Assembly (NCBI GenBank): GCA_963717145.1
Contig: OY970325.1
Location: 1,120,001-1,184,000, forward strand
Length of the DNA: 64,000 bases
From: an uncultured Armatimonadetes bacterium
Lineage (GTDB): Bacteria > Armatimonadota > UBA5829 > DTJY01
Direction: 5' to 3'
This document shows, one piece after another, positions 1 through 64,000 of this stretch (position 1 is its first letter; every line of letters begins with the position of its first letter). The notes under the pieces were generated by a model. The model saw nothing but the letters and a program-made list of their open reading frames with translations. It had not been told where the DNA came from and made no database searches. The translations under genes and the position numbers were made by a program.

Positions 1-1388
1 AAGTGCCCGTAGAGGGCTTCCAGCGCGGTCTGGAGTTCCACAGGGATGCTCAATGGGTCGAGGGTGCTGGTTTTGCCCCTGCGCTTCTTTGGCATCCGGC
101 TTCGGATGTGTTCCCAGAGGTTGCGGAACACCGGAACCTCCTCGCCTGGAATGTTGTCCGCCACTGGCACCCGTGGCAGCTTGACGATCCCGCATTCGAT
201 GGCGTCCATCAGCGAGAAGTCGCTCATCGTCCAGGGGAACAGGGTACCCTCAGCATAGCCCGAACCGCGCAGGAAGAATGGTGTCGCCGACAAGTCTATC
301 AGGTGTGTAAGCCCGAGCTTGCGGTTGACTATCTCCAGGCCGGATATCCAGAGACGCGCAGCCTCGTTGTTCTTCTCGGCTTCTTTCTTATCGTCACTGG
401 TCAGGTCTTCCTCATCATCACGGCCCGGCTTCTCGCGGTAGCAGTGGTGCGCCTCATCGTTGATGACCAGGATATTCTTCATGCCCATCAGACCGGGCAT
501 CACGCGCTGGAGCATCTGACCCTCGGTCTCAAGCGTGTTGAGCGCCTCACCACGGCCCTGGAGCAGGGATCGGCCACCTTTGGATAGCTCCATCCTCTCC
601 TTGAGCTTGAATGCGTGGTAGTTGGTGATGACGATCTTGGCCCGTTCGAGGTCGGCGAGCATGTCGTTGGGGACGAGTTCGCGGCTCTGGTAGTAGCTGT
701 CCGGATCGTTCGGCTGGAGCACACGAAGACGATCCCTGATGGTTATGCCGGGCGTGACCACGAGGAATCCTCGTGTGAACTTCTTGCTGTTCGGGCGGCG
801 CACAGCATTGACGGTCTGCCAGGCGATCAGCATGGCCATAACGGTCGTCTTGCCCGCGCCGGTGGCGAGCTTCAATGCCATTCGCAGCAATTCGGGGTTC
901 GCGTCGGCGTTGGCATTGACCAGATGCTCCAGGAAGTCCCTGCCGGCCTTCTCGTTCGGTGCGACCTCAGTCAACCAGATTGCGGTTTCTGCGGCTTCCA
1001 CCTGACAGAAAAACGGTCGGAAACTGCTGAACTTGTGATGCCGCCAGTGTTGGAGCAGCCGCGCTGTCTCAGGGGTAACCTTCCAGTCGCTGGGGTTTGG
1101 TATGTTGCGCCACTTGTCCACATGGCTGCGGAGAGCATTGATCACCGAGGTGGGATCGTACTGCTGCTCTGCCGTCGTCAGCCCTTTACCTTCATCGAAG
1201 AGCAACGATGTCTGTTCCGCCGCCGCTTTGCGCTTCCTCGGCTTCGGGATCGGCGTGATGAACTCCGCACGCCGCCGGCTCTCGATGATCTGCTGTGTAG
1301 GCTGGCCCTGCTCATCGAGTTCCCAGTGACGCGTCGGGTACTCGTACGGAGAGTTCAGGATGGGCTTCTCGAAGAATAGGTTTCCCAC
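1..1388 (-). CDS. Type III restriction enzyme Res-like subunit (SF2 helicase), N-terminal part; runs off the window edge
   Basis: Absent from the ORF track because it has no stop in the window. Manual translation from GTG at 1388 gives MGNLFFEKPILNSPYEYPTRHWELD...RPFFCQVEAAETAIWL...ALKLATGAGKTTVMAMLIAW...VINDEAHHCY...DLSATPFF, with Walker A, DEAH and SAT motifs. Confidence 0.88.
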   Translation of the reverse strand, partial: MGNLFFEKPILNSPYEYPTRHWELDEQGQPTQQIIESRRRAEFITPIPKPRKRKAAAEQTSLLFDEGKGLTTAEQQYDPTSVINALRSHVDKWRNIPNPSDWKVTPETARLLQHWRHHKFSSFRPFFCQVEAAETAIWLTEVAPNEKAGRDFLEHLVNANADANPELLRMALKLATGAGKTTVMAMLIAWQTVNAVRRPNSKKFTRGFLVVTPGITIRDRLRVLQPNDPDSYYQSRELVPNDMLADLERAKIVITNYHAFKLKERMELSKGGRSLLQGRGEALNTLETEGQMLQRVMPGLMGMKNILVINDEAHHCYREKPGRDDEEDLTSDDKKEAEKNNEAARLWISGLEIVNRKLGLTHLIDLSATPFFLRGSGYAEGTLFPWTMSDFSLMDAIECGIVKLPRVPVADNIPGEEVPVFRNLWEHIRSRMPKKRRGKTSTLDPLSIPVELQTALEALYGH

Positions 1389-2017
1389 TTCCGTTCATCT
1401 CCTGGCAGGCAGAGATGACCACTCAGAGAGCGGCGGCCTCTCAAACCATCCTACGTCGTCACTTGCGGATGTGATGCGCTTCGCATGGTGGGCGTATGGT
1501 GGAACTATTCGACGTGTGGGTATCGCTGTCCTGCTTGGGCCACGCGGTACCAAATCGGTGTTGTATGGAAGTGGTGCGCGACAACCATGTCGTGTCGGCC
1601 ACTTCGGGGGTCCGCATATGGTTTCGTTCCCCAGGCGTTCGGTCGAAGTTAATCTGGACCGAGCGTTGTATGTGTGTCGGCGATTGCTTGCTTAGTGGTC
1701 TAGCGGTAACTATACAATCTCTTGCAGATAAGCCATATATATAAGTTTGGGGTCGCTCATTCATGGGTAAACAAGCAAACAGTTTCACCTATGGAGGATT
1801 AGGGAAGACTATGCCGGCTTGCCGCAACTAGCTCGGCGAAGAATCCCACGCCTCTTAGCTTCACCCGATGCACCACCTGATCTACCTGTCACAACTTATG
1901 CCATGACGGCAGCCAAGGAATGGAAGCCCCGATATTATGGGCCGTTCGCAAGTCGATTCGTAGACCTGCGGGCTCTTCCCATGTGTGATTCTCTATCAGC
2001 GAAAGGATGATCTGACT

Positions 2018-5000
2018 ATGCGCCCTGCCATGCTCCACCTGCGTCTGACTCTCTTGCTTGCCTTGCTCGGAGGCATGATGTTCATGCTGGCCGGTACGCC
2101 CGCTAGCTCCCAGAATGAATATGAACTCAAGCGGGGCAACTTCCATGTGCACTCGAATATCAGCAACAAACTGCCACCTATAACGTCAAGCTGCTATTGG
2201 GATTGGCCTCCTGTTGCCCCTGATCACGCATTCGCTGGCCAACCGGATGATGTGATGGCCGATTCGCACACAAGCGGGCTCGATGTGGTAGGTTTCTCAG
2301 AACACGGAGGAAAGATTAACCATGATGACACGTTTTTGCAGTATGATGAGTGGACATATCTTCGGAACATCGCAAGGGCTGGTGGGCCGGTTGCGCTCAG
2401 AGGCTTCGAGTGGACTGGTCAGCAACACGTGAACGTTTTCGGGACCGAGCATTATTGTGACGTGACCAACTGGTGTACCACTGGTGATCCAGAACCAACC
2501 TCAGACAATTTCAGCAGCCTTGCCAGTTGGCTTCTGGAGGAACCGCACTGGACGAATGGAAAACCACCAGTTGCCCAATTCAACCACATCGGATCTGGGA
2601 GCAACTTCGGCGGTTTCGCTTGGCCAGGCGGGTATAGTACATACCTGGACAGCATATTCTGTCTAGCAGAGCTGACCACAGATCCGCTTGGCAGGCAAGA
2701 CATATACCTGAGGGCAGGTGCATACGAGAGTATTTACAGCGAGGCTTTGCAGGCTGGATGGCACGTTGCCCCATCGATAGGCAGTGACAATCAGCTCCGC
2801 ATAGGTCAGAGTGCGGCTGACCATCATACTGGTCTGTGGATAGATGCTGGACAGGTGGGGACACGTGATGGTGTAATGGAAGCCCTGAGGTCGCGCCGTG
2901 TGTTTGCCTCGGAGGACAAGAACTTCGAATTACGTGTTCAGGTCGTCATCGATGGCGAGACAGCCATTCACTGGATGGGTGAAGTGGTTACTCTGGAGGA
3001 AGGTAGAGGGGTCACCTTTCGGATCCGCGCATACGATCCAGATGCGCAGGATGCCATGCAGTCCATCTTCCTTGTATCTCCCAACAGAGGCGTTTTCCTC
3101 CCAAGTACCGTTAGTGATCAGGGTGACCTTACGCACACATGCCACATAGAGGCAGACAAGATTCTTGATCGGGTCGGCAAGACTGATCGGGCGGAGCGGT
3201 GTTTGTTCCTGCGTGTCACGCAGCAGGACGGGGATTCGGTGTACTCAGCGCCGATGTGGCTCAAGCCGACATCAGGGTCCGATCCGCCGCCAACTCCGAC
3301 CGTGGCCGCTCCTACCCTCAGTATAGGCGGTGGCGGATTCGGTTCTGTGCAGAATGTTATCATAGACTGCGCGACAGATGGAGCAACCATATATTACACT
3401 ATCGACGGCTCCACACCCACACAGAGCTCTCCCACGTTAGCTCGCGGTGGAACCATCAGGATCGACCACAGCCTTACCCTGAAAGCAAGAGCATACAAGG
3501 ATGGAGAGTGGAGCGAGGTTGCCTCCGCGGTCTTCGTGATAACCGGCGCTATCAGGGTCTGCGCGTATGCCGACCAGAACTTGAACGGCCAGTTTGACGC
3601 GGGCGAGGCATTGCCCCACTGGCCATTCCGCATTGTAGGCGGAAGCCAAACGTATGAGACCGGAGTAGACGGTTGTGCCATCATCTCCGGGTTTGATGCC
3701 GGCGCGTATGCCGTAACGCAGGCGGTCGGTGATTTGGACGGTAACGGCAACTTCTCGTTCGGGGGCAAACGCTATCACGCGTTCGATGGACTCAGCCAAA
3801 CGCCTACCGTCGTACCTGGTCAGACCGTGAACGTGTCCTTCCGAAACGTCTGCCTCGGCGCGATCCAGGCAACCGTGTTCAACGATAGAGACATGAATGG
3901 CCAACTGGGTGGCGGTGAGATCGATCCCGATATGAACCAGTGGCCGCTCACACTCACAGGCACACTGATCAACAATAGCCCGGCTGAGACAGTCCCGGGC
4001 CATGCGGGCGCTGATGGCATATGCGTATTCCCAGACCTGTTCCCAGGGACCTATACCGTCAGTGAAGATGGCAGTGGGATTGCATGGGTGAAGACCAGCC
4101 CGTGTGGAACGTACTGCGATCTCAAGGCTGATTGGAACGGCAGGCGCTGGATATTCACGGTGGCTAAGGAAGAGGGCCAAGGTCCTGCCTACTCAAGCAC
4201 CTGTGACCTCGCTACGCCGCCGTCCGTGGGCGGCATTGTGATCGGCTGCAGCGACAACAAGAGATTCCAATTCGGCAACACGTGCCTGAACCCTGTGACG
4301 GTCACGAAGTTCAGGGACCTCGATATGGACGGGTCGAAGGGCGGCTCAGAGGAAAGACTCAACGACTGGCCGCTCAGGCTGACCGGGACAAGAGTCAACG
4401 GCCAGGTCATATGCCCGGATGAGGTACTGACTAGCGGCGGCGGCACACACACCTTCGCTGACCTTGCTCCAGGTTCTTATGCGGTGGCAGAAGATGGCCA
4501 CGGCATCGTCTGGGAAAAAGTCCAGACCGACTGCCCACCCATCGCCTACTGCGACTGGCGCACGACCTGGAACGGCGGAAGATGGCAGGCGACGGCTCCT
4601 CGTCCGCCGGATAACTGTGCCGCCGCAGGGCCTGTGCCCTCACTCGGCTTCAACGTCGCCTGCGGTCCCATAGCACCACTCGACTTCGGCAATGTTTGCT
4701 TAACGACGATCAGCGCCGAGAAGTTCAAGGACTGCAACATGGATGCCGTCTGGGATATGGATGAAGTCGCCCTGAGCAACTGGCCGATGAAGTTGGTCGG
4801 CACCAGGCGGGATGGCAGGCCAATCTGCACTAGATACGGGATGACTGGCGGCGACGGTAAGTACGTAGTCGCCGATCTCGCGCCAGGTAACTACGTGGCA
4901 AGCGAGGAATCGGATCCCTTGGCGGCGAAGCAGATCCAGTGGGAGAAGCATCAGACGACCTGCGGAACCATCAGCTACTGTGACTGGCGAACCTGGTGGA

Positions 5001-6877
5001 ATAATGATCGCTGGCAGGCGACGAACCCCAGGCCGGCGGACGACTGCAATGATGCAGGGAACGCTCCTGCGCTTGGCGTCGCTCTGGAATGCATCCCGCA
5101 GAGAGCGGTTTTCGGCAACGTGCCGTTGAGAACCGTCAGCGCCTTTACCTATCACGACCTCAACCTGACTGGCAAGTACGAGAAGGACGGCGAGCCATTC
5201 GTCGATGCAGACGGGGACGGAGTGTGGGATACCGCAGAGCCGTTTACCGATCTGCCTCCCTGCAACGGCACACGGGACTCGGACGAGTTCTTCTTCGACA
5301 GGAACAAGAACGGTGTTTGGGAGACTGCGGAACCGTTCACCGATCTCGACGCTGACGGCCAGTATGATCCGGCGGAGTGCCCTGTCCACTCGTGGCCGTA
5401 TGCTCTTCTGGGTAGCCGAGCCGACAACCGGCCGCTCTGCCCCAAAGGTCTCACCGACAGCACCGGCTGGATCACTTTCCCCGATATTCCTCCGAGCAAT
5501 GCACTGGGATACACGCTCAAGGAAGACTTGTCATGGTGCCCTGTCTTGTTGGGATGGCCCGGACAGGATCCCATCCTGCGCACAACCCTGCCGATCACAC
5601 CCATCTGCACTGGATATGGCGGCGGCAATCTCGTTGACCGCTGGCAGGCGACTACCCCTGTCCGCACGGATTTTGTCCTTCAGTGCGAGCAGAGTCGGTC
5701 GGACAGCTTCGGAAATGTCGGTCTGGCGAGAGTAGACGGGGTCAACAAAGTGTACGATGACGGCATGCCCGGCCAGGGAACACCCAGGCCGGGAGTCGGC
5801 TGGAAGATAGACCTTGCCGGACAGGATCACTACGGGCGGAATGTCGTCGCGAGCTTCCCCGAGTGTGCGCTCCTCCTACCTGCGTCCAAGTCGCCGATCG
5901 CCATACCTTGCCGGACTCCCGGCTGGTATGAGACGACGGTCGACGCGGACGGCAATTTCGCCTTCGTCGATCTGCTGCCCGGCCACTACCATCTCGCCGA
6001 GCAGCCGAATCCCGACTACCGATTGGCAATCGACAAACCAATGCTATGCGGTTTCGATGTCATGGCCACCCCATGGACGGTCGAGCTTCAGAACATTAAC
6101 AAGAGCCTCGCCTGGAAGGTCTACCAGGTCTACCCAGGCGATTCCATCGGGACCGAGACGAACTACTTCGGTCACCTGGGCACGTCGGGCGATCCGATCC
6201 TCGCCGTCCCAGGCGTGCTGCAGATCGGGCCAGGGAACAACTGGGAGAACTACAAGCAGGCTCCGCAACTCTGCCGTGAGTCACCGGCCAAGAACACGGT
6301 TCTCATCAAGGAATCCCCCGTGTTCTCACAGTGCGCAGACATCTTCCCTGCGGTGAGCATCCGGCAGGCGGGATCGTCAAACCTGCGTCTTCAATGGCCG
6401 CTGATGTATGAGACACCGGGCACGATGTGGACTCTCAAGCTCACCTACGGTACCAAGACGCCGGTCCAGTTCCCCGGAGAGGCTGTGGAGGGATACTTCC
6501 ACCAGGATGAGTGGAGATGGGTGGTGGACACGGACATCCCCAACATGCTCCTTCTACTGGATCTTTTCCACGAGGTCCCCTTCGGCGCCGACGAGGTGCC
6601 TCTCATCTCCGACGAGCTTCTCTATTGGGCACTCGGACAGAAGCTCACGGATATTGGAACGCTCGCGACCAGGAAGGATATGGTGAACGCCGGCCTGTTG
6701 CTCGGGGAGTTCGAGATGGAGGTCATGGATGCATGTATCGGCGTATCACCCTCCAAGCCCAATCCGACTGGGCCGCAGACGGGCGTAGCTCAGACGCTTG
6801 AGAATCCGGCGTGCTGCAAGCTGCTCGTTGACGCCGAGTACATCGGGAAGAAGCTCGGCATCATGCAGCCGAGATAG
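2018..6877 (+). CDS. Giant secreted protein: signal peptide, PHP-family metallohydrolase, CHB_HEX_C/Fn3-like domain, SdrD-B/Cna-like repeats, Asp-rich Ca-binding repeats, C-terminal domain of unknown function
   Basis: PHP motifs GNFHVHS, SEH, GFEWT, HVNVF, QFNH and GSDN. GATIYYTIDGSTPT matches CHB_HEX_C. Repeated F-x-D-x-D-x-D-G...E..L..WP units and EPFxDxxxxGxWD repeats. ATG 2018 chosen after AAGGA. Confidence 0.8.
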   Translation: MRPAMLHLRLTLLLALLGGMMFMLAGTPASSQNEYELKRGNFHVHSNISNKLPPITSSCYWDWPPVAPDHAFAGQPDDVMADSHTSGLDVVGFSEHGGKINHDDTFLQYDEWTYLRNIARAGGPVALRGFEWTGQQHVNVFGTEHYCDVTNWCTTGDPEPTSDNFSSLASWLLEEPHWTNGKPPVAQFNHIGSGSNFGGFAWPGGYSTYLDSIFCLAELTTDPLGRQDIYLRAGAYESIYSEALQAGWHVAPSIGSDNQLRIGQSAADHHTGLWIDAGQVGTRDGVMEALRSRRVFASEDKNFELRVQVVIDGETAIHWMGEVVTLEEGRGVTFRIRAYDPDAQDAMQSIFLVSPNRGVFLPSTVSDQGDLTHTCHIEADKILDRVGKTDRAERCLFLRVTQQDGDSVYSAPMWLKPTSGSDPPPTPTVAAPTLSIGGGGFGSVQNVIIDCATDGATIYYTIDGSTPTQSSPTLARGGTIRIDHSLTLKARAYKDGEWSEVASAVFVITGAIRVCAYADQNLNGQFDAGEALPHWPFRIVGGSQTYETGVDGCAIISGFDAGAYAVTQAVGDLDGNGNFSFGGKRYHAFDGLSQTPTVVPGQTVNVSFRNVCLGAIQATVFNDRDMNGQLGGGEIDPDMNQWPLTLTGTLINNSPAETVPGHAGADGICVFPDLFPGTYTVSEDGSGIAWVKTSPCGTYCDLKADWNGRRWIFTVAKEEGQGPAYSSTCDLATPPSVGGIVIGCSDNKRFQFGNTCLNPVTVTKFRDLDMDGSKGGSEERLNDWPLRLTGTRVNGQVICPDEVLTSGGGTHTFADLAPGSYAVAEDGHGIVWEKVQTDCPPIAYCDWRTTWNGGRWQATAPRPPDNCAAAGPVPSLGFNVACGPIAPLDFGNVCLTTISAEKFKDCNMDAVWDMDEVALSNWPMKLVGTRRDGRPICTRYGMTGGDGKYVVADLAPGNYVASEESDPLAAKQIQWEKHQTTCGTISYCDWRTWWNNDRWQATNPRPADDCNDAGNAPALGVALECIPQRAVFGNVPLRTVSAFTYHDLNLTGKYEKDGEPFVDADGDGVWDTAEPFTDLPPCNGTRDSDEFFFDRNKNGVWETAEPFTDLDADGQYDPAECPVHSWPYALLGSRADNRPLCPKGLTDSTGWITFPDIPPSNALGYTLKEDLSWCPVLLGWPGQDPILRTTLPITPICTGYGGGNLVDRWQATTPVRTDFVLQCEQSRSDSFGNVGLARVDGVNKVYDDGMPGQGTPRPGVGWKIDLAGQDHYGRNVVASFPECALLLPASKSPIAIPCRTPGWYETTVDADGNFAFVDLLPGHYHLAEQPNPDYRLAIDKPMLCGFDVMATPWTVELQNINKSLAWKVYQVYPGDSIGTETNYFGHLGTSGDPILAVPGVLQIGPGNNWENYKQAPQLCRESPAKNTVLIKESPVFSQCADIFPAVSIRQAGSSNLRLQWPLMYETPGTMWTLKLTYGTKTPVQFPGEAVEGYFHQDEWRWVVDTDIPNMLLLLDLFHEVPFGADEVPLISDELLYWALGQKLTDIGTLATRKDMVNAGLLLGEFEMEVMDACIGVSPSKPNPTGPQTGVAQTLENPACCKLLVDAEYIGKKLGIMQPR

Positions 6878-7260
6878 GACGCGTAGGTGGACTACTGAAC
6901 TGGTATCGGAAGGTTTGAGGCGGTGGCATTCATCACGTGGCCGCCTCTCTAGCGCAGTGACGCGAAGGCTTAAGGAAGCGCCTGTAATCACGTCGGCAGC
7001 GATGGCTATGGATCGTATCCGGGTTGGGTCTAAGCGATACATCGACGGCTTCGGATAGCTCAAGAGGCATATGGCGGTAAGTTGGGTACTGCCACCAAAC
7101 ACGCCCTGCTCTTGACCGACGACCTACTGTGCTGATAGGCAGGGCAACTCCCTGCTCCACGGAGATCGTTACAGCAGAGAATGGATTGCGTAGTGTCCGC
7201 GACTCACGATACTGATCTCGAAAACAGGGATTGCGTCGGATGGCTTGTGTCCATTCCCCC

Positions 7261-7280
7261 AATTCCCCCTGGCGCTACCA
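7261..7280 (+). mobile_element. tRNA 3'-end fragment, putative attR of an island lying to the left
   Basis: AATT-CCCCC-TGGCGCT-A-CCA fits the end of a T-loop, 5-nt T-stem, 7-nt acceptor strand, discriminator and CCA. No tRNA 5' half lies upstream. Confidence 0.65.
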
Positions 7281-7290
7281 CACGAACCTC

Positions 7291-7341
7291 ACGGCCCGTC
7301 CCTGATCCCGGCTCAAACCGCGGATGGGGCGGGCCGTTTTT
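7291..7341 (+). terminator. Rho-independent terminator after the tRNA fragment
   Basis: ACGGCCCGTCCC pairs with GGGGCGGGCCGT, followed by a T-run. Confidence 0.7.
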
Positions 7342-7506
7342 CTGTGTCCGCGCCGCGAATAACGAGCCTTACTGCAACGGGCGTGTCTATCGGATCGACT
7401 CCTGCGCTGTTTCCTGTCGATCGGTTTGGCGAATACGACCACCGGAATGGAACAGGATGGTCACCAACTGACGCGCCGTGCGGGAGCATCGCTCAAAAAT
7501 GATCGC

Positions 7507-7535
7507 TTGACAATCGTTCGAGTTGGGACTATATT
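7507..7535 (+). promoter_or_regulatory. Sigma70-type promoter for the GHL10 gene
   Basis: TTGACA-17 nt-TATATT. Confidence 0.65.
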
Positions 7536-7670
7536 GCGAACAGGAGGTACGCCTATCGAATAGAAGGATCGAGCTTCGGCATCCATTTCCCAGATTCGTA
7601 TGATCCCGCGTAATGGCGGGGCGGGGAGCTTGCCCGCATGGTGGCCACCAGAAGGACAAGAACGGTAAGA

Positions 7671-10600
7671 ATGCTCAAGGTAAGACAGGTTGTCTGTACC
7701 GCGATGTTGTTACTCCTGCTGGTTGCATCGGCAGGTTATGCCCAGGAGTTCCGATCCATCGAGATTACGGCATGGGGGTCGGGCTTCGAGAGCGCATCAG
7801 CGTGCACAGCGCTGGTCAACTACGCAGATTCCTGCAATCTCAACTGCATCATCCCTGAACTCAGGCTCAGATGCGACGCGTACTACAATTCCAACTTCGA
7901 ACCCCCCGGCACAGGTGTCGCCCCGTCACCCGCGGGTTTTGACTCTCTGGCCGATCTCATAACCAAGGCCCACGCCGCTGGTATCGAAGTCCACCCCTGG
8001 GTCGTGACTTTCCGCGTCTGGACGACAGTCGACGGACCCGCGCACATGTCTCCGGAGCACATCTGGTATACGCATGGTCCCGGGCAGAGCGATCCGGACG
8101 AGGACTGGCTCATGTACAGCGACACGGGCGCTTGGAGCTACGGCGGCGTGTCCAACCTCGATCCGGGCGTCCCGGCGGTTGAGGACTACCTCATCAGCGT
8201 GTTCATGGATATGGTGAACAACTACGATGTGGACGGCCTCAACCTGGACTACATCCGGTATCCTCAGACGAGTTGGGGCTATAACCCCAAGGCCGTCGCC
8301 AGATTCAACGCCGAGTATGGGTTGAGCGGCAACCCTTCGTCCAGCAATACCACATGGCAGAACTGGCGCAGAGATCAGATCTCCAATCTGGTGAAGCGGC
8401 TGTATCTCGAGATCAAGGCCGTCAAGCCTTGGGTCAAGCTGAGCGCCGACGTATGGAACTCGGCAACCACGGGGAACAACAGCTACTTCCAGAACTGGGA
8501 TCACTGGATGGCGAACCACTGGCTGGACTTCGCGCATCCGATGTCCTACACGTCCACCAACTCCACCTTCAGTGGCTGGTGCGATGCTTATGTAAACAAC
8601 GCGCACGGACGGCACGTATATCCGCTGGTCGATGCCTCAAACAGCATCACCGGGAATGTGCTTCCGCAGATCGACTCCGTGCGAACGCATGACTTCGCCG
8701 GCACCGGGCTCTATGCGTACAGCTCGATCCCGAACAAGTCGGCGCTCCAGAGCGCATTGGTCAGCGGCCCATTCCCGACGGCTGTCGGGATGCCTGACAT
8801 GCCCTGGCTCAGCACCCCCACCCTCGGGATGCTGAAAGGGTATGTTAAGACCGGCGCCGGTGTAGCCATCTATCCTGCGACCGTCACCATCCAGAGCAGG
8901 AACACAAAGAACACCGGCACGGGTTTCTATGGGTTCGTCGACCTGACGACCGGTACATACACCGTTACGGCCAGTGCGCCGGGATACGTCAACGTCAATG
9001 GCCAGGTGACTATCACCGCGGGCCAGGTCGCTACTCTCAACCTGACAATGGGCTCAGACACGACTCCGCCGACGATATCGAACGTGCGGACGGCCAATGT
9101 TCAGGCGACGAATGCCCAGGTCCTCTGGGACACGAATGAGGGCGCGACGAGCCAGGTCGAGTACGGCTTGACCACCGGCTATGGAAACCAGACGACCGAG
9201 AACATGGCGCTCGTTACCGCGCATACCGTCCAACTCGTCAATCTGACGGGGAACACGCTCTATCACTATCGAGTGAAGAGCAGGGACGGCGCGGGCAACC
9301 TGAGGACCTCGAGCGACTACACGTTCACAACCGCGCCAGGTGATACCGTTGCCGATATCATCATCGACAACACATCCGCCACGCTTGTCGGCAGTTGGAC
9401 CACGGGCACATCCGCCACCGACAAGTACGGCACGAACTACTACTACTGCACCACCGCCGCAAGCGAGACCAAGTCGGCACGGTGGACGCCGAACATCATC
9501 ACCGCCGGCAACTACGACGTCTACGTCTGGTATCCCGCGGGATCGAACCGTACCGCCATGGCGCCGTACACCGTGTACTGGAACGGCGGCTCGCAGACCT
9601 ACACCGTCAACCAGAAGGTCAGCGGCGGCGTATGGAACCTCATCGCCGAGACCAAGCCGTTTGCGATCGGCACGGGCGGCTCCGTGAAGCTGGGTAACGG
9701 CACAGGTGAATCGGCGCTGAACGTCATGGCTGACGCCGTCAAGTTCGTCTATCCGCAGGCGGCCGATACCGAAGATCCGACGGTCCCGACGAACCTGAAT
9801 GCCGTCGCGATCTCAGGCACGCAGGTCGATCTCACGTGGACCGCGTCAACCGACAACATAGGGGTCACGGGCTACAAGATCTACCGCGACAGCGTGGAGA
9901 TCGACACGAGCACGACTCCGTCGTATTCCGATACCACCTGCACGTCGATGACGACATACAGCTATCGCGTATCGGCCTACGATGCTGCGAGTAATGAGTC
10001 CGGCCTGAGCACCGCGGACGTCGTGACGACGCCCGACTCAGCGCCGCCTACCGTGCCGACGAATCTCTCGGCAACAGCGATCTCTCAGACTCAGATCAAC
10101 CTGAGCTGGACCGCTTCCACCGATAACGTCGGTGTGACGGGCTACAACGTCTACAGAGACGGCGATTACCTGACCACCGTCGCAGGCGCGAGCTGCTCGG
10201 ACACGAACTGCGTGGCGAATACTCTCTACACCTACCAGGTGACGGCATTCGACGCGGCGGGCAATGAGTCCGGGCTGAGCACGCAGGCGTCGGCTACCAC
10301 GCTGGCCAGCACGGACATAGTGATGGACAACCCGGCCGCCGTGTTTGTCGGAAGCTGGATCGTCGGCACGACGTCCAGCGACAAGTACGGCGCGGACTAT
10401 GAGTTCGCCACGACCGCGGCCACCGAGACGGCGACCGCGACATGGACTCCGAATATCGGTGTCTCCGGGTACTACGTGGTCTACTGCTGGTATCCGCAGG
10501 GTGCGAACCGCTCCTCCGCTGCTCCCTATACCGTGAACTGGAACGGCGGATCGCAGACGGTCAACGTGAACCAGACCACAGGCGGCGGAACGTGGAACAC

Positions 10601-11684
10601 GCTGCTCACCAACAAGCGGTTCCTTTCCGGCACCGGCGGCAGCGTCAAGCTCGGGAACGGCACCGGCGAGGCATCGCTCGTAGTGTTGGCCGATGCGGTG
10701 AGGTTCCTGATGGTGTCGGACGATCTGACTGCTCCCACCGTGCCGACGAACCTGTCGGCGACCGCGGTCTCGACGAGCCAGATCAACCTGACCTGGACCG
10801 CCTCGACTGATAACGTGGCTGTCACCGGCTACCGGATCTTCCGGAACGATGTCGAAGTCGGAACGAGCGCGACCACTTCGTTCTCCGATCCCGGACTGAC
10901 GCAGTACACCACCTACACCTACAAGGTGGCGGCCTATGATGAGATGGGCAACGAGTCGGCCAAGAGTTCGCCGGACTCCGAGACCACCTGGGACGGGCAG
11001 GCGCCGACTGTCCCGACCAATCTCAACGCGACTCCTATCACCAGCACCCGGATAGACCTCACCTGGACCGCCTCGACTGACAATGCAGGCGTGACGGGCT
11101 ACAAGATCTTCCGGAACAGCGGGCAGATCGGGACGTCTCCCACCGCGAGTTACAGCGACACCACATGCTCGCCGAACACAACGTATTCCTACGAAGTGTC
11201 GGCCTATGACGCCAGGGGCAACGAGTCCGCCCACAGTGCGGCTGATGTCGCGACCACGCCTTCCGGCAGCCTGGCGAACATCATCATCGACAACCCGGCC
11301 GCGACGTTCACCGGGACATGGACTACGTCCACCACCGGCACGGATAAGTACGGGACGAACTACAGATGGGCCAGTTCGGCGGTCTCCCAGAGCCGGACCG
11401 CCAAGTGGACGCCGACCATCGCAACTGCCGGAGGGTATGACCTCTACGCATGGTGGTCCGTCGGTTCGAACAGGGCGACGAACTCGCCGTACTTCTGCCA
11501 GTGGAACGGCGGCTCACAGACCGTCAACGTCAACCAGACGATCAACGGCGGCGCGTGGATGAGTCTGCTCACGAACAAGAGCTTCGCGACAGGCACCGCC
11601 GGCTTCATCAGGCTGGGGAACGGCACCGGCTCGACGGGTAAAGTCGTCGTCGCCGACGCCGTGAGGTTCCAACAGGTCAACTAA
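7671..11684 (+). CDS. Secreted GHL10 (DUF187, YddW/DigH-like) glycoside hydrolase with carboxypeptidase-regulatory-like, FN3 and three golvesin/xanthan-lyase-CBD-like domains
   Basis: Signal peptide, FDSLADLITKAHAAGIEVHPW, LDPGVP, NYDVDGLNLDYIRYP and WRRDQI. FN3 motif LTWTASTDNVGVTGY. IIIDN...ADAVRF modules occur three times. Confidence 0.88.
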   Translation: MLKVRQVVCTAMLLLLLVASAGYAQEFRSIEITAWGSGFESASACTALVNYADSCNLNCIIPELRLRCDAYYNSNFEPPGTGVAPSPAGFDSLADLITKAHAAGIEVHPWVVTFRVWTTVDGPAHMSPEHIWYTHGPGQSDPDEDWLMYSDTGAWSYGGVSNLDPGVPAVEDYLISVFMDMVNNYDVDGLNLDYIRYPQTSWGYNPKAVARFNAEYGLSGNPSSSNTTWQNWRRDQISNLVKRLYLEIKAVKPWVKLSADVWNSATTGNNSYFQNWDHWMANHWLDFAHPMSYTSTNSTFSGWCDAYVNNAHGRHVYPLVDASNSITGNVLPQIDSVRTHDFAGTGLYAYSSIPNKSALQSALVSGPFPTAVGMPDMPWLSTPTLGMLKGYVKTGAGVAIYPATVTIQSRNTKNTGTGFYGFVDLTTGTYTVTASAPGYVNVNGQVTITAGQVATLNLTMGSDTTPPTISNVRTANVQATNAQVLWDTNEGATSQVEYGLTTGYGNQTTENMALVTAHTVQLVNLTGNTLYHYRVKSRDGAGNLRTSSDYTFTTAPGDTVADIIIDNTSATLVGSWTTGTSATDKYGTNYYYCTTAASETKSARWTPNIITAGNYDVYVWYPAGSNRTAMAPYTVYWNGGSQTYTVNQKVSGGVWNLIAETKPFAIGTGGSVKLGNGTGESALNVMADAVKFVYPQAADTEDPTVPTNLNAVAISGTQVDLTWTASTDNIGVTGYKIYRDSVEIDTSTTPSYSDTTCTSMTTYSYRVSAYDAASNESGLSTADVVTTPDSAPPTVPTNLSATAISQTQINLSWTASTDNVGVTGYNVYRDGDYLTTVAGASCSDTNCVANTLYTYQVTAFDAAGNESGLSTQASATTLASTDIVMDNPAAVFVGSWIVGTTSSDKYGADYEFATTAATETATATWTPNIGVSGYYVVYCWYPQGANRSSAAPYTVNWNGGSQTVNVNQTTGGGTWNTLLTNKRFLSGTGGSVKLGNGTGEASLVVLADAVRFLMVSDDLTAPTVPTNLSATAVSTSQINLTWTASTDNVAVTGYRIFRNDVEVGTSATTSFSDPGLTQYTTYTYKVAAYDEMGNESAKSSPDSETTWDGQAPTVPTNLNATPITSTRIDLTWTASTDNAGVTGYKIFRNSGQIGTSPTASYSDTTCSPNTTYSYEVSAYDARGNESAHSAADVATTPSGSLANIIIDNPAATFTGTWTTSTTGTDKYGTNYRWASSAVSQSRTAKWTPTIATAGGYDLYAWWSVGSNRATNSPYFCQWNGGSQTVNVNQTINGGAWMSLLTNKSFATGTAGFIRLGNGTGSTGKVVVADAVRFQQVN

Positions 11685-11701
11685 CAGACCGCCGCTTCCC
11701 G

Positions 11702-11738
11702 ATCGTTGGGGATGGAGTTGGACTCCATCCCCAACGAT
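11702..11738. repeat. Short palindromic element; a doubled copy lies inside rlmN
   Basis: ATCGTTGGGGATGGAGT-TGG-ACTCCATCCCCAACGAT. Confidence 0.85.
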
Positions 11739-11745
11739 TAGCGCG

Positions 11746-11779
11746 AAGGGCAGGGGGATCACTCTCCCTGCCCTTTCTT
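11746..11779 (+). terminator. Terminator, AGGGCAGGG/CCCTGCCCT stem (copy 1)
   Basis: AAGGGCAGGG...CCCTGCCCTTTCTT. Confidence 0.7.
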
Positions 11780-11823
11780 CCGAGTAAGTGACTGCACCAC
11801 AAGCGGTTGTTTCCGTCACAAAC

Positions 11824-11942
11824 TCCGGAGAACCCCACCCCGGCCTTCGGCCACCCCTCCCCGCAACGGAGAGGGGACGTGGGCGACTCCCCCTCTCCGT
11901 TGCGGGGAGGGGTGGCCGAAGGCCGGGGTGGGGTTCTCCGGA
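11824..11942. repeat. Long REP-like inverted repeat between convergent genes
   Basis: 53-bp perfect arms at 11824-11876 and 11890-11942, each with internal hairpins. Confidence 0.9.
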
Positions 11943-12031
11943 TCGCGGTTTGGCCATCAAAAGAGAAAAGGGCGGAGACATCATCGTCCCCCGCCCCATT
12001 CTGACTTCTGACTCCTGACTTCCTTCCCCCC

Positions 12032-12688
12032 CTACGCCGCCATATCACCCCGGGCAGCGATCGTCTCCGTACCTGACTGATCGCCGATCTGAGACGCGTC
12101 CGTGCCTCGATACCGCACGAAGTAGGAATAGTCCGTCCCGTCGCCGGTGATCCGGTCGGTGTAGGGCGATGCTTTCTGGAACGCCAGGAGCGAGAACTCG
12201 GTCTCCCCGGCCTTCCTGCGGTAGATGTTGCATCCCGCCGCCCATGCCGGCCTGCTGTTCATCCGCTCATTCGTCGGGTTCGTGCCGAAGTGGATCACCA
12301 CCTTGGCGATCGCGCTCTCCAGGAATATCGCCGGAGTCTCCGGCCCGATGGAATGAGTCGTGGGAGCTGAGCGGACCGGCAGCCCGAGTTCGCCGCGAAT
12401 CTCGTCCGTCATGCCCGGAGCGTGCTGGACGCGCTGAACCAGCGGACGAATAGTGTCCTTCAATGCGCCCTTCTTGTTCTTCTTGTCATTCGACGCCGCG
12501 GTGAACGCGAGCTTCTTGTCGCCATAGCTCGAGTGGGCCGTGTTGAACGCGGTGTAATCGGTCTGCAACGGCACTATGTCCGCCGCATCGAGGCCCAGGT
12601 CCACCAGATGGTCGGTCAGACCCGTGACCAGATTGTAGGTCCAAGATGCGAGTTCCGCATCGTTTGCAGGCACATAATCATTCGCCAT
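12032..12688 (-). CDS. Hypothetical protein: helical N-terminal region plus FN3/Ig-like C-terminal domain
   Basis: ATG 12688 with RBS GGGAGGG. Reads MANDYVPANDAELASW...GCNIYRRKAGETEFSLLAFQKASPYTD...YSYFVRY. The longer ORF to 13072 reads through tandem repeats. Confidence 0.8.
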   Translation of the reverse strand: MANDYVPANDAELASWTYNLVTGLTDHLVDLGLDAADIVPLQTDYTAFNTAHSSYGDKKLAFTAASNDKKNKKGALKDTIRPLVQRVQHAPGMTDEIRGELGLPVRSAPTTHSIGPETPAIFLESAIAKVVIHFGTNPTNERMNSRPAWAAGCNIYRRKAGETEFSLLAFQKASPYTDRITGDGTDYSYFVRYRGTDASQIGDQSGTETIAARGDMAA

Positions 12689-12785
12689 TTCAGTACCCTC
12701 CCGTAGATGGATTTTTGCTCCCTCAAGCGTCGTCGGCATCGTTGCCCGATGGTTTCCTGCGGTCCGGATCCAGAGCTCTGCGCTC

Positions 12786-12911
12786 GCACAAATGTGCTCT
12801 GCATCCGCACAAATGTGCTCTTCATTCGAACAAATGTGCTCTGCATCCGCACAAATGTGCTCTTCATTCGAACAAATGTGCTCTGCATCCGCACAAATGT
12901 GCTCTTCATTC
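12786..12911. repeat. 21-bp tandem array, 6 units alternating with a 42-bp higher-order period
   Basis: GMACAAATGTGCTCTGCATCC alternates with GCACAAATGTGCTCTTCATTC. Confidence 0.95.
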
Positions 12912-13032
12912 GCATGAAGATCCATCGGATCCTGGCTGGAGAGCATGTGATGCCGCTGTGGCCTCAGGGGGATGGGATCGAGATCAGAGTGTGGACTTTC
13001 GAAGTAACACCGAGCGGCTGCCCAGAGGAGGG

Positions 13033-13087
13033 GAATCCGGCATCCGGAATCCGGCAAATCCGCATTCCGCACTCCGCATTCCGCATT
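13033..13087. repeat. Degenerate heptamer repeat (ATTCCGC)n
   Basis: AATCCGC ATTCCGC ACTCCGC ATTCCGC, preceded by ATCCGGC variants. Confidence 0.8.
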
Positions 13088-13322
13088 GGTCTCCCGGGCT
13101 TGCGGCCCGATGGCCCGATCCGTATCCGCCTTCCGCCGATTGACTGCTCAAGGAACGAGTGATTGCCTTACACCCAGATGATTCCACGCATATTGCGGAG
13201 GTTGATACTGTTTTTTTTACCGGGTGTCGGAAAATCGGCGGTGGAGGTGGGATACTCGCCGCCCGAACCGCCCGTGTTGCGCGGCAGCGGGGAGACCAAT
13301 CGCCGAGAAGGAAAACATGTCC

Positions 13323-13351
13323 TTGAACAAATCGGCGACTAGGTATATAAT
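13323..13351 (+). promoter_or_regulatory. Sigma70-type promoter for the STAND gene
   Basis: TTGAAC-17 nt-TATAAT. Confidence 0.55.
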
Positions 13352-13453
13352 CCCTCGTAAGAATCGCGAGTTATCAGAGCCTCGACCGGACCTCGCCGCA
13401 AATGCCCGGATTCATCCTGCCGTCGAAGATGCGGCGTTCATGGGGGGACGCAC

Positions 13454-16400
13454 ATGGCTGACCTGGAAGCATATCTACAAGAGAAGAGCCCAGACCTGCA
13501 CAAGAAGTACATCGAGATAACTGAGGCGTGCAAGAAGCTCTGGGGCAATACCAAGCTCGATTGGTTTACTGACCATACCCCAACCCACTCCGCCAGGTTA
13601 GTGCGATACCTGAACCAGATGCTCGCCCCGATAGAGCAGACCGACCGCTTCCTGACCCCTGATGAGTGCTTCGTTCTGTTATCGAGCTGCTATCTGCACG
13701 ACATCGGTATGCAGGACATGAGGAGGACGGGAAAGACCGAGGAGAAGTTGAGCGATGAGGAGTTCCGTCGCATACGGGATGAGCACGCACAGAGAAGCTT
13801 CGATATGATCAAAGAAGGGACTCTGCGCCCGGACGGTATCAACTCTGTGGATATCAGGTTGGAAGGTCAGGATGCATGGGCCAGGGCAATGGCATGGGTC
13901 AGCAAGGCGCACTCCACACGCTACTACGATGAATCTGTAGAGTACATCACCAGCGATCCACTCATAGTCAGAGGAAATCGGCTGAGAGGTCCATTCCTTT
14001 GCGCTCTGCTCCTATTGGCCGATGAACTTGATCTGACTGACGAACGCGTGGATTTCTCACAGGCAGTTCTGAAAGACTTGTCGCCCGAGACCTTGCTCCA
14101 CTGGTATGTGCATCACTACATTGAACTGGTAGAGATTGTCAACCAGCAGGTCAGTATCACCTACCGCATCCATGAGGAACTAAAGCCGTATGCAGATCTC
14201 CTGAAGGCACATGTTGCAGGTAAGCTGAATGGCCAGTTCCATCGCTGCAGCCCGATCTACCGTGAGGCAGCCGGCATTGGCGGTCTCGAACTTGCGACTG
14301 CGAAGGTGAACATGAGCGAAGGATTCAAGAGACCCATGCCTGCCGAGGTCCTGGAACTGCTCAAGAAGGAGGCCGAGCCGGACGAGAGCGAATCGCCCGA
14401 AGATAATGCGCCCGGTACAGCCATCCGCGTGCGTCCGCCTCAACCCTCCTCCCTGTTCACTGGGCGCGCTGATGAACTGGAAATGCTTGAGGGTCTAGTT
14501 AGCGATCACAGGGTGTCCATGATCACGGGTATCGGCGGAACAGGCAAATCCCAACTCGTAGCCCAGTATGTTGCTGAGCGGACCCACTTCCCATCGGACT
14601 CTGTGTATTGGTTCGATCTCGCATACAAACAGACTGCCGATGATATCGCCATCGCACTCGGCTTCAGCGAGATGCTGAAGAAGGAGAGGATGACGGCACA
14701 GGAAAAGGGCGCCAATCTGGCTGATATCATCGATCGGACCAAGTGCCTGGTGGTGATAGACAACATCCAGGACTGCCAGGATGAAGCCCTTGGTCATACG
14801 ATTCATCAGTCGGTCGACCGCTTGAGTCGGTCTCGCATACTTCTCGTTGGAAAGTCCCGCCCCAAGTTCGTGGTCGTTCTGGAACCAAGACTCGTCATCA
14901 AGCAGATCAACGGACTGAAGGACGACGGCATAGCCTATGCCCGGAAGCTGAGAACCCAGTGGGAGATAGACATCACTGATGCTGAGACGGTGGATATGTG
15001 CCGCGAGGTCGGCAATCATCCTATGGCGATAGAGGTTGCATTCAACGTTCTCCGCTATGAGGAGAAGCCTCGAGACCTCCTGCAGAAGATCGTCGAGTTT
15101 ACCAAGGATAGCGATGATCCAGAAGCTCTTAGCGCTCGCCTGCTTTCCGAACTGCACAGCCATGCTACTAAGCCTCAGCGTGATCTCGCCTACCGACTTT
15201 CCGTGTTCCGCAGGCCTTTCCCCCGGTCAGCAGCCGGATTCGCCGCCGGACGGGAAGATTGGCAAGCAGATTTCAAGGAACTCGTGGACAAATTGATGTT
15301 CAGGAAGGAAGATGACGAGTTCCATATGCATCAGTTGGTCAGGGCGTTCTGTAACGACAAACTCTCAGACACTGCAGGCACCTCTGCTCATGTTGGAGCC
15401 GCTGCCTTCTACAAGTCCCTGCGCGGGAACGGAGCCAACATCGCCTTCGAACACGAGATAGTCCACCACTTGCTACGCGGCGGCAGTCGCGACGAGGCCG
15501 TGGACATCTTGGTTAGTCACGGGAGAGATTTCCTGATCTGGGGGCACACATCTGCATTGCTGGACATGCTTGCCGAGGTAGACAATCGCGGGGGGCTAAC
15601 TGACAGGCTGCTGAACCTCAGAGGTCGACTTTACGAGTCGCTTGCACAATACGACCTGGCAATGGTTGATCTAGATGCCGCGCGTTTATCCCCTGATCCG
15701 GAGTGTCGCGCCGAGGCTCTGTATAGAAAAGGGGCGATCTGGCTTGCGCGATGTGATCTGCAGAAGGCTGAGGGACTGCTGGAGGCCAGTCTCTCCATCG
15801 CGCAGGAGCATCACATCCCTCGGCTGATTGCTTACAACACGGATGCTTTCGGTCGCATGGCTGAAGGTCAGGGCCGTCTTCATGATGCTATGGCTCGGTT
15901 CCAAAGCGCATATGCCATTCTACAGAATGTGCCTCAGAGAGACGAACACGATATTGGCGTAGCCATAAGGAATATTGGAGCTGTATTACATGGCCAAGGA
16001 GACCTGAAACGAGCGATGGAGAAGTACGAGGAGAGCCTCCAGATACGTATCGCTGTCGGCGACCAGTTGGGCATCGGCTCTTGTGTGCACGACATAGGCA
16101 GCATACTTCAAGATCAGGGAAACCTAGATGGCGCAATGGCGAAGTACGAGGAGAGCCTCCAGATACGTATCACTGTCGGCGACCAGTCCGGCATCGCAGG
16201 CTGTACCAGGGCCGTGGGCACTATACTCGAAGCCAAGGCAGACCTAGAAGGCGCGATGGCGAAGTACGAAGAGAGCGTAGCGATATACTCTGCTATCGGC
16301 GAGCAGAGCGGTATCGGAGCCGGTATATGTAGCATAGGTCGTGTACTGCAGAGGCGCGGGGACCTGCAAGGAGCGATGGCTAGGTACGAACAAAGCGTGG

Positions 16401-16912
16401 CGATATATACTGCTATGGGCAACACCTTGAATGTCGCCCGTAGTCTTAACAACATGGCAACTGTCCACGACAAACTGAATGAACCTGGGCTGGCTGCAAA
16501 TCGCTTTGCCGAATCGTGCGGTCTGTACCGAGACGCAGGGGCGTTGGGCGATCTTGCATTCACCCTGCGAAATCTGGCTCGATGTTATGAGAATGCTGGC
16601 GAGCACGAGTACGCTATACGTCCATTCCTTGAAGCTGAGGCTCTCTACCGGCGGCTCGAGCGCGAACGGGAGACTGAAGAAACTGCCAACGAGATATGCC
16701 GGGCAAGACAGAGCATCGGCTTCCAAGAGTTTCGGCGGCTAGCGGAGGCAGCGTACGGCGTGCTCCCTGATGACCTGAAACCGTTCTCACACTACCACGA
16801 GTATATTGCGGACACCACCCTGCGAAAGGAGACAAGGGCTGGTCGAAATGATCCATGTCCGTGCGGCAGCGGGAAGAAGTACAAGAGGTGCTGCTTGGGG
16901 AAAGACGCATAG
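13454..16912 (+). CDS. HD (HD-CE-like) phosphohydrolase - STAND/NB-ARC-like ATPase - winged helix - TPR repeats - SEC-C motif
   Basis: HD motifs FTDHTPTHS, YLHDIGM, EHAQRS, LADELD and HWYVH. STAND motifs FTGRADEL, GIGGTGKS, LVVIDN, GNHPMAI and MHQLVR. 40-aa TPRs. C-terminal GRNDPCPCGSGKKYKRCC. Confidence 0.88.
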   Translation: MADLEAYLQEKSPDLHKKYIEITEACKKLWGNTKLDWFTDHTPTHSARLVRYLNQMLAPIEQTDRFLTPDECFVLLSSCYLHDIGMQDMRRTGKTEEKLSDEEFRRIRDEHAQRSFDMIKEGTLRPDGINSVDIRLEGQDAWARAMAWVSKAHSTRYYDESVEYITSDPLIVRGNRLRGPFLCALLLLADELDLTDERVDFSQAVLKDLSPETLLHWYVHHYIELVEIVNQQVSITYRIHEELKPYADLLKAHVAGKLNGQFHRCSPIYREAAGIGGLELATAKVNMSEGFKRPMPAEVLELLKKEAEPDESESPEDNAPGTAIRVRPPQPSSLFTGRADELEMLEGLVSDHRVSMITGIGGTGKSQLVAQYVAERTHFPSDSVYWFDLAYKQTADDIAIALGFSEMLKKERMTAQEKGANLADIIDRTKCLVVIDNIQDCQDEALGHTIHQSVDRLSRSRILLVGKSRPKFVVVLEPRLVIKQINGLKDDGIAYARKLRTQWEIDITDAETVDMCREVGNHPMAIEVAFNVLRYEEKPRDLLQKIVEFTKDSDDPEALSARLLSELHSHATKPQRDLAYRLSVFRRPFPRSAAGFAAGREDWQADFKELVDKLMFRKEDDEFHMHQLVRAFCNDKLSDTAGTSAHVGAAAFYKSLRGNGANIAFEHEIVHHLLRGGSRDEAVDILVSHGRDFLIWGHTSALLDMLAEVDNRGGLTDRLLNLRGRLYESLAQYDLAMVDLDAARLSPDPECRAEALYRKGAIWLARCDLQKAEGLLEASLSIAQEHHIPRLIAYNTDAFGRMAEGQGRLHDAMARFQSAYAILQNVPQRDEHDIGVAIRNIGAVLHGQGDLKRAMEKYEESLQIRIAVGDQLGIGSCVHDIGSILQDQGNLDGAMAKYEESLQIRITVGDQSGIAGCTRAVGTILEAKADLEGAMAKYEESVAIYSAIGEQSGIGAGICSIGRVLQRRGDLQGAMARYEQSVAIYTAMGNTLNVARSLNNMATVHDKLNEPGLAANRFAESCGLYRDAGALGDLAFTLRNLARCYENAGEHEYAIRPFLEAEALYRRLERERETEETANEICRARQSIGFQEFRRLAEAAYGVLPDDLKPFSHYHEYIADTTLRKETRAGRNDPCPCGSGKKYKRCCLGKDA

Positions 16913-16981
16913 GCGTGTGGTTCACTTCCCCTTCCCCAACCTGATCATCCAGATAGAACATAAGGACACGGGCGCTCCGGT

Positions 16982-19951
16982 CTAGTTCACTTCCGCGAGG
17001 ACCGGGGTGAGCGGAAGAAGGGTGGTGACCTTCTCACGCCCGCCGAGGCTCAGGAGGTCATGGGCCTCGATCTCGATGCCGGCGCGAAGGAGCTTGACAT
17101 CATATGGCTTGCCGCGCAGGTTCACGATATTGATGACCGTCCGACCGCCGACCTTGACCGGAAGCCATTCGACGCCCCAGATCGGTTCGCCGGTCTTTGC
17201 ATCGACGAGCGAATATGCCGATGAGATGGCCGCGAGGTCGAGTTCCTTGCGGAGAGCCGGCCAGATGACCTTCTCCGGGTCACCGTCCGGAATGCGGAGT
17301 GCGGAATGCGGATTGCGGAATGCGGAATCCGGAGTGGCGAGTGCGGAATGCGGACTGAGGAGGTCTTCGATCGCCTGCGGATCGCGCTTCTTGCCATACT
17401 CGTTTCGGGTGAAGCACTCATTCATGAAAAGCAGCCGCGTCGACAGAAGGCTGCGGATCGCCTGGAATGCCGCATCGGTGATCGTCTCGGCCTCGGGGAC
17501 GATGATCATCCTGTAGTCCGCGCCCTTGCCCGCCGCGAGCTGCTTCTCTGAGATGAAGTCGATCTTCACGCCGCAGGAGTTGAGCGCCTGGTAGGCCCGC
17601 ATTGCCGCGTCGGTATGCTGACCGTGACGGATGACCGACGACATCGAGTAGAGGATTGCGACACGAGCCCTCGCGGTCTCGAGCGCGGTCACCTCCTCGG
17701 CGAACCGGTTCAGATCGAGGCACGTCGTCCCGACCGCCTGCGCACATGCCGGTCGGTCGAGGATATTGCCGAGGAATCCCCACTTGTTGTCGTAGTCGCG
17801 CTCCCAGACCCAGATCGTCGTCGCGCCCTGGCCGTGGATCGCTCCCTGCCAGAGGGCGGTGCGGAAATGCTCTGCGGGTATGTAGTACTGCGAGCCGTCG
17901 GGGCTGATGTGGTTCTCGGAGTTGAAGACCGGCTTCCGCGCGAACGACCGCTGGAGGTCGTAGGACGTATTCAGCATCCACGGGTCCATCGGCCAGTCGG
18001 GATTGCCGGTCGGGAAGCTGTAGCAGTCGTTGCCGTTGATCTCCAGCAGGTTGCCGAACAACTCCTGGTCGGTGTTGAAGCCCACCTGGCCGGCGTTCAT
18101 CGCATTCGACATCACCTTGGCATGCGTCGGGACGTTCGGGGCAAGCTGATGGATGATGTCGGCCATCCACTTGTGCCAGCCGGCGAACCGCTGCTGGTTG
18201 AAGAACGTCCAATCGCAGGCCTGGGCGTCACCGCTGTAGGGCACGTCATCGAAGGAAGCATAAGGCGTCCCGTAGCGGAAATTGAGGGTGCCGATATGGC
18301 CATGGACGCGCTTGAGATAGTCGACCCACAGTCCCTTTGTGTTGTCACAGTTCACGGTGTCGATGAGCAGCGGCTCATTGGTGAGACAGAAGCTGTGGAG
18401 CGCGGGCTTATCCTTGAGAAGCGGAACGGCAACACGGAGGAACTGCTCGATCACCTGCTTCGCCGCCGGATCATCGACACAGAAGCCAAGCCACCCTCCC
18501 CCACCCTTGCCGAGATGCGGCCACTTGTTCATCGCCCACGCCGGGAAGTAGTGCGGGGAGAGCAGGACGTTGACCATGATGTTGTGCTTCGCCGCGTTGT
18601 CGAGCACCTTGGCGACATTCTTCAGGGCGGTCAGGTCCACCTTGTCCTCGGTCGGGAAGGTGATGCTCGGCCCGACTTCGATCTGGATGATATTCACCCC
18701 ATAGCTCGGGAATCGAGGGATATCCTCGCGCACCTGGCCGAAATGCCCGAGTCCGCAGAAGAAGACCGGTCCGACATCCTTCCGGCCCTTGGAGTCCACC
18801 CGGTCGCCGATGAAGCTGAGGCCCTCGATCGAGACATTGCCGGTCCGGAAGCGCTTGGTGACCGGTTCCAGAGTCGGGTCCTGCAGGTACGCCTTCATCA
18901 GCGCGATGCCGTCGTCGAGCGACCGATTGAAGTCGCCGATGGCCCACTTCGCGCGGTACTCGAGCCCGTGCCGGACGTCATCGCGGGCGTATGGGATGAA
19001 CTGCTCGAGCATCACCTTCGCTGCCGACGGGTAGTCGAGGTTGATGCCCTTCGCCTTGCACTGCGCATAGAGGGCGTCGAACTCCTTCTTGCGCGCCTCG
19101 ACGCCGTCGATCTCCTTGAGGACCGGCGAGTCGATGACTTCGGTGGTCACGCTCCCCTGGGCGAGGACGACTCCCCCGGTGTCGAGCACTCGGACGCGCA
19201 GGGTGTAGTCGCCAAAGGGCAGGTTGCCGACCTTCCACTCCCAGTCGATCTGGTTCTCGCCGGGCCTGACAGGACTGCGCTTCTCCGCGATCTTCCGTTC
19301 GCCGTACATGACGGTGGACTCGACGGTGGCGGCCTTCTTCGACGATGTCGTCAGGAAGACGCAGACGGGGACGGAGACCCCCTGCCCGATCACCTTCGGC
19401 TCGGTGAGTATCATGCCGTCGATGCCGTCGGCCTGCAGGCGGCCTCCGAGGGGCCGGAGAGAGACATCATCGACCGCGAGGGCCTGGCACTTGTTGGCGA
19501 TGTTGATCCCGAGGTTGATCGAGTACTGGCCGTGCTTGGTGGTGAACTCGATCGAGACCTTCTGCCAGTCGAACGTACCGGTCGGGAAGTTCAGGGTGTA
19601 GCTGTTCCAGTCGGTCATGTGGAATCCGCCCGGTTGGGTGCTCACCTCTTCCCCACGGACCCAGCAGCTCAGCTCGTACCTGGCGTTCGGCACGACGTTC
19701 GCGGTGGCATTGAACCTGCCGTAGACGTGCGGCGCCTGGCCGGACTCGTTGCTGAAGACGACGCATCGCTTGCCCGAGTGAGGGTCGGTCGTATCGATTA
19801 CGTAGGAAGCCCTGGCGGCGTTCATCGTCTGCCAACTCCAGCCGAGCGGTTCCTTCTCGAATCCGGGATCGGCGATCGTGGGAATGAGCACCGATGCACC
19901 GGCCATCGTGCAAAGTGCTGGGATTATGAGCGCAATCAGGATCAGCTTCAT
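16982..19951 (-). CDS. Secreted GH42-like beta-galactosidase family protein with an N-terminal CBM-like domain
   Basis: Signal peptide MKLILIALIIP with RBS GAGGA. Motifs PHYFPAW, LTNEP, PVFNSENH and a trimerisation-like VAILYS region. Confidence 0.75.
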   Translation of the reverse strand: MKLILIALIIPALCTMAGASVLIPTIADPGFEKEPLGWSWQTMNAARASYVIDTTDPHSGKRCVVFSNESGQAPHVYGRFNATANVVPNARYELSCWVRGEEVSTQPGGFHMTDWNSYTLNFPTGTFDWQKVSIEFTTKHGQYSINLGINIANKCQALAVDDVSLRPLGGRLQADGIDGMILTEPKVIGQGVSVPVCVFLTTSSKKAATVESTVMYGERKIAEKRSPVRPGENQIDWEWKVGNLPFGDYTLRVRVLDTGGVVLAQGSVTTEVIDSPVLKEIDGVEARKKEFDALYAQCKAKGINLDYPSAAKVMLEQFIPYARDDVRHGLEYRAKWAIGDFNRSLDDGIALMKAYLQDPTLEPVTKRFRTGNVSIEGLSFIGDRVDSKGRKDVGPVFFCGLGHFGQVREDIPRFPSYGVNIIQIEVGPSITFPTEDKVDLTALKNVAKVLDNAAKHNIMVNVLLSPHYFPAWAMNKWPHLGKGGGGWLGFCVDDPAAKQVIEQFLRVAVPLLKDKPALHSFCLTNEPLLIDTVNCDNTKGLWVDYLKRVHGHIGTLNFRYGTPYASFDDVPYSGDAQACDWTFFNQQRFAGWHKWMADIIHQLAPNVPTHAKVMSNAMNAGQVGFNTDQELFGNLLEINGNDCYSFPTGNPDWPMDPWMLNTSYDLQRSFARKPVFNSENHISPDGSQYYIPAEHFRTALWQGAIHGQGATTIWVWERDYDNKWGFLGNILDRPACAQAVGTTCLDLNRFAEEVTALETARARVAILYSMSSVIRHGQHTDAAMRAYQALNSCGVKIDFISEKQLAAGKGADYRMIIVPEAETITDAAFQAIRSLLSTRLLFMNECFTRNEYGKKRDPQAIEDLLSPHSALATPDSAFRNPHSALRIPDGDPEKVIWPALRKELDLAAISSAYSLVDAKTGEPIWGVEWLPVKVGGRTVINIVNLRGKPYDVKLLRAGIEIEAHDLLSLGGREKVTTLLPLTPVLAEVN

Positions 19952-20058
19952 CGTTTCCTCCGCGGGGTGAGCGCGCCAATTGATGGGACAGTGTTCGGCG
20001 ATGACATGGGTTTCTCCTTGACGTCGTCCAGGCCCAGAGTGTCGATGGTGCACTCCAG

Positions 20059-20136
20059 CGGCTGTCATTCTGAGCGAAGAGAAGAATCCGGCTGCAGCAT
20101 GGGCCGGATTCTTCTCTTCGCTCAGAATGACAGCCG
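20059..20136. repeat. TGTCATTCTGAGCG-type palindromic element (copy 1)
   Basis: 34-bp perfect inverted arms; a related copy lies at 49432-49506. Confidence 0.9.
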
Positions 20137-20175
20137 TTACCTCAATCGTGGGCTGCTTTGCAGAGCAGAATTCGT

Positions 20176-20204
20176 TTGACAAGTCGCCGATTCTGATGTA
20201 ATCT
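20176..20204 (+). promoter_or_regulatory. Sigma70-type promoter about 365 nt upstream of the Amidase_2 gene
   Basis: TTGACA-17 nt-TAATCT. Confidence 0.5.
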
Positions 20205-20570
20205 GGTGTCAACGCTCGTAGAGCAGTTCGACGATCGTTTTCTAATCGCATCCCAAGGCCACCAACGGTCCGCTAAGCCTCGAGCGAAGTAAAGTTGGGA
20301 GGGGTGCAATTGAACCAGCATTGTCTTTCGCCTCCGTAGCTACTGCCCTCGCAGTACCCGACGGTCAAGCGTCCTACCCGCACGCCTCCGGATTCCTCGA
20401 AAAGGGATCGGAAGGTTGAGGACGTTTCAGACCGTGACAGAAACATTCCACTTCGCCCACTGACCAGTATGCCATGCGACGCGTGGTCCGTTCGGCGCCT
20501 TACAGCTCCGGATCGCCAACTCACCCAGCGGCGATCGGGCAAGTGCGTGGGTATCAGGAGGTAACCATCC

Positions 20571-23500
20571 ATGAAGTCAGCACGCTCCGTCGTCTGGGCA
20601 ATCGCGCTCGTGACCCTGTTGAGCTTTGTTATCCCGAGCGCGGCTCAGAACACATCCGGTCCGGAAGGGTCCGGCTTACCGGCATTCGCGGCCAGCAACA
20701 CTGAGCCGTGGACCGGACCACTCATGCCGATATTCGAGAAAGCAGCGAAGGCACATGATATCCCGCTGCCATTGCTCCTCACACTCGCAAACTTCGGCAG
20801 CGCATTCGAAAATCGCGGCGACGCTCCAACCATCGAAACCGGCTACGGTGTGATGGCACTCCGCGAGAATGCGGTCCTCAACTCGCTTGCAGAGGGCGCT
20901 GATCTGGCCAAAGCTCCAAAGGCCAAAGTCAAGGTCAACCCGCAGGCGAATATCAACGCCGCGGCGGCGCTCCTGTCGTCGTATGCGAAGAAGATGGGCA
21001 TCGACCGCAGCCAGGGACTTGCCGCCTGGCTCGAACCGATCATCAAGTACGCGGGCCTCGATGAGGAGAACAGCAAGTTCTTCGCATATGAGGTGTTCGA
21101 GAGACTGCTGATCGGCCTGGACGTCAAGAACTCCCGCGGCGAAACCTTCTCGTTCCCGCCGCAGGATATCGGGGCCATCGATATCGGCCCGCTGAGACCT
21201 GCCGATATTCGATTTGCCAACGATGGCTCCGGCGCTCAGTCGTTGGGCACTGACTCCAGTATCGGGGAGGCGCTCTCTGCTCAGTATCCCCCGGCAATCT
21301 GGGATCCGGCGGCGACCTGCAACTACAGTGCCTACTACACGGGCAAGAACACGGTCGTCATCCATACTATCGAGGGTACGGCGGCCGGCTGCAGGTCCTG
21401 GTTCAAGAACTGCAACGCCCAGGTATCCGCTCACTACGTGACATCGGAAGCGGGCGGCGTTTGGCAGTGCGTGGATGAGACTTACAGAGCGTGGCACGTG
21501 GGATGCGCTAACAACTACTGCATCGGCATCGAGAACGAGGGCTATGCCGGCTCTCCAAGCCATCCCGCAAGCCTCTACAACGTCGCAGGACTTCTGACCA
21601 GAGACATCTGCGACAGTTGGGGCATCCAGAAGCAGCACAACGGCTGTCCGCCCGGTGTCCTCGGACACGTGGATATCAACAACTGCGTATGCGGCGGCAC
21701 TCACTGGGATCCAGGCGGTGGCTGGGACTGGGGCTACTTCATGGGAGTCGTGGTAGGCGCTCCGCCTCCTCCGACCTATGCCGCCCACTACGTCGGCCAG
21801 TCGTATCCCGCGACCATGGTCGCCGGATCGACCGCGGTGGCGTGGGCTGAATACATGAACGACGGCACGGCGACCTGGGGTCATGCCGCTACACGACTCG
21901 GCACTCAGGGCCCTCAGGACCGCTGCAGCCCGTTCTACGAGGCCGGCAACTGGATCAACTGTGGCCGCCCGAGTGAAGTCGACCAGAGCGCCGTCTCGAC
22001 CGGCCAGGTCGGGCGGTTCACCTTCGTCATGAGAGCACCGATGACTCCAGGCGCCTATGTGGAGCAGTACCGGCCTCTTCAGGAAGGCGTGACATGGTTC
22101 GGCGGTGACGTCACCTTCTGGATCACAGTTAACGCTTCCACCGGAGGCATCATCGGTACCGTCCGCAACTCGGTAGGCGGCGCAGGCATCTCCGGCGCTA
22201 CGGTCAGTATCGACGGCGGCGGATCGACTACGACTGATGCGAACGGTTACTACTCGTTCAGTGGGCTCAACGCCGGCGGGTACACACTGAATGCCAGCAA
22301 GTCGGGCTTCAATCCGGCAAGCGCCGGGGTTAGCGTGACCGCGGGGTCCAACACGATTCAGGACTTTTCGCTCACACCGACCGATACCCAGGCGCCGACT
22401 GTGCCGACCAACCTGGCGGCCGTTCCGGTCCTGCCGACTCAGATCAACCTGAGCTGGACTGCTTCGACCGACAACGTCGGAGTCACCGGATACAAGGTAT
22501 TCCGAGACGGCAACTTCCTAGGAGCAGTCAGCGGAACCACCTATCCCGACGGCGGCCTTGCGCCGAACACCAGTTACTCATATCGCGTGTCGGCCTACGA
22601 CGCGATCGGCAATGAGTCCGCTCAGTGCGGCGCGGTCGTCGATCTACTCCGCCGAACGAGTACATCATCGACAACACGGGGGCGACGTACACCGGGTCAT
22701 GGTCGACTGCTACCGCTTCCACTGACAAGTACGGCGCCGACTACCGATTCGCCAGCACCGCAGTCAATGAGAGCCGGACTGCGCGCTTCACGCCGAATCT
22801 GCCGAATGGCGGTACGTTCGACATATATGCATGGTGGACGGTCGGAACTAACAGGGCGACCAATTCGCCATACACCGTCTACTACAGCGGCGGCTCGCAG
22901 ACTATCAACGTAAACCAGCAGGTCTCCGGCGGAACGTGGAATCTGCTCTTTACCGGCAAGACCTTCGCCATAGGCACGGGCGGATACCTGAAACTCGGCA
23001 ACGGTACCGGCGCAACCGGCAAGATCGTTGTTGCCGATGCAGGGCGGTTCATCATGACCTCGGTGGATGCAATCCCGCCGAGCGTCCCGACGAATCTCGC
23101 TGGGAACCCAGTGTCGATGACCCAGGTGAATCTGACCTGGACCGAATCGACCGACAACGTCGCAGTGGCCGGTTACAACGTCTACCGCGACATGGTTCTG
23201 ATCGGCTCGACCGCGGGGGTCGCCTACAACGACACGACCTGCGCGCCGGGCACGGCATACAGCTACCAGGTAGCAGCGTATGACACGGCTGGCAACGAGT
23301 CGGCCCTGAGCGCGGCGGCAAACGTGACCACACCGATGGATACTGAGGCGCCGAGTATTCCGATGAACCTCGCCGGAACCGCGATCTCCGAGACCAGGGT
23401 AGACCTGACGTGGACCGCTTCAACCGACAACATCGGAGTGACCGGCTACAAGGTCTTCCGAGACGACGTCCAGATCGGGACGAGCGCAACCACTGCTTAC

Positions 23501-26344
23501 TCGGACACCACTTGCACCATAAACACCACGTACATGTACAAGGTGTCGGCTTATGATGCTATCGGCAACGAGTCCGCAAGGAGCACTGCCGCCGAGGTCA
23601 CGACTCTGGGCAATGACACAGAGGCTCCGACCGTTCCTGCGAACCTCCAGGCGACCGCGGTTTCCGCCACTCAGGTGGATCTGGCATGGGAGGGCTCGAC
23701 GGACAACGTCGGAGTCACCGGTTACAGGATCTTCCGCGACAATGTCGAGATCGCCACAAGCGCCTTGACGACCTATTCCGACACAACCTGCGCCGAGTAT
23801 ACGGCCTACACCTATGAGGTGTCAGCGTACGATGCATCGAGCAACGAGTCGGCAAGGAGCGCGGCTGCCAACGTCACGACACTCGACGTGACGGCTCCCG
23901 GCATCCCGGCCAATCTGGCCGCGACCGCGGTATCCGGCACTCAGGTAGATCTGATCTGGACCGCCTCGACTGACAATGTGGCCGTCACAGGCTACAAGGT
24001 CTTCCGGGACAGCGTTCAGATCGGTACGAGCGCGACGGCTTCGTACTCCGACACGACCTGCTCGCCTGCGACGACCTACACCTACGAGGTCTCGGCCTAC
24101 GACGCAGCCTCGAACGAGTCCGCCAAGAGCGCGCCGGATCAGGCAACCACCCCTGATACTGTCGCTCCGAGCGTTCCGACCAACCTGAATGCAACGGCGG
24201 TCTCGGGCACCCAGGTCGATCTGACCTGGACCGCCTCGACTGACAATGTGGCCGTTACCGGCTACAAGGTCTTCCGCGACAGCGTCCAGATCGGCACGAG
24301 TGCGACTGCTTCGTACTCCGATACGACCTGCTCGCCTGCGACGACCTACACCTATGAGGTATCGGCTTACGACGCAGCGACCAACGAGTTGGCGAAGAGC
24401 GCGCCCGACCAGGCGACGACTCCTGACACGATCGCTCCGACCGTTCCGACGAACCTCGGGACGACTGTGATATCCGGCACTCAGATCGACCTGAGTTGGA
24501 CCGGCTCCACCGATAACGTTGGGGTCACTGGCTACAAGGTCTATCGCAACAGCGTGCAGATAGGAACCAGCGCGACTCCGTCGTACTCGGATACGACCTG
24601 CTCGCCCGCGACTACCTACACCTATGAGGTAGCTGCTTACGACGCAGCCTCGAACGAGTCGGCAAAGAGTGCGCCCGCTCAGGGGACGACTCCCGACACG
24701 ATCGCGCCGAGTGCGCCCACCAACCTGGTGGGAACTCCGATAGCCTCGACTCGGATTGACCTGAGTTGGACTGCATCGAGCGACAACGTGGGAGTGACGG
24801 GATACAAGGTCTTCCGCAACAGCGTGCAAATCGGCACGAGCGGTACGACCAGCTACTCCGATACCACCTGCAGCCCCAACGTAACCTACACCTACGAGGT
24901 GTCGGCCTACGATGCGGCCCAGAACAACTCGGGCCTCAGCAATGCCGTCCAGGTGGCGACGGTGGCCAACACCGACATCATCATGGACAACACGTCGGCA
25001 ACCTACGCAGGCAGTTGGTTCACCGGCACAGCGGCGACCAACAAGTATGGCGCTGACTACCGGTACATCACCACTCAGGCTACTGAGACGGGGACTGCGA
25101 CGTGGACTCCCACAATCGACGTGGCGGGCTACTACAACGTCTACTGTTGGTATCCTCATGGAGGCAATCGGTCCGCGATAGCACCGTACACCATTCAGTG
25201 GGACGGCAGCTCGCAGACCGTTGCGGTCAATCAGCAGATCAACGGCGGCGTATGGGTCGCACTGGTCTCGGCCAAGCGGTTCCAGGCCGGCACAGCCGGT
25301 TACGCCAGAGTGGGCAACGGTACTGGTGAGGTCGCACTAAGCGTGATGGCGGATGCCGTCCGGTTCCTGCTGGTATCGGACGACCTGACTGCTCCGAGCG
25401 TACCGACGGATCTCGCGGCCAACGCCGTTTCGTCGAGTCAGATCGATCTGACCTGGACTGCATCCACCGATAACGTCGGTGTCAGCGGCTACAGGATCTT
25501 CCGTGACAACGTCGAGATAGGAACGAGCGCAACGACCTCCTACTCGAGCACCGGGCTCTCGGGAGGTACTCTCTACACGTACAAGGTGACGGCTTACGAC
25601 GCGATGGGCAATGAATCCGCCCAGAGCGCGCCCGCGAGCGCCACCACCTGGGACGGCATTCCGCCGACGGTTCCGACCGGCGTCGCAGCCTCGGCTGTCG
25701 GTCCCCAGAGGATCAACATCTCCTGGACCGCCTCCACGGATAACGTGGGCGTGACGGGATACAAGGTCTTCAGGAACGGCGGGTATGTTGGTTCCTCGGC
25801 GACCACGAGCTACTCCGACGGCGGCCTCGCACCGAACACGGGATACACCTATACCGTGTCGGCCTACGATGCCGCGACCAATGAGTCCGCTCAAAGCACG
25901 GGCGCGGGTGCGACGACTCCTGGATACCAGGAGACCATCATCGACAACCCGGGCTGCACATGGACCGGCGTGTGGACAACATCGACCTCGGGCACGACAA
26001 AGTACGGTGCGGACTACAAGTACGCCAGTACCGCCGTGAGCGAGGGCAAGACCGCGCGATGGACGCCGACGATTGCCTACGGCGGCAACTACGACATCTA
26101 CGCGTGGTGGACGGCGGGATCCAATAGAGCCACGAACTCCCCGTTCTTCGTGCAATGGAACGGCGGCTCTCAGACTGTCAGCACCAACCAGTCTACCAAC
26201 GGTGGAGCATGGAGAGTGCTGCTGACCGGCAAGAACTTCGCGGCCGGCACTGCCAGCTACCTAAAGCTGGGCAACGGAACAGGCGCTACCGGCAAGGTCG
26301 TTGTTGCCGATGCAGCGCGTTTCGTGCAGGTCAGCGGAGACTGA
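20571..26344 (+). CDS. Secreted N-acetylmuramoyl-L-alanine amidase (Amidase_2) with lysozyme/SLT-like N-domain, Ig-like and carboxypeptidase-regulatory-like domains, about 10 FN3 and 3 golvesin-like domains; one frameshift near 22640
   Basis: Motifs VVIHTIEG, SAHYV, AWHVG, IGIENEG, LGHVD and HWDPG. GYGVMAL...PQANINAAAALL is SLT-like. ORFs 20571-22913 and 22625-26344 join seamlessly. Confidence 0.85.
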
Positions 26345-26378
26345 TAGCCAACCGCTCGACAGATCGCACGTAACATCG

Positions 26379-26412
26379 AGGGCAGGGAGTGCATGCATTC
26401 CCTGCCCTTTTT
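26379..26412 (+). terminator. Terminator, AGGGCAGGG/CCCTGCCCT stem (copy 2)
   Basis: AGGGCAGGGAGTGC-AT-GCATTCCCTGCCCTTTTT. Confidence 0.8.
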
Positions 26413-26485
26413 CATTGTCTACGGATGCTCAGCAGTCACGTCGGCAATTGGACGGAAAATACTCTCGAATAATAGCATTTATGGC

Positions 26486-26513
26486 TTGACATGTCGGTGG
26501 CATAGAGTATAAT
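26486..26513 (+). promoter_or_regulatory. Consensus sigma70 promoter for the Amidase_3 gene
   Basis: TTGACA-16 nt-TATAAT. Confidence 0.75.
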
Positions 26514-26620
26514 AGGCGGGAAAGGCTCATCGAGCCAACCAGGGATCGTTTTCTGCTGCATCCATCCGAAGGCCACCAGCGATCGTAGGAGCAGGTGGGC
26601 CGACACATCTAATGGGAGGG

Positions 26621-29600
26621 ATGCAATTGAAAGCCTCACGTATTACACCCCCGCTTGCACTGCTCATGGCAGTGCTGGGATGCTTCCTGCTTGCAGGCAG
26701 CTCCCCCGCCGGGCCGGTGGCGTACATCGACCCCGTAGATGGCGACATATTCGTTGTCGATCATCCGGATGCCGTTGACGCTGTTTCGGCTCTGGCACTA
26801 CTCTCTTCACCACCGGCCAATATCCCCTTTGTACAGCAGGTGATATCGGCGGTACCGCCCGGCGCTAAGCTCCTCGACTTCGCCATGGAAGGTGACACGG
26901 CCGTGGTCACTTTCTCGAAGAACATGGTGACGGGACCCGTTGGCGAGGGTCAACTGGCCACTGTGTTCGACCAGGTGAGATGGACACTCTGGAACTATGG
27001 TTTCCAGGGCGATGTGAAGATCATGGTCGAAGGCAACCTGCTGTCGGACTACACTGATCCAACACCATTTGTCGGACAGCGTCCGTCTTGGGATCCGGAC
27101 GCTGTCGGGCTCGGCGGGCACAGCATCACGCTCTCGCCGGGACACGGCTCGGTACTGGAACGGCAGCGGATGGCATACCCAGCGTCCGGTGTACTGCTCT
27201 CCCCTGAACCAGGAGGACTTCCACACTCTAGAGATGGCGGCGACCCTCAGGACCTTCCTGTCGCAGGACAGCATGAACGTCAAGATGGCGCGCCAGATCA
27301 GCAAGACCTACGGCACCTACTCCGTCAGCGGCAAGCCGTGGTGGCAGATGGCGGGATGCTACTGGCTGAAGCAGGCCGGCTATCCCTGCAGCGTATACGG
27401 CAGCTCGTCCGGCTGCACTCTGGGCAGCGGCGCTGACGAGCACAGCGATGACATCCGAGCCAGGCCGCTTGCTTCCGACTACGATGCCACCAACATCTAC
27501 GTCTCGCTGCACACCAATGGCTACGGCGGCAACTGCAACGGTACCGGCTGCCCGAGAGGCACCATCACGTACTATGACTGCAGTTCGGAGCACGCATCCT
27601 GGTGCACGGTCAGTCAGAACCTGGCCGGGGACATACAGAATGCGCTGGTCAGTACGATCCGCTCCTACTATGACTCCGGTTGGACCAACCGCGGTACGGG
27701 CAACGGCAACGGCAACTACGGCGAGATCCGCATACCGAACAGAGCCGCCGTTCTCATCGAGTTGGCCTTCCACGATAGCTGCACCACGGACGCCCTCGCT
27801 CTGCGCGACAACTGGTTCCGCAGCGTATCTATGTGGGGCATCTACAAGGGCATTTGCGACTACTTCGGCGATACCCCGACGTGGGGGTTCTACTCCGACG
27901 AACTGGTCAGCAATACCATCCCGAGCACTATGAATACCGGCGAGACCAAGTCGGTCAGCGTCACCTTCCGAAACCGAGGTGTACTCTGGACCAATGCCAG
28001 GGCTTACAAACTCGGCGCGGTCGGTGACAGCGATCCGTTCACCGCTACGACCCGTCAACTGATCTCCGGAGAGGTCGGTCCGAACACGACCTACACGTTC
28101 ACATTTAACCTGACCGCTCCGAGCACGCCGGGCACTTACACCACAGACTGGCGCATGGTTCGTGACGGGTACACATGGTTCGGCGCTACCTGCTCTAAGG
28201 CTATCACGGTGTCAGGCAGCGACCTCCAGGCGCCGACCGTGCCCCAGAACCTGTCGGCAACGGCCGTGTCACCGTCTCAGGTCAACCTGACCTGGAGCGC
28301 TTCGACGGACAATGTCGGGGTCACTGGGTACAAGGTCTTCCGCGACAGCGTGCAGATCGGTACCTCGGCGACGGCCAGCTACTCTGACACCACGGCAACG
28401 GCAGCCACGACCTATAGCTACCAGGTCTCCGCTCATGATGCCGCCGGGAACAACTCCGCACTGAGCACCGCTGCCAACGTGACCACACCGGCGGTCGATG
28501 TGATCGTCGACAATCCGGCCGCCGTCCTTACGGGCGCGTGGTCTACAGGCACTGCATCCACCGACAAGTACGGCGCGGACTACCAGTTCGTAGGTACTGC
28601 TGCGACCGAGACCAAGAGCGCCAAGTGGACGCCCACCCTCACGTCAGGCGGCACATACAACGTGTACTGCTGGTACACTCAGGGAACCAACAGATCGACT
28701 GTTTCCCCGTACACCGTATCCTGGAATGGCGGCTCGCAGGTCGTTAATGTCAACCAGCAGACGAACGGCGGATCGTGGAGGACCTTGGTCTCCAGCAAGC
28801 CGTTTGCCGCGGGAACAGCCGGCTACGTCAGGCTCGGCAATGGCACTGGAGTAACCGGCGATGTCGTTGTCGCCGATGCAGTCCGGTTCGCAACCGTGTC
28901 TATCGACGTCACCGCTCCGACGGCTCCCTCGAACCTGGCCGCGACCGTTATCTCCGAGACGCAGGTGAACCTTACCTGGACCGGCTCGACCGATAACGTC
29001 GCCGTCACCCAGTATCGCATATACCGTGACGGATCTGAGATAGCGACGAGTACGACGACGTCCTACTCCGACACTAGCTGCTTGCCCGGCAACACCTACG
29101 AATACGAGGTGTCCGCGCTCGATGCCGCCGGAAACGAGTCACCGCTCAGCAATCTCGTCACTGCCACCACTGAGGGCGATTCGACGGCGCCAAGCACTCC
29201 GACCAACCTGGCGGCCACCGTGCTGTCGCAGACCGAGATCAGCCTGAGTTGGACCGCCTCGACCGACAACATCGGTGTCGCCGGATACATCATCTACCGG
29301 GATAACGAGGAACTCGCCACTAGCGCGACCACCTCGTTCATAGATACCACCTGCGCTCCGAGTACGACGTACTCGTATCAGGTGTCGGCATACGATGCAC
29401 GGATGAACGAGTCGGTGCTGAGCGAAGCGGTTCAGGCGACGACTCAGAGCAATGACACCGCCGCTCCGACAGTTCCCACGGAACTCGCTGCAACGGCGGT
29501 ATCCGGCACTCAGATCGACCTGACCTGGGTCGCCTCCGTGGACAACGTAGCGGTCACCGGGTACAGGATCTTCCGCGATAACGTGGAGATCGCGACAACC

Positions 29601-31643
29601 GCCGACCTCTCGTATTCGGACACCGGCCGCACCCCGGCGACCTCATACGGCTACAAGGTGTCCGCCTATGACGCGGCAACCAACGAGTCAGCACCGTGTG
29701 ATCCCGTGAGTGCGACGACGTTCGACACGATCGCCCCGACAACACCGAGCGGTCTGTCGGCTACGGCGGTATCCGGCACTCAGATCAACCTGAGTTGGAC
29801 CGGATCGACCGATAACGTAGGCATCTCGGGGTACAAGATCTATCGCAACGGAGTGGAGTTCAGCTCGACCGGCGGCACATCCTTCTCCGACACGACCTGC
29901 GCGCCGGCGACGACCTACACCTATCAGGTCTCGGCCTACGACGACGCTACCAACGAGTCGGGGCTGAGCAATACGGCGGGCGCGACAACGTTCGATACCG
30001 CGCCTCCGACCGCGCCGACCAACCTGGCGGGGACCGCCATCTCGCAGACCCAGATCAACCTGACCTGGACTGCATCGACTGACAACGTCGGAGTGACCGG
30101 CTACAAGGTCTTCCGAGGCGGCGTCCAGATCGGTACCAGCGGGACGACCAGCTACTCCGACACCACATGCAGCTCATACACGAGCTACATGTACGAGGTG
30201 TCCGCCTACGATGCGGCCCAGAACAACTCCGCGCTGAGCAATCAGGCGAACGCGACTACTCTGCCGTACACGGATCTCATCCTGGACAACACGGTGGCGA
30301 CCTTCACGGCAACGTGGTTCACCAGTTCATCAGCCACCGACAAGTACGGCACGAACTATCGGTACATCACCACTCAGCCAACTGAGACGGAGACCGCCAC
30401 CTGGACGCCGGATGTGGACATCGCCGGCTACTACACGGTCTACTGCTGGTATCCGCAGGGATCGAACAGGTCGGGGGCAGCTCCATATACCGTCTACTGG
30501 GACGGCAGTTCGCAGACCGTGGCTGTCAACCAGAAGTCGAACGGCGGCTCATGGAGGACCCTGGTCAGCACCAAGAGGTTCCAGGCCGGAACAGCAGGAT
30601 ACGTCAAGCTCGGCAACGGCACGGGTGAGGTCGATATGAGCGTCATGGCGGATGCGGTCCGGTTCCTCCTCATATCGAGCGACCTGACTGCTCCGACCGT
30701 ACCGACGAACCTCGCAGCAACCGCGACATCAGCCACTCAGATCAGTCTGACGTGGACGGCCTCGACCGACAACGTAGCAGTGACCGGTTACCGGATCTAC
30801 CGCAATGACGTCGAGGTAGGGACGAGCGCAACCGCCTCCTACTCCGACAGCGGGCTGACCCAGTACACCACGTACACCTACAAAGTCGCTGCCTATGATG
30901 CGATGGCAAACCAGTCGGCCCAGAGCAGCCCGGACTCCGAGACCACCTGGGATGGTCAGGCGCCTACGGTTCCGACGGGACTGACAGCCACCGCTGTCGG
31001 ACCGCAGAGGATCAACCTGGCCTGGACCGCTTCCACCGATAACGTGGGAGTCACCGGCTACAAGATCTTCCGTGGCGGCGTAGAGATAGCCACCTCGGCG
31101 ACGAACAGCTACTCGAACGGCGGTCTCGCACCGAGCACCGCCTACACGTTCACCGTTGCGGCATACGACGCTCGCAACAACACGTCGGCACAGAGCACCA
31201 GCGCCGGTGCGACAACGCCCGCCTACCAGACGATCATCATGGACAATGGTGTGGCGACCTGGACCGGCGTGTGGACTACGTCCACCTCAGGTACGGACAA
31301 GTACGGAGCGGACTACAAGTACGCCAGTACGGCCGCGAGTGAGGGCAAGACCGCCAGGTGGACACCGACCATCGTCTACGCAGGCAACTACGACACGTAC
31401 ACCTGGTATTCGAAGGGCACTAACAGGGCGACGAACTCGCCCTTCACCGTCTACTGGAACGGCGGTTCTCAGACCGTCGCCATGAACCAGACCATCAACG
31501 GCGGCTCGTGGAGGACTCTGCTCACAGGCAAGAGCTTCCTCGCGGGCACGGCGGGCTACGTCAAGCTTGGCAATGGTACCGGTGCGACCGGCAAGGTTGT
31601 TGTCGCTGATGCGGTCAGGTACGTGCAGACCAGCGGGAACTAG
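26621..31643 (+). CDS. Secreted GerMN + Amidase_3 N-acetylmuramoyl-L-alanine amidase with Ig-like, about 8 FN3 and 3 golvesin-like domains; frameshift near 27148
   Basis: GerMN motif SAVPPGAKLL...AVVTFS...QVRWTL...VKIMVEG. Amidase_3 motifs LSPGHG, QED, YVSLHTN and VLIELAFHD. ORFs 26612-27436 and 27069-31643 join. Confidence 0.85.
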
Positions 31644-31675
31644 ACTCCGCTGACTGATGATGCACGACGTACAAC

Positions 31676-31709
31676 GAAGGGCAGGGGTTGATCCCCTGCC
31701 CTTCACTTT
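31676..31709 (+). terminator. Terminator, AGGGCAGGG/CCCTGCCCT stem (copy 3)
   Basis: GAAGGGCAGGGG-TTGAT-CCCCTGCCCTTCACTTT. Confidence 0.7.
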
Positions 31710-31744
31710 CTATTGACGCCGGAGCACATATTGGGGTAAGCTCT

Positions 31745-31803
31745 CCGTAGTGGAGGCCTTCAACGGCCTCCCGCCGGGCGGGCGTTGAAGCCCGCCCCTA
31801 CGG
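31745..31803. repeat. GTAG-type REP doublet
   Basis: CCGTAG..hairpin..hairpin..CCCCTACGG. A related half copy lies at 60248-60273. Confidence 0.7.
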
Positions 31804-31824
31804 CCCACGAAGGAGGCATCCACG

Positions 31825-33708
31825 TTGAGGAAGCACAAGGAGTCCGCGAGCTTTGCAGTCACCGCACGGCCCATGCCGCCCTTGGAGATCGCGCGCATCC
31901 TCGAATCCGGCGGCCAGGAGGTCGACGGCTACCTCGAAAATGCCATTTACGCGAATCCCAACCCGGAGTATCTCGCTCGGCAGAGGAAGCGCCTGGCCGA
32001 GACTTCACGACTCCACGCCGGACGAGTCGGCGACAAGCCGACGTACCTCCTTCGAGCGCCCGGCCGACTGAATGCCTTCCTCGAATACCTCGACATGTGC
32101 GCCGGCGACCATATGTCCGCGACCATCGACGGCGACATCCCCGTGGCGATCTCACCGAGGGACGATGACGTGCTGACCATCGCAAACATCAACCCGCTCT
32201 TCCCCGCGGAGGAGATCTCACTCGACGAGGAGTTCAAACGGTTCTCCAGCGAGGTACTTGCCAAACATGCGCGTGGCATGCAGAACACATGGGACAACCG
32301 CACCCTGGTACTCCCTCATTTTGGCCGCCCGAAGGGTCAGTGGTCGAACTACATCCTCAGTTCCTATCTCCGAGCGATGTGGGAACTTCCGAACACTAAG
32401 TTCCGTGGGGCGGATATGACATTCGGGCGCGCGACTGCTCCGTTCCGAGCCGGAACGAGTTCGTCGTCCGCAATCGTCGTCCTCTCTTTTCTCTCCATGT
32501 ACATCTGCAACCAGGACTGCCTGCCGAAGTGGGACCTGCCGGAGATGTGCAGGCTGCTGGGAGAGGCCGAGTGGTACGTCGGCACTCACGGAGGGGCGAA
32601 CGATCAGACGACGATCCTTCGAAACGGCCCGAACACCGTGCTCTACAACCGCCACTCTCGGACACCGCTCGATTCGACTCCGCTGCCGTTCCTGAAGGGC
32701 ATCCATGTGGTGCTGGCAAACTCCCTGTGGGAGGTCAACAAGTCGCTCACCGGCAATCAGAGCTTCAACATGCGCAAGGGCTGGATCGAGATCGGCGATC
32801 AGTTGATGCGGCTCATCATCGGCGCTGTGAGGGAAGCTGAGAGGAAGGGCAAGACATCCGGCGAGGGCTGGCTCGCGAATCTGCTCAAGAAGAAGTTCGG
32901 GTTCACGCCTGGTGGTCCGACGCCTCTCCTCGAATCGCATCCCGAGATGTGGGATAAGATCGAGGCGAAGTACCACATGTTCGGCAGCCTCGACGAGAGC
33001 ATCCTCGATATACCGAGCGCCGCGATCGAGGAACTGATCCTCCTGCTTCCAATGAAGATCACGCCTCAGGAGGCGGGACGTATTCTCCACAAGAGCACCG
33101 AGACGATCACCCGCCTCTACACCAAGCCTCGACGGAGCATCGGCGGCTACCACGCTCGCACCACCGCGAGGTTCTTCTTCAAGGAGAACGCGATCGGGAG
33201 GACCCTGGAGCGGATCTTCCTCGAGGCGGACCGTCGGCTCGCGTCCGGCACGCTGTCCGAGGATTCCCCTGAGTACGACCAGTATCGGCTCACCGTGGGC
33301 GACCTGGTGGAGCAGCTTCAGCACATCCTCTGCTACGACTTCAGGGTCTCGAACTCGCAGCTCGACCGCCTGCTCAATATCGCACGTCGCGGACCGGGTC
33401 ACCTCGGCGGAAAGCTCACCGGCGCGGGCAAAGGCGGATGCGTCTCGATCCTGGTTCGAGAGAACGAATCGGAGGCGATGTGCGAGTACCTCGACCGGGA
33501 GTATTACGGCAAGCTGGAGAACTTCGAGGACTACCGCCAGATACTCGAGGACGCCCTGCGATACTACGAGCCGGACTCATTCGAGCGGATGTCCGCCGCC
33601 GAGCAGCTCGACAACCTGGACACGGCGCTTGCGTCCGTCGAGGATCAGCGCCGCGTAACGACATTCAGCCGAGGCGCCTGCGCCCTCGACCTGCCGGTCG
33701 TAGGATAG
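31825..33708 (+). CDS. Divergent GHMP kinase (galactokinase-like)
   Basis: Motifs RAPGRLN, PFRAGTSSSSA, GGANDQ and GGKLTGAGKGGC. TTG start after GGAGG. Confidence 0.8.
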   Translation: MRKHKESASFAVTARPMPPLEIARILESGGQEVDGYLENAIYANPNPEYLARQRKRLAETSRLHAGRVGDKPTYLLRAPGRLNAFLEYLDMCAGDHMSATIDGDIPVAISPRDDDVLTIANINPLFPAEEISLDEEFKRFSSEVLAKHARGMQNTWDNRTLVLPHFGRPKGQWSNYILSSYLRAMWELPNTKFRGADMTFGRATAPFRAGTSSSSAIVVLSFLSMYICNQDCLPKWDLPEMCRLLGEAEWYVGTHGGANDQTTILRNGPNTVLYNRHSRTPLDSTPLPFLKGIHVVLANSLWEVNKSLTGNQSFNMRKGWIEIGDQLMRLIIGAVREAERKGKTSGEGWLANLLKKKFGFTPGGPTPLLESHPEMWDKIEAKYHMFGSLDESILDIPSAAIEELILLLPMKITPQEAGRILHKSTETITRLYTKPRRSIGGYHARTTARFFFKENAIGRTLERIFLEADRRLASGTLSEDSPEYDQYRLTVGDLVEQLQHILCYDFRVSNSQLDRLLNIARRGPGHLGGKLTGAGKGGCVSILVRENESEAMCEYLDREYYGKLENFEDYRQILEDALRYYEPDSFERMSAAEQLDNLDTALASVEDQRRVTTFSRGACALDLPVVG

Positions 33709-33725
33709 ACATCCATGCGCGCCAG

Positions 33726-33755
33726 TTGACAGGTTCGTTCAGCCCTGCCTACAAT
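33726..33755 (+). promoter_or_regulatory. Sigma70-type promoter for the TA pair
   Basis: TTGACA-18 nt-TACAAT. Confidence 0.55.
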
Positions 33756-33819
33756 ATGGCCATACATGGAATCGTGTGGCCTTCTCACTAACTCCTGATG
33801 AGTTTTCTTCCAATAATGA

Positions 33820-34183
33820 ATGGGTAAAGCAAGAAGTGATAGTCAGTCAAGCATCGGGTGGCCTCAGTCCTTCAGGGACTATGATGGCAGACAGGTACTA
33901 CTCACGGAGGAGAGATGGAGCCACGTGGTTGCCGGCCATCCGGAGATGCTCGATCGGATCGAGTGGATCGGCACTGCACTTGCCACTCCGAACACCGTCC
34001 ATCAGTCCATAGAAAATGCGGTGACTGTCTCATACTCTCACCTGCTGCCCAAGATCAATCTCTACGTCACAGTGATCACCGATTGGTCTAGCGAACCGAG
34101 CCATGATCCGAACCGCATTCCTGACAAAGAAGCTTAAGAAAGGCAAGTTGATCTATGTCCGAAAACCTGATCCTATCGTATGA
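33820..34183 (+). CDS. Putative RNase-type toxin (DUF4258/RelE-like partner of DUF2283); frameshift near 34100
   Basis: LTEERWSHVVAGHPEM. The alternative frame continues MIRTAFLTKKLKKGKLIY and overlaps the next start. Confidence 0.6.
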
Positions 34184-34409
34184 TCGAGAGGCTGATGTGC
34201 TTGAGGTGCGAACCGAGCCTCCGTGCCCCTCCTATGGCGAGGAGATTGACGACGGGCTGTTCGTCATTCGGAGCATGGAGGACGATCACATCATCGGTTT
34301 GACCGTCGTTGATTTCTCCCGGAAGCAAGCGGACCAGGGCCTCAAGCTGCCCATCCCGTGCGAGATAAGCCAGAAGATCGTTAACAAGATAACACGGAGT
34401 GCAGCTTAG
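34155..34409 (+). CDS. DUF2283 family protein (putative antitoxin)
   Basis: LSYDREADVLEV...EIDDGLFV...IIGLTVVDFS. Confidence 0.8.
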   Translation: MSENLILSYDREADVLEVRTEPPCPSYGEEIDDGLFVIRSMEDDHIIGLTVVDFSRKQADQGLKLPIPCEISQKIVNKITRSAA

Positions 34410-37400
34410 TCCGTCCCCAGTAGTACTATGCTTCCATCGCCACGGACTACGGCCATCCGAGCAGGACTTCCCCGGAGGGCGTCGAGTTTTCTGACGGCAC
34501 CTCCAGCGGACCAAGCTGCCAGCGGTTTCCCATCTCGCCCCAACACGATCACGTGCCCATCTTCCGTTCCTGCGCAGATCTCCTCCGAGCCGTCTCCGTC
34601 GATATCGGCAAGCGCCAGGCACGATACCGGTTCGCCCACATCCCGACGCCAGATGCGCGTGCCATCGCCTTTGACCGCGCTGATGCTGAAGCTCAGGGAA
34701 CCCGCGACGACATCGGACACGCCGTCTGAGTCCACATCCAGAAGGGCCATGCCGGTGATCTCGTCGGCAGTGTTGTAGAGCCACTGTCGCTTGCCTGCCC
34801 CATCGACCGCGTGCAGGTAGCCGTCAGCCCCGCTGAACAGCACGAGCGGCTTCCCGCTGCCTGTGACGTCGCCGGCCAGGACGCAGTTCGTGCGCGCGCC
34901 GATCGGCCTGTAGTCCCATAGTTGCGTGCCGTCCGGCTTCACCGCCCGCCAGGAGTAGTAGTCCGAACCTGCGATCACTTCCTCCCGACCGTCGCCGTCC
35001 AAATCGACAGCCGTTCCCGCCGTGGAAGCGTGCAGTATCTCGAACGCCCACACCTCGTCGCCTTTCGAATCGAATGCGTAGGTATGCCAGTTCTCCGCGC
35101 CAACGATCAGCGCGCGGTGCGTGTCACCTGAGAGATCGGCGGTCGTGAAGTAGGCTACGCAGGCATCCCGCTTGAAGTATGGCAGGTCCTTCCTCCAGAC
35201 GATGCCGCCCTTGTCATCGAGCAGGTAGACCGTCGACTTCACGGTACCAACCGCCACTCTGATCGGGCCGTCCTTGTCGAGCTTGCCCGCCCAGATCGCT
35301 CGGACGGAACTCCCAGCATCGAACGACCAGATCATCTGCCCGTCTGCATCCAAAGCGTACACCTTGCCGTCCGTTGTGCCGGTGTAGATCGTGCCTGCAT
35401 ACGATGCGAGTGCGGTGCATTGGCCGCTATTGGGCGTGAACCGTGCTGCCTCATGAAGCTGCTCGGCAGCATGGCCTGTCGAAACTGCGGACGGCGGAGG
35501 AGGCATCGGCCTCGGGAACCTTACCTGGAAGCCGCCTGAAATCGGAATCTCGGTATCCACCGGGTGGTCGGACGCCAACAGTGTCCGACCGCCGATCGTG
35601 AGCCGCGTCGCGCCGCCGAGCGCGATCTTGTCGCGGGTGAGCCGGTACATCCGCGCGTCCGTCCTGATCCCGGGTACGATCTCCGTCTCGCCTGATCCGA
35701 TGCCTACGAGCGCCTGATCGGGGCCCGTGCCGAGGAGGATCGAGTTGTCGTTCACCCGCTGCGCCTCGATCGGCGAGTCTCCCTTAGCCTCGGTGGAGAG
35801 GACGTTCACGATGCAGACCCGGCCACCCTTGGGAAGCTTCTGGGTTCGAATATGTTGAAGCGTGCGGACAATCGGTTCGGCGTGCTTGTACGTCTTCCAG
35901 TTCTGGCCGGTGATCGGATCGTCGATGTATCTGACGCGCGCGCCATCGAGATTGCGTATGGAGAGCGACGGACCATCCTGAGTCACGCGGAACAGGCTGC
36001 CGTCGAGCATCGGATCGCCCAGCGTCTGCCAGTAGCATCTGAAGCTGTAGTGATCGGTCGATGCGGCCCGCATCTCGTCGATGAAGACGAAGGTATGACC
36101 CCTGTCCCAGAGTATGTTGCGTGACCAGTCCGCGCCGCCGTAGTCGTAAGTCGTCGTCCGAGTCATGCCGACAGACGGCAGGTCGGCGACGATCTCGCGC
36201 TCGGAGAATATCGGCAGACCAGTGCTCTGACCGTCCTTGAAGATGAGCATGCTGTTGTGGAACTTCGGCAGCGACTTGATGTAGTCGCTGTCCGCGAGCC
36301 AGATCCGATTCCGATCCGTGTGCCGCAGGACCGAGTTGCCGTCCCAGTGGCCGTGGTAACAGCCGCTGAGGCCGTCTAGCAGCAAGTACGCGTCGTCCGG
36401 GAGGAAGGACCGCCGGAACGTGACCTTCTCGAAGGTCCGGTCCTGAGGAATCGTGCTGGTCCCCTTGAAATGCTCGAAAAAGAGCGGGTCGGTCGGCATG
36501 CACTTCACGCCCAGGAGATCGACCGGCTCCTGCGGCCTGGTATTGTTCGGATAGTTCCAGGGTACATCGCCATACAGCGCCTTCGTGGACTTATCGAGCG
36601 CCCAGACCCATCGGCCGTCGCGCTCCACCTGCGCCAGATGCTGGAGCGGGGCTATATGCGAGGCGGGGTTGAAGCCGCCGACATCGCCGAAGCTCGCCTG
36701 GTAACCGAGGTTGTCCGTGCACATGATCGCGAGGTCGCCGGCCATGCGCCCCTTGCCCGAATCGAACCAGGAGAAGTCCTGGCGGGTAGTTGCATACCGG
36801 CACATGTGGCGCAGGATGATGTACTGGTAAGCGCCGCAGTCCTCCTGAGGCTGATACGATTTCATCTGATGCCCGAAGCACCAGTCGGCCATCTGCATCC
36901 ATTTCGCCGACTCAGGGGTGTCGTAGTACTTGCCGAAGTACTTGCCCGCCCCGAGCCATCCCTGCCCCTCAAAGGTCCAGTGGTTCGTCCGGAGCAACGG
37001 CTTCTCGATGCCCCGGACATAGCCGTGCGCTTCCCAGTAATGAATGTAGTCGGTGATGATTGAGACGATATGGGCGCGATCCTCGTCGGAGAGCGACGGG
37101 CTCTCTTCGACGTTGTCCCATGCCGTCATGAGCGGGCCGAACAGGAAATCGGCGGCCGCGCCCCACGGCCCTCCGAAGCTCCCCTGCCCCTCCTTGCTCA
37201 GTCTCTCCGCAAGGAACATCAACTCACGGAAGAGTTTGGCGTAACCCTCCCGTCCCGTGGAATTGTAGTTGTTTCCAGCTCCGACTATCGCGTTGAAGAG
37301 CCCGCCCTGCAGGCCGGAGAGGAATGCCGCCTCAACGTCCTTCATCTGCTTCGCGATGTCCTCATCCGATGGATCGATCGCCAGTAAGGGCGTCTTCCGG

Positions 37401-37969
37401 AGCATCTCCTTCGAATACCGCACGTCGATGGTGCGCGGTATGCTGAGGGTCGCCCCCTTCGGAAGACTCGCGCAGAATCGTTCGACCGCGAGTCGAACGC
37501 CATTGAAGTCACTCCCCGCCAGCAGGATGACGTTGACGCCGTTCCCCCACGGATCGTGGACAGTCCTGACCATGCAGCCACCCTTGCCTGGATTGAGCGT
37601 ATCGACCGCGCAGTAGCCCATCAGGCAGAGGTACGTGACCAGCCCGCTGGAATCCTGGTTGCCGAGCACGATGAGGTTCGTCTTCGGCTCGACCCGCTTC
37701 AACTCCCCGCGCATGGAGGCATAGTCGGAGCCATCTCGAACAGGAAGAGACACCCCGGCCGCATTCCGAACGGCCGTGTTGATCCTCTCCGCCAGTTGGC
37801 GGTATTCCCTGGCCGGTGGAGAGACGATGACGGCGTTCGGGCGGCCATCCGACACAAGGACCGTGTCGAGGATGAACGGCTTGCGTTCCAGTGGGCCGGA
37901 ATCAGCCGCTGAGAAGCCGACGCAGAGCACGGAAAGCATGATAACAACGAGAATGGCGAATCGGTTCAT
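34406..37969 (-). CDS. Large secreted protein: heparinase II/III-like lyase fold plus C-terminal PQQ/FG-GAP beta-propeller
   Basis: Signal peptide MNRFAILVVIML. Motifs TNHW, YHGHWDGNS and FHNSM. DLDGDGREEVIAG and DIDGDGSEEICAG repeats. Confidence 0.7.
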   Translation of the reverse strand: MNRFAILVVIMLSVLCVGFSAADSGPLERKPFILDTVLVSDGRPNAVIVSPPAREYRQLAERINTAVRNAAGVSLPVRDGSDYASMRGELKRVEPKTNLIVLGNQDSSGLVTYLCLMGYCAVDTLNPGKGGCMVRTVHDPWGNGVNVILLAGSDFNGVRLAVERFCASLPKGATLSIPRTIDVRYSKEMLRKTPLLAIDPSDEDIAKQMKDVEAAFLSGLQGGLFNAIVGAGNNYNSTGREGYAKLFRELMFLAERLSKEGQGSFGGPWGAAADFLFGPLMTAWDNVEESPSLSDEDRAHIVSIITDYIHYWEAHGYVRGIEKPLLRTNHWTFEGQGWLGAGKYFGKYYDTPESAKWMQMADWCFGHQMKSYQPQEDCGAYQYIILRHMCRYATTRQDFSWFDSGKGRMAGDLAIMCTDNLGYQASFGDVGGFNPASHIAPLQHLAQVERDGRWVWALDKSTKALYGDVPWNYPNNTRPQEPVDLLGVKCMPTDPLFFEHFKGTSTIPQDRTFEKVTFRRSFLPDDAYLLLDGLSGCYHGHWDGNSVLRHTDRNRIWLADSDYIKSLPKFHNSMLIFKDGQSTGLPIFSEREIVADLPSVGMTRTTTYDYGGADWSRNILWDRGHTFVFIDEMRAASTDHYSFRCYWQTLGDPMLDGSLFRVTQDGPSLSIRNLDGARVRYIDDPITGQNWKTYKHAEPIVRTLQHIRTQKLPKGGRVCIVNVLSTEAKGDSPIEAQRVNDNSILLGTGPDQALVGIGSGETEIVPGIRTDARMYRLTRDKIALGGATRLTIGGRTLLASDHPVDTEIPISGGFQVRFPRPMPPPPSAVSTGHAAEQLHEAARFTPNSGQCTALASYAGTIYTGTTDGKVYALDADGQMIWSFDAGSSVRAIWAGKLDKDGPIRVAVGTVKSTVYLLDDKGGIVWRKDLPYFKRDACVAYFTTADLSGDTHRALIVGAENWHTYAFDSKGDEVWAFEILHASTAGTAVDLDGDGREEVIAGSDYYSWRAVKPDGTQLWDYRPIGARTNCVLAGDVTGSGKPLVLFSGADGYLHAVDGAGKRQWLYNTADEITGMALLDVDSDGVSDVVAGSLSFSISAVKGDGTRIWRRDVGEPVSCLALADIDGDGSEEICAGTEDGHVIVLGRDGKPLAAWSAGGAVRKLDALRGSPARMAVVRGDGSIVLLGTD

Positions 37970-38057
37970 GCAAGCAGTATAACCCCCGAGCAGGGTGATA
38001 GGCAACCCGCGATGGAGGATTTCGGGGGCGCTGTGTCGGACGTTAACCGTACCGACT

Positions 38058-38968
38058 ATGGAGAAGCTCCACCTATCCAACCTGAAGGCGCTCGAGGCCG
38101 AGAGCATCCACATAATGCGCGAAGTCGTCGCCGAGTTCGAGCGACCGGTCATGCTGTACTCGGTCGGCAAGGACTCGTCGGTGATGGTCCGCCTCGCACA
38201 GAAGGCATTCGCGCCCGGGAAGATCCCCTTCCCGCTTCTGCACGTCGATACCGGCATGAAGTTCCCCGAGATGTACGAGTTCCGCGACGCGCTTCTGCGC
38301 TGATATCGGGGCCGACCTGCGCGTGTACAGGTACGAGGAAGGCAATCGCGCAGGGGGCAGACCCGTGGGACTGGGGCACGGTCAAATGCTGCGCGTCCCT
38401 CAAGACTCAGGCACTGCTCGAACGCGCTCGAGCAGGGCGGATACGACGCCGCATTCGGAGGCGCGCGCCGTGACGAGGAGAAGTCGCGCGCCAAGGAGCG
38501 CGTCTACTCCTTCCGCGACGACGCACGGCCAGTGGGACCCGAAGAACCAGCGCCCCGAGCTATGGAACCTCTACAACGCGCGCATCCGGAAGGGCGAGAG
38601 CATCCGCGTCTTCCCGATCTCCAACTGGACGGAACTCGACGTGTGGCTCTACATCCACCTGGAGCAGATCCCCGTCGTTCCGATGTACTTCGCCAAGGAG
38701 CAGCCGATCGTCATGCGCGACGGCCGGCTGATCCCGGTCTACGAGCGCACGCGCCTACTGCCCGGCGAGACGCCCGAGATGACGATGTGCCGCTTCAGGA
38801 CTCTGGGTTGCTATCCGTGCACCGGCGCGGTCCATTCGAGCGCGCAGACCGTGCCCGAGATCGTGCGAGGAGATGATGGTCGTCCGCAACTCCGAGCGGA
38901 TCACGCGGCTGATCGATCACGACCAGGACAGCTCGATGGAGCAGAAGAAGCGGGAGGGGTACTTCTGA
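38058..38968 (+). CDS. cysD: Sulfate adenylyltransferase subunit 2 with about 5 apparent +1 frameshifts
   Basis: Segments [65 protein letters not shown] and [10 protein letters not shown] lie in different frames. Confidence 0.9.
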
Positions 38969-38975
38969 TAGAATC

Positions 38976-39030
38976 TCGTACTCGTACTCGTACTCGTGAA
39001 TCGCTTCTTCGAGTACGAGTACGAGTACGA
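38976..39030. repeat. Inverted hexamer repeat (TCGTAC)n / (GAGTAC)n between cysD and cysNC
   Basis: 21-bp inverted arms built from 6-mers. A related degenerate tract lies near 54789-54817. Confidence 0.85.
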
Positions 39031-39058
39031 TTCAGGAGTTAGCCGACAGGAAGCGTTT

Positions 39059-41086
39059 ATGCCAACGATTGCAGAGTTACTCAAACAGGTTCGCGAGGCC
39101 GACCTCCTGCGCTTTACGACCGCCGGCAGCGTGGATGACGGGAAGTCGACGCTGATCGGCCGCCTGCTCCACGACGCCAAGTCGATCTACGAGGACCATC
39201 TCGCCTCGCTCCACAGGGATTCGATCAAGGCCGGGCGGGCGGAGATCGACTTCGCGCTCCTGACCGACGGCCTCAAGGCCGAGCGCGACCAGGGGATCAC
39301 GATCGACGTGGCTTACCGCCACTTCTCGACACCCAAGCGCCGCTTTATCATCGCCGACACGCCCGGGCACGAGCAGTACACGCGCAATATGGTCACAGGC
39401 GCATCCACCGCGAACCTCGCCGTCATCCTGATCGACGCGAAGAACGGCGTGCTCACGCAGTCGAGACGCCATGGATTCATCGCTTCGCTCCTCGGCATCC
39501 CGCACCTCGTCGTGGCCGTAAACAAGATGGACCTCGTCGGCTACTCGCAGGACGTGTACGAGAGTATCGTCGAGGAATACACCGAGTTCTCGAGCAAGCT
39601 TCAGCCCAAGGATCTGTCGTTCATCCCGATGAGCGCCCTTCGCGGGGACAACGTGGTCGAGCGGAGCGCGAGGATGCCGTGGTACGAGGGCGCGCCGCTC
39701 CTTTCGCACCTGGAGACGGTCCACATCGCGAGCGACCAGAACCTGATCGACTTCCGCTTCCCGGTGCAACTCGTCCTGCGCCCGCATGGCGCGTTCAGGG
39801 GATACTGCGGGACTGTCGCGTCGGGAGTCGTGCGAGTCGGCGACGACGTGATCGTGATGTCGTCCGGCAAGTGCACGAGGGTCTCGCGCATCCTCGTCAA
39901 CGGCGAGGATGTCGATCACGCATTCCCTCCCCAGGCGGCGACGATCTGTCTGGCGGACGAGATCGACATCAGCCGTGGGGACATGCTCGCGCACCCGGCG
40001 AACCTGCCCTGGGTGGCGCACGAACTCGAGGCGATGCTGATCTGGATGCACGACGAGCCGCTGAGCACGAGCAAGCAGTACCACATCAAGCACACGACGA
40101 GCACGGTGCGCGGCCGCTTCTCCGAGCTGAAGTACCGCATCGACCCCGACACGCTCCACCGGCAGCTTGTCGGTAAACCCACTGACGCTGTAGGGGCGTG
40201 CCTTGTGCCGCCCGTTGCGGCGTATGGGGCGGCACAGGCCGAGGGCCGGGCGGCACAAGGCACGCCCCTACAGCGCGCGGGGGATTCGGGACGCGGACAC
40301 ACCCTCGGGCTGAACGAGATCGGGCGGATCACGATGCAGCTCTTCAAGCCGATCTTCTGCGACGAGTACCAGCGCAACCGGCAGACCGGCAGCTTCATCG
40401 TCATCGATCCGCAGACGAACTTCACGGTCGGCGCAGGGATGGTGATCGACCGCTCGCATCGCTACGAGTCGATTCGCTCCGGGGCGGAGAGGCATATCAC
40501 CCGCCACATCGGGCTCGTCGCTTCCGAGGAGAGAGCGCGCGTCCTCGGGCAGCAGCCGGTGACCATCTGGCTGACCGGCCTCAGCGGATCGGGGAAATCG
40601 ACCCTGGCCTACGCGCTCGAGAAGCGGCTCATGGAGGAGGGCCACGCGTGCTTCGTGCTCGACGGGGACAACGTTCGGCACGGCCTCAACCGCGACCTCG
40701 GGTTCTCACCGGAGGACCGGGCGGAGAACATCCGACGCGTGGCCGAGGCGTCGAAGCTGTTCAATGAAGCCGGGCTGATCGTGATCACGTCGTTCATCTC
40801 GCCGTACCGAAACGATCGGCAGGCCGCGAAGGAGATCATCGGCGAGGAGCGCTTCGTGGAGGTGTTCGTCGATGCGTCGCTCGAGGTCTGCGAGCAGCGC
40901 GACCCAAAGGGCCTCTACAAGAAGGCGCGCGCCGGCGAGATCGCGGATTTCACGGGCATCTCTTCGCCTTACGAGCCGCCCGAAGCGCCGGAACTGCGCC
41001 TCGATGCGGGTGCTGCCGCTGTGGATGATCTGGTGAAGCGAATCGTTGAGCTGCTCCGGGCCGGCGGGATCGTGAGCGGCGGTTAG
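39059..41086 (+). CDS. cysNC: Bifunctional sulfate adenylyltransferase subunit 1 / APS kinase
   Basis: Motifs GSVDDGKSTLIGRLL, GITIDVAYR, DTPGHEQYTRNM and NKMD. C-terminal WLTGLSGSGKST, LDGDNVRHGL and RDPKGLYKKARAG. Confidence 0.95.
   Translation: MPTIAELLKQVREADLLRFTTAGSVDDGKSTLIGRLLHDAKSIYEDHLASLHRDSIKAGRAEIDFALLTDGLKAERDQGITIDVAYRHFSTPKRRFIIADTPGHEQYTRNMVTGASTANLAVILIDAKNGVLTQSRRHGFIASLLGIPHLVVAVNKMDLVGYSQDVYESIVEEYTEFSSKLQPKDLSFIPMSALRGDNVVERSARMPWYEGAPLLSHLETVHIASDQNLIDFRFPVQLVLRPHGAFRGYCGTVASGVVRVGDDVIVMSSGKCTRVSRILVNGEDVDHAFPPQAATICLADEIDISRGDMLAHPANLPWVAHELEAMLIWMHDEPLSTSKQYHIKHTTSTVRGRFSELKYRIDPDTLHRQLVGKPTDAVGACLVPPVAAYGAAQAEGRAAQGTPLQRAGDSGRGHTLGLNEIGRITMQLFKPIFCDEYQRNRQTGSFIVIDPQTNFTVGAGMVIDRSHRYESIRSGAERHITRHIGLVASEERARVLGQQPVTIWLTGLSGSGKSTLAYALEKRLMEEGHACFVLDGDNVRHGLNRDLGFSPEDRAENIRRVAEASKLFNEAGLIVITSFISPYRNDRQAAKEIIGEERFVEVFVDASLEVCEQRDPKGLYKKARAGEIADFTGISSPYEPPEAPELRLDAGAAAVDDLVKRIVELLRAGGIVSGG
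40186..40275. repeat. GTAG-type REP doublet inserted in frame inside cysNC
   Basis: Perfect inverted arms of at least 28 bp, CGCTGTAGGGGCGTGCCTTGTGCCGCCC. Confidence 0.9.
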
Positions 41087-41105
41087 TAGTTCTTACGGTC
41101 GGAAT

Positions 41106-41280
41106 CAGTACACTGGTTCCCGGTTCCATTGTACTGGTTCCGGTTCAAAGTACACTGGATCCGGTTCAAAGTACACTGGATCCGGTTGAAAGTACTCTCT
41201 ATCCGGTTGAAAGTGCACTGGATCCGGTTCAAAGTGCACTGGATCCGGTTCAAAGTGCACTGGATCCGGTTCAAAGTGCA
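41106..41280. repeat. 21-bp tandem array, about 8.3 units
   Basis: Consensus AAGTRCACTGGATCCGGTTSA, degenerating toward the left end. Confidence 0.95.
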
Positions 41281-41338
41281 AGGAACGTGAATGCAGAATG
41301 CTGTTGCGGGGCAAGTCCGCTCTCGAAAAGGAAGGATA

Positions 41339-43084
41339 ATGCGTACACATCTCATCCTGCTGATCCTCATAACCTCGATAGCAGTATTGGCTGCCGGTGG
41401 AAATGCATCTCCAAATCGGGACCTCGCCCCGGACACATGGGTTGCCACGGACGCGCTCGGGCGGATGCTCCCGGGCCATGTGGAGTGCGGGCCGCCGAGG
41501 GACGGGAAGTTCGTCGGCATCTTCTACTTCACCTGGCTCGGTCAGCACTCGACCACCGGCCCGTGGGACATCACGAAGATCCTGGCCGCTGATCCGGACA
41601 ACCCGCAGTGGGGGCCCGAGCAGCATTTCCATCACTGGGGCGAATCGGAACTCGGCTACTACGTCTCCACGGACGAGTACGTCATCCGCGCTCACGCCCG
41701 GATGCTCGCCAACGCGGGGATCGATGTCATCATCTTCGACGTCACGAACTCCTTCACATACGCCAACGTCTACATGAAGCTGTGTGAGATCTACACGCAG
41801 CTTCGGAAGAATGGATACCGCACGCCACAGATCGGCTTCATCGCGCACTCGGCCGAGGAGCAGACGGTCGAGAAGCTCTATGACGACTTTTACTCTAAGG
41901 GGCTCTATCCCGACCTCTGGTTCAGGTGGAAAGGGAAGCCGCTCGTCCTGGCTGACCCGGCGAACATGCCGCAGCACCTGCGAGATTTTTTCACGTTCCG
42001 GCACTCGTGGGCATGGCACGATCCCAACGGCTGGTTCGCCGATGGGCATGACAAGTGGCCGTGGCTCGACACCTATCCGCAGGCGATCGGTTGGCATGAG
42101 AAGGGGGTCGCGGAGTTTGTGTCGGTCAGCGTCGCCCAGCATCCGATGACGAACATCGGGCGGAGTTTCCACGACGGCAAGGAGCCCGAGCCGAAGGACC
42201 AGCGGCCGGCGGACGGGCTCTTCTTCGCCGAGCAGTGGAAGCGGGCGCTCGAGGTGGACCCGGAGTTCATCTTCATCACCGGCTGGAACGAGTGGGTCGC
42301 CCAGCGATTCCTGGCGGACGGTGTGTACAATCTCATGACGGGCAGGAAGCCGGCGAAGGGCGAGACGTTCTTCGTGGACACCTACAACCAGGAGTACAGC
42401 CGCGACATCGAGCCGATGAAGGGCGGCCACACGGACAACTACTATTACCAGATGATCGACGGCATCCGCCGGTTCAAGGGCGTCCGCGCGCCGGAGACCG
42501 CTTCCGGGCCGAAGACGATCCGCATCGACGGACGGTTCGCGGACTGGACGCTCGTGAAGCCGGAGTTCCGCGACTGGGCCGGCGACACCGAGCACCGTGA
42601 CTCCCAGGGCTGGAACGATACGCTGCATTACGTGAACAACACCGGGCGCAACGACTTCGTACGGCTGAAGGTCGCCTACGACCAAGAGAACGTCTACTTC
42701 TACGCCGAGACGAAGGACCCGATCACGCCGCAGACGGATCCACGGTGGATGCTCCTCTACATCGATGCCGACTGTGACCCCAGGACCGGCTTTAACGGCT
42801 ACGATTTCATCGTGAACCGCGATGTGCTGCACGTCACGTCGGTCAACCCGATGAAGTACCCGGAGCTGAATGGGCGCGATCGTCCCCGCCCGTCATATGC
42901 GGTTTCGGGCAATAAGCTGGAGGTCTCCATTCCCCGATGGGTCTTCGCTTCCGCCGGGAAGCCGGTCAAGCTCAACTTCCATTGGGCGGACAACATCCAG
43001 AAGGCGACCGACATCATCGATTTCGCGGTCAGCGGCGACAGCGCCCCCGACCGCCGCTTCAACTACCACTTCGAGGGAAGATAG
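41339..43084 (+). CDS. Secreted putative glycoside hydrolase (GH99/GH71-like TIM barrel)
   Basis: Signal peptide. Motifs VGIFYFTW, GYYVSTD, HARMLANAGIDVIIFD, FITGWNEW and DIEP. Confidence 0.7.
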   Translation: MRTHLILLILITSIAVLAAGGNASPNRDLAPDTWVATDALGRMLPGHVECGPPRDGKFVGIFYFTWLGQHSTTGPWDITKILAADPDNPQWGPEQHFHHWGESELGYYVSTDEYVIRAHARMLANAGIDVIIFDVTNSFTYANVYMKLCEIYTQLRKNGYRTPQIGFIAHSAEEQTVEKLYDDFYSKGLYPDLWFRWKGKPLVLADPANMPQHLRDFFTFRHSWAWHDPNGWFADGHDKWPWLDTYPQAIGWHEKGVAEFVSVSVAQHPMTNIGRSFHDGKEPEPKDQRPADGLFFAEQWKRALEVDPEFIFITGWNEWVAQRFLADGVYNLMTGRKPAKGETFFVDTYNQEYSRDIEPMKGGHTDNYYYQMIDGIRRFKGVRAPETASGPKTIRIDGRFADWTLVKPEFRDWAGDTEHRDSQGWNDTLHYVNNTGRNDFVRLKVAYDQENVYFYAETKDPITPQTDPRWMLLYIDADCDPRTGFNGYDFIVNRDVLHVTSVNPMKYPELNGRDRPRPSYAVSGNKLEVSIPRWVFASAGKPVKLNFHWADNIQKATDIIDFAVSGDSAPDRRFNYHFEGR

Positions 43085-43105
43085 GACTTAGCAGGAAGTT
43101 CTGAT

Positions 43106-43687
43106 ATGGCTTGGTACATAGTTTCCGCTGTACTATTCGTTCTGTTTCTCTACGGCGCGGTGTTCAACGCTCTGGCTTTCTGGAATCTCATCATCAAGAA
43201 ACGGAAGTTCCCCTCGGGCGTCCCATTTGGCTCGGGGATACTGGGAGCCATTTCACTGCTGGTGTGGCCGGAGTTTCGATTGGCGCGCTACGCATGGATA
43301 CCCCTTGTAGCCGATGTCGGCTGTGTGCCATATCTCTGCATTGCCCTCCCGCAGGTTGGCCGACAGATGTACATGATTGACCGTTTCTTCAGACTGGCGA
43401 CATTCCGGTCCACGGTGATGCACGATTCATTCGTGACACTCACCCTCTATAAGACAGGCACGTTCGTTCTGAGAAAGGAGACCACCAAGCCGACGTGGTC
43501 AGTGCTTGGCGCCAGCGGGAATTGGAGTCGCGAGGGAACGGGCCTCTCATTGCCGGTCTACGGCATAGATGTAAGATATGCACTTGGCGAGGAAGAGGGC
43601 ATACTTGTCTTGAGGTGGTGCCCTGAGAACGAACCGTCGATTCTCGAGCATACTGATCTGCGCCTGACTCACGGGCAACTCAACTGA
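43106..43687 (+). CDS. Hypothetical membrane protein
   Basis: Three hydrophobic N-terminal segments, in operon-like spacing with its neighbours. Confidence 0.65.
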   Translation: MAWYIVSAVLFVLFLYGAVFNALAFWNLIIKKRKFPSGVPFGSGILGAISLLVWPEFRLARYAWIPLVADVGCVPYLCIALPQVGRQMYMIDRFFRLATFRSTVMHDSFVTLTLYKTGTFVLRKETTKPTWSVLGASGNWSREGTGLSLPVYGIDVRYALGEEEGILVLRWCPENEPSILEHTDLRLTHGQLN

Positions 43688-43696
43688 GGTGATGCC

Positions 43697-45568
43697 ATGC
43701 TGAATTCCTTTGCCATTGCGCTCCTTCTGACAGCGTCATTCTGCACCATCGGCCTTGCCGGACCCATGCCCGGCTTCACGAGGAGTCCGTTCTTCCACGA
43801 GCAGGTGCGGATGGAGAAGACGGCGGACGGCATACGGATGCTGACCAACCTCCCGCAGGTGATGCACCCCGACCGCCCCACCCTCGTGATCTTCTTCGCC
43901 ACGCCGAACGGGAACACCATCGAGCAGACGATGGGATGCGCTCCACTGTTGTCACCGGGGTTGAACCCCGGTGACCTCGACTGGCACTTCGACATCCAGC
44001 ACATCGCCGCCCAGACGCGCGTCCTGCGGGACATCGACCGCACGCGGAACATCGTGCTCGTCTGCATGGAGGCGGAGGGCCTCAGTTGGCCGACGTGGCG
44101 CTCGAGGCACGATCAGGCGATCATCCCCGAGACGCTCGAACGCGTGCTCCGCGGCCGGGAGGGCGAAGCTCCGTCTGAGCCGAATGCTTCGGTAGCGTCA
44201 CTTGGTTCTGCTGCCGAAGCATTCGGCTCAGACGGAGCTTCGCCCTCCCGGCCGCGGGTGACCGCCGTGGTCACCGGCCACTCCGGCGGCGGGAGCATGA
44301 TCACCGGCTTCATCAACGCGTATGATGCGATCCCCGCGTGGTGCGAGCGGATCGCCTACCTCGACTCGAACTATTCCTACTCCGACGAGGAGAAACACGG
44401 CGACAAGCTGCTCGACTGGCTTCGAGGGTCGGATGATCGCCAGCTCGTCGTGATCGCCTATGACGACCGGGAGATCATGTTCGATGGCAAGAAGGTCGTC
44501 GGGCCCACCGGCGGTACATACCGCGCCTCCCACCGCATGATCGACCGGTTCGCGCAGGATCTCTCCGTCAAGCAATCGACGTATGGCCCATTCGACACAT
44601 TCGCCCTATTGGATGGGCGCATCAGCTTCTTCATCCATCCGAATCCGCAGAACAAGATCCTGCACACGGTGCTCGTCGGGGAGATGAACGGCCTGCTCCA
44701 AGCAGTCACGCTCGGGACGCCGCTGGAGTCCAAGTGGGGAACGTTCGGCGGTCCGAGGGCCTACACCAAGTGGATTCAGCCCGCGCCAACATCGGTGGCG
44801 AAGATCCCGAATCGCCGGAAGAACGCTCGCGGCGGGATGGCGGTCATGGAGTCGGTCGCGGCGATGCCTCTCGCCGAGCGGGAAGCGATCCTGCTCAGGG
44901 AGTTCAAGCAGGGTAACCTACCCGAGTTCCTGCGGCGATTCGTGACGATCAAGGTCAAGGCGAAGGATGCGAACGGAAAGGAACGCACGGTCGTCTTCCA
45001 GGCGATGCCCGACTACCTCTCCGTCGGCTCAGACGCGGATTTCGTCCGCGCGCCGCTCACTCCGATGACGGCACAGTCGGTCGCCGATGCCTTCGACTGC
45101 TCGCTCCCGACCCGCAAGATGGTGAACGACATCGCGGCCCAGGCGACGGTCAGGCTCGAACCGAAGCCGCTGGGAGAGCCGCGCACGACTGTCGAGACCT
45201 TCATCGCGCACAACTCGATCATCGAGGAGCAGAGGAAGGGGAAGCCGCTCGGGGGACTGGTCGACGGCATCAAGAAGGACGTCGTGATCACCAACCTGCC
45301 GGCGGACCGGACCGACCACGTGGCGATCTACGGCTGGCATCAGCTCGACGGCGCACCGATCCAGCCGCTGACGACGGTTCACGTGAACTGGTACGTCGAT
45401 TACAGTCACGGGATCCGGCTCGTCAAGCGCGCGGTCCTGGTCGATGGCCAGCCGAAGGACATCCGCGACGTCCTCGCCGACCCAGTGCTTCATCCGCTCC
45501 TCAGCGACGAGGGCCTGATCGCGGAACCGTATTACTCGGCGGGGACGCATTCATCCGGCAGCCGATAG
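43697..45568 (+). CDS. Secreted two-domain hypothetical hydrolase with in-frame palindromic insertions
   Basis: 623-aa ORF with a signal peptide and RBS GAGGTG. Confidence 0.8.
   Translation: MLNSFAIALLLTASFCTIGLAGPMPGFTRSPFFHEQVRMEKTADGIRMLTNLPQVMHPDRPTLVIFFATPNGNTIEQTMGCAPLLSPGLNPGDLDWHFDIQHIAAQTRVLRDIDRTRNIVLVCMEAEGLSWPTWRSRHDQAIIPETLERVLRGREGEAPSEPNASVASLGSAAEAFGSDGASPSRPRVTAVVTGHSGGGSMITGFINAYDAIPAWCERIAYLDSNYSYSDEEKHGDKLLDWLRGSDDRQLVVIAYDDREIMFDGKKVVGPTGGTYRASHRMIDRFAQDLSVKQSTYGPFDTFALLDGRISFFIHPNPQNKILHTVLVGEMNGLLQAVTLGTPLESKWGTFGGPRAYTKWIQPAPTSVAKIPNRRKNARGGMAVMESVAAMPLAEREAILLREFKQGNLPEFLRRFVTIKVKAKDANGKERTVVFQAMPDYLSVGSDADFVRAPLTPMTAQSVADAFDCSLPTRKMVNDIAAQATVRLEPKPLGEPRTTVETFIAHNSIIEEQRKGKPLGGLVDGIKKDVVITNLPADRTDHVAIYGWHQLDGAPIQPLTTVHVNWYVDYSHGIRLVKRAVLVDGQPKDIRDVLADPVLHPLLSDEGLIAEPYYSAGTHSSGSR
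43714..45568 (+). other. Domain content of the CDS at 43697-45568: alpha/beta-hydrolase-like N-part plus a conserved unknown C-domain
   Basis: GHSGGG nucleophile elbow. C-domain motifs MPDYLSVGSD, LPTRKMV, AIYGWH and YVDYSHGIRLV. Confidence 0.55.
44149..44257. repeat. GGGAGGGCGAAGCTCC-type palindromic element inside a CDS
   Basis: 44-bp perfect inverted arms at 44149-44192 and 44214-44257. Confidence 0.9.
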
Positions 45569-45575
45569 CGGAAAT

Positions 45576-45704
45576 GTCCCCCTTACGAAGGGGGACCGGC
45601 CTCTGGGCCGAGGGGGTTTCTGCACGGCGCAACTCCGGAGATTGAACCGCCAAGACGCCAAGATCGCCAAGGGAACCTGCCCGGACCCCTCCTTATCAAG
45701 GAGG
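45576..45704. repeat. Cluster of small palindromes and (CGCCAAG)n repeats between convergent genes
   Basis: TCCCCCTTACGAAGGGGGA; CCGCCAAGACGCCAAGATCGCCAAG; CCTCCTTATCAAGGAGG. Confidence 0.7.
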
Positions 45705-45708
45705 CAAG

Positions 45709-46422
45709 CTAGAGATATCCCAGAGCGGCCATGTCATCCCTAAGGAAGTCGAAGTCGACGGAGCCGTCAGCGGTCTTCCACCGGCCGACGGACTCGGGAC
45801 GCACCTCGATCCGCGCCACCGGGATGCCGAGGAAATCCTCCAGGCGAGCGAGGGTGCGCTCCTGATCGAGGATGAAGTCCTCGAAGCGGACATCGATCGT
45901 ATGAGCCGGCGGCGGGGTGGCCTTCACGATCTCACGCTGGTACTTCCAACTGATCGCTCGCCTGAGACGCACGTCGTCCGTTCGGTCATACGTAATGCCG
46001 AAGTCCCCGAGATCATCGGTCACGTGAGAGCCGAGGATCGAGTCGCGAGGATCGCGCGACCAGTGGATGTAGCGCGCCTCGGGAAACATCCGCACGATCC
46101 AGGGGTAGATGAGCGTCGTCTCGGGGAGCTTCCATCCCTTGTTTTCGGACTCGTTGCCGAGGACGGAGACCAGATACGACTCGACCAGCCGAGTGAACTC
46201 CGGGTCGATCGGCATCGAATGGAGCTTCGAGAAGTCCCACTTGAGGCCGCCGAGGTGGGTGACGTTTCGAGCCATCACACGACACGCCTCGTACATGTCA
46301 TCCGGCGGGACGAGGTCATAGGAACGGTTCAACTGCGCACCCATGTAGACGCCGCTTTCCACGAGCGTCTGGGACATGGCGCGAGTGCCCCCGTGCCCCC
46401 GACCGATGATTGTAATCAGCAT
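45709..46422 (-). CDS. Sulfotransferase family protein
   Basis: 5'-PSB-like IGRGHGGT, GWKLP, 3'-PB RDPRDSILGS, VRFEDF and VGRWK. Confidence 0.8.
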   Translation of the reverse strand: MLITIIGRGHGGTRAMSQTLVESGVYMGAQLNRSYDLVPPDDMYEACRVMARNVTHLGGLKWDFSKLHSMPIDPEFTRLVESYLVSVLGNESENKGWKLPETTLIYPWIVRMFPEARYIHWSRDPRDSILGSHVTDDLGDFGITYDRTDDVRLRRAISWKYQREIVKATPPPAHTIDVRFEDFILDQERTLARLEDFLGIPVARIEVRPESVGRWKTADGSVDFDFLRDDMAALGYL

Positions 46423-46439
46423 TCGTTGTCAGACCCTCT

Positions 46440-46910
46440 CTAGTCCAGCCGCTTCTCCATGATCGTGCAGTCGAAGTCGATCCCCTGAGCGTTGCAGTGG
46501 ATGGTGTTCTCAGTTATGGCATAGCCCATGTGCTCATAGAACGGGACGGCGTTCAGCGATCCCCGCAAATGAAGCCTCTCCACCCCGGCGCCTCTCGCAA
46601 GCTCCTCGACGAATCGCATCAGCGCGCCGCCGATCCCTCTGTGCGCGTACTCGGGAGACACGTACACCATCTCGACGTCACCACTCTCAAGGTGGATCGT
46701 CGCGAACCCGGCGATCGCGCCGTCGAACTCGGCGACGTAGGTTCCGCCCGAACGAACGCGCTCCAAGGCCTGCTCGATGGAGAATCCCCCGGCCCACGAC
46801 TCGATCTGGAGAGCGTTGTAGTGATCCTTCGCCAGATCGCGGATCGATGACGAGAAGATGTGCTCGATCTCTGCTGCATCGGCCTCGACCGCCCGGCGGA
46901 TGGTCACCAT
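46440..46910 (-). CDS. GNAT family acetyltransferase
   Basis: YVSPEYAHRGIGGALM and NAVPFYEHMGY. Confidence 0.9.
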   Translation of the reverse strand: MVTIRRAVEADAAEIEHIFSSSIRDLAKDHYNALQIESWAGGFSIEQALERVRSGGTYVAEFDGAIAGFATIHLESGDVEMVYVSPEYAHRGIGGALMRFVEELARGAGVERLHLRGSLNAVPFYEHMGYAITENTIHCNAQGIDFDCTIMEKRLD

Positions 46911-47910
46911 CTACGCCTCGATCTCGACGATCCGGCCGGTTTCCAGGGATTCGATCGCGCCGTGGATCACCCTCTGGGCGGCAAGGCCGTCCGCGCCCGA
47001 GCCGTCGATCTCGTCGGGTGACGCGCCATCCGAGACTTGCTGGAGGAAGCAGTGGATCCGCTCACGGAATGTATCGTTGAAGTCGCGATATCCGCCGAAG
47101 ACCGGGTTCGTGTAGACCTGCTTGACCATCGAGTCCGCGGGATAGAGAGTTGCCTCCCGCCACATGTCCTCGAGGACGAACCGCCCATCCACGCCCGCAA
47201 CTTCACACCGCTCCATCGGATGACCCCGGCCGATGTCGTAGCTGCTGGTGAGATGTCCGACCGCGCCGTTCGCGAACTCCACGTTGATCGATGCGGTCGA
47301 CCAGATGCTCCGCCCGGGCGACTTCATCGCGAAACACTGGACGCGGGCGATGTCGCCGCAATAGTAGCGCATCATGTCGATCGAATGCGGATTGAGCGCC
47401 TTCATGTGGAAGAACGGCGACTCGAACTCGCCGGGCCGCCCGATCCAGAGCGCCATGTTGCAGAAGAGCAGGCTTCCAATGCAGGCCGTCATCGAGCCAC
47501 TTCCTCGCGAGTCGGGCCGCCGGCGTGAATCGGTGGTTGAAATCTATGCCGAAACAGCGGTTCTTCTCCCGGGCAAGCCGAACCATCTCGCTCGCCTGCC
47601 CGAGTTCGTTGCAGATCGGCTTCTCGCACAGGACATGGCATCCTGCCTCAACCGCCTGGATCGCGGGCTCGAAGTGATCGCTGCAGTACTCGTAACCGCC
47701 GGTCGTGATGCTGCAGAGATCCGGCGACAGGGCCACGAGCATCTCAGGTGCGCTCAGAAACCACGGCACGCCAAGCCGCTCTCCTGCGGCCTGAGCGCGC
47801 TCCGGGATGATATCGCACACCCCGACCAGTTCGGCGAGGTCATCGCTCTTATACACGTCGGCATGGAGATTCCCGATCGGCCCCATGCCGATGACGCAGA
47901 CTCGTAACAT
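46911..47910 (-). CDS. Gfo/Idh/MocA oxidoreductase; frameshift near 47480
   Basis: GMGPIG, HVLCEKP and NHRFTP. The C-half in the 46911-47492 frame parallels the paralog at 58075-59064. Confidence 0.85.
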
Positions 47911-47929
47911 GATGCTACCTTCCGAACGG

Positions 47930-47976
47930 CATGGTCAATGGCTCATTGAGCCATTGACCATGAACCATCAACCATT
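47930..47976. repeat. Inverted heptamer repeat (CCATTGA-like)
   Basis: CATGGTCAATGGCTCA-T-TGAGCCATTGACCATG, then AACCATCAACCAT. Confidence 0.7.
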
Positions 47977-47987
47977 TCCCATTCTGA

Positions 47988-49398
47988 CTAGAGCTTCTTC
48001 TGCCCGCGCTGAGTCTGAAGCTCCTTTGCCTGGAGCGCCTGGGCGGCCTTCGGCGAGCCGATGTGCAGCGTGTCGTACGCCTGCTGCGACGACTCGAACG
48101 GCGCGCCGTGACCGTGCCAGTTGAGGTTCGTGTAGATCGGGTTCGTGCGGCCCGTTTCCTTCTCGCGCTTCGCGATCCAGGCCTGCATCCGCGCCTCGAG
48201 CATCGCGACGACCTCGGGCTCCTTGTCAGCTATGTTGTCAGTTCTCGCCCGGATCTCGATCAGGTTGTACAGCTCGACCTCCGGCTTGAAGTGGAAGTCG
48301 GGCTCCAGCGCGTGGATCAGCTTCCACTCCGGCGTGCGCCAGCCGTGCTTGCGCATCCAGGTGCACTCGGTGATGTAGAACTCCGGCTCGGGAACTCGGC
48401 ACTTGCCCTGCATCAGCGGCACGAGGCTGCGGCCGTCGAACTTGATCTTCGTCTTGACGCCCAGCAGGTCGAGGATCGTCGGCATGATGTCCTTCATCTG
48501 GACGATGTCGCAGAACCGCTCGCCGGCCGGCACCTTGCCGGGCTAGACGGAAGACCAGCGGGATGTGCAGCGTGCGGTCGTAGATGCCGTGATGGTCGAA
48601 CCAGCACTCGTGGTCGTAGAGCGTCTCGCCGTGGTCGGAGTCGATGACGATCAGCGTCTCCTCCTCGATCCCCAGCGACTCCACCGTGGCGAAGATGTTG
48701 GCGATGCAGGCATCCATGTAGGCCACCGCGCCGTCGTACTGCGCGATGATGTAGTCCTTGTCCTTGCAGCGCGGCGGGAACCAGCTCGCGAAGTAGTCGC
48801 AGAACGGCTTGAACGCCATCACGGCATCGAGCGAGCTGGTTATTCGGGTCGAACTCGTCGCCATCATAGAACATCCGCTCGAACGGCTGCGGCGGCAGGT
48901 ACGGCGAGTGCGGGTCCATGTGCCGCAGGAACAGGAAGAACGGCTTGTCCTCGGCCGCAAGCGTCTTCAGCTCGGGGATGGCGACCGTCGTTGAGGTTCT
49001 CGCCTTGGGGCTGCGGCCCTCCTCCCACGATCCCCAGCCCGAGAAGTCGAGGTACTTCTGGAACCCGCGCGAGCCGGCATTGCCGCTGAAGCCGACGCAG
49101 GTCGTGTTGTAGCCGTCCTCGCCGAGGATCTCCGCCAGCGTCTTCACGTGGCCGCCGAGCGGGCCCTCATGCCGCAAGCGCCACGACATCCGTGCCGAAG
49201 CAGTCCATGCCCGGTGAACATGGAGGTGTACCCCGGCGTCGTGGGGATGGACGGGCTGAAGCATTGCTCGAACGTCGCTCCCTGGGCCGCGAACTTGTCC
49301 ATGTGCGGCGTGGTGAGTCGCGGGTAGCCGTAGAGGCTCATGTGGTCCGCCCGCAGGCTGTCGATGCCAAACAATATCAGATTCGGTCGCTTTTTCAT
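47988..49398 (-). CDS. Sulfatase-like alkaline-phosphatase superfamily enzyme with several frameshifts
   Basis: PNLILFGIDSLRADH, TPHMD, DPHSPY, YDGAVAYMD, SDHGE, FDHHG and ELYNL lie across frames. Confidence 0.85.
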
Positions 49399-49431
49399 CT
49401 CAACTCCAGCAGATTAGTCTACCATACCGCG

Positions 49432-49506
49432 GGATGTCATTCTGAGCGGAGCGAAGAATCCGGCCGGTGCGGTGACCGATTCCTCCCTCCGCTCAGAATG
49501 ACATCC
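49432..49506. repeat. TGTCATTCTGAGCG-type palindromic element (copy 2)
   Basis: GGATGTCATTCTGAGCGGAG...CTCCGCTCAGAATGACATCC. Confidence 0.9.
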
Positions 49507-49543
49507 TCAGGACTCTGTTCTACTCCGATTCCGCAAAACCTTC

Positions 49544-52012
49544 CTACAATGGCCGTTCGAGAAGATCAGTTTCCTTCATGCTGCCCCTGGACGGGTCGAT
49601 CCTGAGCGTCTTGATCTCGAACGCGCCGAGTGACACCTCGAACGAGTGGTTCAGAATCGAGAGCGTCGTCGACCGCGGCTTGCCGGTCGGTTCGAAGAGG
49701 CGGACGATCAGTGACTGCCCATCCTCCGACTGCTTCACCGCCAACACCTGTGCAACATCATCACTCAGGGTGATGAACGGCTTCGGCTTCTCGCCGAACC
49801 CCGGCGGGAAGAACGAGAGCGGCATCGGCCTCTCATTGTGCACGAGCGCCTCGCGGTCGATCTTCTCCAGCCGGTCGTCTGTCGGACCGCCGTTGATCCG
49901 GAAGCGGTAGAGCCGCTCGCCCTGATCGATTCGGGGCATATAGCGGTCCTGTGGCACTACCGGCCGCTCGCCGATAGGATGCCCGGAGTATGCCGGCGAC
50001 CTCAGGAGCGTGAGCCTCAATCCATCGGGGGAGAAGTCCGAGCCGTAGACGCCATCGTTGATGCAGGTCAGCGCCTTCGATCCATCGATAACCGCCACCC
50101 ATTTCTGCGCCACCGCCTCGTCGCCGTTCGTCGGAAGCTCCCCTACCCCATATGCGACCTGGCCCAGATACCTGTCACCTGCGACTGGGATCGAGAGCTT
50201 CAGCAGGCGGTCCTTCTCATTCCAGTGCACGCGGGTTCGGACCTCGATCTCGGTTCCAACCTTCGGCAGAAGGTACTGCTGGCAAACGAACGACCGCCCG
50301 CACTCGAACACGGCCTCGACCGTCGTCCTCACCGGCCCGTCCTCGACAATGCGCACGGATGGGATGATGCCCTGAGTCACGCCTGAGAACCGCGTTCCGT
50401 CCTCAGGCGACATGAGCTTGAAGCGCCCGGCCTCAGTACGGAACCCTCGAACACTCATCGCCCAGGAGTCCTCGTCGTCCATCATCACGATCGGCTGGAA
50501 GGCGTTCGGCTTGATACTATCCACGCCGCCGACCGCGTACTTGTCGATCAGCCCGGTCTGCGTGTTGATGACAACCTTGATCTCCGGCGTCTTGAAGACG
50601 AATGGCTCATCGGAGGAGATCAGGGGCATCTTCGGACGTTCGGAGACGCGCTCCAACCGGCAGTCGAAGCGGTTCATCGTGCTCGGCTCGAGATCGGCGA
50701 GGAAGACGACGCGCTTCCGCCAGTCGAGGTTGACGTTGCTGTCTTCCTTGATGTTCTGGCTCGGCAGCGGCTTCCCGTGTTGGAAAACCGGCGTCAGGGT
50801 GAACGAATCGCTCCAGTTCTGGTCGTTGAGCATGAACTCGCACTCGATGGGCATAGTCACTCTGAACGGATGCGGATTGTAGACGAGTATCGGGATCTCC
50901 TCCGCGCTCCCGGTCGATTCGCCGGCGGAGAGTGCGAAGAACGCCCTCGCCTTGATCCGCGACAGTATCTCCAGCCCATGATCGAGCATCCTCAAAGCCG
51001 CCTCCTCGACATTCTGGATCGAGGACCCGGGCAGGATGTCGTGGAACTCGCACGTCGCGAGGTCATACATCGCCGCATGGAAGTCATCGGTCGGATACTG
51101 CATCAATCCCTGCCAGGATGCCGCCGAGACCATCTTCTCAACGGCATAAAGCTCGTTCTCCAGGAGGCGGTGCTTCTGCTTGATGCGGTTCTGCGACGTG
51201 TAGCATCCCACAGCCCACGGGTTCAGATCGCGCATGACTCGCGGGAGCGTATCCCTCATCTTCGCCAGTTCCGCGAAGTAGGCCTCTGGGGTCGAGTGCA
51301 CGATCTCGAAGTCGTCTCGCTCGCGGATCAGGTCGTTCAGGTCCTGCACGTCCTTCAGGCTTGGGCCGCCACCGTGATCGCCGACTCCCCACGCGATGAG
51401 TCCGACCGCCTTCCCGACGCATCCCTGGAGCCGACCCTCGATCTTGGCCCGAGCCGCACCGAGGCCGGAGTTGTAGTCAGGCGTGCGGTGGCACATGATC
51501 TCCGAGCCGTCGTAGCCGACCCAGACGAAATCGTCGGAGGGAAGCGCAATCCAGTCCTGCGACGGGCGGCAGAAGAGGTACGAGTCATACCCGCTCTTCG
51601 CCAGGATCTGAACGAGCCCCCGGGTGTGGCCGAATGGGTCGAAGTTGATGGCGGTCGTCGGCTCGACTCCGAACTTCTCGCGGAAGTAGGTCTTCCCGAT
51701 GAGCGCCTGCCGTACGAACGACTCGCCGCTGGGCATATTGCAGTCCGGCTGAACGTGCCAGCCACCCATGATGTGCCACTTGCCCGTCTGCACGAGGCGT
51801 TTGATCCGCTCGAACAGGGCCGGCTCGTATTCCTCGATCCACTGGTAGAGGAGCGACTCGTTGTGGTTGAAGACGAAGCCGTCGAACTGCTCGCAGAGGT
51901 CGGCGGCGGTGCGGAAGGTCGAGACGGTCGCCGCCGCGCCCTCCTCCCACTCCCAGAGCCACATGGGATCGAGGTGGGCGTTCGATATCAGATGGATGGT
52001 TGGCTTGGTCAA
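49544..52012 (-). CDS. GH38 alpha-mannosidase
   Basis: NAHLDPMWLW, PDCNMPSGES, DPFGH, GVGDHGGGP, GCYTSQ and FHDILPGS. Confidence 0.92.
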   Translation of the reverse strand: MTKPTIHLISNAHLDPMWLWEWEEGAAATVSTFRTAADLCEQFDGFVFNHNESLLYQWIEEYEPALFERIKRLVQTGKWHIMGGWHVQPDCNMPSGESFVRQALIGKTYFREKFGVEPTTAINFDPFGHTRGLVQILAKSGYDSYLFCRPSQDWIALPSDDFVWVGYDGSEIMCHRTPDYNSGLGAARAKIEGRLQGCVGKAVGLIAWGVGDHGGGPSLKDVQDLNDLIRERDDFEIVHSTPEAYFAELAKMRDTLPRVMRDLNPWAVGCYTSQNRIKQKHRLLENELYAVEKMVSAASWQGLMQYPTDDFHAAMYDLATCEFHDILPGSSIQNVEEAALRMLDHGLEILSRIKARAFFALSAGESTGSAEEIPILVYNPHPFRVTMPIECEFMLNDQNWSDSFTLTPVFQHGKPLPSQNIKEDSNVNLDWRKRVVFLADLEPSTMNRFDCRLERVSERPKMPLISSDEPFVFKTPEIKVVINTQTGLIDKYAVGGVDSIKPNAFQPIVMMDDEDSWAMSVRGFRTEAGRFKLMSPEDGTRFSGVTQGIIPSVRIVEDGPVRTTVEAVFECGRSFVCQQYLLPKVGTEIEVRTRVHWNEKDRLLKLSIPVAGDRYLGQVAYGVGELPTNGDEAVAQKWVAVIDGSKALTCINDGVYGSDFSPDGLRLTLLRSPAYSGHPIGERPVVPQDRYMPRIDQGERLYRFRINGGPTDDRLEKIDREALVHNERPMPLSFFPPGFGEKPKPFITLSDDVAQVLAVKQSEDGQSLIVRLFEPTGKPRSTTLSILNHSFEVSLGAFEIKTLRIDPSRGSMKETDLLERPL

Positions 52013-52092
52013 GGGAATGCCTTTCTTAGCTGAGTGTTGAGAGTCAAGACCAGCGGAGAAACGGGTTCTCGCAGCCTGTCATGGGCTTCTTC

Positions 52093-52635
52093 TCACTCGG
52101 TTCGGACCGCCGGTTCCGGGTACTCCTCAGCCCCGGAGTAGCTGAGGGATTTGCCGTAGAAACAAGGAATCAGTTCCTTGGGAGTCTCTTTCAGCTTCTG
52201 CAACCGTGGGATAGCATAAACCTTCTGTTGAGCGGGGTAACACACGTGCCTCGTGCCCCTCTTGTCCGTATCCAGAATGAGCACTCGTCCGTCTGGACCT
52301 TTGACAAGGATGTGCCGGAAGTTCACATCGTCGGAGTTGTAGGTGATATCGATGCCGCCATTAGCCGGCACCTCGATCCCGTAGTCGATTCGATCGAGGA
52401 TGGGCATTCTCTCGTCATCAGACCTCGGAAGCGGCATATAGGCGAGCGTGGTCTCACGAACTCCAATCGGCGTAATGGTGACATTGACCCCACTCAGATT
52501 CTTCACACGGAATGTGGTGAGGAACATGGCTTGCATGGGGTTGAAGTGGACCGTGGCCACCTGCAGCAGACCCCAGAACACGACCGCCAAGACCAGACAC
52601 ACTCCACAGCCTATCAGCCAGGTACGTTTGTTCAT
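52093..52635 (-). CDS. Hypothetical exported or membrane-anchored protein
   Basis: N-terminal hydrophobic segment; co-oriented within the operon. Confidence 0.6.
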   Translation of the reverse strand: MNKRTWLIGCGVCLVLAVVFWGLLQVATVHFNPMQAMFLTTFRVKNLSGVNVTITPIGVRETTLAYMPLPRSDDERMPILDRIDYGIEVPANGGIDITYNSDDVNFRHILVKGPDGRVLILDTDKRGTRHVCYPAQQKVYAIPRLQKLKETPKELIPCFYGKSLSYSGAEEYPEPAVRTE

Positions 52636-52685
52636 TGGATTCCCCTCGCAGTCTCGCACGCCTAGATCCTCACCCAGACGGTGAC

Positions 52686-53723
52686 CTAGAGCCCCAGCGA
52701 CTTCCTCAACCGATCGAGCGCCTTGGTGTACTCCGCCGGGATCAAGCCATGCTTGTTCGGCGGCACATTGAGCAGGAAGTTCGCGCCCCCTGCCTTGACC
52801 CCCTCTGCCAGTGCAACCAAATCCGCGTCCGGTTGAGTGGTGTCGTCGCCCTCATGGAACCAGGAGTGGCCGACGTAGTGGCAGACCTCGCCCGGGATGT
52901 AGTACTCCTTACTCTCGATCGTCCGCCACTTTTGATGACCTCCCTCGGGCGGAAGCCTCAGTTCCATCGCGATGAGGTCGGACGGCCAGGCGTAGTTGAT
53001 GTTGTAGTCCTTCTGGTCGCCGATGCCCGAGTTCATCATGATCACCGTCTCGGGCTGCAGCTCGGCGATGTGATGGTAGAGAAACGTCCGGTATCCCCGC
53101 CCGAGGAGTCCGGGGATGTCGATCCAGATCTCCGCGATCGGGCCGTATCTCGTGAGAAGCTCGGTGATCTGAGCGGTCACGTAGTCATGGTAGAGCGAGG
53201 TGGTGAAAGGCTTCCCGGGAAGACCCGAGCCCCACATGTTACTCCCAAACTTCGTGTGATTGTCCCACGAGCAGTAATACAGGCCCGGCTTGATGCCGCG
53301 CGTGTCGCACGATTTGACGAACGCGCCCACGACGTCGGTCTTATCCCCGCTGTTCGCCACAGTGTAGTCCGTCTGATCGCTCGGCCAGAGACAGTGCCCG
53401 GCGACGTGCTTGGCGGTGAGTACCGCGTACTTCATCCCGACGTCACGGGCGACCGACATCCATTGGTCCGTGTTCAGGCGGTCGGGAGCATAGGCGGTTG
53501 GCGGCGCGGTCCCGTCGGGCTTCTCAGCGCCGAGGAACGTGCTCATGCCGTAGTGGATGAACATGCCGTATTCGAGCGCCTCCCACTTCTGCAACTGCTC
53601 GATGCTGAGCCTCTGCGCGCCTCTCTTGCCCTTCGCCTCTGCCTTAGTCATCCGGCTCTCTCCTATGCTCACACCGGCAGCAACGGCCAGCGCCCCCTTC
53701 AATACCGATCGTCTCGTGACCAT
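52686..53723 (-). CDS. GH29 alpha-L-fucosidase with Tat signal
   Basis: TRRSVLK, YGMFIHYG, TAKHVAGHCLW, GLYY, EIWID and FLLNVPP. Confidence 0.9.
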   Translation of the reverse strand: MVTRRSVLKGALAVAAGVSIGESRMTKAEAKGKRGAQRLSIEQLQKWEALEYGMFIHYGMSTFLGAEKPDGTAPPTAYAPDRLNTDQWMSVARDVGMKYAVLTAKHVAGHCLWPSDQTDYTVANSGDKTDVVGAFVKSCDTRGIKPGLYYCSWDNHTKFGSNMWGSGLPGKPFTTSLYHDYVTAQITELLTRYGPIAEIWIDIPGLLGRGYRTFLYHHIAELQPETVIMMNSGIGDQKDYNINYAWPSDLIAMELRLPPEGGHQKWRTIESKEYYIPGEVCHYVGHSWFHEGDDTTQPDADLVALAEGVKAGGANFLLNVPPNKHGLIPAEYTKALDRLRKSLGL

Positions 53724-53744
53724 ATCATCCTCCACTGCGGGCGG

Positions 53745-54794
53745 CTACAACTCAACCTTCGCGCACTTGCGCACAGATTCATAGCACGCCAACACGAGCC
53801 TCAGCACATCTCGCCCCTCTTCGGCAGTTGCGATTGGCGGACGGTTCCCATGCAGGAAATCCGCGAGCGGCTCGGAGAGGCCGGCGATGCGCTCGCCCTG
53901 ACCGTTGATCTCGGGCAGATCGCTCACATGCCACTCGGGCTCGTGTTCCATGATCCACTTGAGCTGAGGCGCGCCCGCCGGGCGGCGGTGGTTGCTCGGT
54001 CCGTCGCCGTAGTTGCCGACGATCACCCCATGCTCGCAGACGATCTCCAGCGTGTTCTCGCCCCCAACAGCGACGAACGAGCACGAGACCTCCGCCATCG
54101 TGCCGTCGGGGTAGCGGAAAAGGACGATGGCGTTGTCGTTCGGGACCTTTGGGTTGAGGAGCGTGCCCAACTCGGCGTAGACCGTGGAGGGCATGCCGAG
54201 CAGCCAGTAGATGAAGTCTATGGCGTGGGCGGCGTCGTCGGCGAAGATGTCGCGATTGAGTTCAGGCTTGACGTGCCAGAGCTGCTCGAAGTTCGCCATG
54301 TGCTGGGTCGCGAGGCAGTGCCGCCGACGCGCCTGGAAGACGCGCCCGAACGCGCCCGATTCGAGCATCGATTTCGCCTGGAGGTTGTACCGCTCGACGC
54401 GCATCTGCCAGGCCATTGTGAATGGAACGCCTGACTTCTTGACGGCAGCGACGATCCGGTCCGCCTCGTCCATCTCCAGGGCGAGCGGCTTCTGGACGAC
54501 GATCGCCTTCCCCGCCGACGCCGCCTTCTCCACCAGATCCGCGTGCATCGAGGTCTCAGCCGCGATCACGACCGCCTGGATGTCATCGCTTCCGAGGAGC
54601 GCCTCGACGGAATCCATCCGCTCGCACCCGAAGTTCCCGCAGTTCCCCTCCGCCCGCGCCGCATCATGATCCCACCCGGCGACAACCTTGATGCCAAGCT
54701 CCGGGCACCCGTTCCACTGGCTGCAGTACATCCCAACGTGCCCATGTGCGAATCCAAGTATCCCGACGCCAACTTCGTTCCCGGTCCCACTCAT
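53745..54794 (-). CDS. Gfo/Idh/MocA oxidoreductase
   Basis: GILGFAHGH, VVQKPLA and DDAAHAID. Confidence 0.88.
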   Translation of the reverse strand: MSGTGNEVGVGILGFAHGHVGMYCSQWNGCPELGIKVVAGWDHDAARAEGNCGNFGCERMDSVEALLGSDDIQAVVIAAETSMHADLVEKAASAGKAIVVQKPLALEMDEADRIVAAVKKSGVPFTMAWQMRVERYNLQAKSMLESGAFGRVFQARRRHCLATQHMANFEQLWHVKPELNRDIFADDAAHAIDFIYWLLGMPSTVYAELGTLLNPKVPNDNAIVLFRYPDGTMAEVSCSFVAVGGENTLEIVCEHGVIVGNYGDGPSNHRRPAGAPQLKWIMEHEPEWHVSDLPEINGQGERIAGLSEPLADFLHGNRPPIATAEEGRDVLRLVLACYESVRKCAKVEL

Positions 54795-54901
54795 ACTCGT
54801 TCTCCTACTCCTACTCGAGAGATGATCGTCCGCGATCCCAAACCAGGGTTAGCAGTTATCCGCTGCTTCAGAAGTCTCCTGCGCGAGTTCCGGCACACAT
54901 G

Positions 54902-54933
54902 AAAAAGGCGTCCGATGCAATGCATCGGACGCC
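54902..54933 (-). terminator. Terminator of the RRM gene
   Basis: On the minus strand, AGGCGTCCGATGCA-T-TGCATCGGACGCCT followed by a T-run. Confidence 0.85.
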
Positions 54934-54952
54934 TGATGTTACGAACTGTAAC

Positions 54953-55270
54953 TTAGTAGCTTCGACGACCACCGCCGCCGCCGCCACCATAGCCGCCACC
55001 GCCGCCGTAGCCGCCGCCACCGCCGCCACTACTGCGCTCAGGGCGAGGTCTTGCCTCGTTGACTGTGAGAGTTCGACCGCCGACCTCTTTGCCGTTTGTG
55101 GCTTCGATCGCAGCCTGCATGTTCTCCGCCGGGATCTCGACGAATGCGAAACCCTTGTCGCCGATGACTCTGACTTCGGCCACGGGACCGTGCGGCTCGA
55201 ACATGGTGCGCAGGTCGTTCTCGGTCGTGCTGTAGGACATATTACCTACGTAGAGTGATTTGGTTGCCAT
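54953..55270 (-). CDS. RRM-family RNA-binding protein with Gly-rich tail
   Basis: RNP2 LYVGNM, RNP1 KGFAFVEI, GRTLTVNEARP and GGGY repeats. Confidence 0.95.
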   Translation of the reverse strand: MATKSLYVGNMSYSTTENDLRTMFEPHGPVAEVRVIGDKGFAFVEIPAENMQAAIEATNGKEVGGRTLTVNEARPRPERSSGGGGGGYGGGGGYGGGGGGGRRSY

Positions 55271-55424
55271 ACTGATTGTCTTCCTTCTGGGGCTTTTCCC
55301 CCACGATAGTCAACAGGTCGCACGTGGCACTATCGCCATTGTCGGGGAATTCGAAGGTCGCAGAAGTTGAAGCAATCTACGGGGACGAAGACACCGGTGC
55401 TGATCGTTGATACCATACTCGTAC

Positions 55425-55453
55425 AGTATATTCCACATTCGCGCAAAATGCAA
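55425..55453 (-). promoter_or_regulatory. Sigma70-type promoter of the RRM gene (about 150-nt leader)
   Basis: TTGCAT-17 nt-TATACT on the minus strand. Confidence 0.55.
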
Positions 55454-55499
55454 CCTTTATTTTTCGAGGGTGTTCCATCAAGCAGGAACCTGCTCGAAA

Positions 55500-55691
55500 C
55501 TAGCCATCGTCATCGACTTCGAGCTTGGCGTCCATCTCCTCCTGGCGGTCCTTCTGGCGACGGTGTTTCCTGTGCTCGCCGTGCGCACCCGCTCCTGATC
55601 GTATCATTGCTTCTTTGGCAAGCTCCGAAGACGTGCTCTTCAGAACCTCGATCTGGGACGAGCGTTTGATCGTCAGCTTCTTCCTTCTCAT
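55500..55691 (-). CDS. Small basic hypothetical protein
   Basis: ATG just after the methyltransferase stop; reads MRRKKLTIKRSSQIE. Confidence 0.4.
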   Translation of the reverse strand: MRRKKLTIKRSSQIEVLKSTSSELAKEAMIRSGAGAHGEHRKHRRQKDRQEEMDAKLEVDDDG

Positions 55692-55696
55692 AGTCT

Positions 55697-56350
55697 CTAC
55701 CCGTTTTCGTATACCAACCAATGCTTCCCTGGAGATAGGCTCTCTTCCTCGCGGAAACGCAGATGACGAGACAAGACATACCTTGCAAAGGGCAAGGTCC
55801 AGAAGTGGGCATGGTAGGGCACGGATCCACGGCCATCAGGATCGTATGCGGCTTCCTTCTTTCCGGTCAACGCATCGAACTCCGCGAGACTGTACCCCTG
55901 CTGATGCCTCGCCAGGTGGTCGCCCATGCTCACGCAAAATAGGCCGCCGGAGGTGAGGATGGTCGTGAGCTGCCGAAGAATCCGATCGGTATCGTCGTAC
56001 GAGCATTCGACCAGGTTGTCAATCAGTAGCACGGCGTCGAAGGACTCCCGCGCGAATGGGAGAGCACAGTAGTCGCCTTGAACGAACCGCGCTGTGCTTC
56101 CTCCGGCATGGGCGACATCCCGCGCATATTCAAGCAACTTGCCCGCGCAGTCGATGCCGACCGAGAACGCGCCCAGTTCCTCTATGGCAAAGGTGTACCG
56201 TCCTGCCCCACATCCAAGGTCGAGCACGCGCATCCCGGGTCTGATCGCCCGCGTGAGCTGTGAGCGAATCCGCTCCAAGAGGTGACGCCTCTCCTGCCCG
56301 TGCTCCGGCTCTATGAGGTTGTAGAAACCACTGGCGATCCTGGTATCCAT
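55697..56350 (-). CDS. Class I SAM-dependent methyltransferase
   Basis: VLDLGCGAG and LPFARESFDAV. The start position is uncertain. Confidence 0.85.
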   Translation of the reverse strand: MDTRIASGFYNLIEPEHGQERRHLLERIRSQLTRAIRPGMRVLDLGCGAGRYTFAIEELGAFSVGIDCAGKLLEYARDVAHAGGSTARFVQGDYCALPFARESFDAVLLIDNLVECSYDDTDRILRQLTTILTSGGLFCVSMGDHLARHQQGYSLAEFDALTGKKEAAYDPDGRGSVPYHAHFWTLPFARYVLSRHLRFREEESLSPGKHWLVYENG

Positions 56351-56428
56351 GGGATGCACTGACCATGACAGATAGGCATCGAGCCGCCGAACTCCATATA
56401 GGCAGTCCCGCGGCCCGCCGCTCAACAC

Positions 56429-57229
56429 TCAGCGCGCGCCCAGTGCCTTCAGACACGCGTTCAAGTATCCGTAGGATTCGGCCGCGATGATCGAGACCTC
56501 GGGGAGGCCCATCTCCCCCGCCCCGATGACTTCGAGGCAGACCGGGCCGTCGTAGCCGCCTTCGACCATCACGCGACAGTAGGCCATCAGGTCGATGTCG
56601 CCTCGACCACACGCCTGCAGCGGCGGAGTGCCCGGAGACGGTCCGGGACCCTTGCAGTCGCGGATGTGGATGTGCTTCGTCCGCGAGAGAACGGGCCTCA
56701 GCGCATCAGCAGGGTTCTCACCCGCGCGGTAGATGTGGCTCGGGTCCATATCGACGCCGAACGCGGGCGACCTGATCTTCTCCATCGCGCGCAGGGTCGT
56801 CGGCGTGTTGTAGATCGAGCCGCCGACGTGCGCCTTGCAGCAGAGGGTGACGCCGAATGGCTCGGCCTTCGCCGCCATCTCGATCATCTTGTCCGTCTGG
56901 CGCACGAAATCTTCCTCGACATCGCTCTTCCCGCCGGGCCCGATGTTGACGACGGGGATCCCGATCTCCGCGCCCGCCTCGAACGCCTTCATCAGGCGGT
57001 CCTCGTCGAGCCCGGCTTCCTCCATCGAAAGGAAGGTCAGCTCGTTGTCCTGAACGATCTGCTTCAACTCGGACGCCTGCGCCTTCCAGTTGTCGAGATC
57101 GAGGTGCTCGCACATCCCCTTGATCGCGGATATCTCGACGCCGTCGTATCCGGCGGCCTTGATGTACTTACATGCGGTGGCAAAGTCGTAGCCACCGAAC
57201 AATACTGAATTCACTCCGAGTTTGATCAT
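56429..57229 (-). CDS. Sugar phosphate isomerase/epimerase (xylose-isomerase-like TIM barrel)
   Basis: MIKLGVNS with RBS GGAG, GYDGVEI, DPSH, HIHIRD and YDGPVCLEV. Confidence 0.88.
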   Translation of the reverse strand: MIKLGVNSVLFGGYDFATACKYIKAAGYDGVEISAIKGMCEHLDLDNWKAQASELKQIVQDNELTFLSMEEAGLDEDRLMKAFEAGAEIGIPVVNIGPGGKSDVEEDFVRQTDKMIEMAAKAEPFGVTLCCKAHVGGSIYNTPTTLRAMEKIRSPAFGVDMDPSHIYRAGENPADALRPVLSRTKHIHIRDCKGPGPSPGTPPLQACGRGDIDLMAYCRVMVEGGYDGPVCLEVIGAGEMGLPEVSIIAAESYGYLNACLKALGAR

Positions 57230-57331
57230 GTGTTTAACTCCCTTATAGCGACCGGCATACTTGCCGATGACGCCGCTCCTAATGAGCCCTGCATCATACT
57301 CAGGCCGCATTTCGTATTCGTCCATGGATTC

Positions 57332-57712
57332 TTAGCCTCCTGCGACTGTCTGAGGCTTCCGGCGCTGACTGCGGGGATGGGGACGACGGTAGACCACCTT
57401 ACCGCTCCGTACGATCTCGTGAATGAACGAGACAGGTCTCACGTTCTCAAGAACCGACGGGTGGAAACCCATGGCCTCGATCATTGGCTCGGTGTTCCAC
57501 TTGGCCTCTGAAAGGATGCCAGAGAACTCCGCATGGTCAGACGGCCCGAATGCTTCCGAGAACACAGCCAGGTCGACGTCCGAGTCCTCGTTTGCTTTAC
57601 CCTGGCCGTAAGAGCCATACAGTATGACTCGTTCGACAGGCACTCCCAAGCGCTCCAGTTCCTGAACGTACTGCCTCACTGCAGCGATCACTTCAGTCCT
57701 TGTCTTAGCCAT
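57332..57712 (-). CDS. Minimal nucleotidyltransferase (MNT) antitoxin
   Basis: LYGSYGQGKANEDSDVDLAV. Confidence 0.9.
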   Translation of the reverse strand: MAKTRTEVIAAVRQYVQELERLGVPVERVILYGSYGQGKANEDSDVDLAVFSEAFGPSDHAEFSGILSEAKWNTEPMIEAMGFHPSVLENVRPVSFIHEIVRSGKVVYRRPHPRSQRRKPQTVAGG

Positions 57713-58071
57713 TCTGTGAACCTGGCTGTCCTTTCATACACGCCGGCTGTCCATGGTGGGGTGAGGATATCCGCGATGGCACGGCGTCCATCCGGATATC
57801 GAGTCACTACGCCCATGTTGTCCAGTTCGTTAACGAGCGCGCGGTGCTCGTCCGGCAGTTCAATCCCTCCACGAGTTGCCAAAGCGATAAGGTTATGGAC
57901 TCTGGGGGGCTCGACGCCCTCTCGCTCCACGATCACCGCCTTCAAGAGCTTCTCGATGGTCAGATGGCACATAAAGACGACGAAATACAGCCGCCCGCTA
58001 TCGAGCATAGCCTTTGCGGATTCCAGGTCATATTCCGCGTCCTCTATCCACAGTAGCGTCTCAGGTCTCAT
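57688..58071 (-). CDS. HEPN domain protein
   Basis: WIEDAEYDLESA, FMCHLTIEKLLKA, PPRVHNL and TRYP. Confidence 0.9.
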   Translation of the reverse strand: MRPETLLWIEDAEYDLESAKAMLDSGRLYFVVFMCHLTIEKLLKAVIVEREGVEPPRVHNLIALATRGGIELPDEHRALVNELDNMGVVTRYPDGRRAIADILTPPWTAGVYERTARFTEWLRQGLK

Positions 58072-58074
58072 CGT

Positions 58075-59064
58075 TTACAGATCCACGATCCGATGCTCGT
58101 TCCACGAGGTGATCGCCGCCTCGATGATCCGCTGGACCTTCAGGCCGTCGAGGCCGGATGCGTCGATCTTGTCGTACGGAGTTTTCGCCTCGATCTGATC
58201 GACCCACTTGTTGATCCTGAACTGGAAGGTCTCGCCGAACGAGCGCATCCCGCCGAGGTAAGAGAAGGTCTCGTACTGGATCGAGTTGCGATCGTAGAAT
58301 GAGAGATGCTCGCAGGCGTCGTCGATGATGAAGCGCCCCGCCGACCCGACCACTTCGCACTTCTCGAGGCCATAGGATCCGCCGGCATCGTAGCTTCCGG
58401 TGAGGCATCCCACCATCCCGTTCTCGAAGTGGAGGAGTACCTGCGCATTCGAGAAGCAGATCCGGTTGTCGCCCTTCTTGAGGAACGCCGCCACACTCGT
58501 TACGTCGCCGCAGAAGTAGCGGATCACGTCGAACGAATGCGGATGGAGCGCGCGGAGGTGGAACCAGGGCGAGGTCTCGACCGGGTTGTTGATCCACATG
58601 CGCATGTTGATCATATACGGAGTGCCGAGCCGGCCCGCATCCATCCATTCCTTCGCCCGCAGTGCAGCCGGCGTGAAGCGATGGTTCAGGTCGATCGCAT
58701 ATGCGACCTTCTTCCTCGCCGCCAGCGCCACCATCTGCTCGGCCTCTTCGATATTGTTGGAGATCGGTTTCTCACCGAGGACTGGAATCCCGGCCTCGAG
58801 GAGTTCCATCGTAGGAGTGAAGTGGTCGCCGCCGTTCTCTTCGCCCTTGGTCGCCATGCTGCAGCAATCCAGATGGATCCCGCTCGCGAGCATCTCCTTC
58901 ACGCTGTAGAACGCCTTGCCGCCGAACTTCTGCGCGCCGGCGTCGGCCTTCTCGCGAATGATGTCGCAGCAGGCGACGATCTCAACCTTGGGGTTGTTCT
59001 TGTAGCAGCCGGCGTGGGTGCTACCGATGTTTCCCACACCGACGATTCCGATCTTGAGAGCCAT
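58075..59064 (-). CDS. Gfo/Idh/MocA oxidoreductase
   Basis: GVGNIG, VLGEKP, LNHRFTP and HPHSFD. Confidence 0.9.
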   Translation of the reverse strand: MALKIGIVGVGNIGSTHAGCYKNNPKVEIVACCDIIREKADAGAQKFGGKAFYSVKEMLASGIHLDCCSMATKGEENGGDHFTPTMELLEAGIPVLGEKPISNNIEEAEQMVALAARKKVAYAIDLNHRFTPAALRAKEWMDAGRLGTPYMINMRMWINNPVETSPWFHLRALHPHSFDVIRYFCGDVTSVAAFLKKGDNRICFSNAQVLLHFENGMVGCLTGSYDAGGSYGLEKCEVVGSAGRFIIDDACEHLSFYDRNSIQYETFSYLGGMRSFGETFQFRINKWVDQIEAKTPYDKIDASGLDGLKVQRIIEAAITSWNEHRIVDL

Positions 59065-59209
59065 GGTTGCTCCTCCTGTCGTTGATTGCGGACATTTCCA
59101 TGTCAGGATACCACGCCTGCGCGCAGATTTCCTTTGGGCATCGAGAGGAAATGGGAAGAAGTTGGCGGTTGATGCTTCGGCAGCGCCGCCAGGTTCTGCT
59201 GCCGAAGCA

Positions 59210-60208
59210 TCAGGGCTCGGCGAGTAGCTTCTTGAGACGATCGATGTTCAGCGGGGCGGCACCGTCGTCCGGCACCTCCTTGAGGATCTCCTCCCACTGA
59301 GCCAGGGATTCCTCGATCTTCCCCAGCTTCTCGAGCGCATTGGCGTACTTCCGTCGGACGAGATGGTCGCCTCCGAGTTCGATCGACTTCCGCAGAGGTT
59401 CCAGTGCAAGGTCGTACCGCTTCGTGATCCAATAGTGTTCACCGAGCGCGCCGAAGGTTTCCGGGTCCTCGGGCATCGCCTCGATCCCCCGGTTGAGCGT
59501 CCGTATCGCGGCGGCGTCATCCCCCATGCTCCACTGGAGCCACGCGATCAGGGAGTAGCCCTCGACGTAAGTCGGATCGAAGAAGATGGCAGTTTCGTGG
59601 CATCGGATGGTCTGATTGTAATCGCCCCTATGCCACCAGCGGTCCCCCTCGGTGATGTACATGTCGCAGAGCGCCCCCCAGAGGTCCTCCGGCTTCGGGG
59701 ACGATGACGGGGGACTAGCTTTCATGGCGGCAAAGGGCGTCTTTAGAGCATCGCGAACAACACCTGTGATGAACTCATTCTGCCCCCGCTGATTTCGCTT
59801 CAAGACCGCTTTGGCCCGCGGTGAGTCCATGCACCACAGGGCATAGACGGCATAGTACCGCAGCCAGCCCGGGTTGGCGACGAGGACCGCCTCACAGACG
59901 TGGACACCCTTCTCGCTGCCGAGGAAGCCGAGCCCGAGCCCTGCACTCACTCGTACACCCCGCTCGGGATCTTTCAGCAACGTGAGGAGCGCTCCTGCTG
60001 AGTCGTGCTTTCCAATCATCCCGAGGAGGAAGGCCGATCGAGCGCGTTCAGAGGCATCCGCCGATCTCAGCAGCGGTTCGAGCGTTGGCCTGTAGCTCGA
60101 ATTGCCATACAGAGGGCGGTCCGGGGTCCATGATGCACGGGGCTGGGCCGCGTGACTCAGGCCCGAGATCGCGACCACAAGCACCAGAGTGACGAAAAGT
60201 CTGTTCAT
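59210..60208 (-). CDS. Exported HEAT-repeat + TPR protein
   Basis: Signal peptide, HEAT motif LLKDPERGVRVSAGLGLG and C-terminal TPRs. Confidence 0.8.
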   Translation of the reverse strand: MNRLFVTLVLVVAISGLSHAAQPRASWTPDRPLYGNSSYRPTLEPLLRSADASERARSAFLLGMIGKHDSAGALLTLLKDPERGVRVSAGLGLGFLGSEKGVHVCEAVLVANPGWLRYYAVYALWCMDSPRAKAVLKRNQRGQNEFITGVVRDALKTPFAAMKASPPSSSPKPEDLWGALCDMYITEGDRWWHRGDYNQTIRCHETAIFFDPTYVEGYSLIAWLQWSMGDDAAAIRTLNRGIEAMPEDPETFGALGEHYWITKRYDLALEPLRKSIELGGDHLVRRKYANALEKLGKIEESLAQWEEILKEVPDDGAAPLNIDRLKKLLAEP

Positions 60209-60268
60209 GACTGTTCGTTCGACACACAGTCGGAATGTCCCTGCGACGGGGGGCGTAGAAGCCCTCCC

Positions 60269-62383
60269 CTACGGCCACGCGGGATCGAGCGGGAGTGTAC
60301 TGTCCGCCTGCAGGCTCAGTTCGACGGCAACAGTCGTCCCTTCGGAGCCTGTGGCGAGATAGACCCTGTCCGCAGCAGCGATCATCATTTTGTAACCGAG
60401 GCCACCGGTTCCCGCCGTCGTGAACCCGAGGGTAAGCGCAACATCAGGGAGGTTCAGAGCGTCGATGCCCGATCCGCTGTCCTCGACTCGGATGATCAGG
60501 CTTCCGTCCGACCTGTGAAGGCTGACCGTACCCGCGTCCGCGTGCTTTATGGCATTGCTGGCTGCTTCCCCGACGCAGGTGAGAAGCCGATGGACACCGG
60601 ATGAGTCCATCCCGGCGGATTCGGCAATCTCTGCGGCTTCTGCGCGAATATGACGCAACTGGTTGGCGGCAGTCAGATTCCACTGAACGTCAGACCGGCC
60701 GGCGATTCGGTCGATCTCGTCGGACTCTGTGATGACGAGCTTGCCACCGGTCGCCGCGAGGATCGTGCGGCGGTAGAAGTCCAGCTTGTGCGCCTCAAGC
60801 TCTACCTGGCGCTCCATCTGCTCGACCCTATTGCGGTCCGTGACGTCTCGGGCGGCAGCGAACACGCCGATCACGTCGCCTGACCTGTCCCTGTACACGG
60901 TTGCGTTGTAGAGCACCTCGATGACTCTGCCGGAGGGATGACGAATGGCAAGATGGTAATCCCTCACAAAGCCATTTGAGAACGCCTGCTCGTAGCCCGC
61001 GCGCGCCTTGTCCGGCTCAGTGAAGTACGTGGAGAAATCGCTCCCGATGAGCTTGTCGCGCCGGATACCCGTTGCGTCCTCAGTGGCCCTGTTGACATCG
61101 GTGATCCTGCCGTCTTGACCGATGGTGACCAACGGGTCCAAGCTAACCTCGATAAGCTCTCGCACATATGCGGATATAGCGTGAGCTTCTTCGGCGTGCT
61201 TGCGAGCAGCGATGTCATGCGCCGTCACCAGTACCCGCCGCTCACCCCCAAAGGTCACGCCGACTGCGCACGCCTCGACGTACACCGTCTCGCCATCCAG
61301 CCGGATGAGTCTCTCCTCGATTCTCGGAGCACAGCTTGATTGATCTATCAGCCCTGCCATCCGCTGCTTGACCAACTCCCTGTCATCGGGATGCACGAGG
61401 TCCGTGACAGACTCACCGATGAACTCGTCAGGGCAGCTCCCGCCGAGCATTCTCGCGCCGGCGCTGTTTATCAACTCGATGCGGCCGGCCTTCTGCAGAA
61501 TCATGAGATCCGGAGTCAGTTCAAATAGCGTCCGGTAGCGGTCCTCGCTCTCATGCAGTGCCTTCTCCAGAGGTATCCGCCAGGACTCGCGAGAGAGGCT
61601 GAGGATCGCGAAGAGCATATAGAGCCCCCCGAGGTACTGGCCGGACCGTCCGAGCCAACTCATTGGGGAACCCGGGCTGCTTTCCAGGGCCAGCGCCAGC
61701 ACACCCAGGCCCACCAGAGCCAGTCCCAAGGGGTACCATCTGTAGAAGCAGACGGGAGACCTGCGATAGAGCAGTCGCAGGCACACGGCAGCCAGCAGGA
61801 ACTCAGCCACCGCGCTCCAGAGAACAACTTGCCGCAAAAACGTTCTGCCCTTCGCGACTACGAAGAAATCAGGGATCATCCTCTCGTACGCGCCCCACAC
61901 CACCACGCCGATGAGGATCAGCGCGCCCAGATAGGACAGGGCCAGGTCGCGCGCACGTCCGGTTGACGCCGTTTCTCGAGGTCTCTGCACGGTCGCCGAC
62001 ACGGCACTGAGCAGGAAGAAGAGACCGGCCAGAAGCACCCCGGAGTTGTGTACGGTGGTAGCCGTGGACAGATCGTGAATGAGCGGTCCGGCCAGCAGAT
62101 ACGTGACCCCGAAGATCAGCGCTCCAGTGCCGAGAAGGAGTACGGACCGCGACCCATCCAGAAGGTACGTCCGGCCCGCAAGGTAGACAATCAGCAGCGA
62201 CACGGCCCCGCAGAAGAGGGTGTTCAACTCAGTCAACAGCACCGGCGACTCGAAGATCGACTCGGAACTCGACCTGTACACCACCGCAGTGGCGACGAGA
62301 AACAGTGGAATGGAGAGCCAAGCAAGACGCTCCGGCCAGGTAGTCCGCCTCCCATCGCCGCTGTCCCCTATGCACGTATCCAT
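60269..62383 (-). CDS. Membrane sensor (MASE3-like) + two PAS domains + RsbW-type HATPase
   Basis: About 8 transmembrane segments. PAS motifs LVHPDD and FTEPDKARAGY. HATPase motifs EAASNAIKHA, DSGSGI and GGLGY. No HisKA H-box was seen. Confidence 0.8.
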   Translation of the reverse strand: MDTCIGDSGDGRRTTWPERLAWLSIPLFLVATAVVYRSSSESIFESPVLLTELNTLFCGAVSLLIVYLAGRTYLLDGSRSVLLLGTGALIFGVTYLLAGPLIHDLSTATTVHNSGVLLAGLFFLLSAVSATVQRPRETASTGRARDLALSYLGALILIGVVVWGAYERMIPDFFVVAKGRTFLRQVVLWSAVAEFLLAAVCLRLLYRRSPVCFYRWYPLGLALVGLGVLALALESSPGSPMSWLGRSGQYLGGLYMLFAILSLSRESWRIPLEKALHESEDRYRTLFELTPDLMILQKAGRIELINSAGARMLGGSCPDEFIGESVTDLVHPDDRELVKQRMAGLIDQSSCAPRIEERLIRLDGETVYVEACAVGVTFGGERRVLVTAHDIAARKHAEEAHAISAYVRELIEVSLDPLVTIGQDGRITDVNRATEDATGIRRDKLIGSDFSTYFTEPDKARAGYEQAFSNGFVRDYHLAIRHPSGRVIEVLYNATVYRDRSGDVIGVFAAARDVTDRNRVEQMERQVELEAHKLDFYRRTILAATGGKLVITESDEIDRIAGRSDVQWNLTAANQLRHIRAEAAEIAESAGMDSSGVHRLLTCVGEAASNAIKHADAGTVSLHRSDGSLIIRVEDSGSGIDALNLPDVALTLGFTTAGTGGLGYKMMIAAADRVYLATGSEGTTVAVELSLQADSTLPLDPAWP

Positions 62384-62475
62384 GGCACCCAGTACCTCCG
62401 CGAATGAGTACGCGAACGACTCTTATGGTAATACCCAGGAGAGGCGAAATCCAAGCCCGGTTGCAGCAACACCGA

Positions 62476-63615
62476 TCACTTCCCTGACGCAGAGTGACTC
62501 TTGAGCTGTCCGCAGGCCGCGGAGATCGAATGACCTCGCTCCATGCGCTGGGTGACGGTGACTCCCTCCTGCTCGAGAGTCTCCCTGAATGCGCGGACTG
62601 TCGCGGGCGAGGGGCGCTTCATCCCGAGGCCTTCGACTGCATTGTATGGGATGAGGTTGACGTTCGCCACCGCGCCCTTCAAGAGCCCGACAACTTCACG
62701 AGCGTGTTGCACCTGGTCGTTCAGATCCCGAATGAGCAGGTACTCGAACGTGACACGCCGGCCCGTGGATTCGGCGTACTTCCGGCAAGCCGCCATCAGC
62801 CCCTTGAGCGGATACTTCTGGGAGATCGGGATGAGCTTGCGTCGGAGTTCGTCGCTCGGCGCATGGAGTGAGACCGCCAGCGTGACTTGGAGGTTCTCGG
62901 TCGCCAGACGCTCGATCCGCGGAGTGATCCCGACCGTCGAGATGGTGATGTGCCGCATACCGATCCCGACCTCGTCGTTCAGCAGATGAACGCTCTTGAC
63001 CACGTTCTCGTAGTTGAGGAGCGGTTCGCCCATTCCCATGTAGACGACGTGGGTGATCCGGCGCGAGCCTCGCTCCTGGAGGGTCAGCACCTCGTCAACA
63101 ATCTCCCCAGCGGAGAGGTCCCGCTCAAAGCTACCACCCGACCGTTGGGGATGGAGTTGGACTCCATCCCCTTCACTGTGGCGGGGGATGTAGTCCAACT
63201 CCATCCCCGACGGTCCGGTGGTAGCCTCCAACGGTCGGGGGGAACCCGTCGCACAGAAGGCGCATCCGACTGCGCATCCGACCTGCGTCGAAACACAGAG
63301 CGACGTGCGATCCTCATACGGCAGGAAGACACTCTCGATCGTCAATTCATCCGCCATCTCGAGGAGGTACTTCGTCGTGCCGTCGGACGACTTCGATTCC
63401 TGCAGTATCTTCGCCCGATAGAGCACCGCTGATTCGCTCAGCTTGGCTCGAAACTCCTTCGGGAGGTCGGACATTTCCTCGATATCGCGTGCCGAGCGCC
63501 GGTATACCCATCGCGCGATCTGGCGTCCCCGAAAAGCGGGCGCGCCGAGGCTCTGCGCGAGCGATTCCAGCTCGGCTGTGTTCATTCCCAAGAGGTGTGA
63601 TCTCTGTGTAGTCAT
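62476..63615 (-). CDS. rlmN: Dual-specificity RNA methyltransferase RlmN (radical SAM) with an in-frame insertion
   Basis: CVSTQVGCAVGCAFCATG, MGMGEPL, SLHAP, FEYLLI, NLIPYN and AACGQL. Confidence 0.93.
   Translation of the reverse strand: MTTQRSHLLGMNTAELESLAQSLGAPAFRGRQIARWVYRRSARDIEEMSDLPKEFRAKLSESAVLYRAKILQESKSSDGTTKYLLEMADELTIESVFLPYEDRTSLCVSTQVGCAVGCAFCATGSPRPLEATTGPSGMELDYIPRHSEGDGVQLHPQRSGGSFERDLSAGEIVDEVLTLQERGSRRITHVVYMGMGEPLLNYENVVKSVHLLNDEVGIGMRHITISTVGITPRIERLATENLQVTLAVSLHAPSDELRRKLIPISQKYPLKGLMAACRKYAESTGRRVTFEYLLIRDLNDQVQHAREVVGLLKGAVANVNLIPYNAVEGLGMKRPSPATVRAFRETLEQEGVTVTQRMERGHSISAACGQLKSHSASGK
63130..63225. repeat. Doubled palindromic element inside rlmN
   Basis: 42-bp inverted arms with 3 mismatches, each containing the GGGGATGGAGTTGGACTCCATCCCC hairpin also found at 11702. 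Confidence 0.92.
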
Positions 63616-63745
63616 CCCGACGAGTCTAGCAACCTCCACGCGCTGTGTCAATGCGGGGAGGGGAACGGCGGAGTGACGGAGTAATGGAATGGTGGACGGA
63701 CGGTCAGATGATCCAATCCATCCCAGGAGTCTCAGGTTGTCGTAC

Positions 63746-64000
63746 ATGTTCGCATTCATCTCGCTCGTCCTGATGGCGCTCATTACCAGCATATCGCAGG
63801 CCGAGGAAGTACCCGCCAAGCTCAATCCGCCCGTGACCGACGGGATATGGATTCGCCCGTCAAAGGAGCTGCCCGCCCAGCCGGTGATCGGCTTCAAGGA
63901 CGGCATTCGAATCGCTCTCTGGCCCGCTTACGACGGTCCGCGCGGTGTGATCCGCATCCTCGCGCCCTATGTCTGCCCGGGGGACTACCCGAAGGTCAAC
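63746..64000 (+). CDS. Exported hypothetical protein (partial, runs off the window edge)
   Basis: Manual translation gives MFAFISLVLMALITSISQAEEVPAK...GPRGVIRILAPY, open to the end. Confidence 0.65.
   Translation, partial: MFAFISLVLMALITSISQAEEVPAKLNPPVTDGIWIRPSKELPAQPVIGFKDGIRIALWPAYDGPRGVIRILAPYVCPGDYPKVN

What the first reader, a model, noticed from the sequence alone, without database searches (positions are those of the whole stretch)
7671..31709. Three complementary peptidoglycan-hydrolase heads on one shared FN3/golvesin-like stalk
Seen: three 1300-1900 aa secreted proteins lie within 24 kb. Their heads are unrelated: GHL10; SLT-like + Amidase_2; GerMN + Amidase_3. Their tails share one plan: golvesin-like - (FN3)n - golvesin-like - FN3 - FN3 - golvesin-like, with n = 2, 7 and 5. 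The amidase Zn-binding motifs appear intact. Known: amidases strip stem peptides, and the E. coli GHL10 enzyme DigH/YddW cuts denuded glycan strands. Inference: this is a modular cell-wall-degrading set, for scavenging or predation on other bacteria or for envelope remodelling. The common tail may target all three enzymes to one ligand or scaffold, with stalk length setting their reach.
Basis: partly seen in the sequence, partly recalled or inferred. Interest (0 to 1): 0.78.

Follow-up and report, generated by a model that had tools for sequence, protein, structure and literature searches.

The report
Cell-wall-cutting enzymes sharing a sugar-binding tail
Three giant secreted enzymes that cut bacterial cell wall carry the same tail of three sugar-binding modules, and close relatives of that module sit mostly on cell-wall-cutting enzymes in at least five bacterial phyla, so it may be an unrecognised cell-wall-binding module.

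Summary
Gene A (7638-11684) is intact. In this assembly genes B and C are each broken by one single-base frameshift, at about 22641 and at 27152. These are probably assembly errors. Pfam confirms GHL10, Amidase_2, Germane plus Amidase_3, and three Golvesin_C modules per protein.

The "SLT-like" piece scores below the Pfam threshold, and its canonical catalytic Glu position holds an invariant Gly. The "golvesin-like" module is a CBM35-like beta-sandwich. Its nearest solved relative is the C-terminal module of a xanthan lyase.

The shared tail is not a generic spacer here. Of its 27 closest non-window relatives, 24 carry GHL10 or amidase heads. Six of those fuse the B-type and A-type heads in one chain. 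In 78 loci from species-representative genomes of five or six phyla, 69 of 105 Golvesin-bearing ORFs carry one of six peptidoglycan-hydrolase families.

More distant Golvesin_C domains sit on unrelated proteins. The FN3 number varies among orthologues, so "stalk length sets reach" is not supported.

Best reading: these are secreted multimodular peptidoglycan hydrolases aimed at the wall by a trivalent CBM35-like module. This is a new variant of a known design. Ligand binding was not tested.

The parts
7638..11684 (+). Gene A, 1348 aa, intact. Domains in aa: signal-like N-terminus; GHL10 57-316; CarboxypepD_reg 399-471; divergent FN3 481-562; Gol1 575-703; FN3 x2 716-885; Gol2 895-1023; FN3 x2 1035-1204; Gol3 1216-1344.
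   Evidence: The head matches Cwp19 (5oq2, E = 4.4e-18) and E. coli DigH (25% identity, E = 5e-18).
20571..22643 (+). Gene B, first frame. Domains in aa: signal-like N-terminus; SLT-like region 55-152; Amidase_2 260-382; NBR1-like Ig 428-520; CarboxypepD_reg 527-602; FN3 611-690. The frame breaks at 22641-22643.
22643..26344 (+). Gene B, second frame. Window coordinates: Gol1 22664-23050; FN3 x7 23084-24952; Gol2 24980-25366; FN3 x2 25400-25909; Gol3 25937-26323.
   Evidence: Tandem Repeats Finder sees the FN3 array at 23624-24919 (period 270, 4.8 copies).
26378..26409 (+). Terminator-like hairpin (14-pair stem followed by a T run) directly after B.
   Evidence: a consensus scan only.
26486..26513 (+). 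Promoter-like site TTGACA-16-TATAAT (12 of 12 matches), about 100 nt before the start of C.
   Evidence: a consensus scan only. Five sites were found against 3.5 expected in shuffles.
26612..27151 (+). Gene C, first frame: signal-like N-terminus, Germane (GerMN) aa 56-142, and the start of Amidase_3 (...SPGHGS). One extra base at 27152 shifts the frame.
   Evidence: The intact orthologue is P0122.
27153..31643 (+). Gene C, second frame. Window coordinates: rest of Amidase_3 to 27857; NBR1-like Ig 28035-28211; FN3 28239-28478; Gol1 28503-28889; FN3 x5 28923-30251; Gol2 30279-30665; FN3 x2 30699-31208; Gol3 31236-31622.
31676..31704 (+). Terminator-like hairpin (12-pair stem) directly after C. 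Its stem sequence resembles that of the hairpin after B.

Best explanation
A, B and C are paralogous, Sec-exported, multimodular peptidoglycan hydrolases. At least two more paralogues lie elsewhere on the same 5.37-Mb contig.

Each protein has a catalytic head. A has a GHL10 glycosidase. B has an Amidase_2 preceded by a probably non-catalytic SLT-like domain. C has a GerMN domain plus an Amidase_3.

Each also has a common tail. In it, three CBM35-like 'Golvesin_C' modules are held apart by FN3 domains.

Inferred mechanism. The three modules bind a cell-wall glycan, most likely the peptidoglycan glycan strand itself. Three copies would give avidity on insoluble sacculi. The amidase heads strip stem peptides. 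The GHL10 head cuts the bared glycan.

The proteins are far longer than a periplasm is wide: ten to thirteen tail domains in a row. There are several paralogues, and the neighbours are secreted glycan-degrading enzymes. I therefore think they act outside the cell on foreign or dead cell walls, for nutrient scavenging or antagonism.

Shown by computation: domain make-up, paralogy, the fused forms, the association across phyla, and the CBM35-like fold. Inferred: the ligand, the order of action, the location and the ecological role.
For: Domain make-up and paralogy:
- Domain families lie above Pfam cut-offs and the domain map is consistent across the three proteins.
- The tail was inherited as a unit. 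Gol3 copies are 68-78% identical, Gol2 of B and C 73%, and the FN3 after Gol2 70-84%. Recent tandem FN3 duplications occur inside B (F4/F5 92% aa, 86% nt).

Close relatives of the tail:
- 30 of the 120 listed hits carry Golvesin_C, and 3 of those are the window's own. Of the other 27, 24 carry peptidoglycan-hydrolase heads: 11 Amidase_2, 6 GHL10, 1 Germane plus Amidase_3, and 6 with both Amidase_2 and GHL10 in one chain.
- Two of the 24 (P0042, GHL10; P0043, Amidase_2) are on a contig of the same length as the window's own proteins.

Genome scan of species representatives:
- 105 Golvesin-bearing ORFs lie in 78 loci from 36 genomes of Armatimonadota, Verrucomicrobiota, Planctomycetota, Sumerlaeota and Omnitrophota, plus one Actinomycetota record.
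- 69 of the 105 carry GHL10, Amidase_2, Amidase_3, GH25, M23 or SpoIID. All 49 head segments that my own HMMs called were confirmed by Pfam above its cut-off.
- L027 fuses GerMN-Amidase_3-Gol-Gol-GHL10 in one ORF.

Second sample: a profile of 98 such domains was run against 5.8 billion proteins. By my hand count of that table, 50 of the 118 non-window hits carry GHL10, Amidase_2/3 or GH25.

Tree of 294 Golvesin domains: all 110 domains from peptidoglycan-hydrolase proteins fall on one side of the midpoint split (203 leaves). None falls among the other 91. FastTree support for the split is 78.

Clade-specific residues: N63, G61, W57 and N84 are conserved in that clade far more than in the other.

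Fold: the AlphaFold2 model has pLDDT 97.8. Foldseek finds xanthan lyase 6f2p (TMq 0.87, 38% identity), then CBM35 modules, several of them solved with uronic acids, and CBM6. The sequence profile matches 6f2p residues 913-1035 at E = 1.3e-25.

Known members:
- A member of this InterPro family was shown to bind glycans (Cbeg4/5; PMC9166713, section 6 read).
- GHL10 has two peptidoglycan-active members. DigH is specific for denuded glycans (PMC12288456, abstract). Cwp19 is called a lytic transglycosylase (PMC6016235, title and start of abstract only).
Against: - No binding or activity datum exists for any of these proteins.
- The two members of the domain family with known partners point elsewhere: an N-glycan motif (Cbeg4/5) and a xanthan enzyme.
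- 36 of the 105 locus ORFs have no peptidoglycan-hydrolase domain. They carry M28 x4, LamG x3, Ig/PKD x3, NAGPA, CBM6, FN3-like-only x2 or NBR1-only; 15 have no family; 6 were not sent to Pfam.
- More distant Golvesin_C arrays sit on cytochromes, RHS, RCC1 and other proteins.
- The loci were chosen by likeness to a domain taken from a peptidoglycan hydrolase and by one peptide pattern. That biases the sample and partly enforces the DKYG..Y motif.
- Copies within one protein share labels, so the low number of label changes on the tree (12 against a shuffled mean of 56) overstates independence.
- The GHL10 head has Tyr where the Cwp19 paper puts its likely catalytic Asp196. One GHL10 enzyme, DogH, is reported to act on starch (PMC9967864, title only).
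- The SLT-like domain has Gly at the canonical Glu position.
- B and C are frame-broken as sequenced.
- Export beyond an outer membrane is assumed, not shown.
Confidence: 0.55

Rival explanations
1. The same enzymes act as the producer's own autolysins. The Golvesin_C tail would hold them on the cell's own wall or septal peptidoglycan for daughter-cell separation or remodelling, as AMIN, LysM and SPOR do for AmiC, NlpD and others.
For: - In other phyla the same module stands as a single copy on small (about 340-400 aa) Amidase_2, Amidase_3, M23, GH25 and SpoIID proteins. These look like ordinary housekeeping hydrolases.
- DigH and the division amidases act in tandem at the E. coli septum (PMC12288456, abstract).
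- The GerMN-plus-Amidase_3 head of C is kept in the C-type orthologues P0006 and P0122.
Against: - The window proteins carry 10 to 13 tail domains in a row and reach up to about 1900 aa. That is hard to fit in a periplasm (an inference from domain counts).
- The genome holds at least five paralogues, and single Verrucomicrobiota MAGs hold up to 13 Golvesin ORFs.
- Tandem arrays of 3-4 diverged Amidase_2-Gol genes (L046, L051, L055) look like an expanded arsenal rather than housekeeping.
- The neighbours in the window are secreted glycan-degrading enzymes.
Confidence: 0.25
2. The tail is an ordinary CBM array for a polysaccharide other than peptidoglycan, such as an acidic exopolysaccharide, a capsule or the producer's own surface glycan. 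It would merely tether various surface enzymes. In that case the GHL10 head need not act on peptidoglycan.
For: - The nearest solved relative is on a xanthan lyase.
- CBM35 structures among the fold hits are complexes with glucuronic or anhydrogalacturonic acid (PDB titles).
- The InterPro family had 108 architectures among 865 UniProt proteins (PMC9166713, section 6).
- Non-wall heads occur in the same clade: M28, LamG, NAGPA and Glyco_hydro_cc.
- The GHL10 subgroup differs from DigH and Cwp19 at the DDY motif.
Against: - A lineage-specific surface polymer would not explain why one domain clade accompanies six different peptidoglycan-hydrolase families in five or six phyla.
- It would also not explain why GHL10 is fused with amidases in one chain.
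Confidence: 0.15
3. B and C are real, recent pseudogenes, so in this organism the trio no longer works as a set.
For: - Each gene has one frame break in the window.
- The breaks are not in long homopolymer runs (sequence).
- A third paralogue, P0043, ends out of frame.
Against: - The frames stay open for 3.7 kb and 4.5 kb after the breaks, with all domains scoring normally.
- An unrelated sulfatase gene in the window has three frame breaks within 1.5 kb but an otherwise well-preserved sequence. Together with a single 5.37-Mb contig, that pattern suggests indel errors of the assembly.
- Intact orthologues exist.
Confidence: 0.12

Closest known systems
Clostridioides difficile cell-wall proteins (Cwp family), e.g. 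Cwp19 = GHL10 head plus three CWB2 repeats
   Same: Different wall-active heads share one block of three wall-binding repeats. Cwp19 has the same head family as gene A (5oq2, E = 4.4e-18) and three C-terminal wall-binding domains (PMC5765458 passages; PMC3144791 abstract start).
   Different: The binding module here is a CBM35-like Golvesin_C, not CWB2. No CWB2 was reported by Pfam. The modules are spaced by 5-10 FN3 domains. The organisms are Armatimonadota-like, not Firmicutes. The ligand is unknown, whereas the Cwp19 paper says PSII mediates CWB2 binding. That other Cwp members carry amidase heads is recalled by me, not seen in a call.
E. coli septal pathway: amidases AmiA/B/C followed by DigH (GHL10) on denuded glycans
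   Same: The same pairing of enzyme classes is found here side by side, and in relatives in one polypeptide. The head of A is 25% identical to DigH (E = 5e-18).
   Different: DigH is a small periplasmic enzyme of 439 aa without this tail (L079). The window's subgroup has LDYIRYP where DigH has FDDYFY. Preference for denuded glycans is untested here.
Golvesin/Xly CBD-like domain (IPR033803, Pfam Golvesin_C, 'CBM6-CBM35-CBM36_like_2'): xanthan lyase C-terminal module and Bacteroides lectins Cbeg4/5
   Same: It is the same domain family: 259-285 bits against a 31.6 cut-off; 6f2p at E = 1.3e-25 and TMq 0.87. Cbeg4/5 also combine FN3 with this module and bind glycans.
   Different: Those members are on a lyase or have no enzyme at all, and the known ligand is an N-glycan motif. 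The window's domains belong to a clade that holds all the peptidoglycan-hydrolase-linked copies in my tree and has its own conserved residues.
Known peptidoglycan-targeting modules (LysM, SPOR, AMIN, SH3b, choline-binding repeats)
   Same: The role is analogous: a non-catalytic module repeated on many different wall hydrolases. SPOR binds denuded glycans made by amidases (PMC6895207, abstract start only).
   Different: There is no sequence or fold relation. Pfam found none of these modules in A, B or C.

Membership tests
Pfam Golvesin_C (PF25275) / CBM35-like modules | Profile match above the curated cut-off | tested here: met
   284.5, 258.8 and 267.7 bits against a cut-off of 31.6, with three stretches in each protein. 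Nine copies were mapped.
Pfam Golvesin_C (PF25275) / CBM35-like modules | Beta-sandwich fold like CBM35/CBM6 | tested here: met
   The model has pLDDT 97.8 and is all-beta. Foldseek finds 6f2p at TMq 0.87, and CBM35 and CBM6 entries at TMq 0.5-0.65.
Pfam Golvesin_C (PF25275) / CBM35-like modules | Binds a carbohydrate, and which one | not testable with these tools
   Only inference is available, from the heads the module accompanies.
GHL10 (PF02638), DigH/Cwp19-type wall glycosidase | Profile match and similarity to characterised members | tested here: met
   124.4 bits against 27.9. Cwp19 E = 4.4e-18. DigH 25% identity, E = 5e-18.
GHL10 (PF02638), DigH/Cwp19-type wall glycosidase | Residues the Cwp19 paper proposes for the active site (Trp127, Arg132, Asp195, Asp196, Tyr197, Gln295, Tyr297) | tested here: inconclusive
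   In the phmmer alignment Trp, Arg, the first Asp and Tyr297 are kept. Asp196 aligns to Tyr, Tyr197 to Ile and Gln295 to Met. A one-residue shift would align LDY with DDY. D and R of 'D..R' are at least 90% conserved in 31 Golvesin-linked GHL10 domains.
GHL10 (PF02638), DigH/Cwp19-type wall glycosidase | Cleaves peptidoglycan glycan strands | not testable with these tools
   Support is indirect: fusion with amidases in 6 proteins and in L002, L003, L005 and L027.
Amidase_2 (PF01510) | Profile match above the cut-off | tested here: met
   84.1 bits against 26. AmpDh2 4bj4 E = 1.1e-4. The NCBIfam AmpD match is partial and below its cut-off.
Amidase_2 (PF01510) | Zinc-binding and catalytic residues | tested here: inconclusive
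   IGIE, GHxDI and DPG line up with AmpDh2, and an upstream His (VVIHT) is present. Which positions are the ligands is recalled, not taken from a call.
Amidase_3 (PF01520) | Profile match above the cut-off | tested here: met
   35.6 bits against 27 on the second frame alone. CwlV 1jwq E = 0.0015, with SxH(A/T)N and LxE aligned.
Amidase_3 (PF01520) | One uninterrupted reading frame through the catalytic domain | tested here: not met
   There is an extra base at 27152 between ...SPGHGS and YWNGS.... It is probably an assembly error, but this is unproven.
SLT lytic transglycosylase (PF01464) | Profile match above the cut-off | tested here: not met
   16.7 bits against 21.3, E = 0.0057. The profile found no PDB hit. 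hhalign against E. coli Slt70, EmtA and MltC gave E = 0.009 and probability 4.5%. The Atlas search, run with homologue P0028 instead of the window protein, gave an SLT-named cluster at 0.93 with SLT on 33% of its members.
SLT lytic transglycosylase (PF01464) | Catalytic Glu of the E-S motif | tested here: not met
   In the hhalign alignment the invariant E-S of the E. coli enzymes faces G-S, which is invariant in the three aligned family members. The alignment itself is weak.
Cwp/CWB2-type or choline-binding wall-protein families | CWB2 or choline-binding repeats | tested here: not met
   Pfam reported none in A, B or C. The likeness is in design only.

The most novel reading that the evidence does not exclude
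The Golvesin_C clade found here is a previously unrecognised peptidoglycan-binding carbohydrate-binding module. At least six wall-hydrolase families use it (GHL10, Amidase_2, Amidase_3, GH25, M23, SpoIID) in Armatimonadota, Verrucomicrobiota, Planctomycetota, Sumerlaeota and Omnitrophota.

Several CBM35 modules among the fold hits were solved with sugars that bear a carboxylate. The module may therefore recognise the free lactyl carboxylate of MurNAc on glycan strands that amidases have stripped. That would make it a functional counterpart of SPOR.

If so, the Armatimonadota giants would be processive, self-targeting machines. The amidase would create the binding site for the tail and the substrate for GHL10.
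Probability: 0.35. Interest if true: 0.75.

Novelty: new variant of a known kind. Interest (0 to 1): 0.55.

Why it matters
Wall hydrolases are aimed by a small set of known modules: LysM, SPOR, AMIN, SH3b, CWB2 and choline-binding repeats. A CBM35-like module that fills this role in several poorly studied phyla would add a new targeting principle. It would also give a handle for annotating hundreds of 'hypothetical' or 'fibronectin type III' proteins.

It would further point to organisms that dismantle other bacteria's walls, which bears on necromass turnover and on the search for new lytic enzymes. My full-text searches found no paper linking this domain to peptidoglycan hydrolases. The searches were 'golvesin', 'CBM6-CBM35-CBM36 / IPR033803 / PF25275 / cd14488' and 'CBM35 + peptidoglycan hydrolase + cell wall binding'. 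Subscription journals are not covered.

Tried and rejected
- SLT-like domain. A profile of 3 sequences found no PDB hit. The AlphaFold2 model built from 3 sequences was poor (pLDDT 51, all-helical), so no fold search was run on it.
- Protein atlas. The first call did not complete. The second said the window sequence is not held. I then used stored homologues, as the tool suggests.
- NCBIfam gave nothing specific for A, B or C. The only hits were FN3-driven partial matches to 'exoglucanase CbhB', far below its cut-off.
- The gene after C is a galactokinase-like GHMP kinase below its cut-off. It gives no evidence of peptidoglycan-sugar salvage.
- Unassigned head family. About 300 aa of unassigned head precede many Verrucomicrobiota Golvesin arrays. 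I tested whether this is GH25-like. Pfam matched GH25 in 1 of 12 members at E = 0.042. The PDB profile search found nothing meaningful. hhalign against two GH25 heads gave probability 0.9%. The Atlas put a 'GTA TIM-barrel-like' cluster nearest at 0.90. The family stays unassigned.
- Programmed frameshifting was considered for B and C and dropped. The breaks differ in direction, and an unrelated gene shows three breaks.
- The window's own genome was not among the species representatives scanned. Its name and its other paralogues' surroundings stayed unchecked. Cluster look-up gave no names.
- One alignment call failed on wrong coordinates. It was replaced by a local alignment.

Full report
WHAT IS IN THE SEQUENCE

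The region holds three large + strand genes. A is 7638-11684, 1348 aa, one open frame.

B and C are each two overlapping frames. B is 20571-22913 plus 22625-26344. C is 26612-27436 plus 27069-31643. Three-frame translation places the breaks at 22641-22643 (...NESAQCGAVV | STPPNEYIIDN...) and at 27152 (...LSPGHGS | YWNGSGW...).

Intact orthologues read straight through both places. P0001 and P0002 have 1939 and 1938 aa (...AVIGTTPPSEY...). P0122 has 1671 aa (...SPGHGKYWNGS...). So B lacks one base and C has one base too many.

After the breaks the frames stay open for 3.7 and 4.5 kb, with all domains scoring normally. An unrelated sulfatase gene at about 47.99-49.5 kb (- strand) shows three frame changes in 1.5 kb of otherwise well-preserved sequence. 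A further paralogue from the same contig, P0043, ends out of frame. The source contig has 5,366,867 bp. I read this as indel error of the assembly rather than gene decay, but only reads can settle it.

DOMAINS

Pfam and my own HMMs give these maps.
- A: signal-like N-terminus, GHL10, CarboxypepD_reg, a divergent FN3, then Gol-FN3x2-Gol-FN3x2-Gol.
- B: signal-like N-terminus, an about 200-aa helical region, Amidase_2, NBR1-like Ig, CarboxypepD_reg, FN3, then Gol-FN3x7-Gol-FN3x2-Gol.
- C: signal-like N-terminus, Germane (GerMN), Amidase_3, NBR1-like Ig, FN3, then Gol-FN3x5-Gol-FN3x2-Gol.

The SLT-like region of B is weak. Pfam SLT scores 16.7 bits against a cut-off of 21.3. The profile finds no PDB hit. 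hhalign against E. coli Slt70, EmtA and MltC gives E = 0.009 and probability 4.5%. The Atlas search could not take the window protein, so it was run with its homologue P0028 (residues 45-215); it gave an SLT-named cluster at 0.93 as second neighbour.

In that hhalign alignment the three SLT motifs line up. The invariant catalytic E-S faces an invariant G-S. If the fold is SLT-like, it is probably not a canonical lytic transglycosylase.

The Amidase_2 head aligns with AmpDh2 through IGIE, GHxDI and DPG. The Amidase_3 head aligns with CwlV through SxHxN and LxE. The assignment of these positions to zinc binding and catalysis is recalled.

The GHL10 head matches Cwp19 (E = 4.4e-18) and E. coli DigH (25% identity, E = 5e-18). 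It has LDYIRYP where both have FDDYFY. The Asp196 that the Cwp19 structure paper proposes as catalytic aligns to Tyr (PMC5765458 passages). In 31 Golvesin-linked GHL10 domains the D and the R of this motif are at least 90% conserved. This is therefore a distinct GHL10 subgroup.

THE TAIL IS ONE INHERITED UNIT

Modules at the same position in the three proteins are more alike than modules within one protein. Gol3 copies are 68-78% identical, Gol2 of B and C 73%, and the FN3 after Gol2 70-84%. Inside B the fourth and fifth FN3 are 92% identical (86% at DNA level), which shows recent tandem growth. DNA identities of 58-75% among the nine Golvesin modules show that the paralogues are old.

WHAT THE GOLVESIN-LIKE MODULE IS

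A profile of the nine copies matches residues 913-1035 of Paenibacillus xanthan lyase (6f2p) at E = 1.3e-25, and a CBM35 (2vzp) at E = 0.05.

With an alignment of 98 domains, AlphaFold2 gives an all-beta model of pLDDT 97.8. Foldseek finds 6f2p at TMq 0.87 and 38% identity. After it come CBM35 modules, a xanthan-binding module and CBM6. Several of the CBM35 entries are complexes with glucuronic or anhydrogalacturonic acid.

The InterPro family (IPR033803, 'CBM6-CBM35-CBM36_like_2') had 865 UniProt members in 108 architectures. Two Bacteroides members, Cbeg4 and Cbeg5, are lectins of FN3 plus this module. They bind a Gal-GlcNAc-Man-Man motif (PMC9166713, section 6).

IS THE TAIL A GENERIC SPACER?

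At the level of the whole family, yes. The profile finds 8565 representative clusters at E <= 0.001. Among the 36 best by summed score, only 4 have GHL10 and one of those also has Amidase_2. The others have multihaem cytochromes (3), PKD (2), cadherin-like (2), RHS, RCC1, lactonase, beta-helix, NAGPA, Glyco_hydro_cc, CHB_HEX and Ig parts, or nothing recognisable.

At the level of close relatives, no. Four lines of evidence support this.

1. Close relatives of the tail. I searched with the tail of A. 30 of the 120 listed proteins carry Golvesin_C, and three are the window's own. Of the other 27, 24 have wall-hydrolase heads: 11 Amidase_2, 6 GHL10, 1 Germane plus Amidase_3, and 6 with both Amidase_2 and GHL10. 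The remaining three are P0003 (partial), P0057 and P0113. The six fused proteins (about 2320 aa) read SLT-like-Amidase_2-FN3-Gol-FN3-GHL10-Gol-FN3x4-Gol-FN3-Gol. That is a B-type head joined to an A-type protein. P0042 (GHL10) and P0043 (Amidase_2) come from a contig of the same length as the window's proteins. The genome therefore has at least five such genes.

2. Scan of one genome per species. This returned 78 loci. They hold 105 stop-to-stop ORFs of at least 200 aa with a Golvesin module.
- 45 have GHL10, Amidase_2 or Amidase_3 by my HMMs. All 49 head segments were confirmed by Pfam.
- Of the other 60, 54 N-terminal parts were sent to Pfam and 6 were too short.
- Pfam added Amidase_2 x11, Amidase_3 x5, M23 x5, GH25 x2 and SpoIID x1. 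It also found M28 x4, LamG x3, Ig/PKD x3, NAGPA, CBM6, FN3-like-only x2 and NBR1-only. 15 had no family.
- In total 69 of 105 carry a wall-hydrolase domain.
- By the record titles the genomes are Armatimonadota, Verrucomicrobiota, Planctomycetota, Sumerlaeota and Omnitrophota, plus one Actinomycetota record and some unnamed ones.
- L027 fuses GerMN-Amidase_3-Gol-Gol-GHL10. L046, L051 and L055 hold 3-4 tandem Amidase_2-Gol genes.

3. Second sample. A profile of the 98 domains was run against 5.8 billion proteins. By my hand count of that table, 52 of the 120 listed have GHL10 (37), GH25 (8), Amidase_2 (5) or Amidase_3 (2). Two of these are the window's own. 18 have other recognisable heads and 50 have none.

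4. Tree. In a FastTree of 294 Golvesin domains, all 110 from wall-hydrolase proteins fall in one clade of 203 leaves. None falls among the other 91 leaves (support 78). The clade has its own conserved residues: N63 94% against 40%, G61 91% against 22%, W57 90% against 57%, and N84 92% against 60%.

Caveats. The loci were picked by likeness to a domain from a wall hydrolase and by the single pattern [SAT][SAG][TS][DNT]KYG[AT][DN]Y. That enforces part of the motif. Copies within one protein share labels. FastTree support is moderate.

HOW IT MOST LIKELY WORKS

The one thing common to GHL10, Amidase_2, Amidase_3, GH25, M23 and SpoIID is the substrate. The simplest reading is that this Golvesin_C clade binds peptidoglycan or something firmly attached to it.

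Three modules on a long FN3 chain would give avidity on an insoluble sacculus. The amidases would strip peptides and GHL10 would cut the bared strands. DigH does this after the division amidases in E. coli (PMC12288456, abstract).

Several points make action outside the cell on foreign or dead walls more likely to me than self-remodelling, though this remains inference:
- the size of the proteins;
- the number of paralogues;
- the neighbours, which are a GH42-like enzyme with CBM4_9, GH38, sulfatase, a heparinase-like beta-propeller protein and a 1630-aa secreted protein.

B and C seem to be separate transcription units. A terminator-like hairpin follows each gene, and a 12-of-12 sigma-70-type site precedes C (consensus scan only).

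'Stalk length sets reach' finds no support. The variable FN3 run is 7 in B-type proteins (window, P0001, P0002). It is 5 (window, P0122) or 4 (P0006) in C-type. It is 2 (window, P0033) or 4 (P0019) in A-type.

COMPARISON WITH WHAT IS KNOWN

The design is classical: different wall hydrolases sharing one repeated wall-binding block. Examples are the C. difficile Cwp proteins with three CWB2 repeats, among them the GHL10 enzyme Cwp19, and the pneumococcal choline-binding proteins (recalled). What is new is the kind of module and its spread.

My searches found no paper that ties Golvesin_C, IPR033803 or CBM35 to peptidoglycan hydrolases. I therefore file the finding as a new variant of a known kind. 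The bolder reading is that a new peptidoglycan-binding CBM clade has been spotted.

VERDICT

The feature is real, coherent and not due to chance. Three details fall: the intact ORFs, an active SLT domain, and a role for stalk length. One caveat remains, on the GHL10 subgroup. Interest 0.55.

Noticed in passing
window 47988-49540 (- strand): A sulfatase gene (Pfam Sulfatase / SGSH_C) is split over three frames by three frame changes within about 1.5 kb, yet its sequence is otherwise well preserved. This suggests indel errors in the assembly.
   Followed up: partly
window 13454-16912 (+): A 1152-aa protein lies between A and B. It has an HD-CE domain, a P-loop NTPase (AAA_22), many TPR repeats and a C-terminal SEC-C motif. 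The architecture is STAND-like. Its function was not examined.
   Followed up: no
window 1985-6877 (+): A 1630-aa secreted-looking protein has a CehA/McbA-like metallohydrolase N-terminus (below cut-off), a CHB_HEX_C domain and many SdrD_B/SpaA-like repeats.
   Followed up: no
window 12784-12914, 41107-41280 and 17288-17362: There are tandem arrays with 21-bp periods: 6.2, 8.3 and 3.6 copies, the last also readable as 7 bp x 9.6. The first two lie between genes and create spurious repetitive ORFs. The third lies inside the GH42-like gene.
   Followed up: no
loci L009, L013, L015, L016, L019, L020, L024, L029, L030; proteins P0271-P0278, P0057, P0113: A common, unannotated head of about 300 aa follows a signal peptide (...DGG[VI]D..NLGKGDWIY...DAEAEWE...) and precedes Golvesin/FN3 arrays, mostly in Verrucomicrobiota. 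24 of the 27 sequences examined form one BLAST cluster. Tests for a GH25 relation were not significant. The Atlas neighbour is 'GTA TIM-barrel-like' at 0.90.
   Followed up: partly
L046 8037-12951; L051 16-3650; L055 2029-6863: Tandem arrays of three or four diverged small genes, each Amidase_2 plus one Golvesin module, occur in Verrucomicrobiota-like MAGs.
   Followed up: partly
L002 2909-10408 and L003 1197-8696: ORFs of the same length (2499 aa) with identical HMM and Pfam scores appear in two MAGs whose titles name different phyla (Armatimonadota and Sedimentisphaerales). This is probably a binning artefact in one of them.
   Followed up: no
window 26378-26409 and 31676-31704: The two terminator-like hairpins after B and C share nearly the same stem sequence (GGGCAGGG...CCCTGCCC). 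They may be a repeated element.
   Followed up: no
window 31825-33708 (+): A 627-aa galactokinase-like GHMP kinase (TIGR00131 E = 2e-27, below cut-off) lies directly after C. It is much longer than ordinary galactokinases.
   Followed up: no
protein P0043 (same contig as the window, outside it): A further paralogue has the order SLT-like, Amidase_2, two unassigned repeats of about 150 aa, FN3x3, Gol, FN3x2, Gol. Its last Golvesin module runs out of frame near the C-terminus.
   Followed up: partly

Follow-up and report, generated by a model that had tools for sequence, protein, structure and literature searches.

The 64,000-nucleotide stretch of uncultured Armatimonadetes DNA that we analyzed (the window) encodes a protein, P0001, that is probably a single-gene NLR/Avs-like conflict receptor, most likely antiviral. 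We regard it as a probable bacterial antiviral receptor because known immune heads occupy the corresponding position in its closest relatives. Its gene is one intact reading frame of 1,152 codons plus stop, spanning 13454..16912 on the + strand, in which an HD-CE head, a STAND NTPase, a TPR sensor and a SEC-C tail follow one another (full-length AF2 model, pLDDT 84.7). In alignments, its MxDLEAYL N terminus is the common start of the homologs. The gene is monocistronic, with a divergent upstream neighbor and a convergent downstream one. This gene order supports the suggestion of an earlier note on this DNA that the gene has its own promoter, for which a sigma-70–like candidate (TTGAAC-17 nt-TATAAT; 13323..13351, +) lies 103 nt before the ATG in the 380-nt divergent intergenic region. 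The number of promoter-like sites in the region, however, shows no excess over chance (2 vs. a shuffled mean of 2.5, SD 1.8), so the assignment rests mainly on gene order and position. A lower GC content than that of the neighbors, noticed by eye in the earlier note, is seen in the numbers: 0.550–0.563 over 13001–17000 vs. 0.63 at 11001–12000 and 17001–18000, with a dip of about 5 points at the ORF relative to its flanks. Flanking inverted heptamer arrays might have been the ends of a mobile cassette, a reading that we rejected as unsupported because the genome has this array at roughly 20 sites.

The N-terminal HD-CE head (aa 1–308; 13454..14377, +) is modeled as an all-helical HD fold with a small β sheet (pLDDT 85.5, pTM 0.87) and is joined to the NTPase by a disordered linker (aa 309–330; 14378..14443, +), with a pLDDT below 50 for aa 309–324 and 5–32% identity, a range that applies among the closest relatives only. 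Pfam HD-CE (PF24391) matches aa 36–242 at 84.9 bits (1e-23; cut-off 27). The intact metal ligands claimed earlier for this domain are indeed there: H41, H82-D83, H111, H153 and D190 are invariant across 18 HD-CE heads. In a wider set of 21 heads, H82, D83, H111 and H153 are still invariant and H41 and D190 are kept at 90% or more; L031 lacks the N-terminal His and L039 the D190 segment. These residues are predicted to form a dinuclear metal site, and their extended H..HD..H..H..D order points to a dinuclear phosphodiesterase, whose substrate we can only infer. All VIA-align rows for the head are HD-fold proteins, with Z scores from 13.5 for the C-domain of GppA/PPX, through about 10 for class I PDEs, 9.4 for HD-GYP and 8.5 for both PgpH and SpoT/Rel, down to 7.4. 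A Foldseek search of the PDB with the head returned nothing at E ≤ 1e-3, and the HD-CE profile had no significant match to solved HD proteins among PDB sequences (best E 2.2). Structure, sequence and literature searches found no solved or characterized HD-CE relative, and the literature search found no biochemical or phage data on HD-CE.

The head shares the HD superfamily fold and metal ligands with the Cas3/Cas10 HD nucleases and with dGTPase/SAMHD1-type dNTPases, with Z scores of only 7.5 for the HD domain of Cas10d and 7.4 for the HD dNTPase 2o6i. Its ligand order fits the H..HD..H..H..D order given as a dinuclear signature in PMC8177086, where the Cas3 and Cas10 HD PDEs are tabulated as dinuclear. 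The same source describes, for HD phosphatases, an arginine three residues before the HD histidine, which is missing in HD-CE (C79 here, A in the consensus). P0001 does not fit a dGTPase/SAMHD1-type dNTP triphosphohydrolase, with C79 at −3 and no dGTPase model among its PADLOC matches. A second weak HD-CE match in the same genome, a dGTPase-like protein with HD and HD_assoc_2, was rejected as a relative. In each of 22 additional ORFs examined, HD-CE lies at the N terminus and is followed by TPR alone, TPR plus AAA_21, NACHT plus WD40, or HEAT. Model positions of about 675–957 of 1036, the C-terminal part, of the PADLOC DRT class RT_UG24 align with the head (four family members, E 4e-7 to 8e-9). 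This alignment places the HD-CE head also on a defense-associated reverse transcriptase, an enzyme that P0001, unlike RT_UG24, does not contain.

The central module (aa 331–638; 14444..15367, +) displays FTGR, Walker A (G359–S366), Walker B (V434–N437), GxP (H522–P523) and winged-helix (M625–H626) motifs. Walker A (G359xGGxGK365, here G359-I-G-G-T-G-K365-S) and Walker B (V-V-I-D436-N) are invariant in 15 full-length relatives, which also conserve H522–P523 ("GHPLAI" in relatives) and H626. The MHx winged-helix motif of the earlier note holds, with M625–H626 here corresponding to "HPLV" in relatives. AF2 places a helical domain at 489–551 and a winged helix at 556–636. A profile built from eight NTPase modules matches PH0952 (PDB 6mfv) across NBD, helical domain and winged helix (E 6.4e-25), and 6mfv is also the best Foldseek match of the full model (E 1e-15, TMt 0.65, 687 columns), followed by MalT and Apaf-1. 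Judged by alignment and model, the module is a genuine STAND. Pfam AAA_22 matches at 30.4 bits (cut-off 27). The label "NB-ARC–like" used in the earlier note holds only loosely because NB-ARC (PF00931) stays under its gathering cut-off of 23.5, at 19.9 bits for the whole protein and 21.0 for the NTPase segment.

The NTPase is followed by an α-solenoid (aa 639–1102; 15368..16759, +) with about 12 TPR pairs, recognized by Pfam TPR families (TPR_12, 98.9 bits across aa ~714–1070) and by helix pairs in the AF2 model, in line with the TPR array proposed from the sequence. Over its C-terminal half the repeats form a regular array with a unit of 40 aa (120 nt), including four direct 120-nt repeats (family D2; 15984..16436, +) that encode consecutive TPR units and are 63–100% identical to the reference copy. 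The sensor is the most variable region of the protein, with repeat-number indels of 78–80 aa among relatives and 20–41% identity in its C-terminal half vs. 46–57% in the head; by these alignments it is the fastest-evolving part.

The protein ends in a SEC-C metal-binding motif (aa 1131–1148; 16844..16897, +), as claimed earlier, with 37.2 bits for PF02810 (cut-off 20.4) and four zinc ligands, C1135, C1137, C1146 and C1147, that are invariant in the 15 full-length relatives. This motif is otherwise familiar from SecA, YecA and YchJ, whose tails have the same CxCxSGxKxKxCC ligand pattern, and the tail of P0001 matches YecA- and YchJ-type NCBIfam models (1e-10 to 1e-7) as well as PDB tail peptides of SecA and YchJ. 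In those proteins the motif is joined to a translocase or chaperone, whereas here it is joined to an immune-type STAND. It is the best-conserved segment of the family (50–70% identity among relatives) and is present in 29 of 44 members of the chassis family described below, across both main clades. In the full-length model it has a pLDDT below 50 and is docked nowhere. The only other SEC-C motif in the genome is at the C terminus of a 989-aa open frame, a putative SecA judging by that tail and its size. SecB (PF02556) was not detected in this 98%-complete, single-contig genome (control positive in 4 of 14 genomes).

An argument for an immune role comes from the proteins that share this NTPase. 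Among 266 proteins, 44 share it with scores of at least 244 bits; the best of the others reaches 106 bits. The heads on these 44 chassis members are HD-CE (11), TIR (8), SIR2 (3), metallophosphatase (2), GT4-conflict (2), and DUF4062, EAD8, EAD11 and CHAT (1 each), with none detected in 14. Several correspond to known effectors in PADLOC: a sibling TIR head matches ThsB (6e-59), a SIR2 head matches ThsA/LmuA/Dsr1 (2e-20), and a metallophosphatase head matches PDC-S60 (3e-61) and the CBASS endonuclease effector (9e-31). DUF4062 has been reported as a NADase effector of Avs proteins (bioRxiv 10.64898/2026.09.04.749371). In a tree inferred from the NTPase by maximum likelihood (48 rows) the head types are interleaved. 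The HD-CE label requires at least five changes, none of 200 bootstrap trees allows it a single origin, and a DUF4062-headed protein (P0127) is sister to an HD-CE–headed one (P0006) with 100/100 support inside the clade of P0001 itself. These findings show that heads have been swapped among known immune effectors on one NTPase-TPR-SEC-C chassis, a pattern that marks Avs/NLR-like conflict receptors. They establish family membership and head swapping, alongside the architecture and conserved motifs described above, and they uphold the effector-STAND-TPR architecture read from the sequence, with TIR, SIR2, metallophosphatase and DUF4062/NIR on the same chassis in close relatives. On STAND-TPR relatives that are more distant, the head is an adenylate cyclase, LuxR or SARP domain, a signaling rather than an immune type.

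Conservation throughout relatives, which the earlier note had named as an argument against its reading, was not found. A full-length ortholog was detected in 0 of 40 relatives' genomes, one of which (G038) has a 118-aa remnant broken at the HD motif. The only conserved flank is a GH42-like gene, with 50–57% identical orthologs in three relatives and no other shared neighbor. Homologs are spread patchily over many bacterial and archaeal phyla. A search of 72,556 plasmids yielded no HD-CE–headed relative and only three weak matches, confined to the NTPase region; 50,697 phage records yielded no match, and IMG/VR one relative. The HD-CE relatives recovered by a metagenome scan (79 loci) reach at most 39% identity, and the closest relatives P0002–P0005 are not among them. 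The gene looks like an accessory gene, because of the lack of a full-length match in the 40 relatives' genomes, the single remnant, the low GC and the patchy spread.

A defense-island setting was not borne out. PADLOC matched none of seven neighboring ORFs in the window, the rest of which holds glycan, sulfatase and oxidoreductase genes. At 16 homolog loci (123 neighbor ORFs) we found convincing defense neighbors at only three, a count not clearly in excess of background: Wadjet JetABCD plus ParE (L014), MNT/HEPN plus Uma2 (L018), and BrxD-like plus PDC-S01 (L073). Two loci are mobile (one IS1595 element, one Rep3/ParA plasmid), and the other 11 have housekeeping surroundings. Neighbor matches to DpdF (a RecQ-like helicase, L019), mad3 (an ABC ATPase), PDC-M51A (radical SAM) and CSD_V (cold-shock domain) were discounted as generic family matches. 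For P0001 itself PADLOC has no system model, with only TPR, tail and HD fragments matching and no Avs model at E ≤ 1. The literature search found no paper joining HD-CE to an NTPase or to an effector, and both results agree with the earlier remark that no characterized system has this exact combination.

How does P0001 compare with known STAND systems? Like Avs (Avs1–5, with further families in bioRxiv 10.64898/2026.01.04.697583), it has a tripartite effector/STAND NTPase/TPR-like sensor organization, and both families consist of single genes with many heads on one chassis and a patchy, transfer-like distribution. The same preprint treats a STAND clade as defense-associated if its members carry defense effectors or adjoin defense systems, and defense effector heads are found on most scanned members of the present chassis, fitting the first of these alternatives. 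P0001 differs in that no Avs structure is among its best 50 Foldseek rows and in that it carries a head, HD-CE, for which we found no experimental work in the literature. The clade may already be catalogued in the supplementary clade tables of that preprint. With the NTP-dependent conflict systems of Kaur et al. (eLife 2020, PMC7159879; eLife 2021, PMC8195603), the chassis siblings share EAD8, EAD11, GT4-conflict, TIR, SIR2 and CHAT. The main texts of these two papers make no mention of an "HD domain" fused to a bacterial STAND, a "nucleotide phosphodiesterase HD domain" being listed among potential effector domains for animal TRADD-N proteins (PMC8195603), and SEC-C occurs nowhere in their main texts or in that of bioRxiv 10.64898/2026.01.04.697583. 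Unlike those systems, the P0001 gene stands alone, without a ternary or EAD-mediated partner gene. The closest solved structure, PH0952 from Pyrococcus horikoshii, is also a STAND ATPase with a TPR sensor; the match starts at about residue 12 of its chain, leaving no room for an N-terminal head, and the SEC-C tail lies outside the alignment. PH0952 is not known to have an immune role.

For trigger, oligomerization, substrate and phenotype we infer the following. At rest, the TPR solenoid would hold the STAND NTPase ADP-bound, monomeric and autoinhibited, as in PH0952. A foreign ligand, probably an invader protein, would bind the TPR array and release the NTPase, which would exchange nucleotide and then oligomerize. 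The oligomer would gather the HD-CE heads on their flexible linkers and thereby switch on a metal-dependent phosphohydrolase, presumably a dinuclear phosphodiesterase cutting nucleic acid or a nucleotide-derived molecule, so that the infected cell is stopped (abortive infection). The SEC-C zinc knuckle may be an accessory docking or regulatory element of the chassis.

A different role for the same parts, which we think unlikely, is that of an endogenous signaling switch, in which a MalT/AfsR-style STAND senses a metabolite or protein through its TPRs and the HD domain breaks down a second messenger, such as c-di-GMP, c-di-AMP, (p)ppGpp, cNMP or Ap4A. Class I PDEs, HD-GYP, PgpH, SpoT/Rel and the GppA/PPX C-domain are among the fold matches of the head, neither of the nearest solved relatives of the NTPase, PH0952 and MalT, is known as an immune protein, more distant relatives do bear adenylate cyclase or LuxR/SARP heads, and the surroundings are housekeeping in the window as at most homolog loci (11/16). 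The closest NTPase relatives, however, carry TIR, SIR2, DUF4062/NIR, CBASS-like metallophosphatase, CHAT and EAD heads and no signaling outputs; evolution is fastest in the sensor repeats; and one would expect the 40 relatives, where this gene was not found, to have retained a housekeeping regulator. It is very improbable that the gene is decaying or inactive and without current function. Relatives do decay, as illustrated by the remnant in G038 and the ligand losses in L031 and L039, but here the ORF is intact, the AF2 models are confident, and the catalytic, P-loop and zinc ligand residues conserved in the family are all present.

The SEC-C tail gives rise to two further proposals, both of which we hold to be improbable. 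In one, P0001 would serve as a receptor in conflict or stress that responds to disturbed translation or secretion instead of a phage protein. The tail would read the disturbance, e.g., by binding ribosomes, and the cell would then become dormant or die, as happens in kin conflict or stress-induced programmed cell death. The conservation of the tail across both main clades speaks for this, as do the binding of SecA-type metal-binding domains to SecB and ribosomes (bioRxiv 10.1101/613315), the apparent lack of SecB in this genome, and the restriction of the motif to one other place, the putative SecA. Against it, ligand sensing in this class usually falls to TPR arrays, the predicted tail is of low model confidence and undocked, and 15 of the 44 chassis members do without it, so the tail is dispensable for the core switch. 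The other proposal, an equally long shot, keeps immune sensing in the TPRs: the zinc/iron knuckle would tether immune STANDs to the ribosome or another partner of the SecA metal-binding domain, letting the TPRs inspect nascent invader proteins, with HD-CE, as a dinuclear phosphodiesterase that STAND oligomerization activates, being a new effector chemistry. If true, docking an NLR at the ribosome would position an innate immune sensor in a novel manner, paralleling the reported use of EF-Tu by SeAvs7 (bioRxiv 10.64898/2026.01.04.697583).

Returning to P0001 as a probable antiviral receptor, bacterial NLR-like receptors are a fast-growing field in which new effector heads have each revealed a new virus-stopping route. 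Here, a catalogued but uncharacterized HD head occupies the place of the TIR, SIR2 and NIR NADases in sister proteins, which makes its chemistry directly testable. The family is rare and found mostly in uncultured lineages, and would therefore be missed by E. coli–centered screens. Its SEC-C tail could be a hint that immune sensing is connected with the machinery of translation or secretion.

The protein is encoded by a single open frame of 1,152 codons at window positions 13454-16912 on the forward strand, and its start is confirmed by an MxDLEAYL N terminus that its homologs share. Pfam places an HD-CE domain (PF24391) at residues 36 to 242 (84.9 bits, cutoff 27), P-loop families at about 332 to 476, TPR families at about 714 to 1070, and a SEC-C motif (PF02810) at 1131 to 1148 (37.2 bits, cutoff 20.4). 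In a full-length AlphaFold2 model with 15 relatives as input (pLDDT 84.7, pTM 0.56), a helical head with a small sheet (residues 1 to 308) is followed by a disordered linker (309 to 324), a five-stranded P-loop core (354 to 484), a helical domain (489 to 551), a winged helix (556 to 636), about 12 helix pairs (639 to 1102), and a low-confidence tail (1123 to 1152). Pfam, the alignments and this model thus recovered all the elements named in an earlier note, which had proposed an NLR/Avs-like defense protein. Its description of the ATPase as NB-ARC–like holds only loosely: AAA_22 is above its cutoff, but NB-ARC itself (19.9 bits) falls below its own, as do nSTAND1 and AAA_16.

Five NTPase motifs are kept across the family, FTGR, GxGGxGK[ST], hhhhD[ND], GHPLAI, and HPLV, with counterparts in the query at F335-R338, G359-S366, D436, H522-P523, and M625-H626, respectively. 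When an eight-module NTPase profile was compared with solved structures, the single significant match was PH0952 (6mfv; E 6.4e-25), a TPR-sensor STAND protein that is the nearest solved relative of the query. The same structure is the top Foldseek match of the whole model (E 1e-15, TMt 0.65 over 687 columns), with MalT and Apaf-1 ranking lower and no Avs entry among the best 50 rows. Among the closest relatives, the head (46 to 57% identity) and the SEC-C tail (53 to 70%) are better conserved than the C-terminal TPR half, which consists of four 120-nt direct repeats and is the least conserved part (20 to 41%, differing by indels one or two repeats long).

The gene has a lower GC content (0.55 to 0.56) than both flanks (~0.63), as the earlier note had judged by eye. 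Since its upstream neighbor is divergent and its downstream neighbor convergent, with a 70-nt gap, it is monocistronic. The promoter of its own that had been proposed therefore agrees with gene order, but the candidate site, TTGAAC-17-TATAAT at 103 nt upstream, is of a type that shows no excess around the gene over shuffled sequence.

Several repeats lie nearby. Inverted TCCGCAT heptamer arrays flank the gene at 13034-13104 (forward) and 17272-17361 (inverted), sharing 27 nt of 100% complementarity 4,204 nt apart; the array recurs at about 20 genomic sites (38 pattern matches, compared with 0 in a reversed control), and the downstream copy lies in frame within a GH42-like gene ("PHSALATPDSAFRNPHSALRIP"). 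The arrays may or may not mark a hot spot of recombination. The divergent 218-aa ORF at 12032-12688 (reverse strand), with no Pfam or PADLOC match and only "hypothetical / fn3-like" clusters in the protein atlas, is one of a multigene family specific to the lineage, which has 25 matches in its own genome and 13, 5, and 2 in three relatives; within the own genome, several members sit directly beside TCCGCAT arrays. Upstream of its likely start, within a longer GTG-started frame (12032-13072), is a 42-nt tandem repeat at 12784-12914 (3.1 copies, 98% matches, 21-nt subperiod). Between the 218-aa ORF and the GHL10/Golvesin gene is a GC-rich inverted repeat, perfect over 53 nt around a 13-nt spacer (11824-11942), and a second perfect palindrome, of 34 nt, is found at 20059-20136.

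Within the head, H41, H82-D83, H111, H153, and D190 are invariant in all 18 HD-CE heads aligned. In a wider set of 21 heads of different architectures, YLHD.GMQ, R108, H111, and H153 are invariant, while H41, H45, and D190 are kept at 90% or more. The query residues follow the order of the extended H..HD..H..H..D signature, which a review of the HD superfamily (PMC8177086) describes as diagnostic of a dinuclear site; for the phosphatase branch, the same review gives a conserved arginine at position −3 from the HD histidine, where the query has C79 and the consensus has alanine. Because of this order and of C79, we lean, on a thin basis, toward a phosphodiesterase over a dNTP triphosphohydrolase. 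A model of the isolated head (pLDDT 85.5, pTM 0.87) had no Foldseek match at E ≤ 1e-3, and the HD-CE profile had no significant match among PDB sequences. An exhaustive VIA-align search returned HD-fold proteins only, with no single subfamily prominent: the GppA/PPX C-domain (Z 13.5 to 10), class I PDEs (~10), HD-GYP (9.4), SidE PDE (9.0), PgpH (8.5), SpoT/Rel (8.5), and Cas10d (7.5). That the head has an HD fold we regard as settled.

HD-CE is a mobile head, judging from its company. It is N-terminal (residues ~30 to 280) in all 22 additional ORFs scanned, where it precedes TPRs alone, TPRs with AAA_21/AAA_15, NA-iREase1 with NACHT, pentapeptide, and WD40, HEAT repeats, or unknown regions; HD-CE also aligns to the C-terminal part of the PADLOC RT_UG24 model. 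Two otherwise complete HD-CE/NTPase/TPR/SEC-C proteins have damaged heads, one (locus L031, 9962-10891) without the N-terminal histidine region and the other (L039, 822-1751) with a deletion that takes out the D190 segment; these may be inactive or decoy forms. At two loci in ANME/Methanosarcinaceae MAGs (L012 and L013), the HD-CE match spans about 310 residues and the extracted frame ends after 36 codons, an in-frame stop that could reflect gene decay to a pseudogene, codon recoding, or a mistake in the assembly.

The chassis, the NTPase-TPR unit shared by homologs, carries many different heads. For the Pfam scan, we chose 38 of the 150 listed representatives, namely those with a match over the head or NTPase and not the TPRs only, and added five later. 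The NTPase model separates 44 of 266 proteins (≥244 bits) from all others (≤106 bits). Their heads are HD-CE (11), TIR_2 (8), SIR2_2 (3), Metallophos (2), GT4-conflict (2), and DUF4062, EAD8, EAD11, and CHAT (1 each), with none detected in 14. Among these heads, PADLOC models matched TIR in homolog P0130 (ThsB, 6e-59), SIR2 in P0142 (ThsA/LmuA/Dsr1, 2e-20), and the metallophosphatase in P0145 (PDC-S60, 3e-61, and a CBASS endonuclease effector, 9e-31). On the NTPase tree, the query falls in a clade of seven (88/99), in which the DUF4062-headed P0127 is sister to the HD-CE–headed P0006 (100/100), and its sister clade of 37 (99/99) has interleaved heads. At least five changes are needed to explain the HD-CE label on this tree, and a single origin is allowed in no bootstrap tree. 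A preprint reports that DUF4062 acts in Avs proteins as an NADase effector (bioRxiv 10.64898/2026.09.04.749371).

How widespread are such proteins? A word-indexed search returned five full-length relatives (41 to 51% identity), all with HD-CE and SEC-C and one named as from an Armatimonadota MAG, and more distant relatives (26 to 33%) came from an exhaustive search of 1.84 billion representatives. The gene is not conserved in all relatives: 40 genomes from the query's own family or class hold no full-length match, only SEC-C tails of ~1,000-aa SecA-looking frames, TPRs, and weak matches to other STAND proteins. The sole exception is G038, an 8.2-Mb genome from the same class, where a stretch of 84 residues is 64% identical to the query. 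This stretch belongs to a 118-aa ORF (L004 1501-1857, contig G038:C1) whose first ~80 residues match the query N terminus and which is followed by an unrelated TPR-like ORF; because this ORF ends right at the HD motif, at CYLHE, it is the remnant of an HD-CE gene. A scan of 185,579 species genomes with a single peptide pattern, whose counts are lower bounds, confirmed at least 135 HD-CE relatives in Planctomycetota, Chloroflexota, Nitrospirota, Desulfobacterota-like MAGs, Abditibacterium, Methanosarcinales, Bathyarchaeia, and others. Among the 79 loci kept, 11 ORFs have the NTPase family of the query, 7 have other STAND types, and 61 have no such NTPase; the complete HD-CE/NTPase/TPR/SEC-C layout is present in 7 of the 79. 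PLSDB plasmids and a phage collection yielded no relative with an HD-CE head (the plasmids gave three weak matches, to the NTPase region alone), and IMG/VR yielded one relative.

The window is no defense island. The query lies among large proteins of the glycoside-hydrolase, Golvesin_C, fn3, and amidase types that look secreted, with sulfate activation, sulfatase, mannosidase, and oxidoreductase genes further out; none of seven neighbors matched PADLOC, so the defense-island association considered in the earlier note is not borne out at this locus, and a tRNA search of the window found none. Three very large paralogs (7638-11684, 22625-26344, and 27069-31643), each with three Golvesin_C domains, fn3, and RGI-lyase–like beta domains, and with GHL10 in one and Amidase_3 in one, form a group of cell-surface proteins active on glycans that surrounds the query. 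We also scanned homolog neighborhoods (123 ORFs around 16 HD-CE-STAND genes in other genomes). Clear defense neighbors occur at three loci, namely Wadjet, complete as JetABCD and immediately downstream, together with ParE (L014), MNT/HEPN with Uma2 (L018), and BrxD-like with PDC-S01 (L073). Two settings are mobile (L031 with IS1595, L042 with Rep3 and ParA), 11 are housekeeping, and there is no recurring partner gene. A galactose-1-phosphate uridylyltransferase gene adjoins the HD-CE-STAND gene at three of the 16 (L016, L081, and L082), two of them probably from related genomes. Context thus neither supports nor excludes defense. The case for it rests on head swapping.

On this sequence evidence, we consider it fairly probable that the protein is an NLR/Avs-like receptor. 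The TPR array would bind a foreign ligand, the STAND module would then exchange nucleotide and oligomerize, the HD-CE heads, each on a disordered linker, would come together and become active, and the cell would be stopped. Direct observation covers only the parts list and evolutionary behavior; we infer the trigger, the oligomerization, and the chemistry. The main rival, an endogenous signaling switch that degrades a second messenger, is favored by the PDE-like fold matches of the head, the housekeeping contexts, and the non-immune nature of the solved relatives, but immune-type heads on sibling chassis proteins and the absence of the gene from relatives speak against it, and we hold it to be unlikely. 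If the NLR/Avs-like reading is right, the head would tentatively be a nucleic-acid phosphodiesterase or, more doubtfully, a nucleotide or second-messenger phosphodiesterase; a (d)NTP or dinucleotide phosphatase would be unlikely, and something else quite improbable.

The SEC-C tail, the best-conserved segment of the query, occurs in both main chassis clades and ends 29 of 44 chassis proteins by Cys-motif pattern (19 of the first 38 scanned by Pfam at E ≤ 1e-6). The genome holds the motif twice, in the query and at the C terminus of a 989-aa frame that is presumably SecA, judged from its tail and size; SecB was not detectable in this genome. SecA-type metal-binding domains are reported to bind SecB and ribosomes (bioRxiv 10.1101/613315), and PMC11381338 describes a SEC-C motif at the N terminus of the lactococcal antiphage protein Rugutis. 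Our boldest reading, that the tail is a putative ribosome tether, is a long shot.

The HD-CE head is already catalogued in Pfam. A literature search pairing "HD-CE" with "NTPase" or "effector" found no publication, and SEC-C goes unmentioned in the main texts of bioRxiv 10.64898/2026.01.04.697583, which presents a STAND tree of 589 clades, and of PMC7159879 and PMC8195603. The Avs models tested in PADLOC did not match the query, which is predicted by analogy to work like an Avs. Since the supplementary clade and effector tables of the 2026 preprint (bioRxiv 10.64898/2026.01.04.697583) may already list its clade, we rate the protein as a variant within a known class of STAND receptors.
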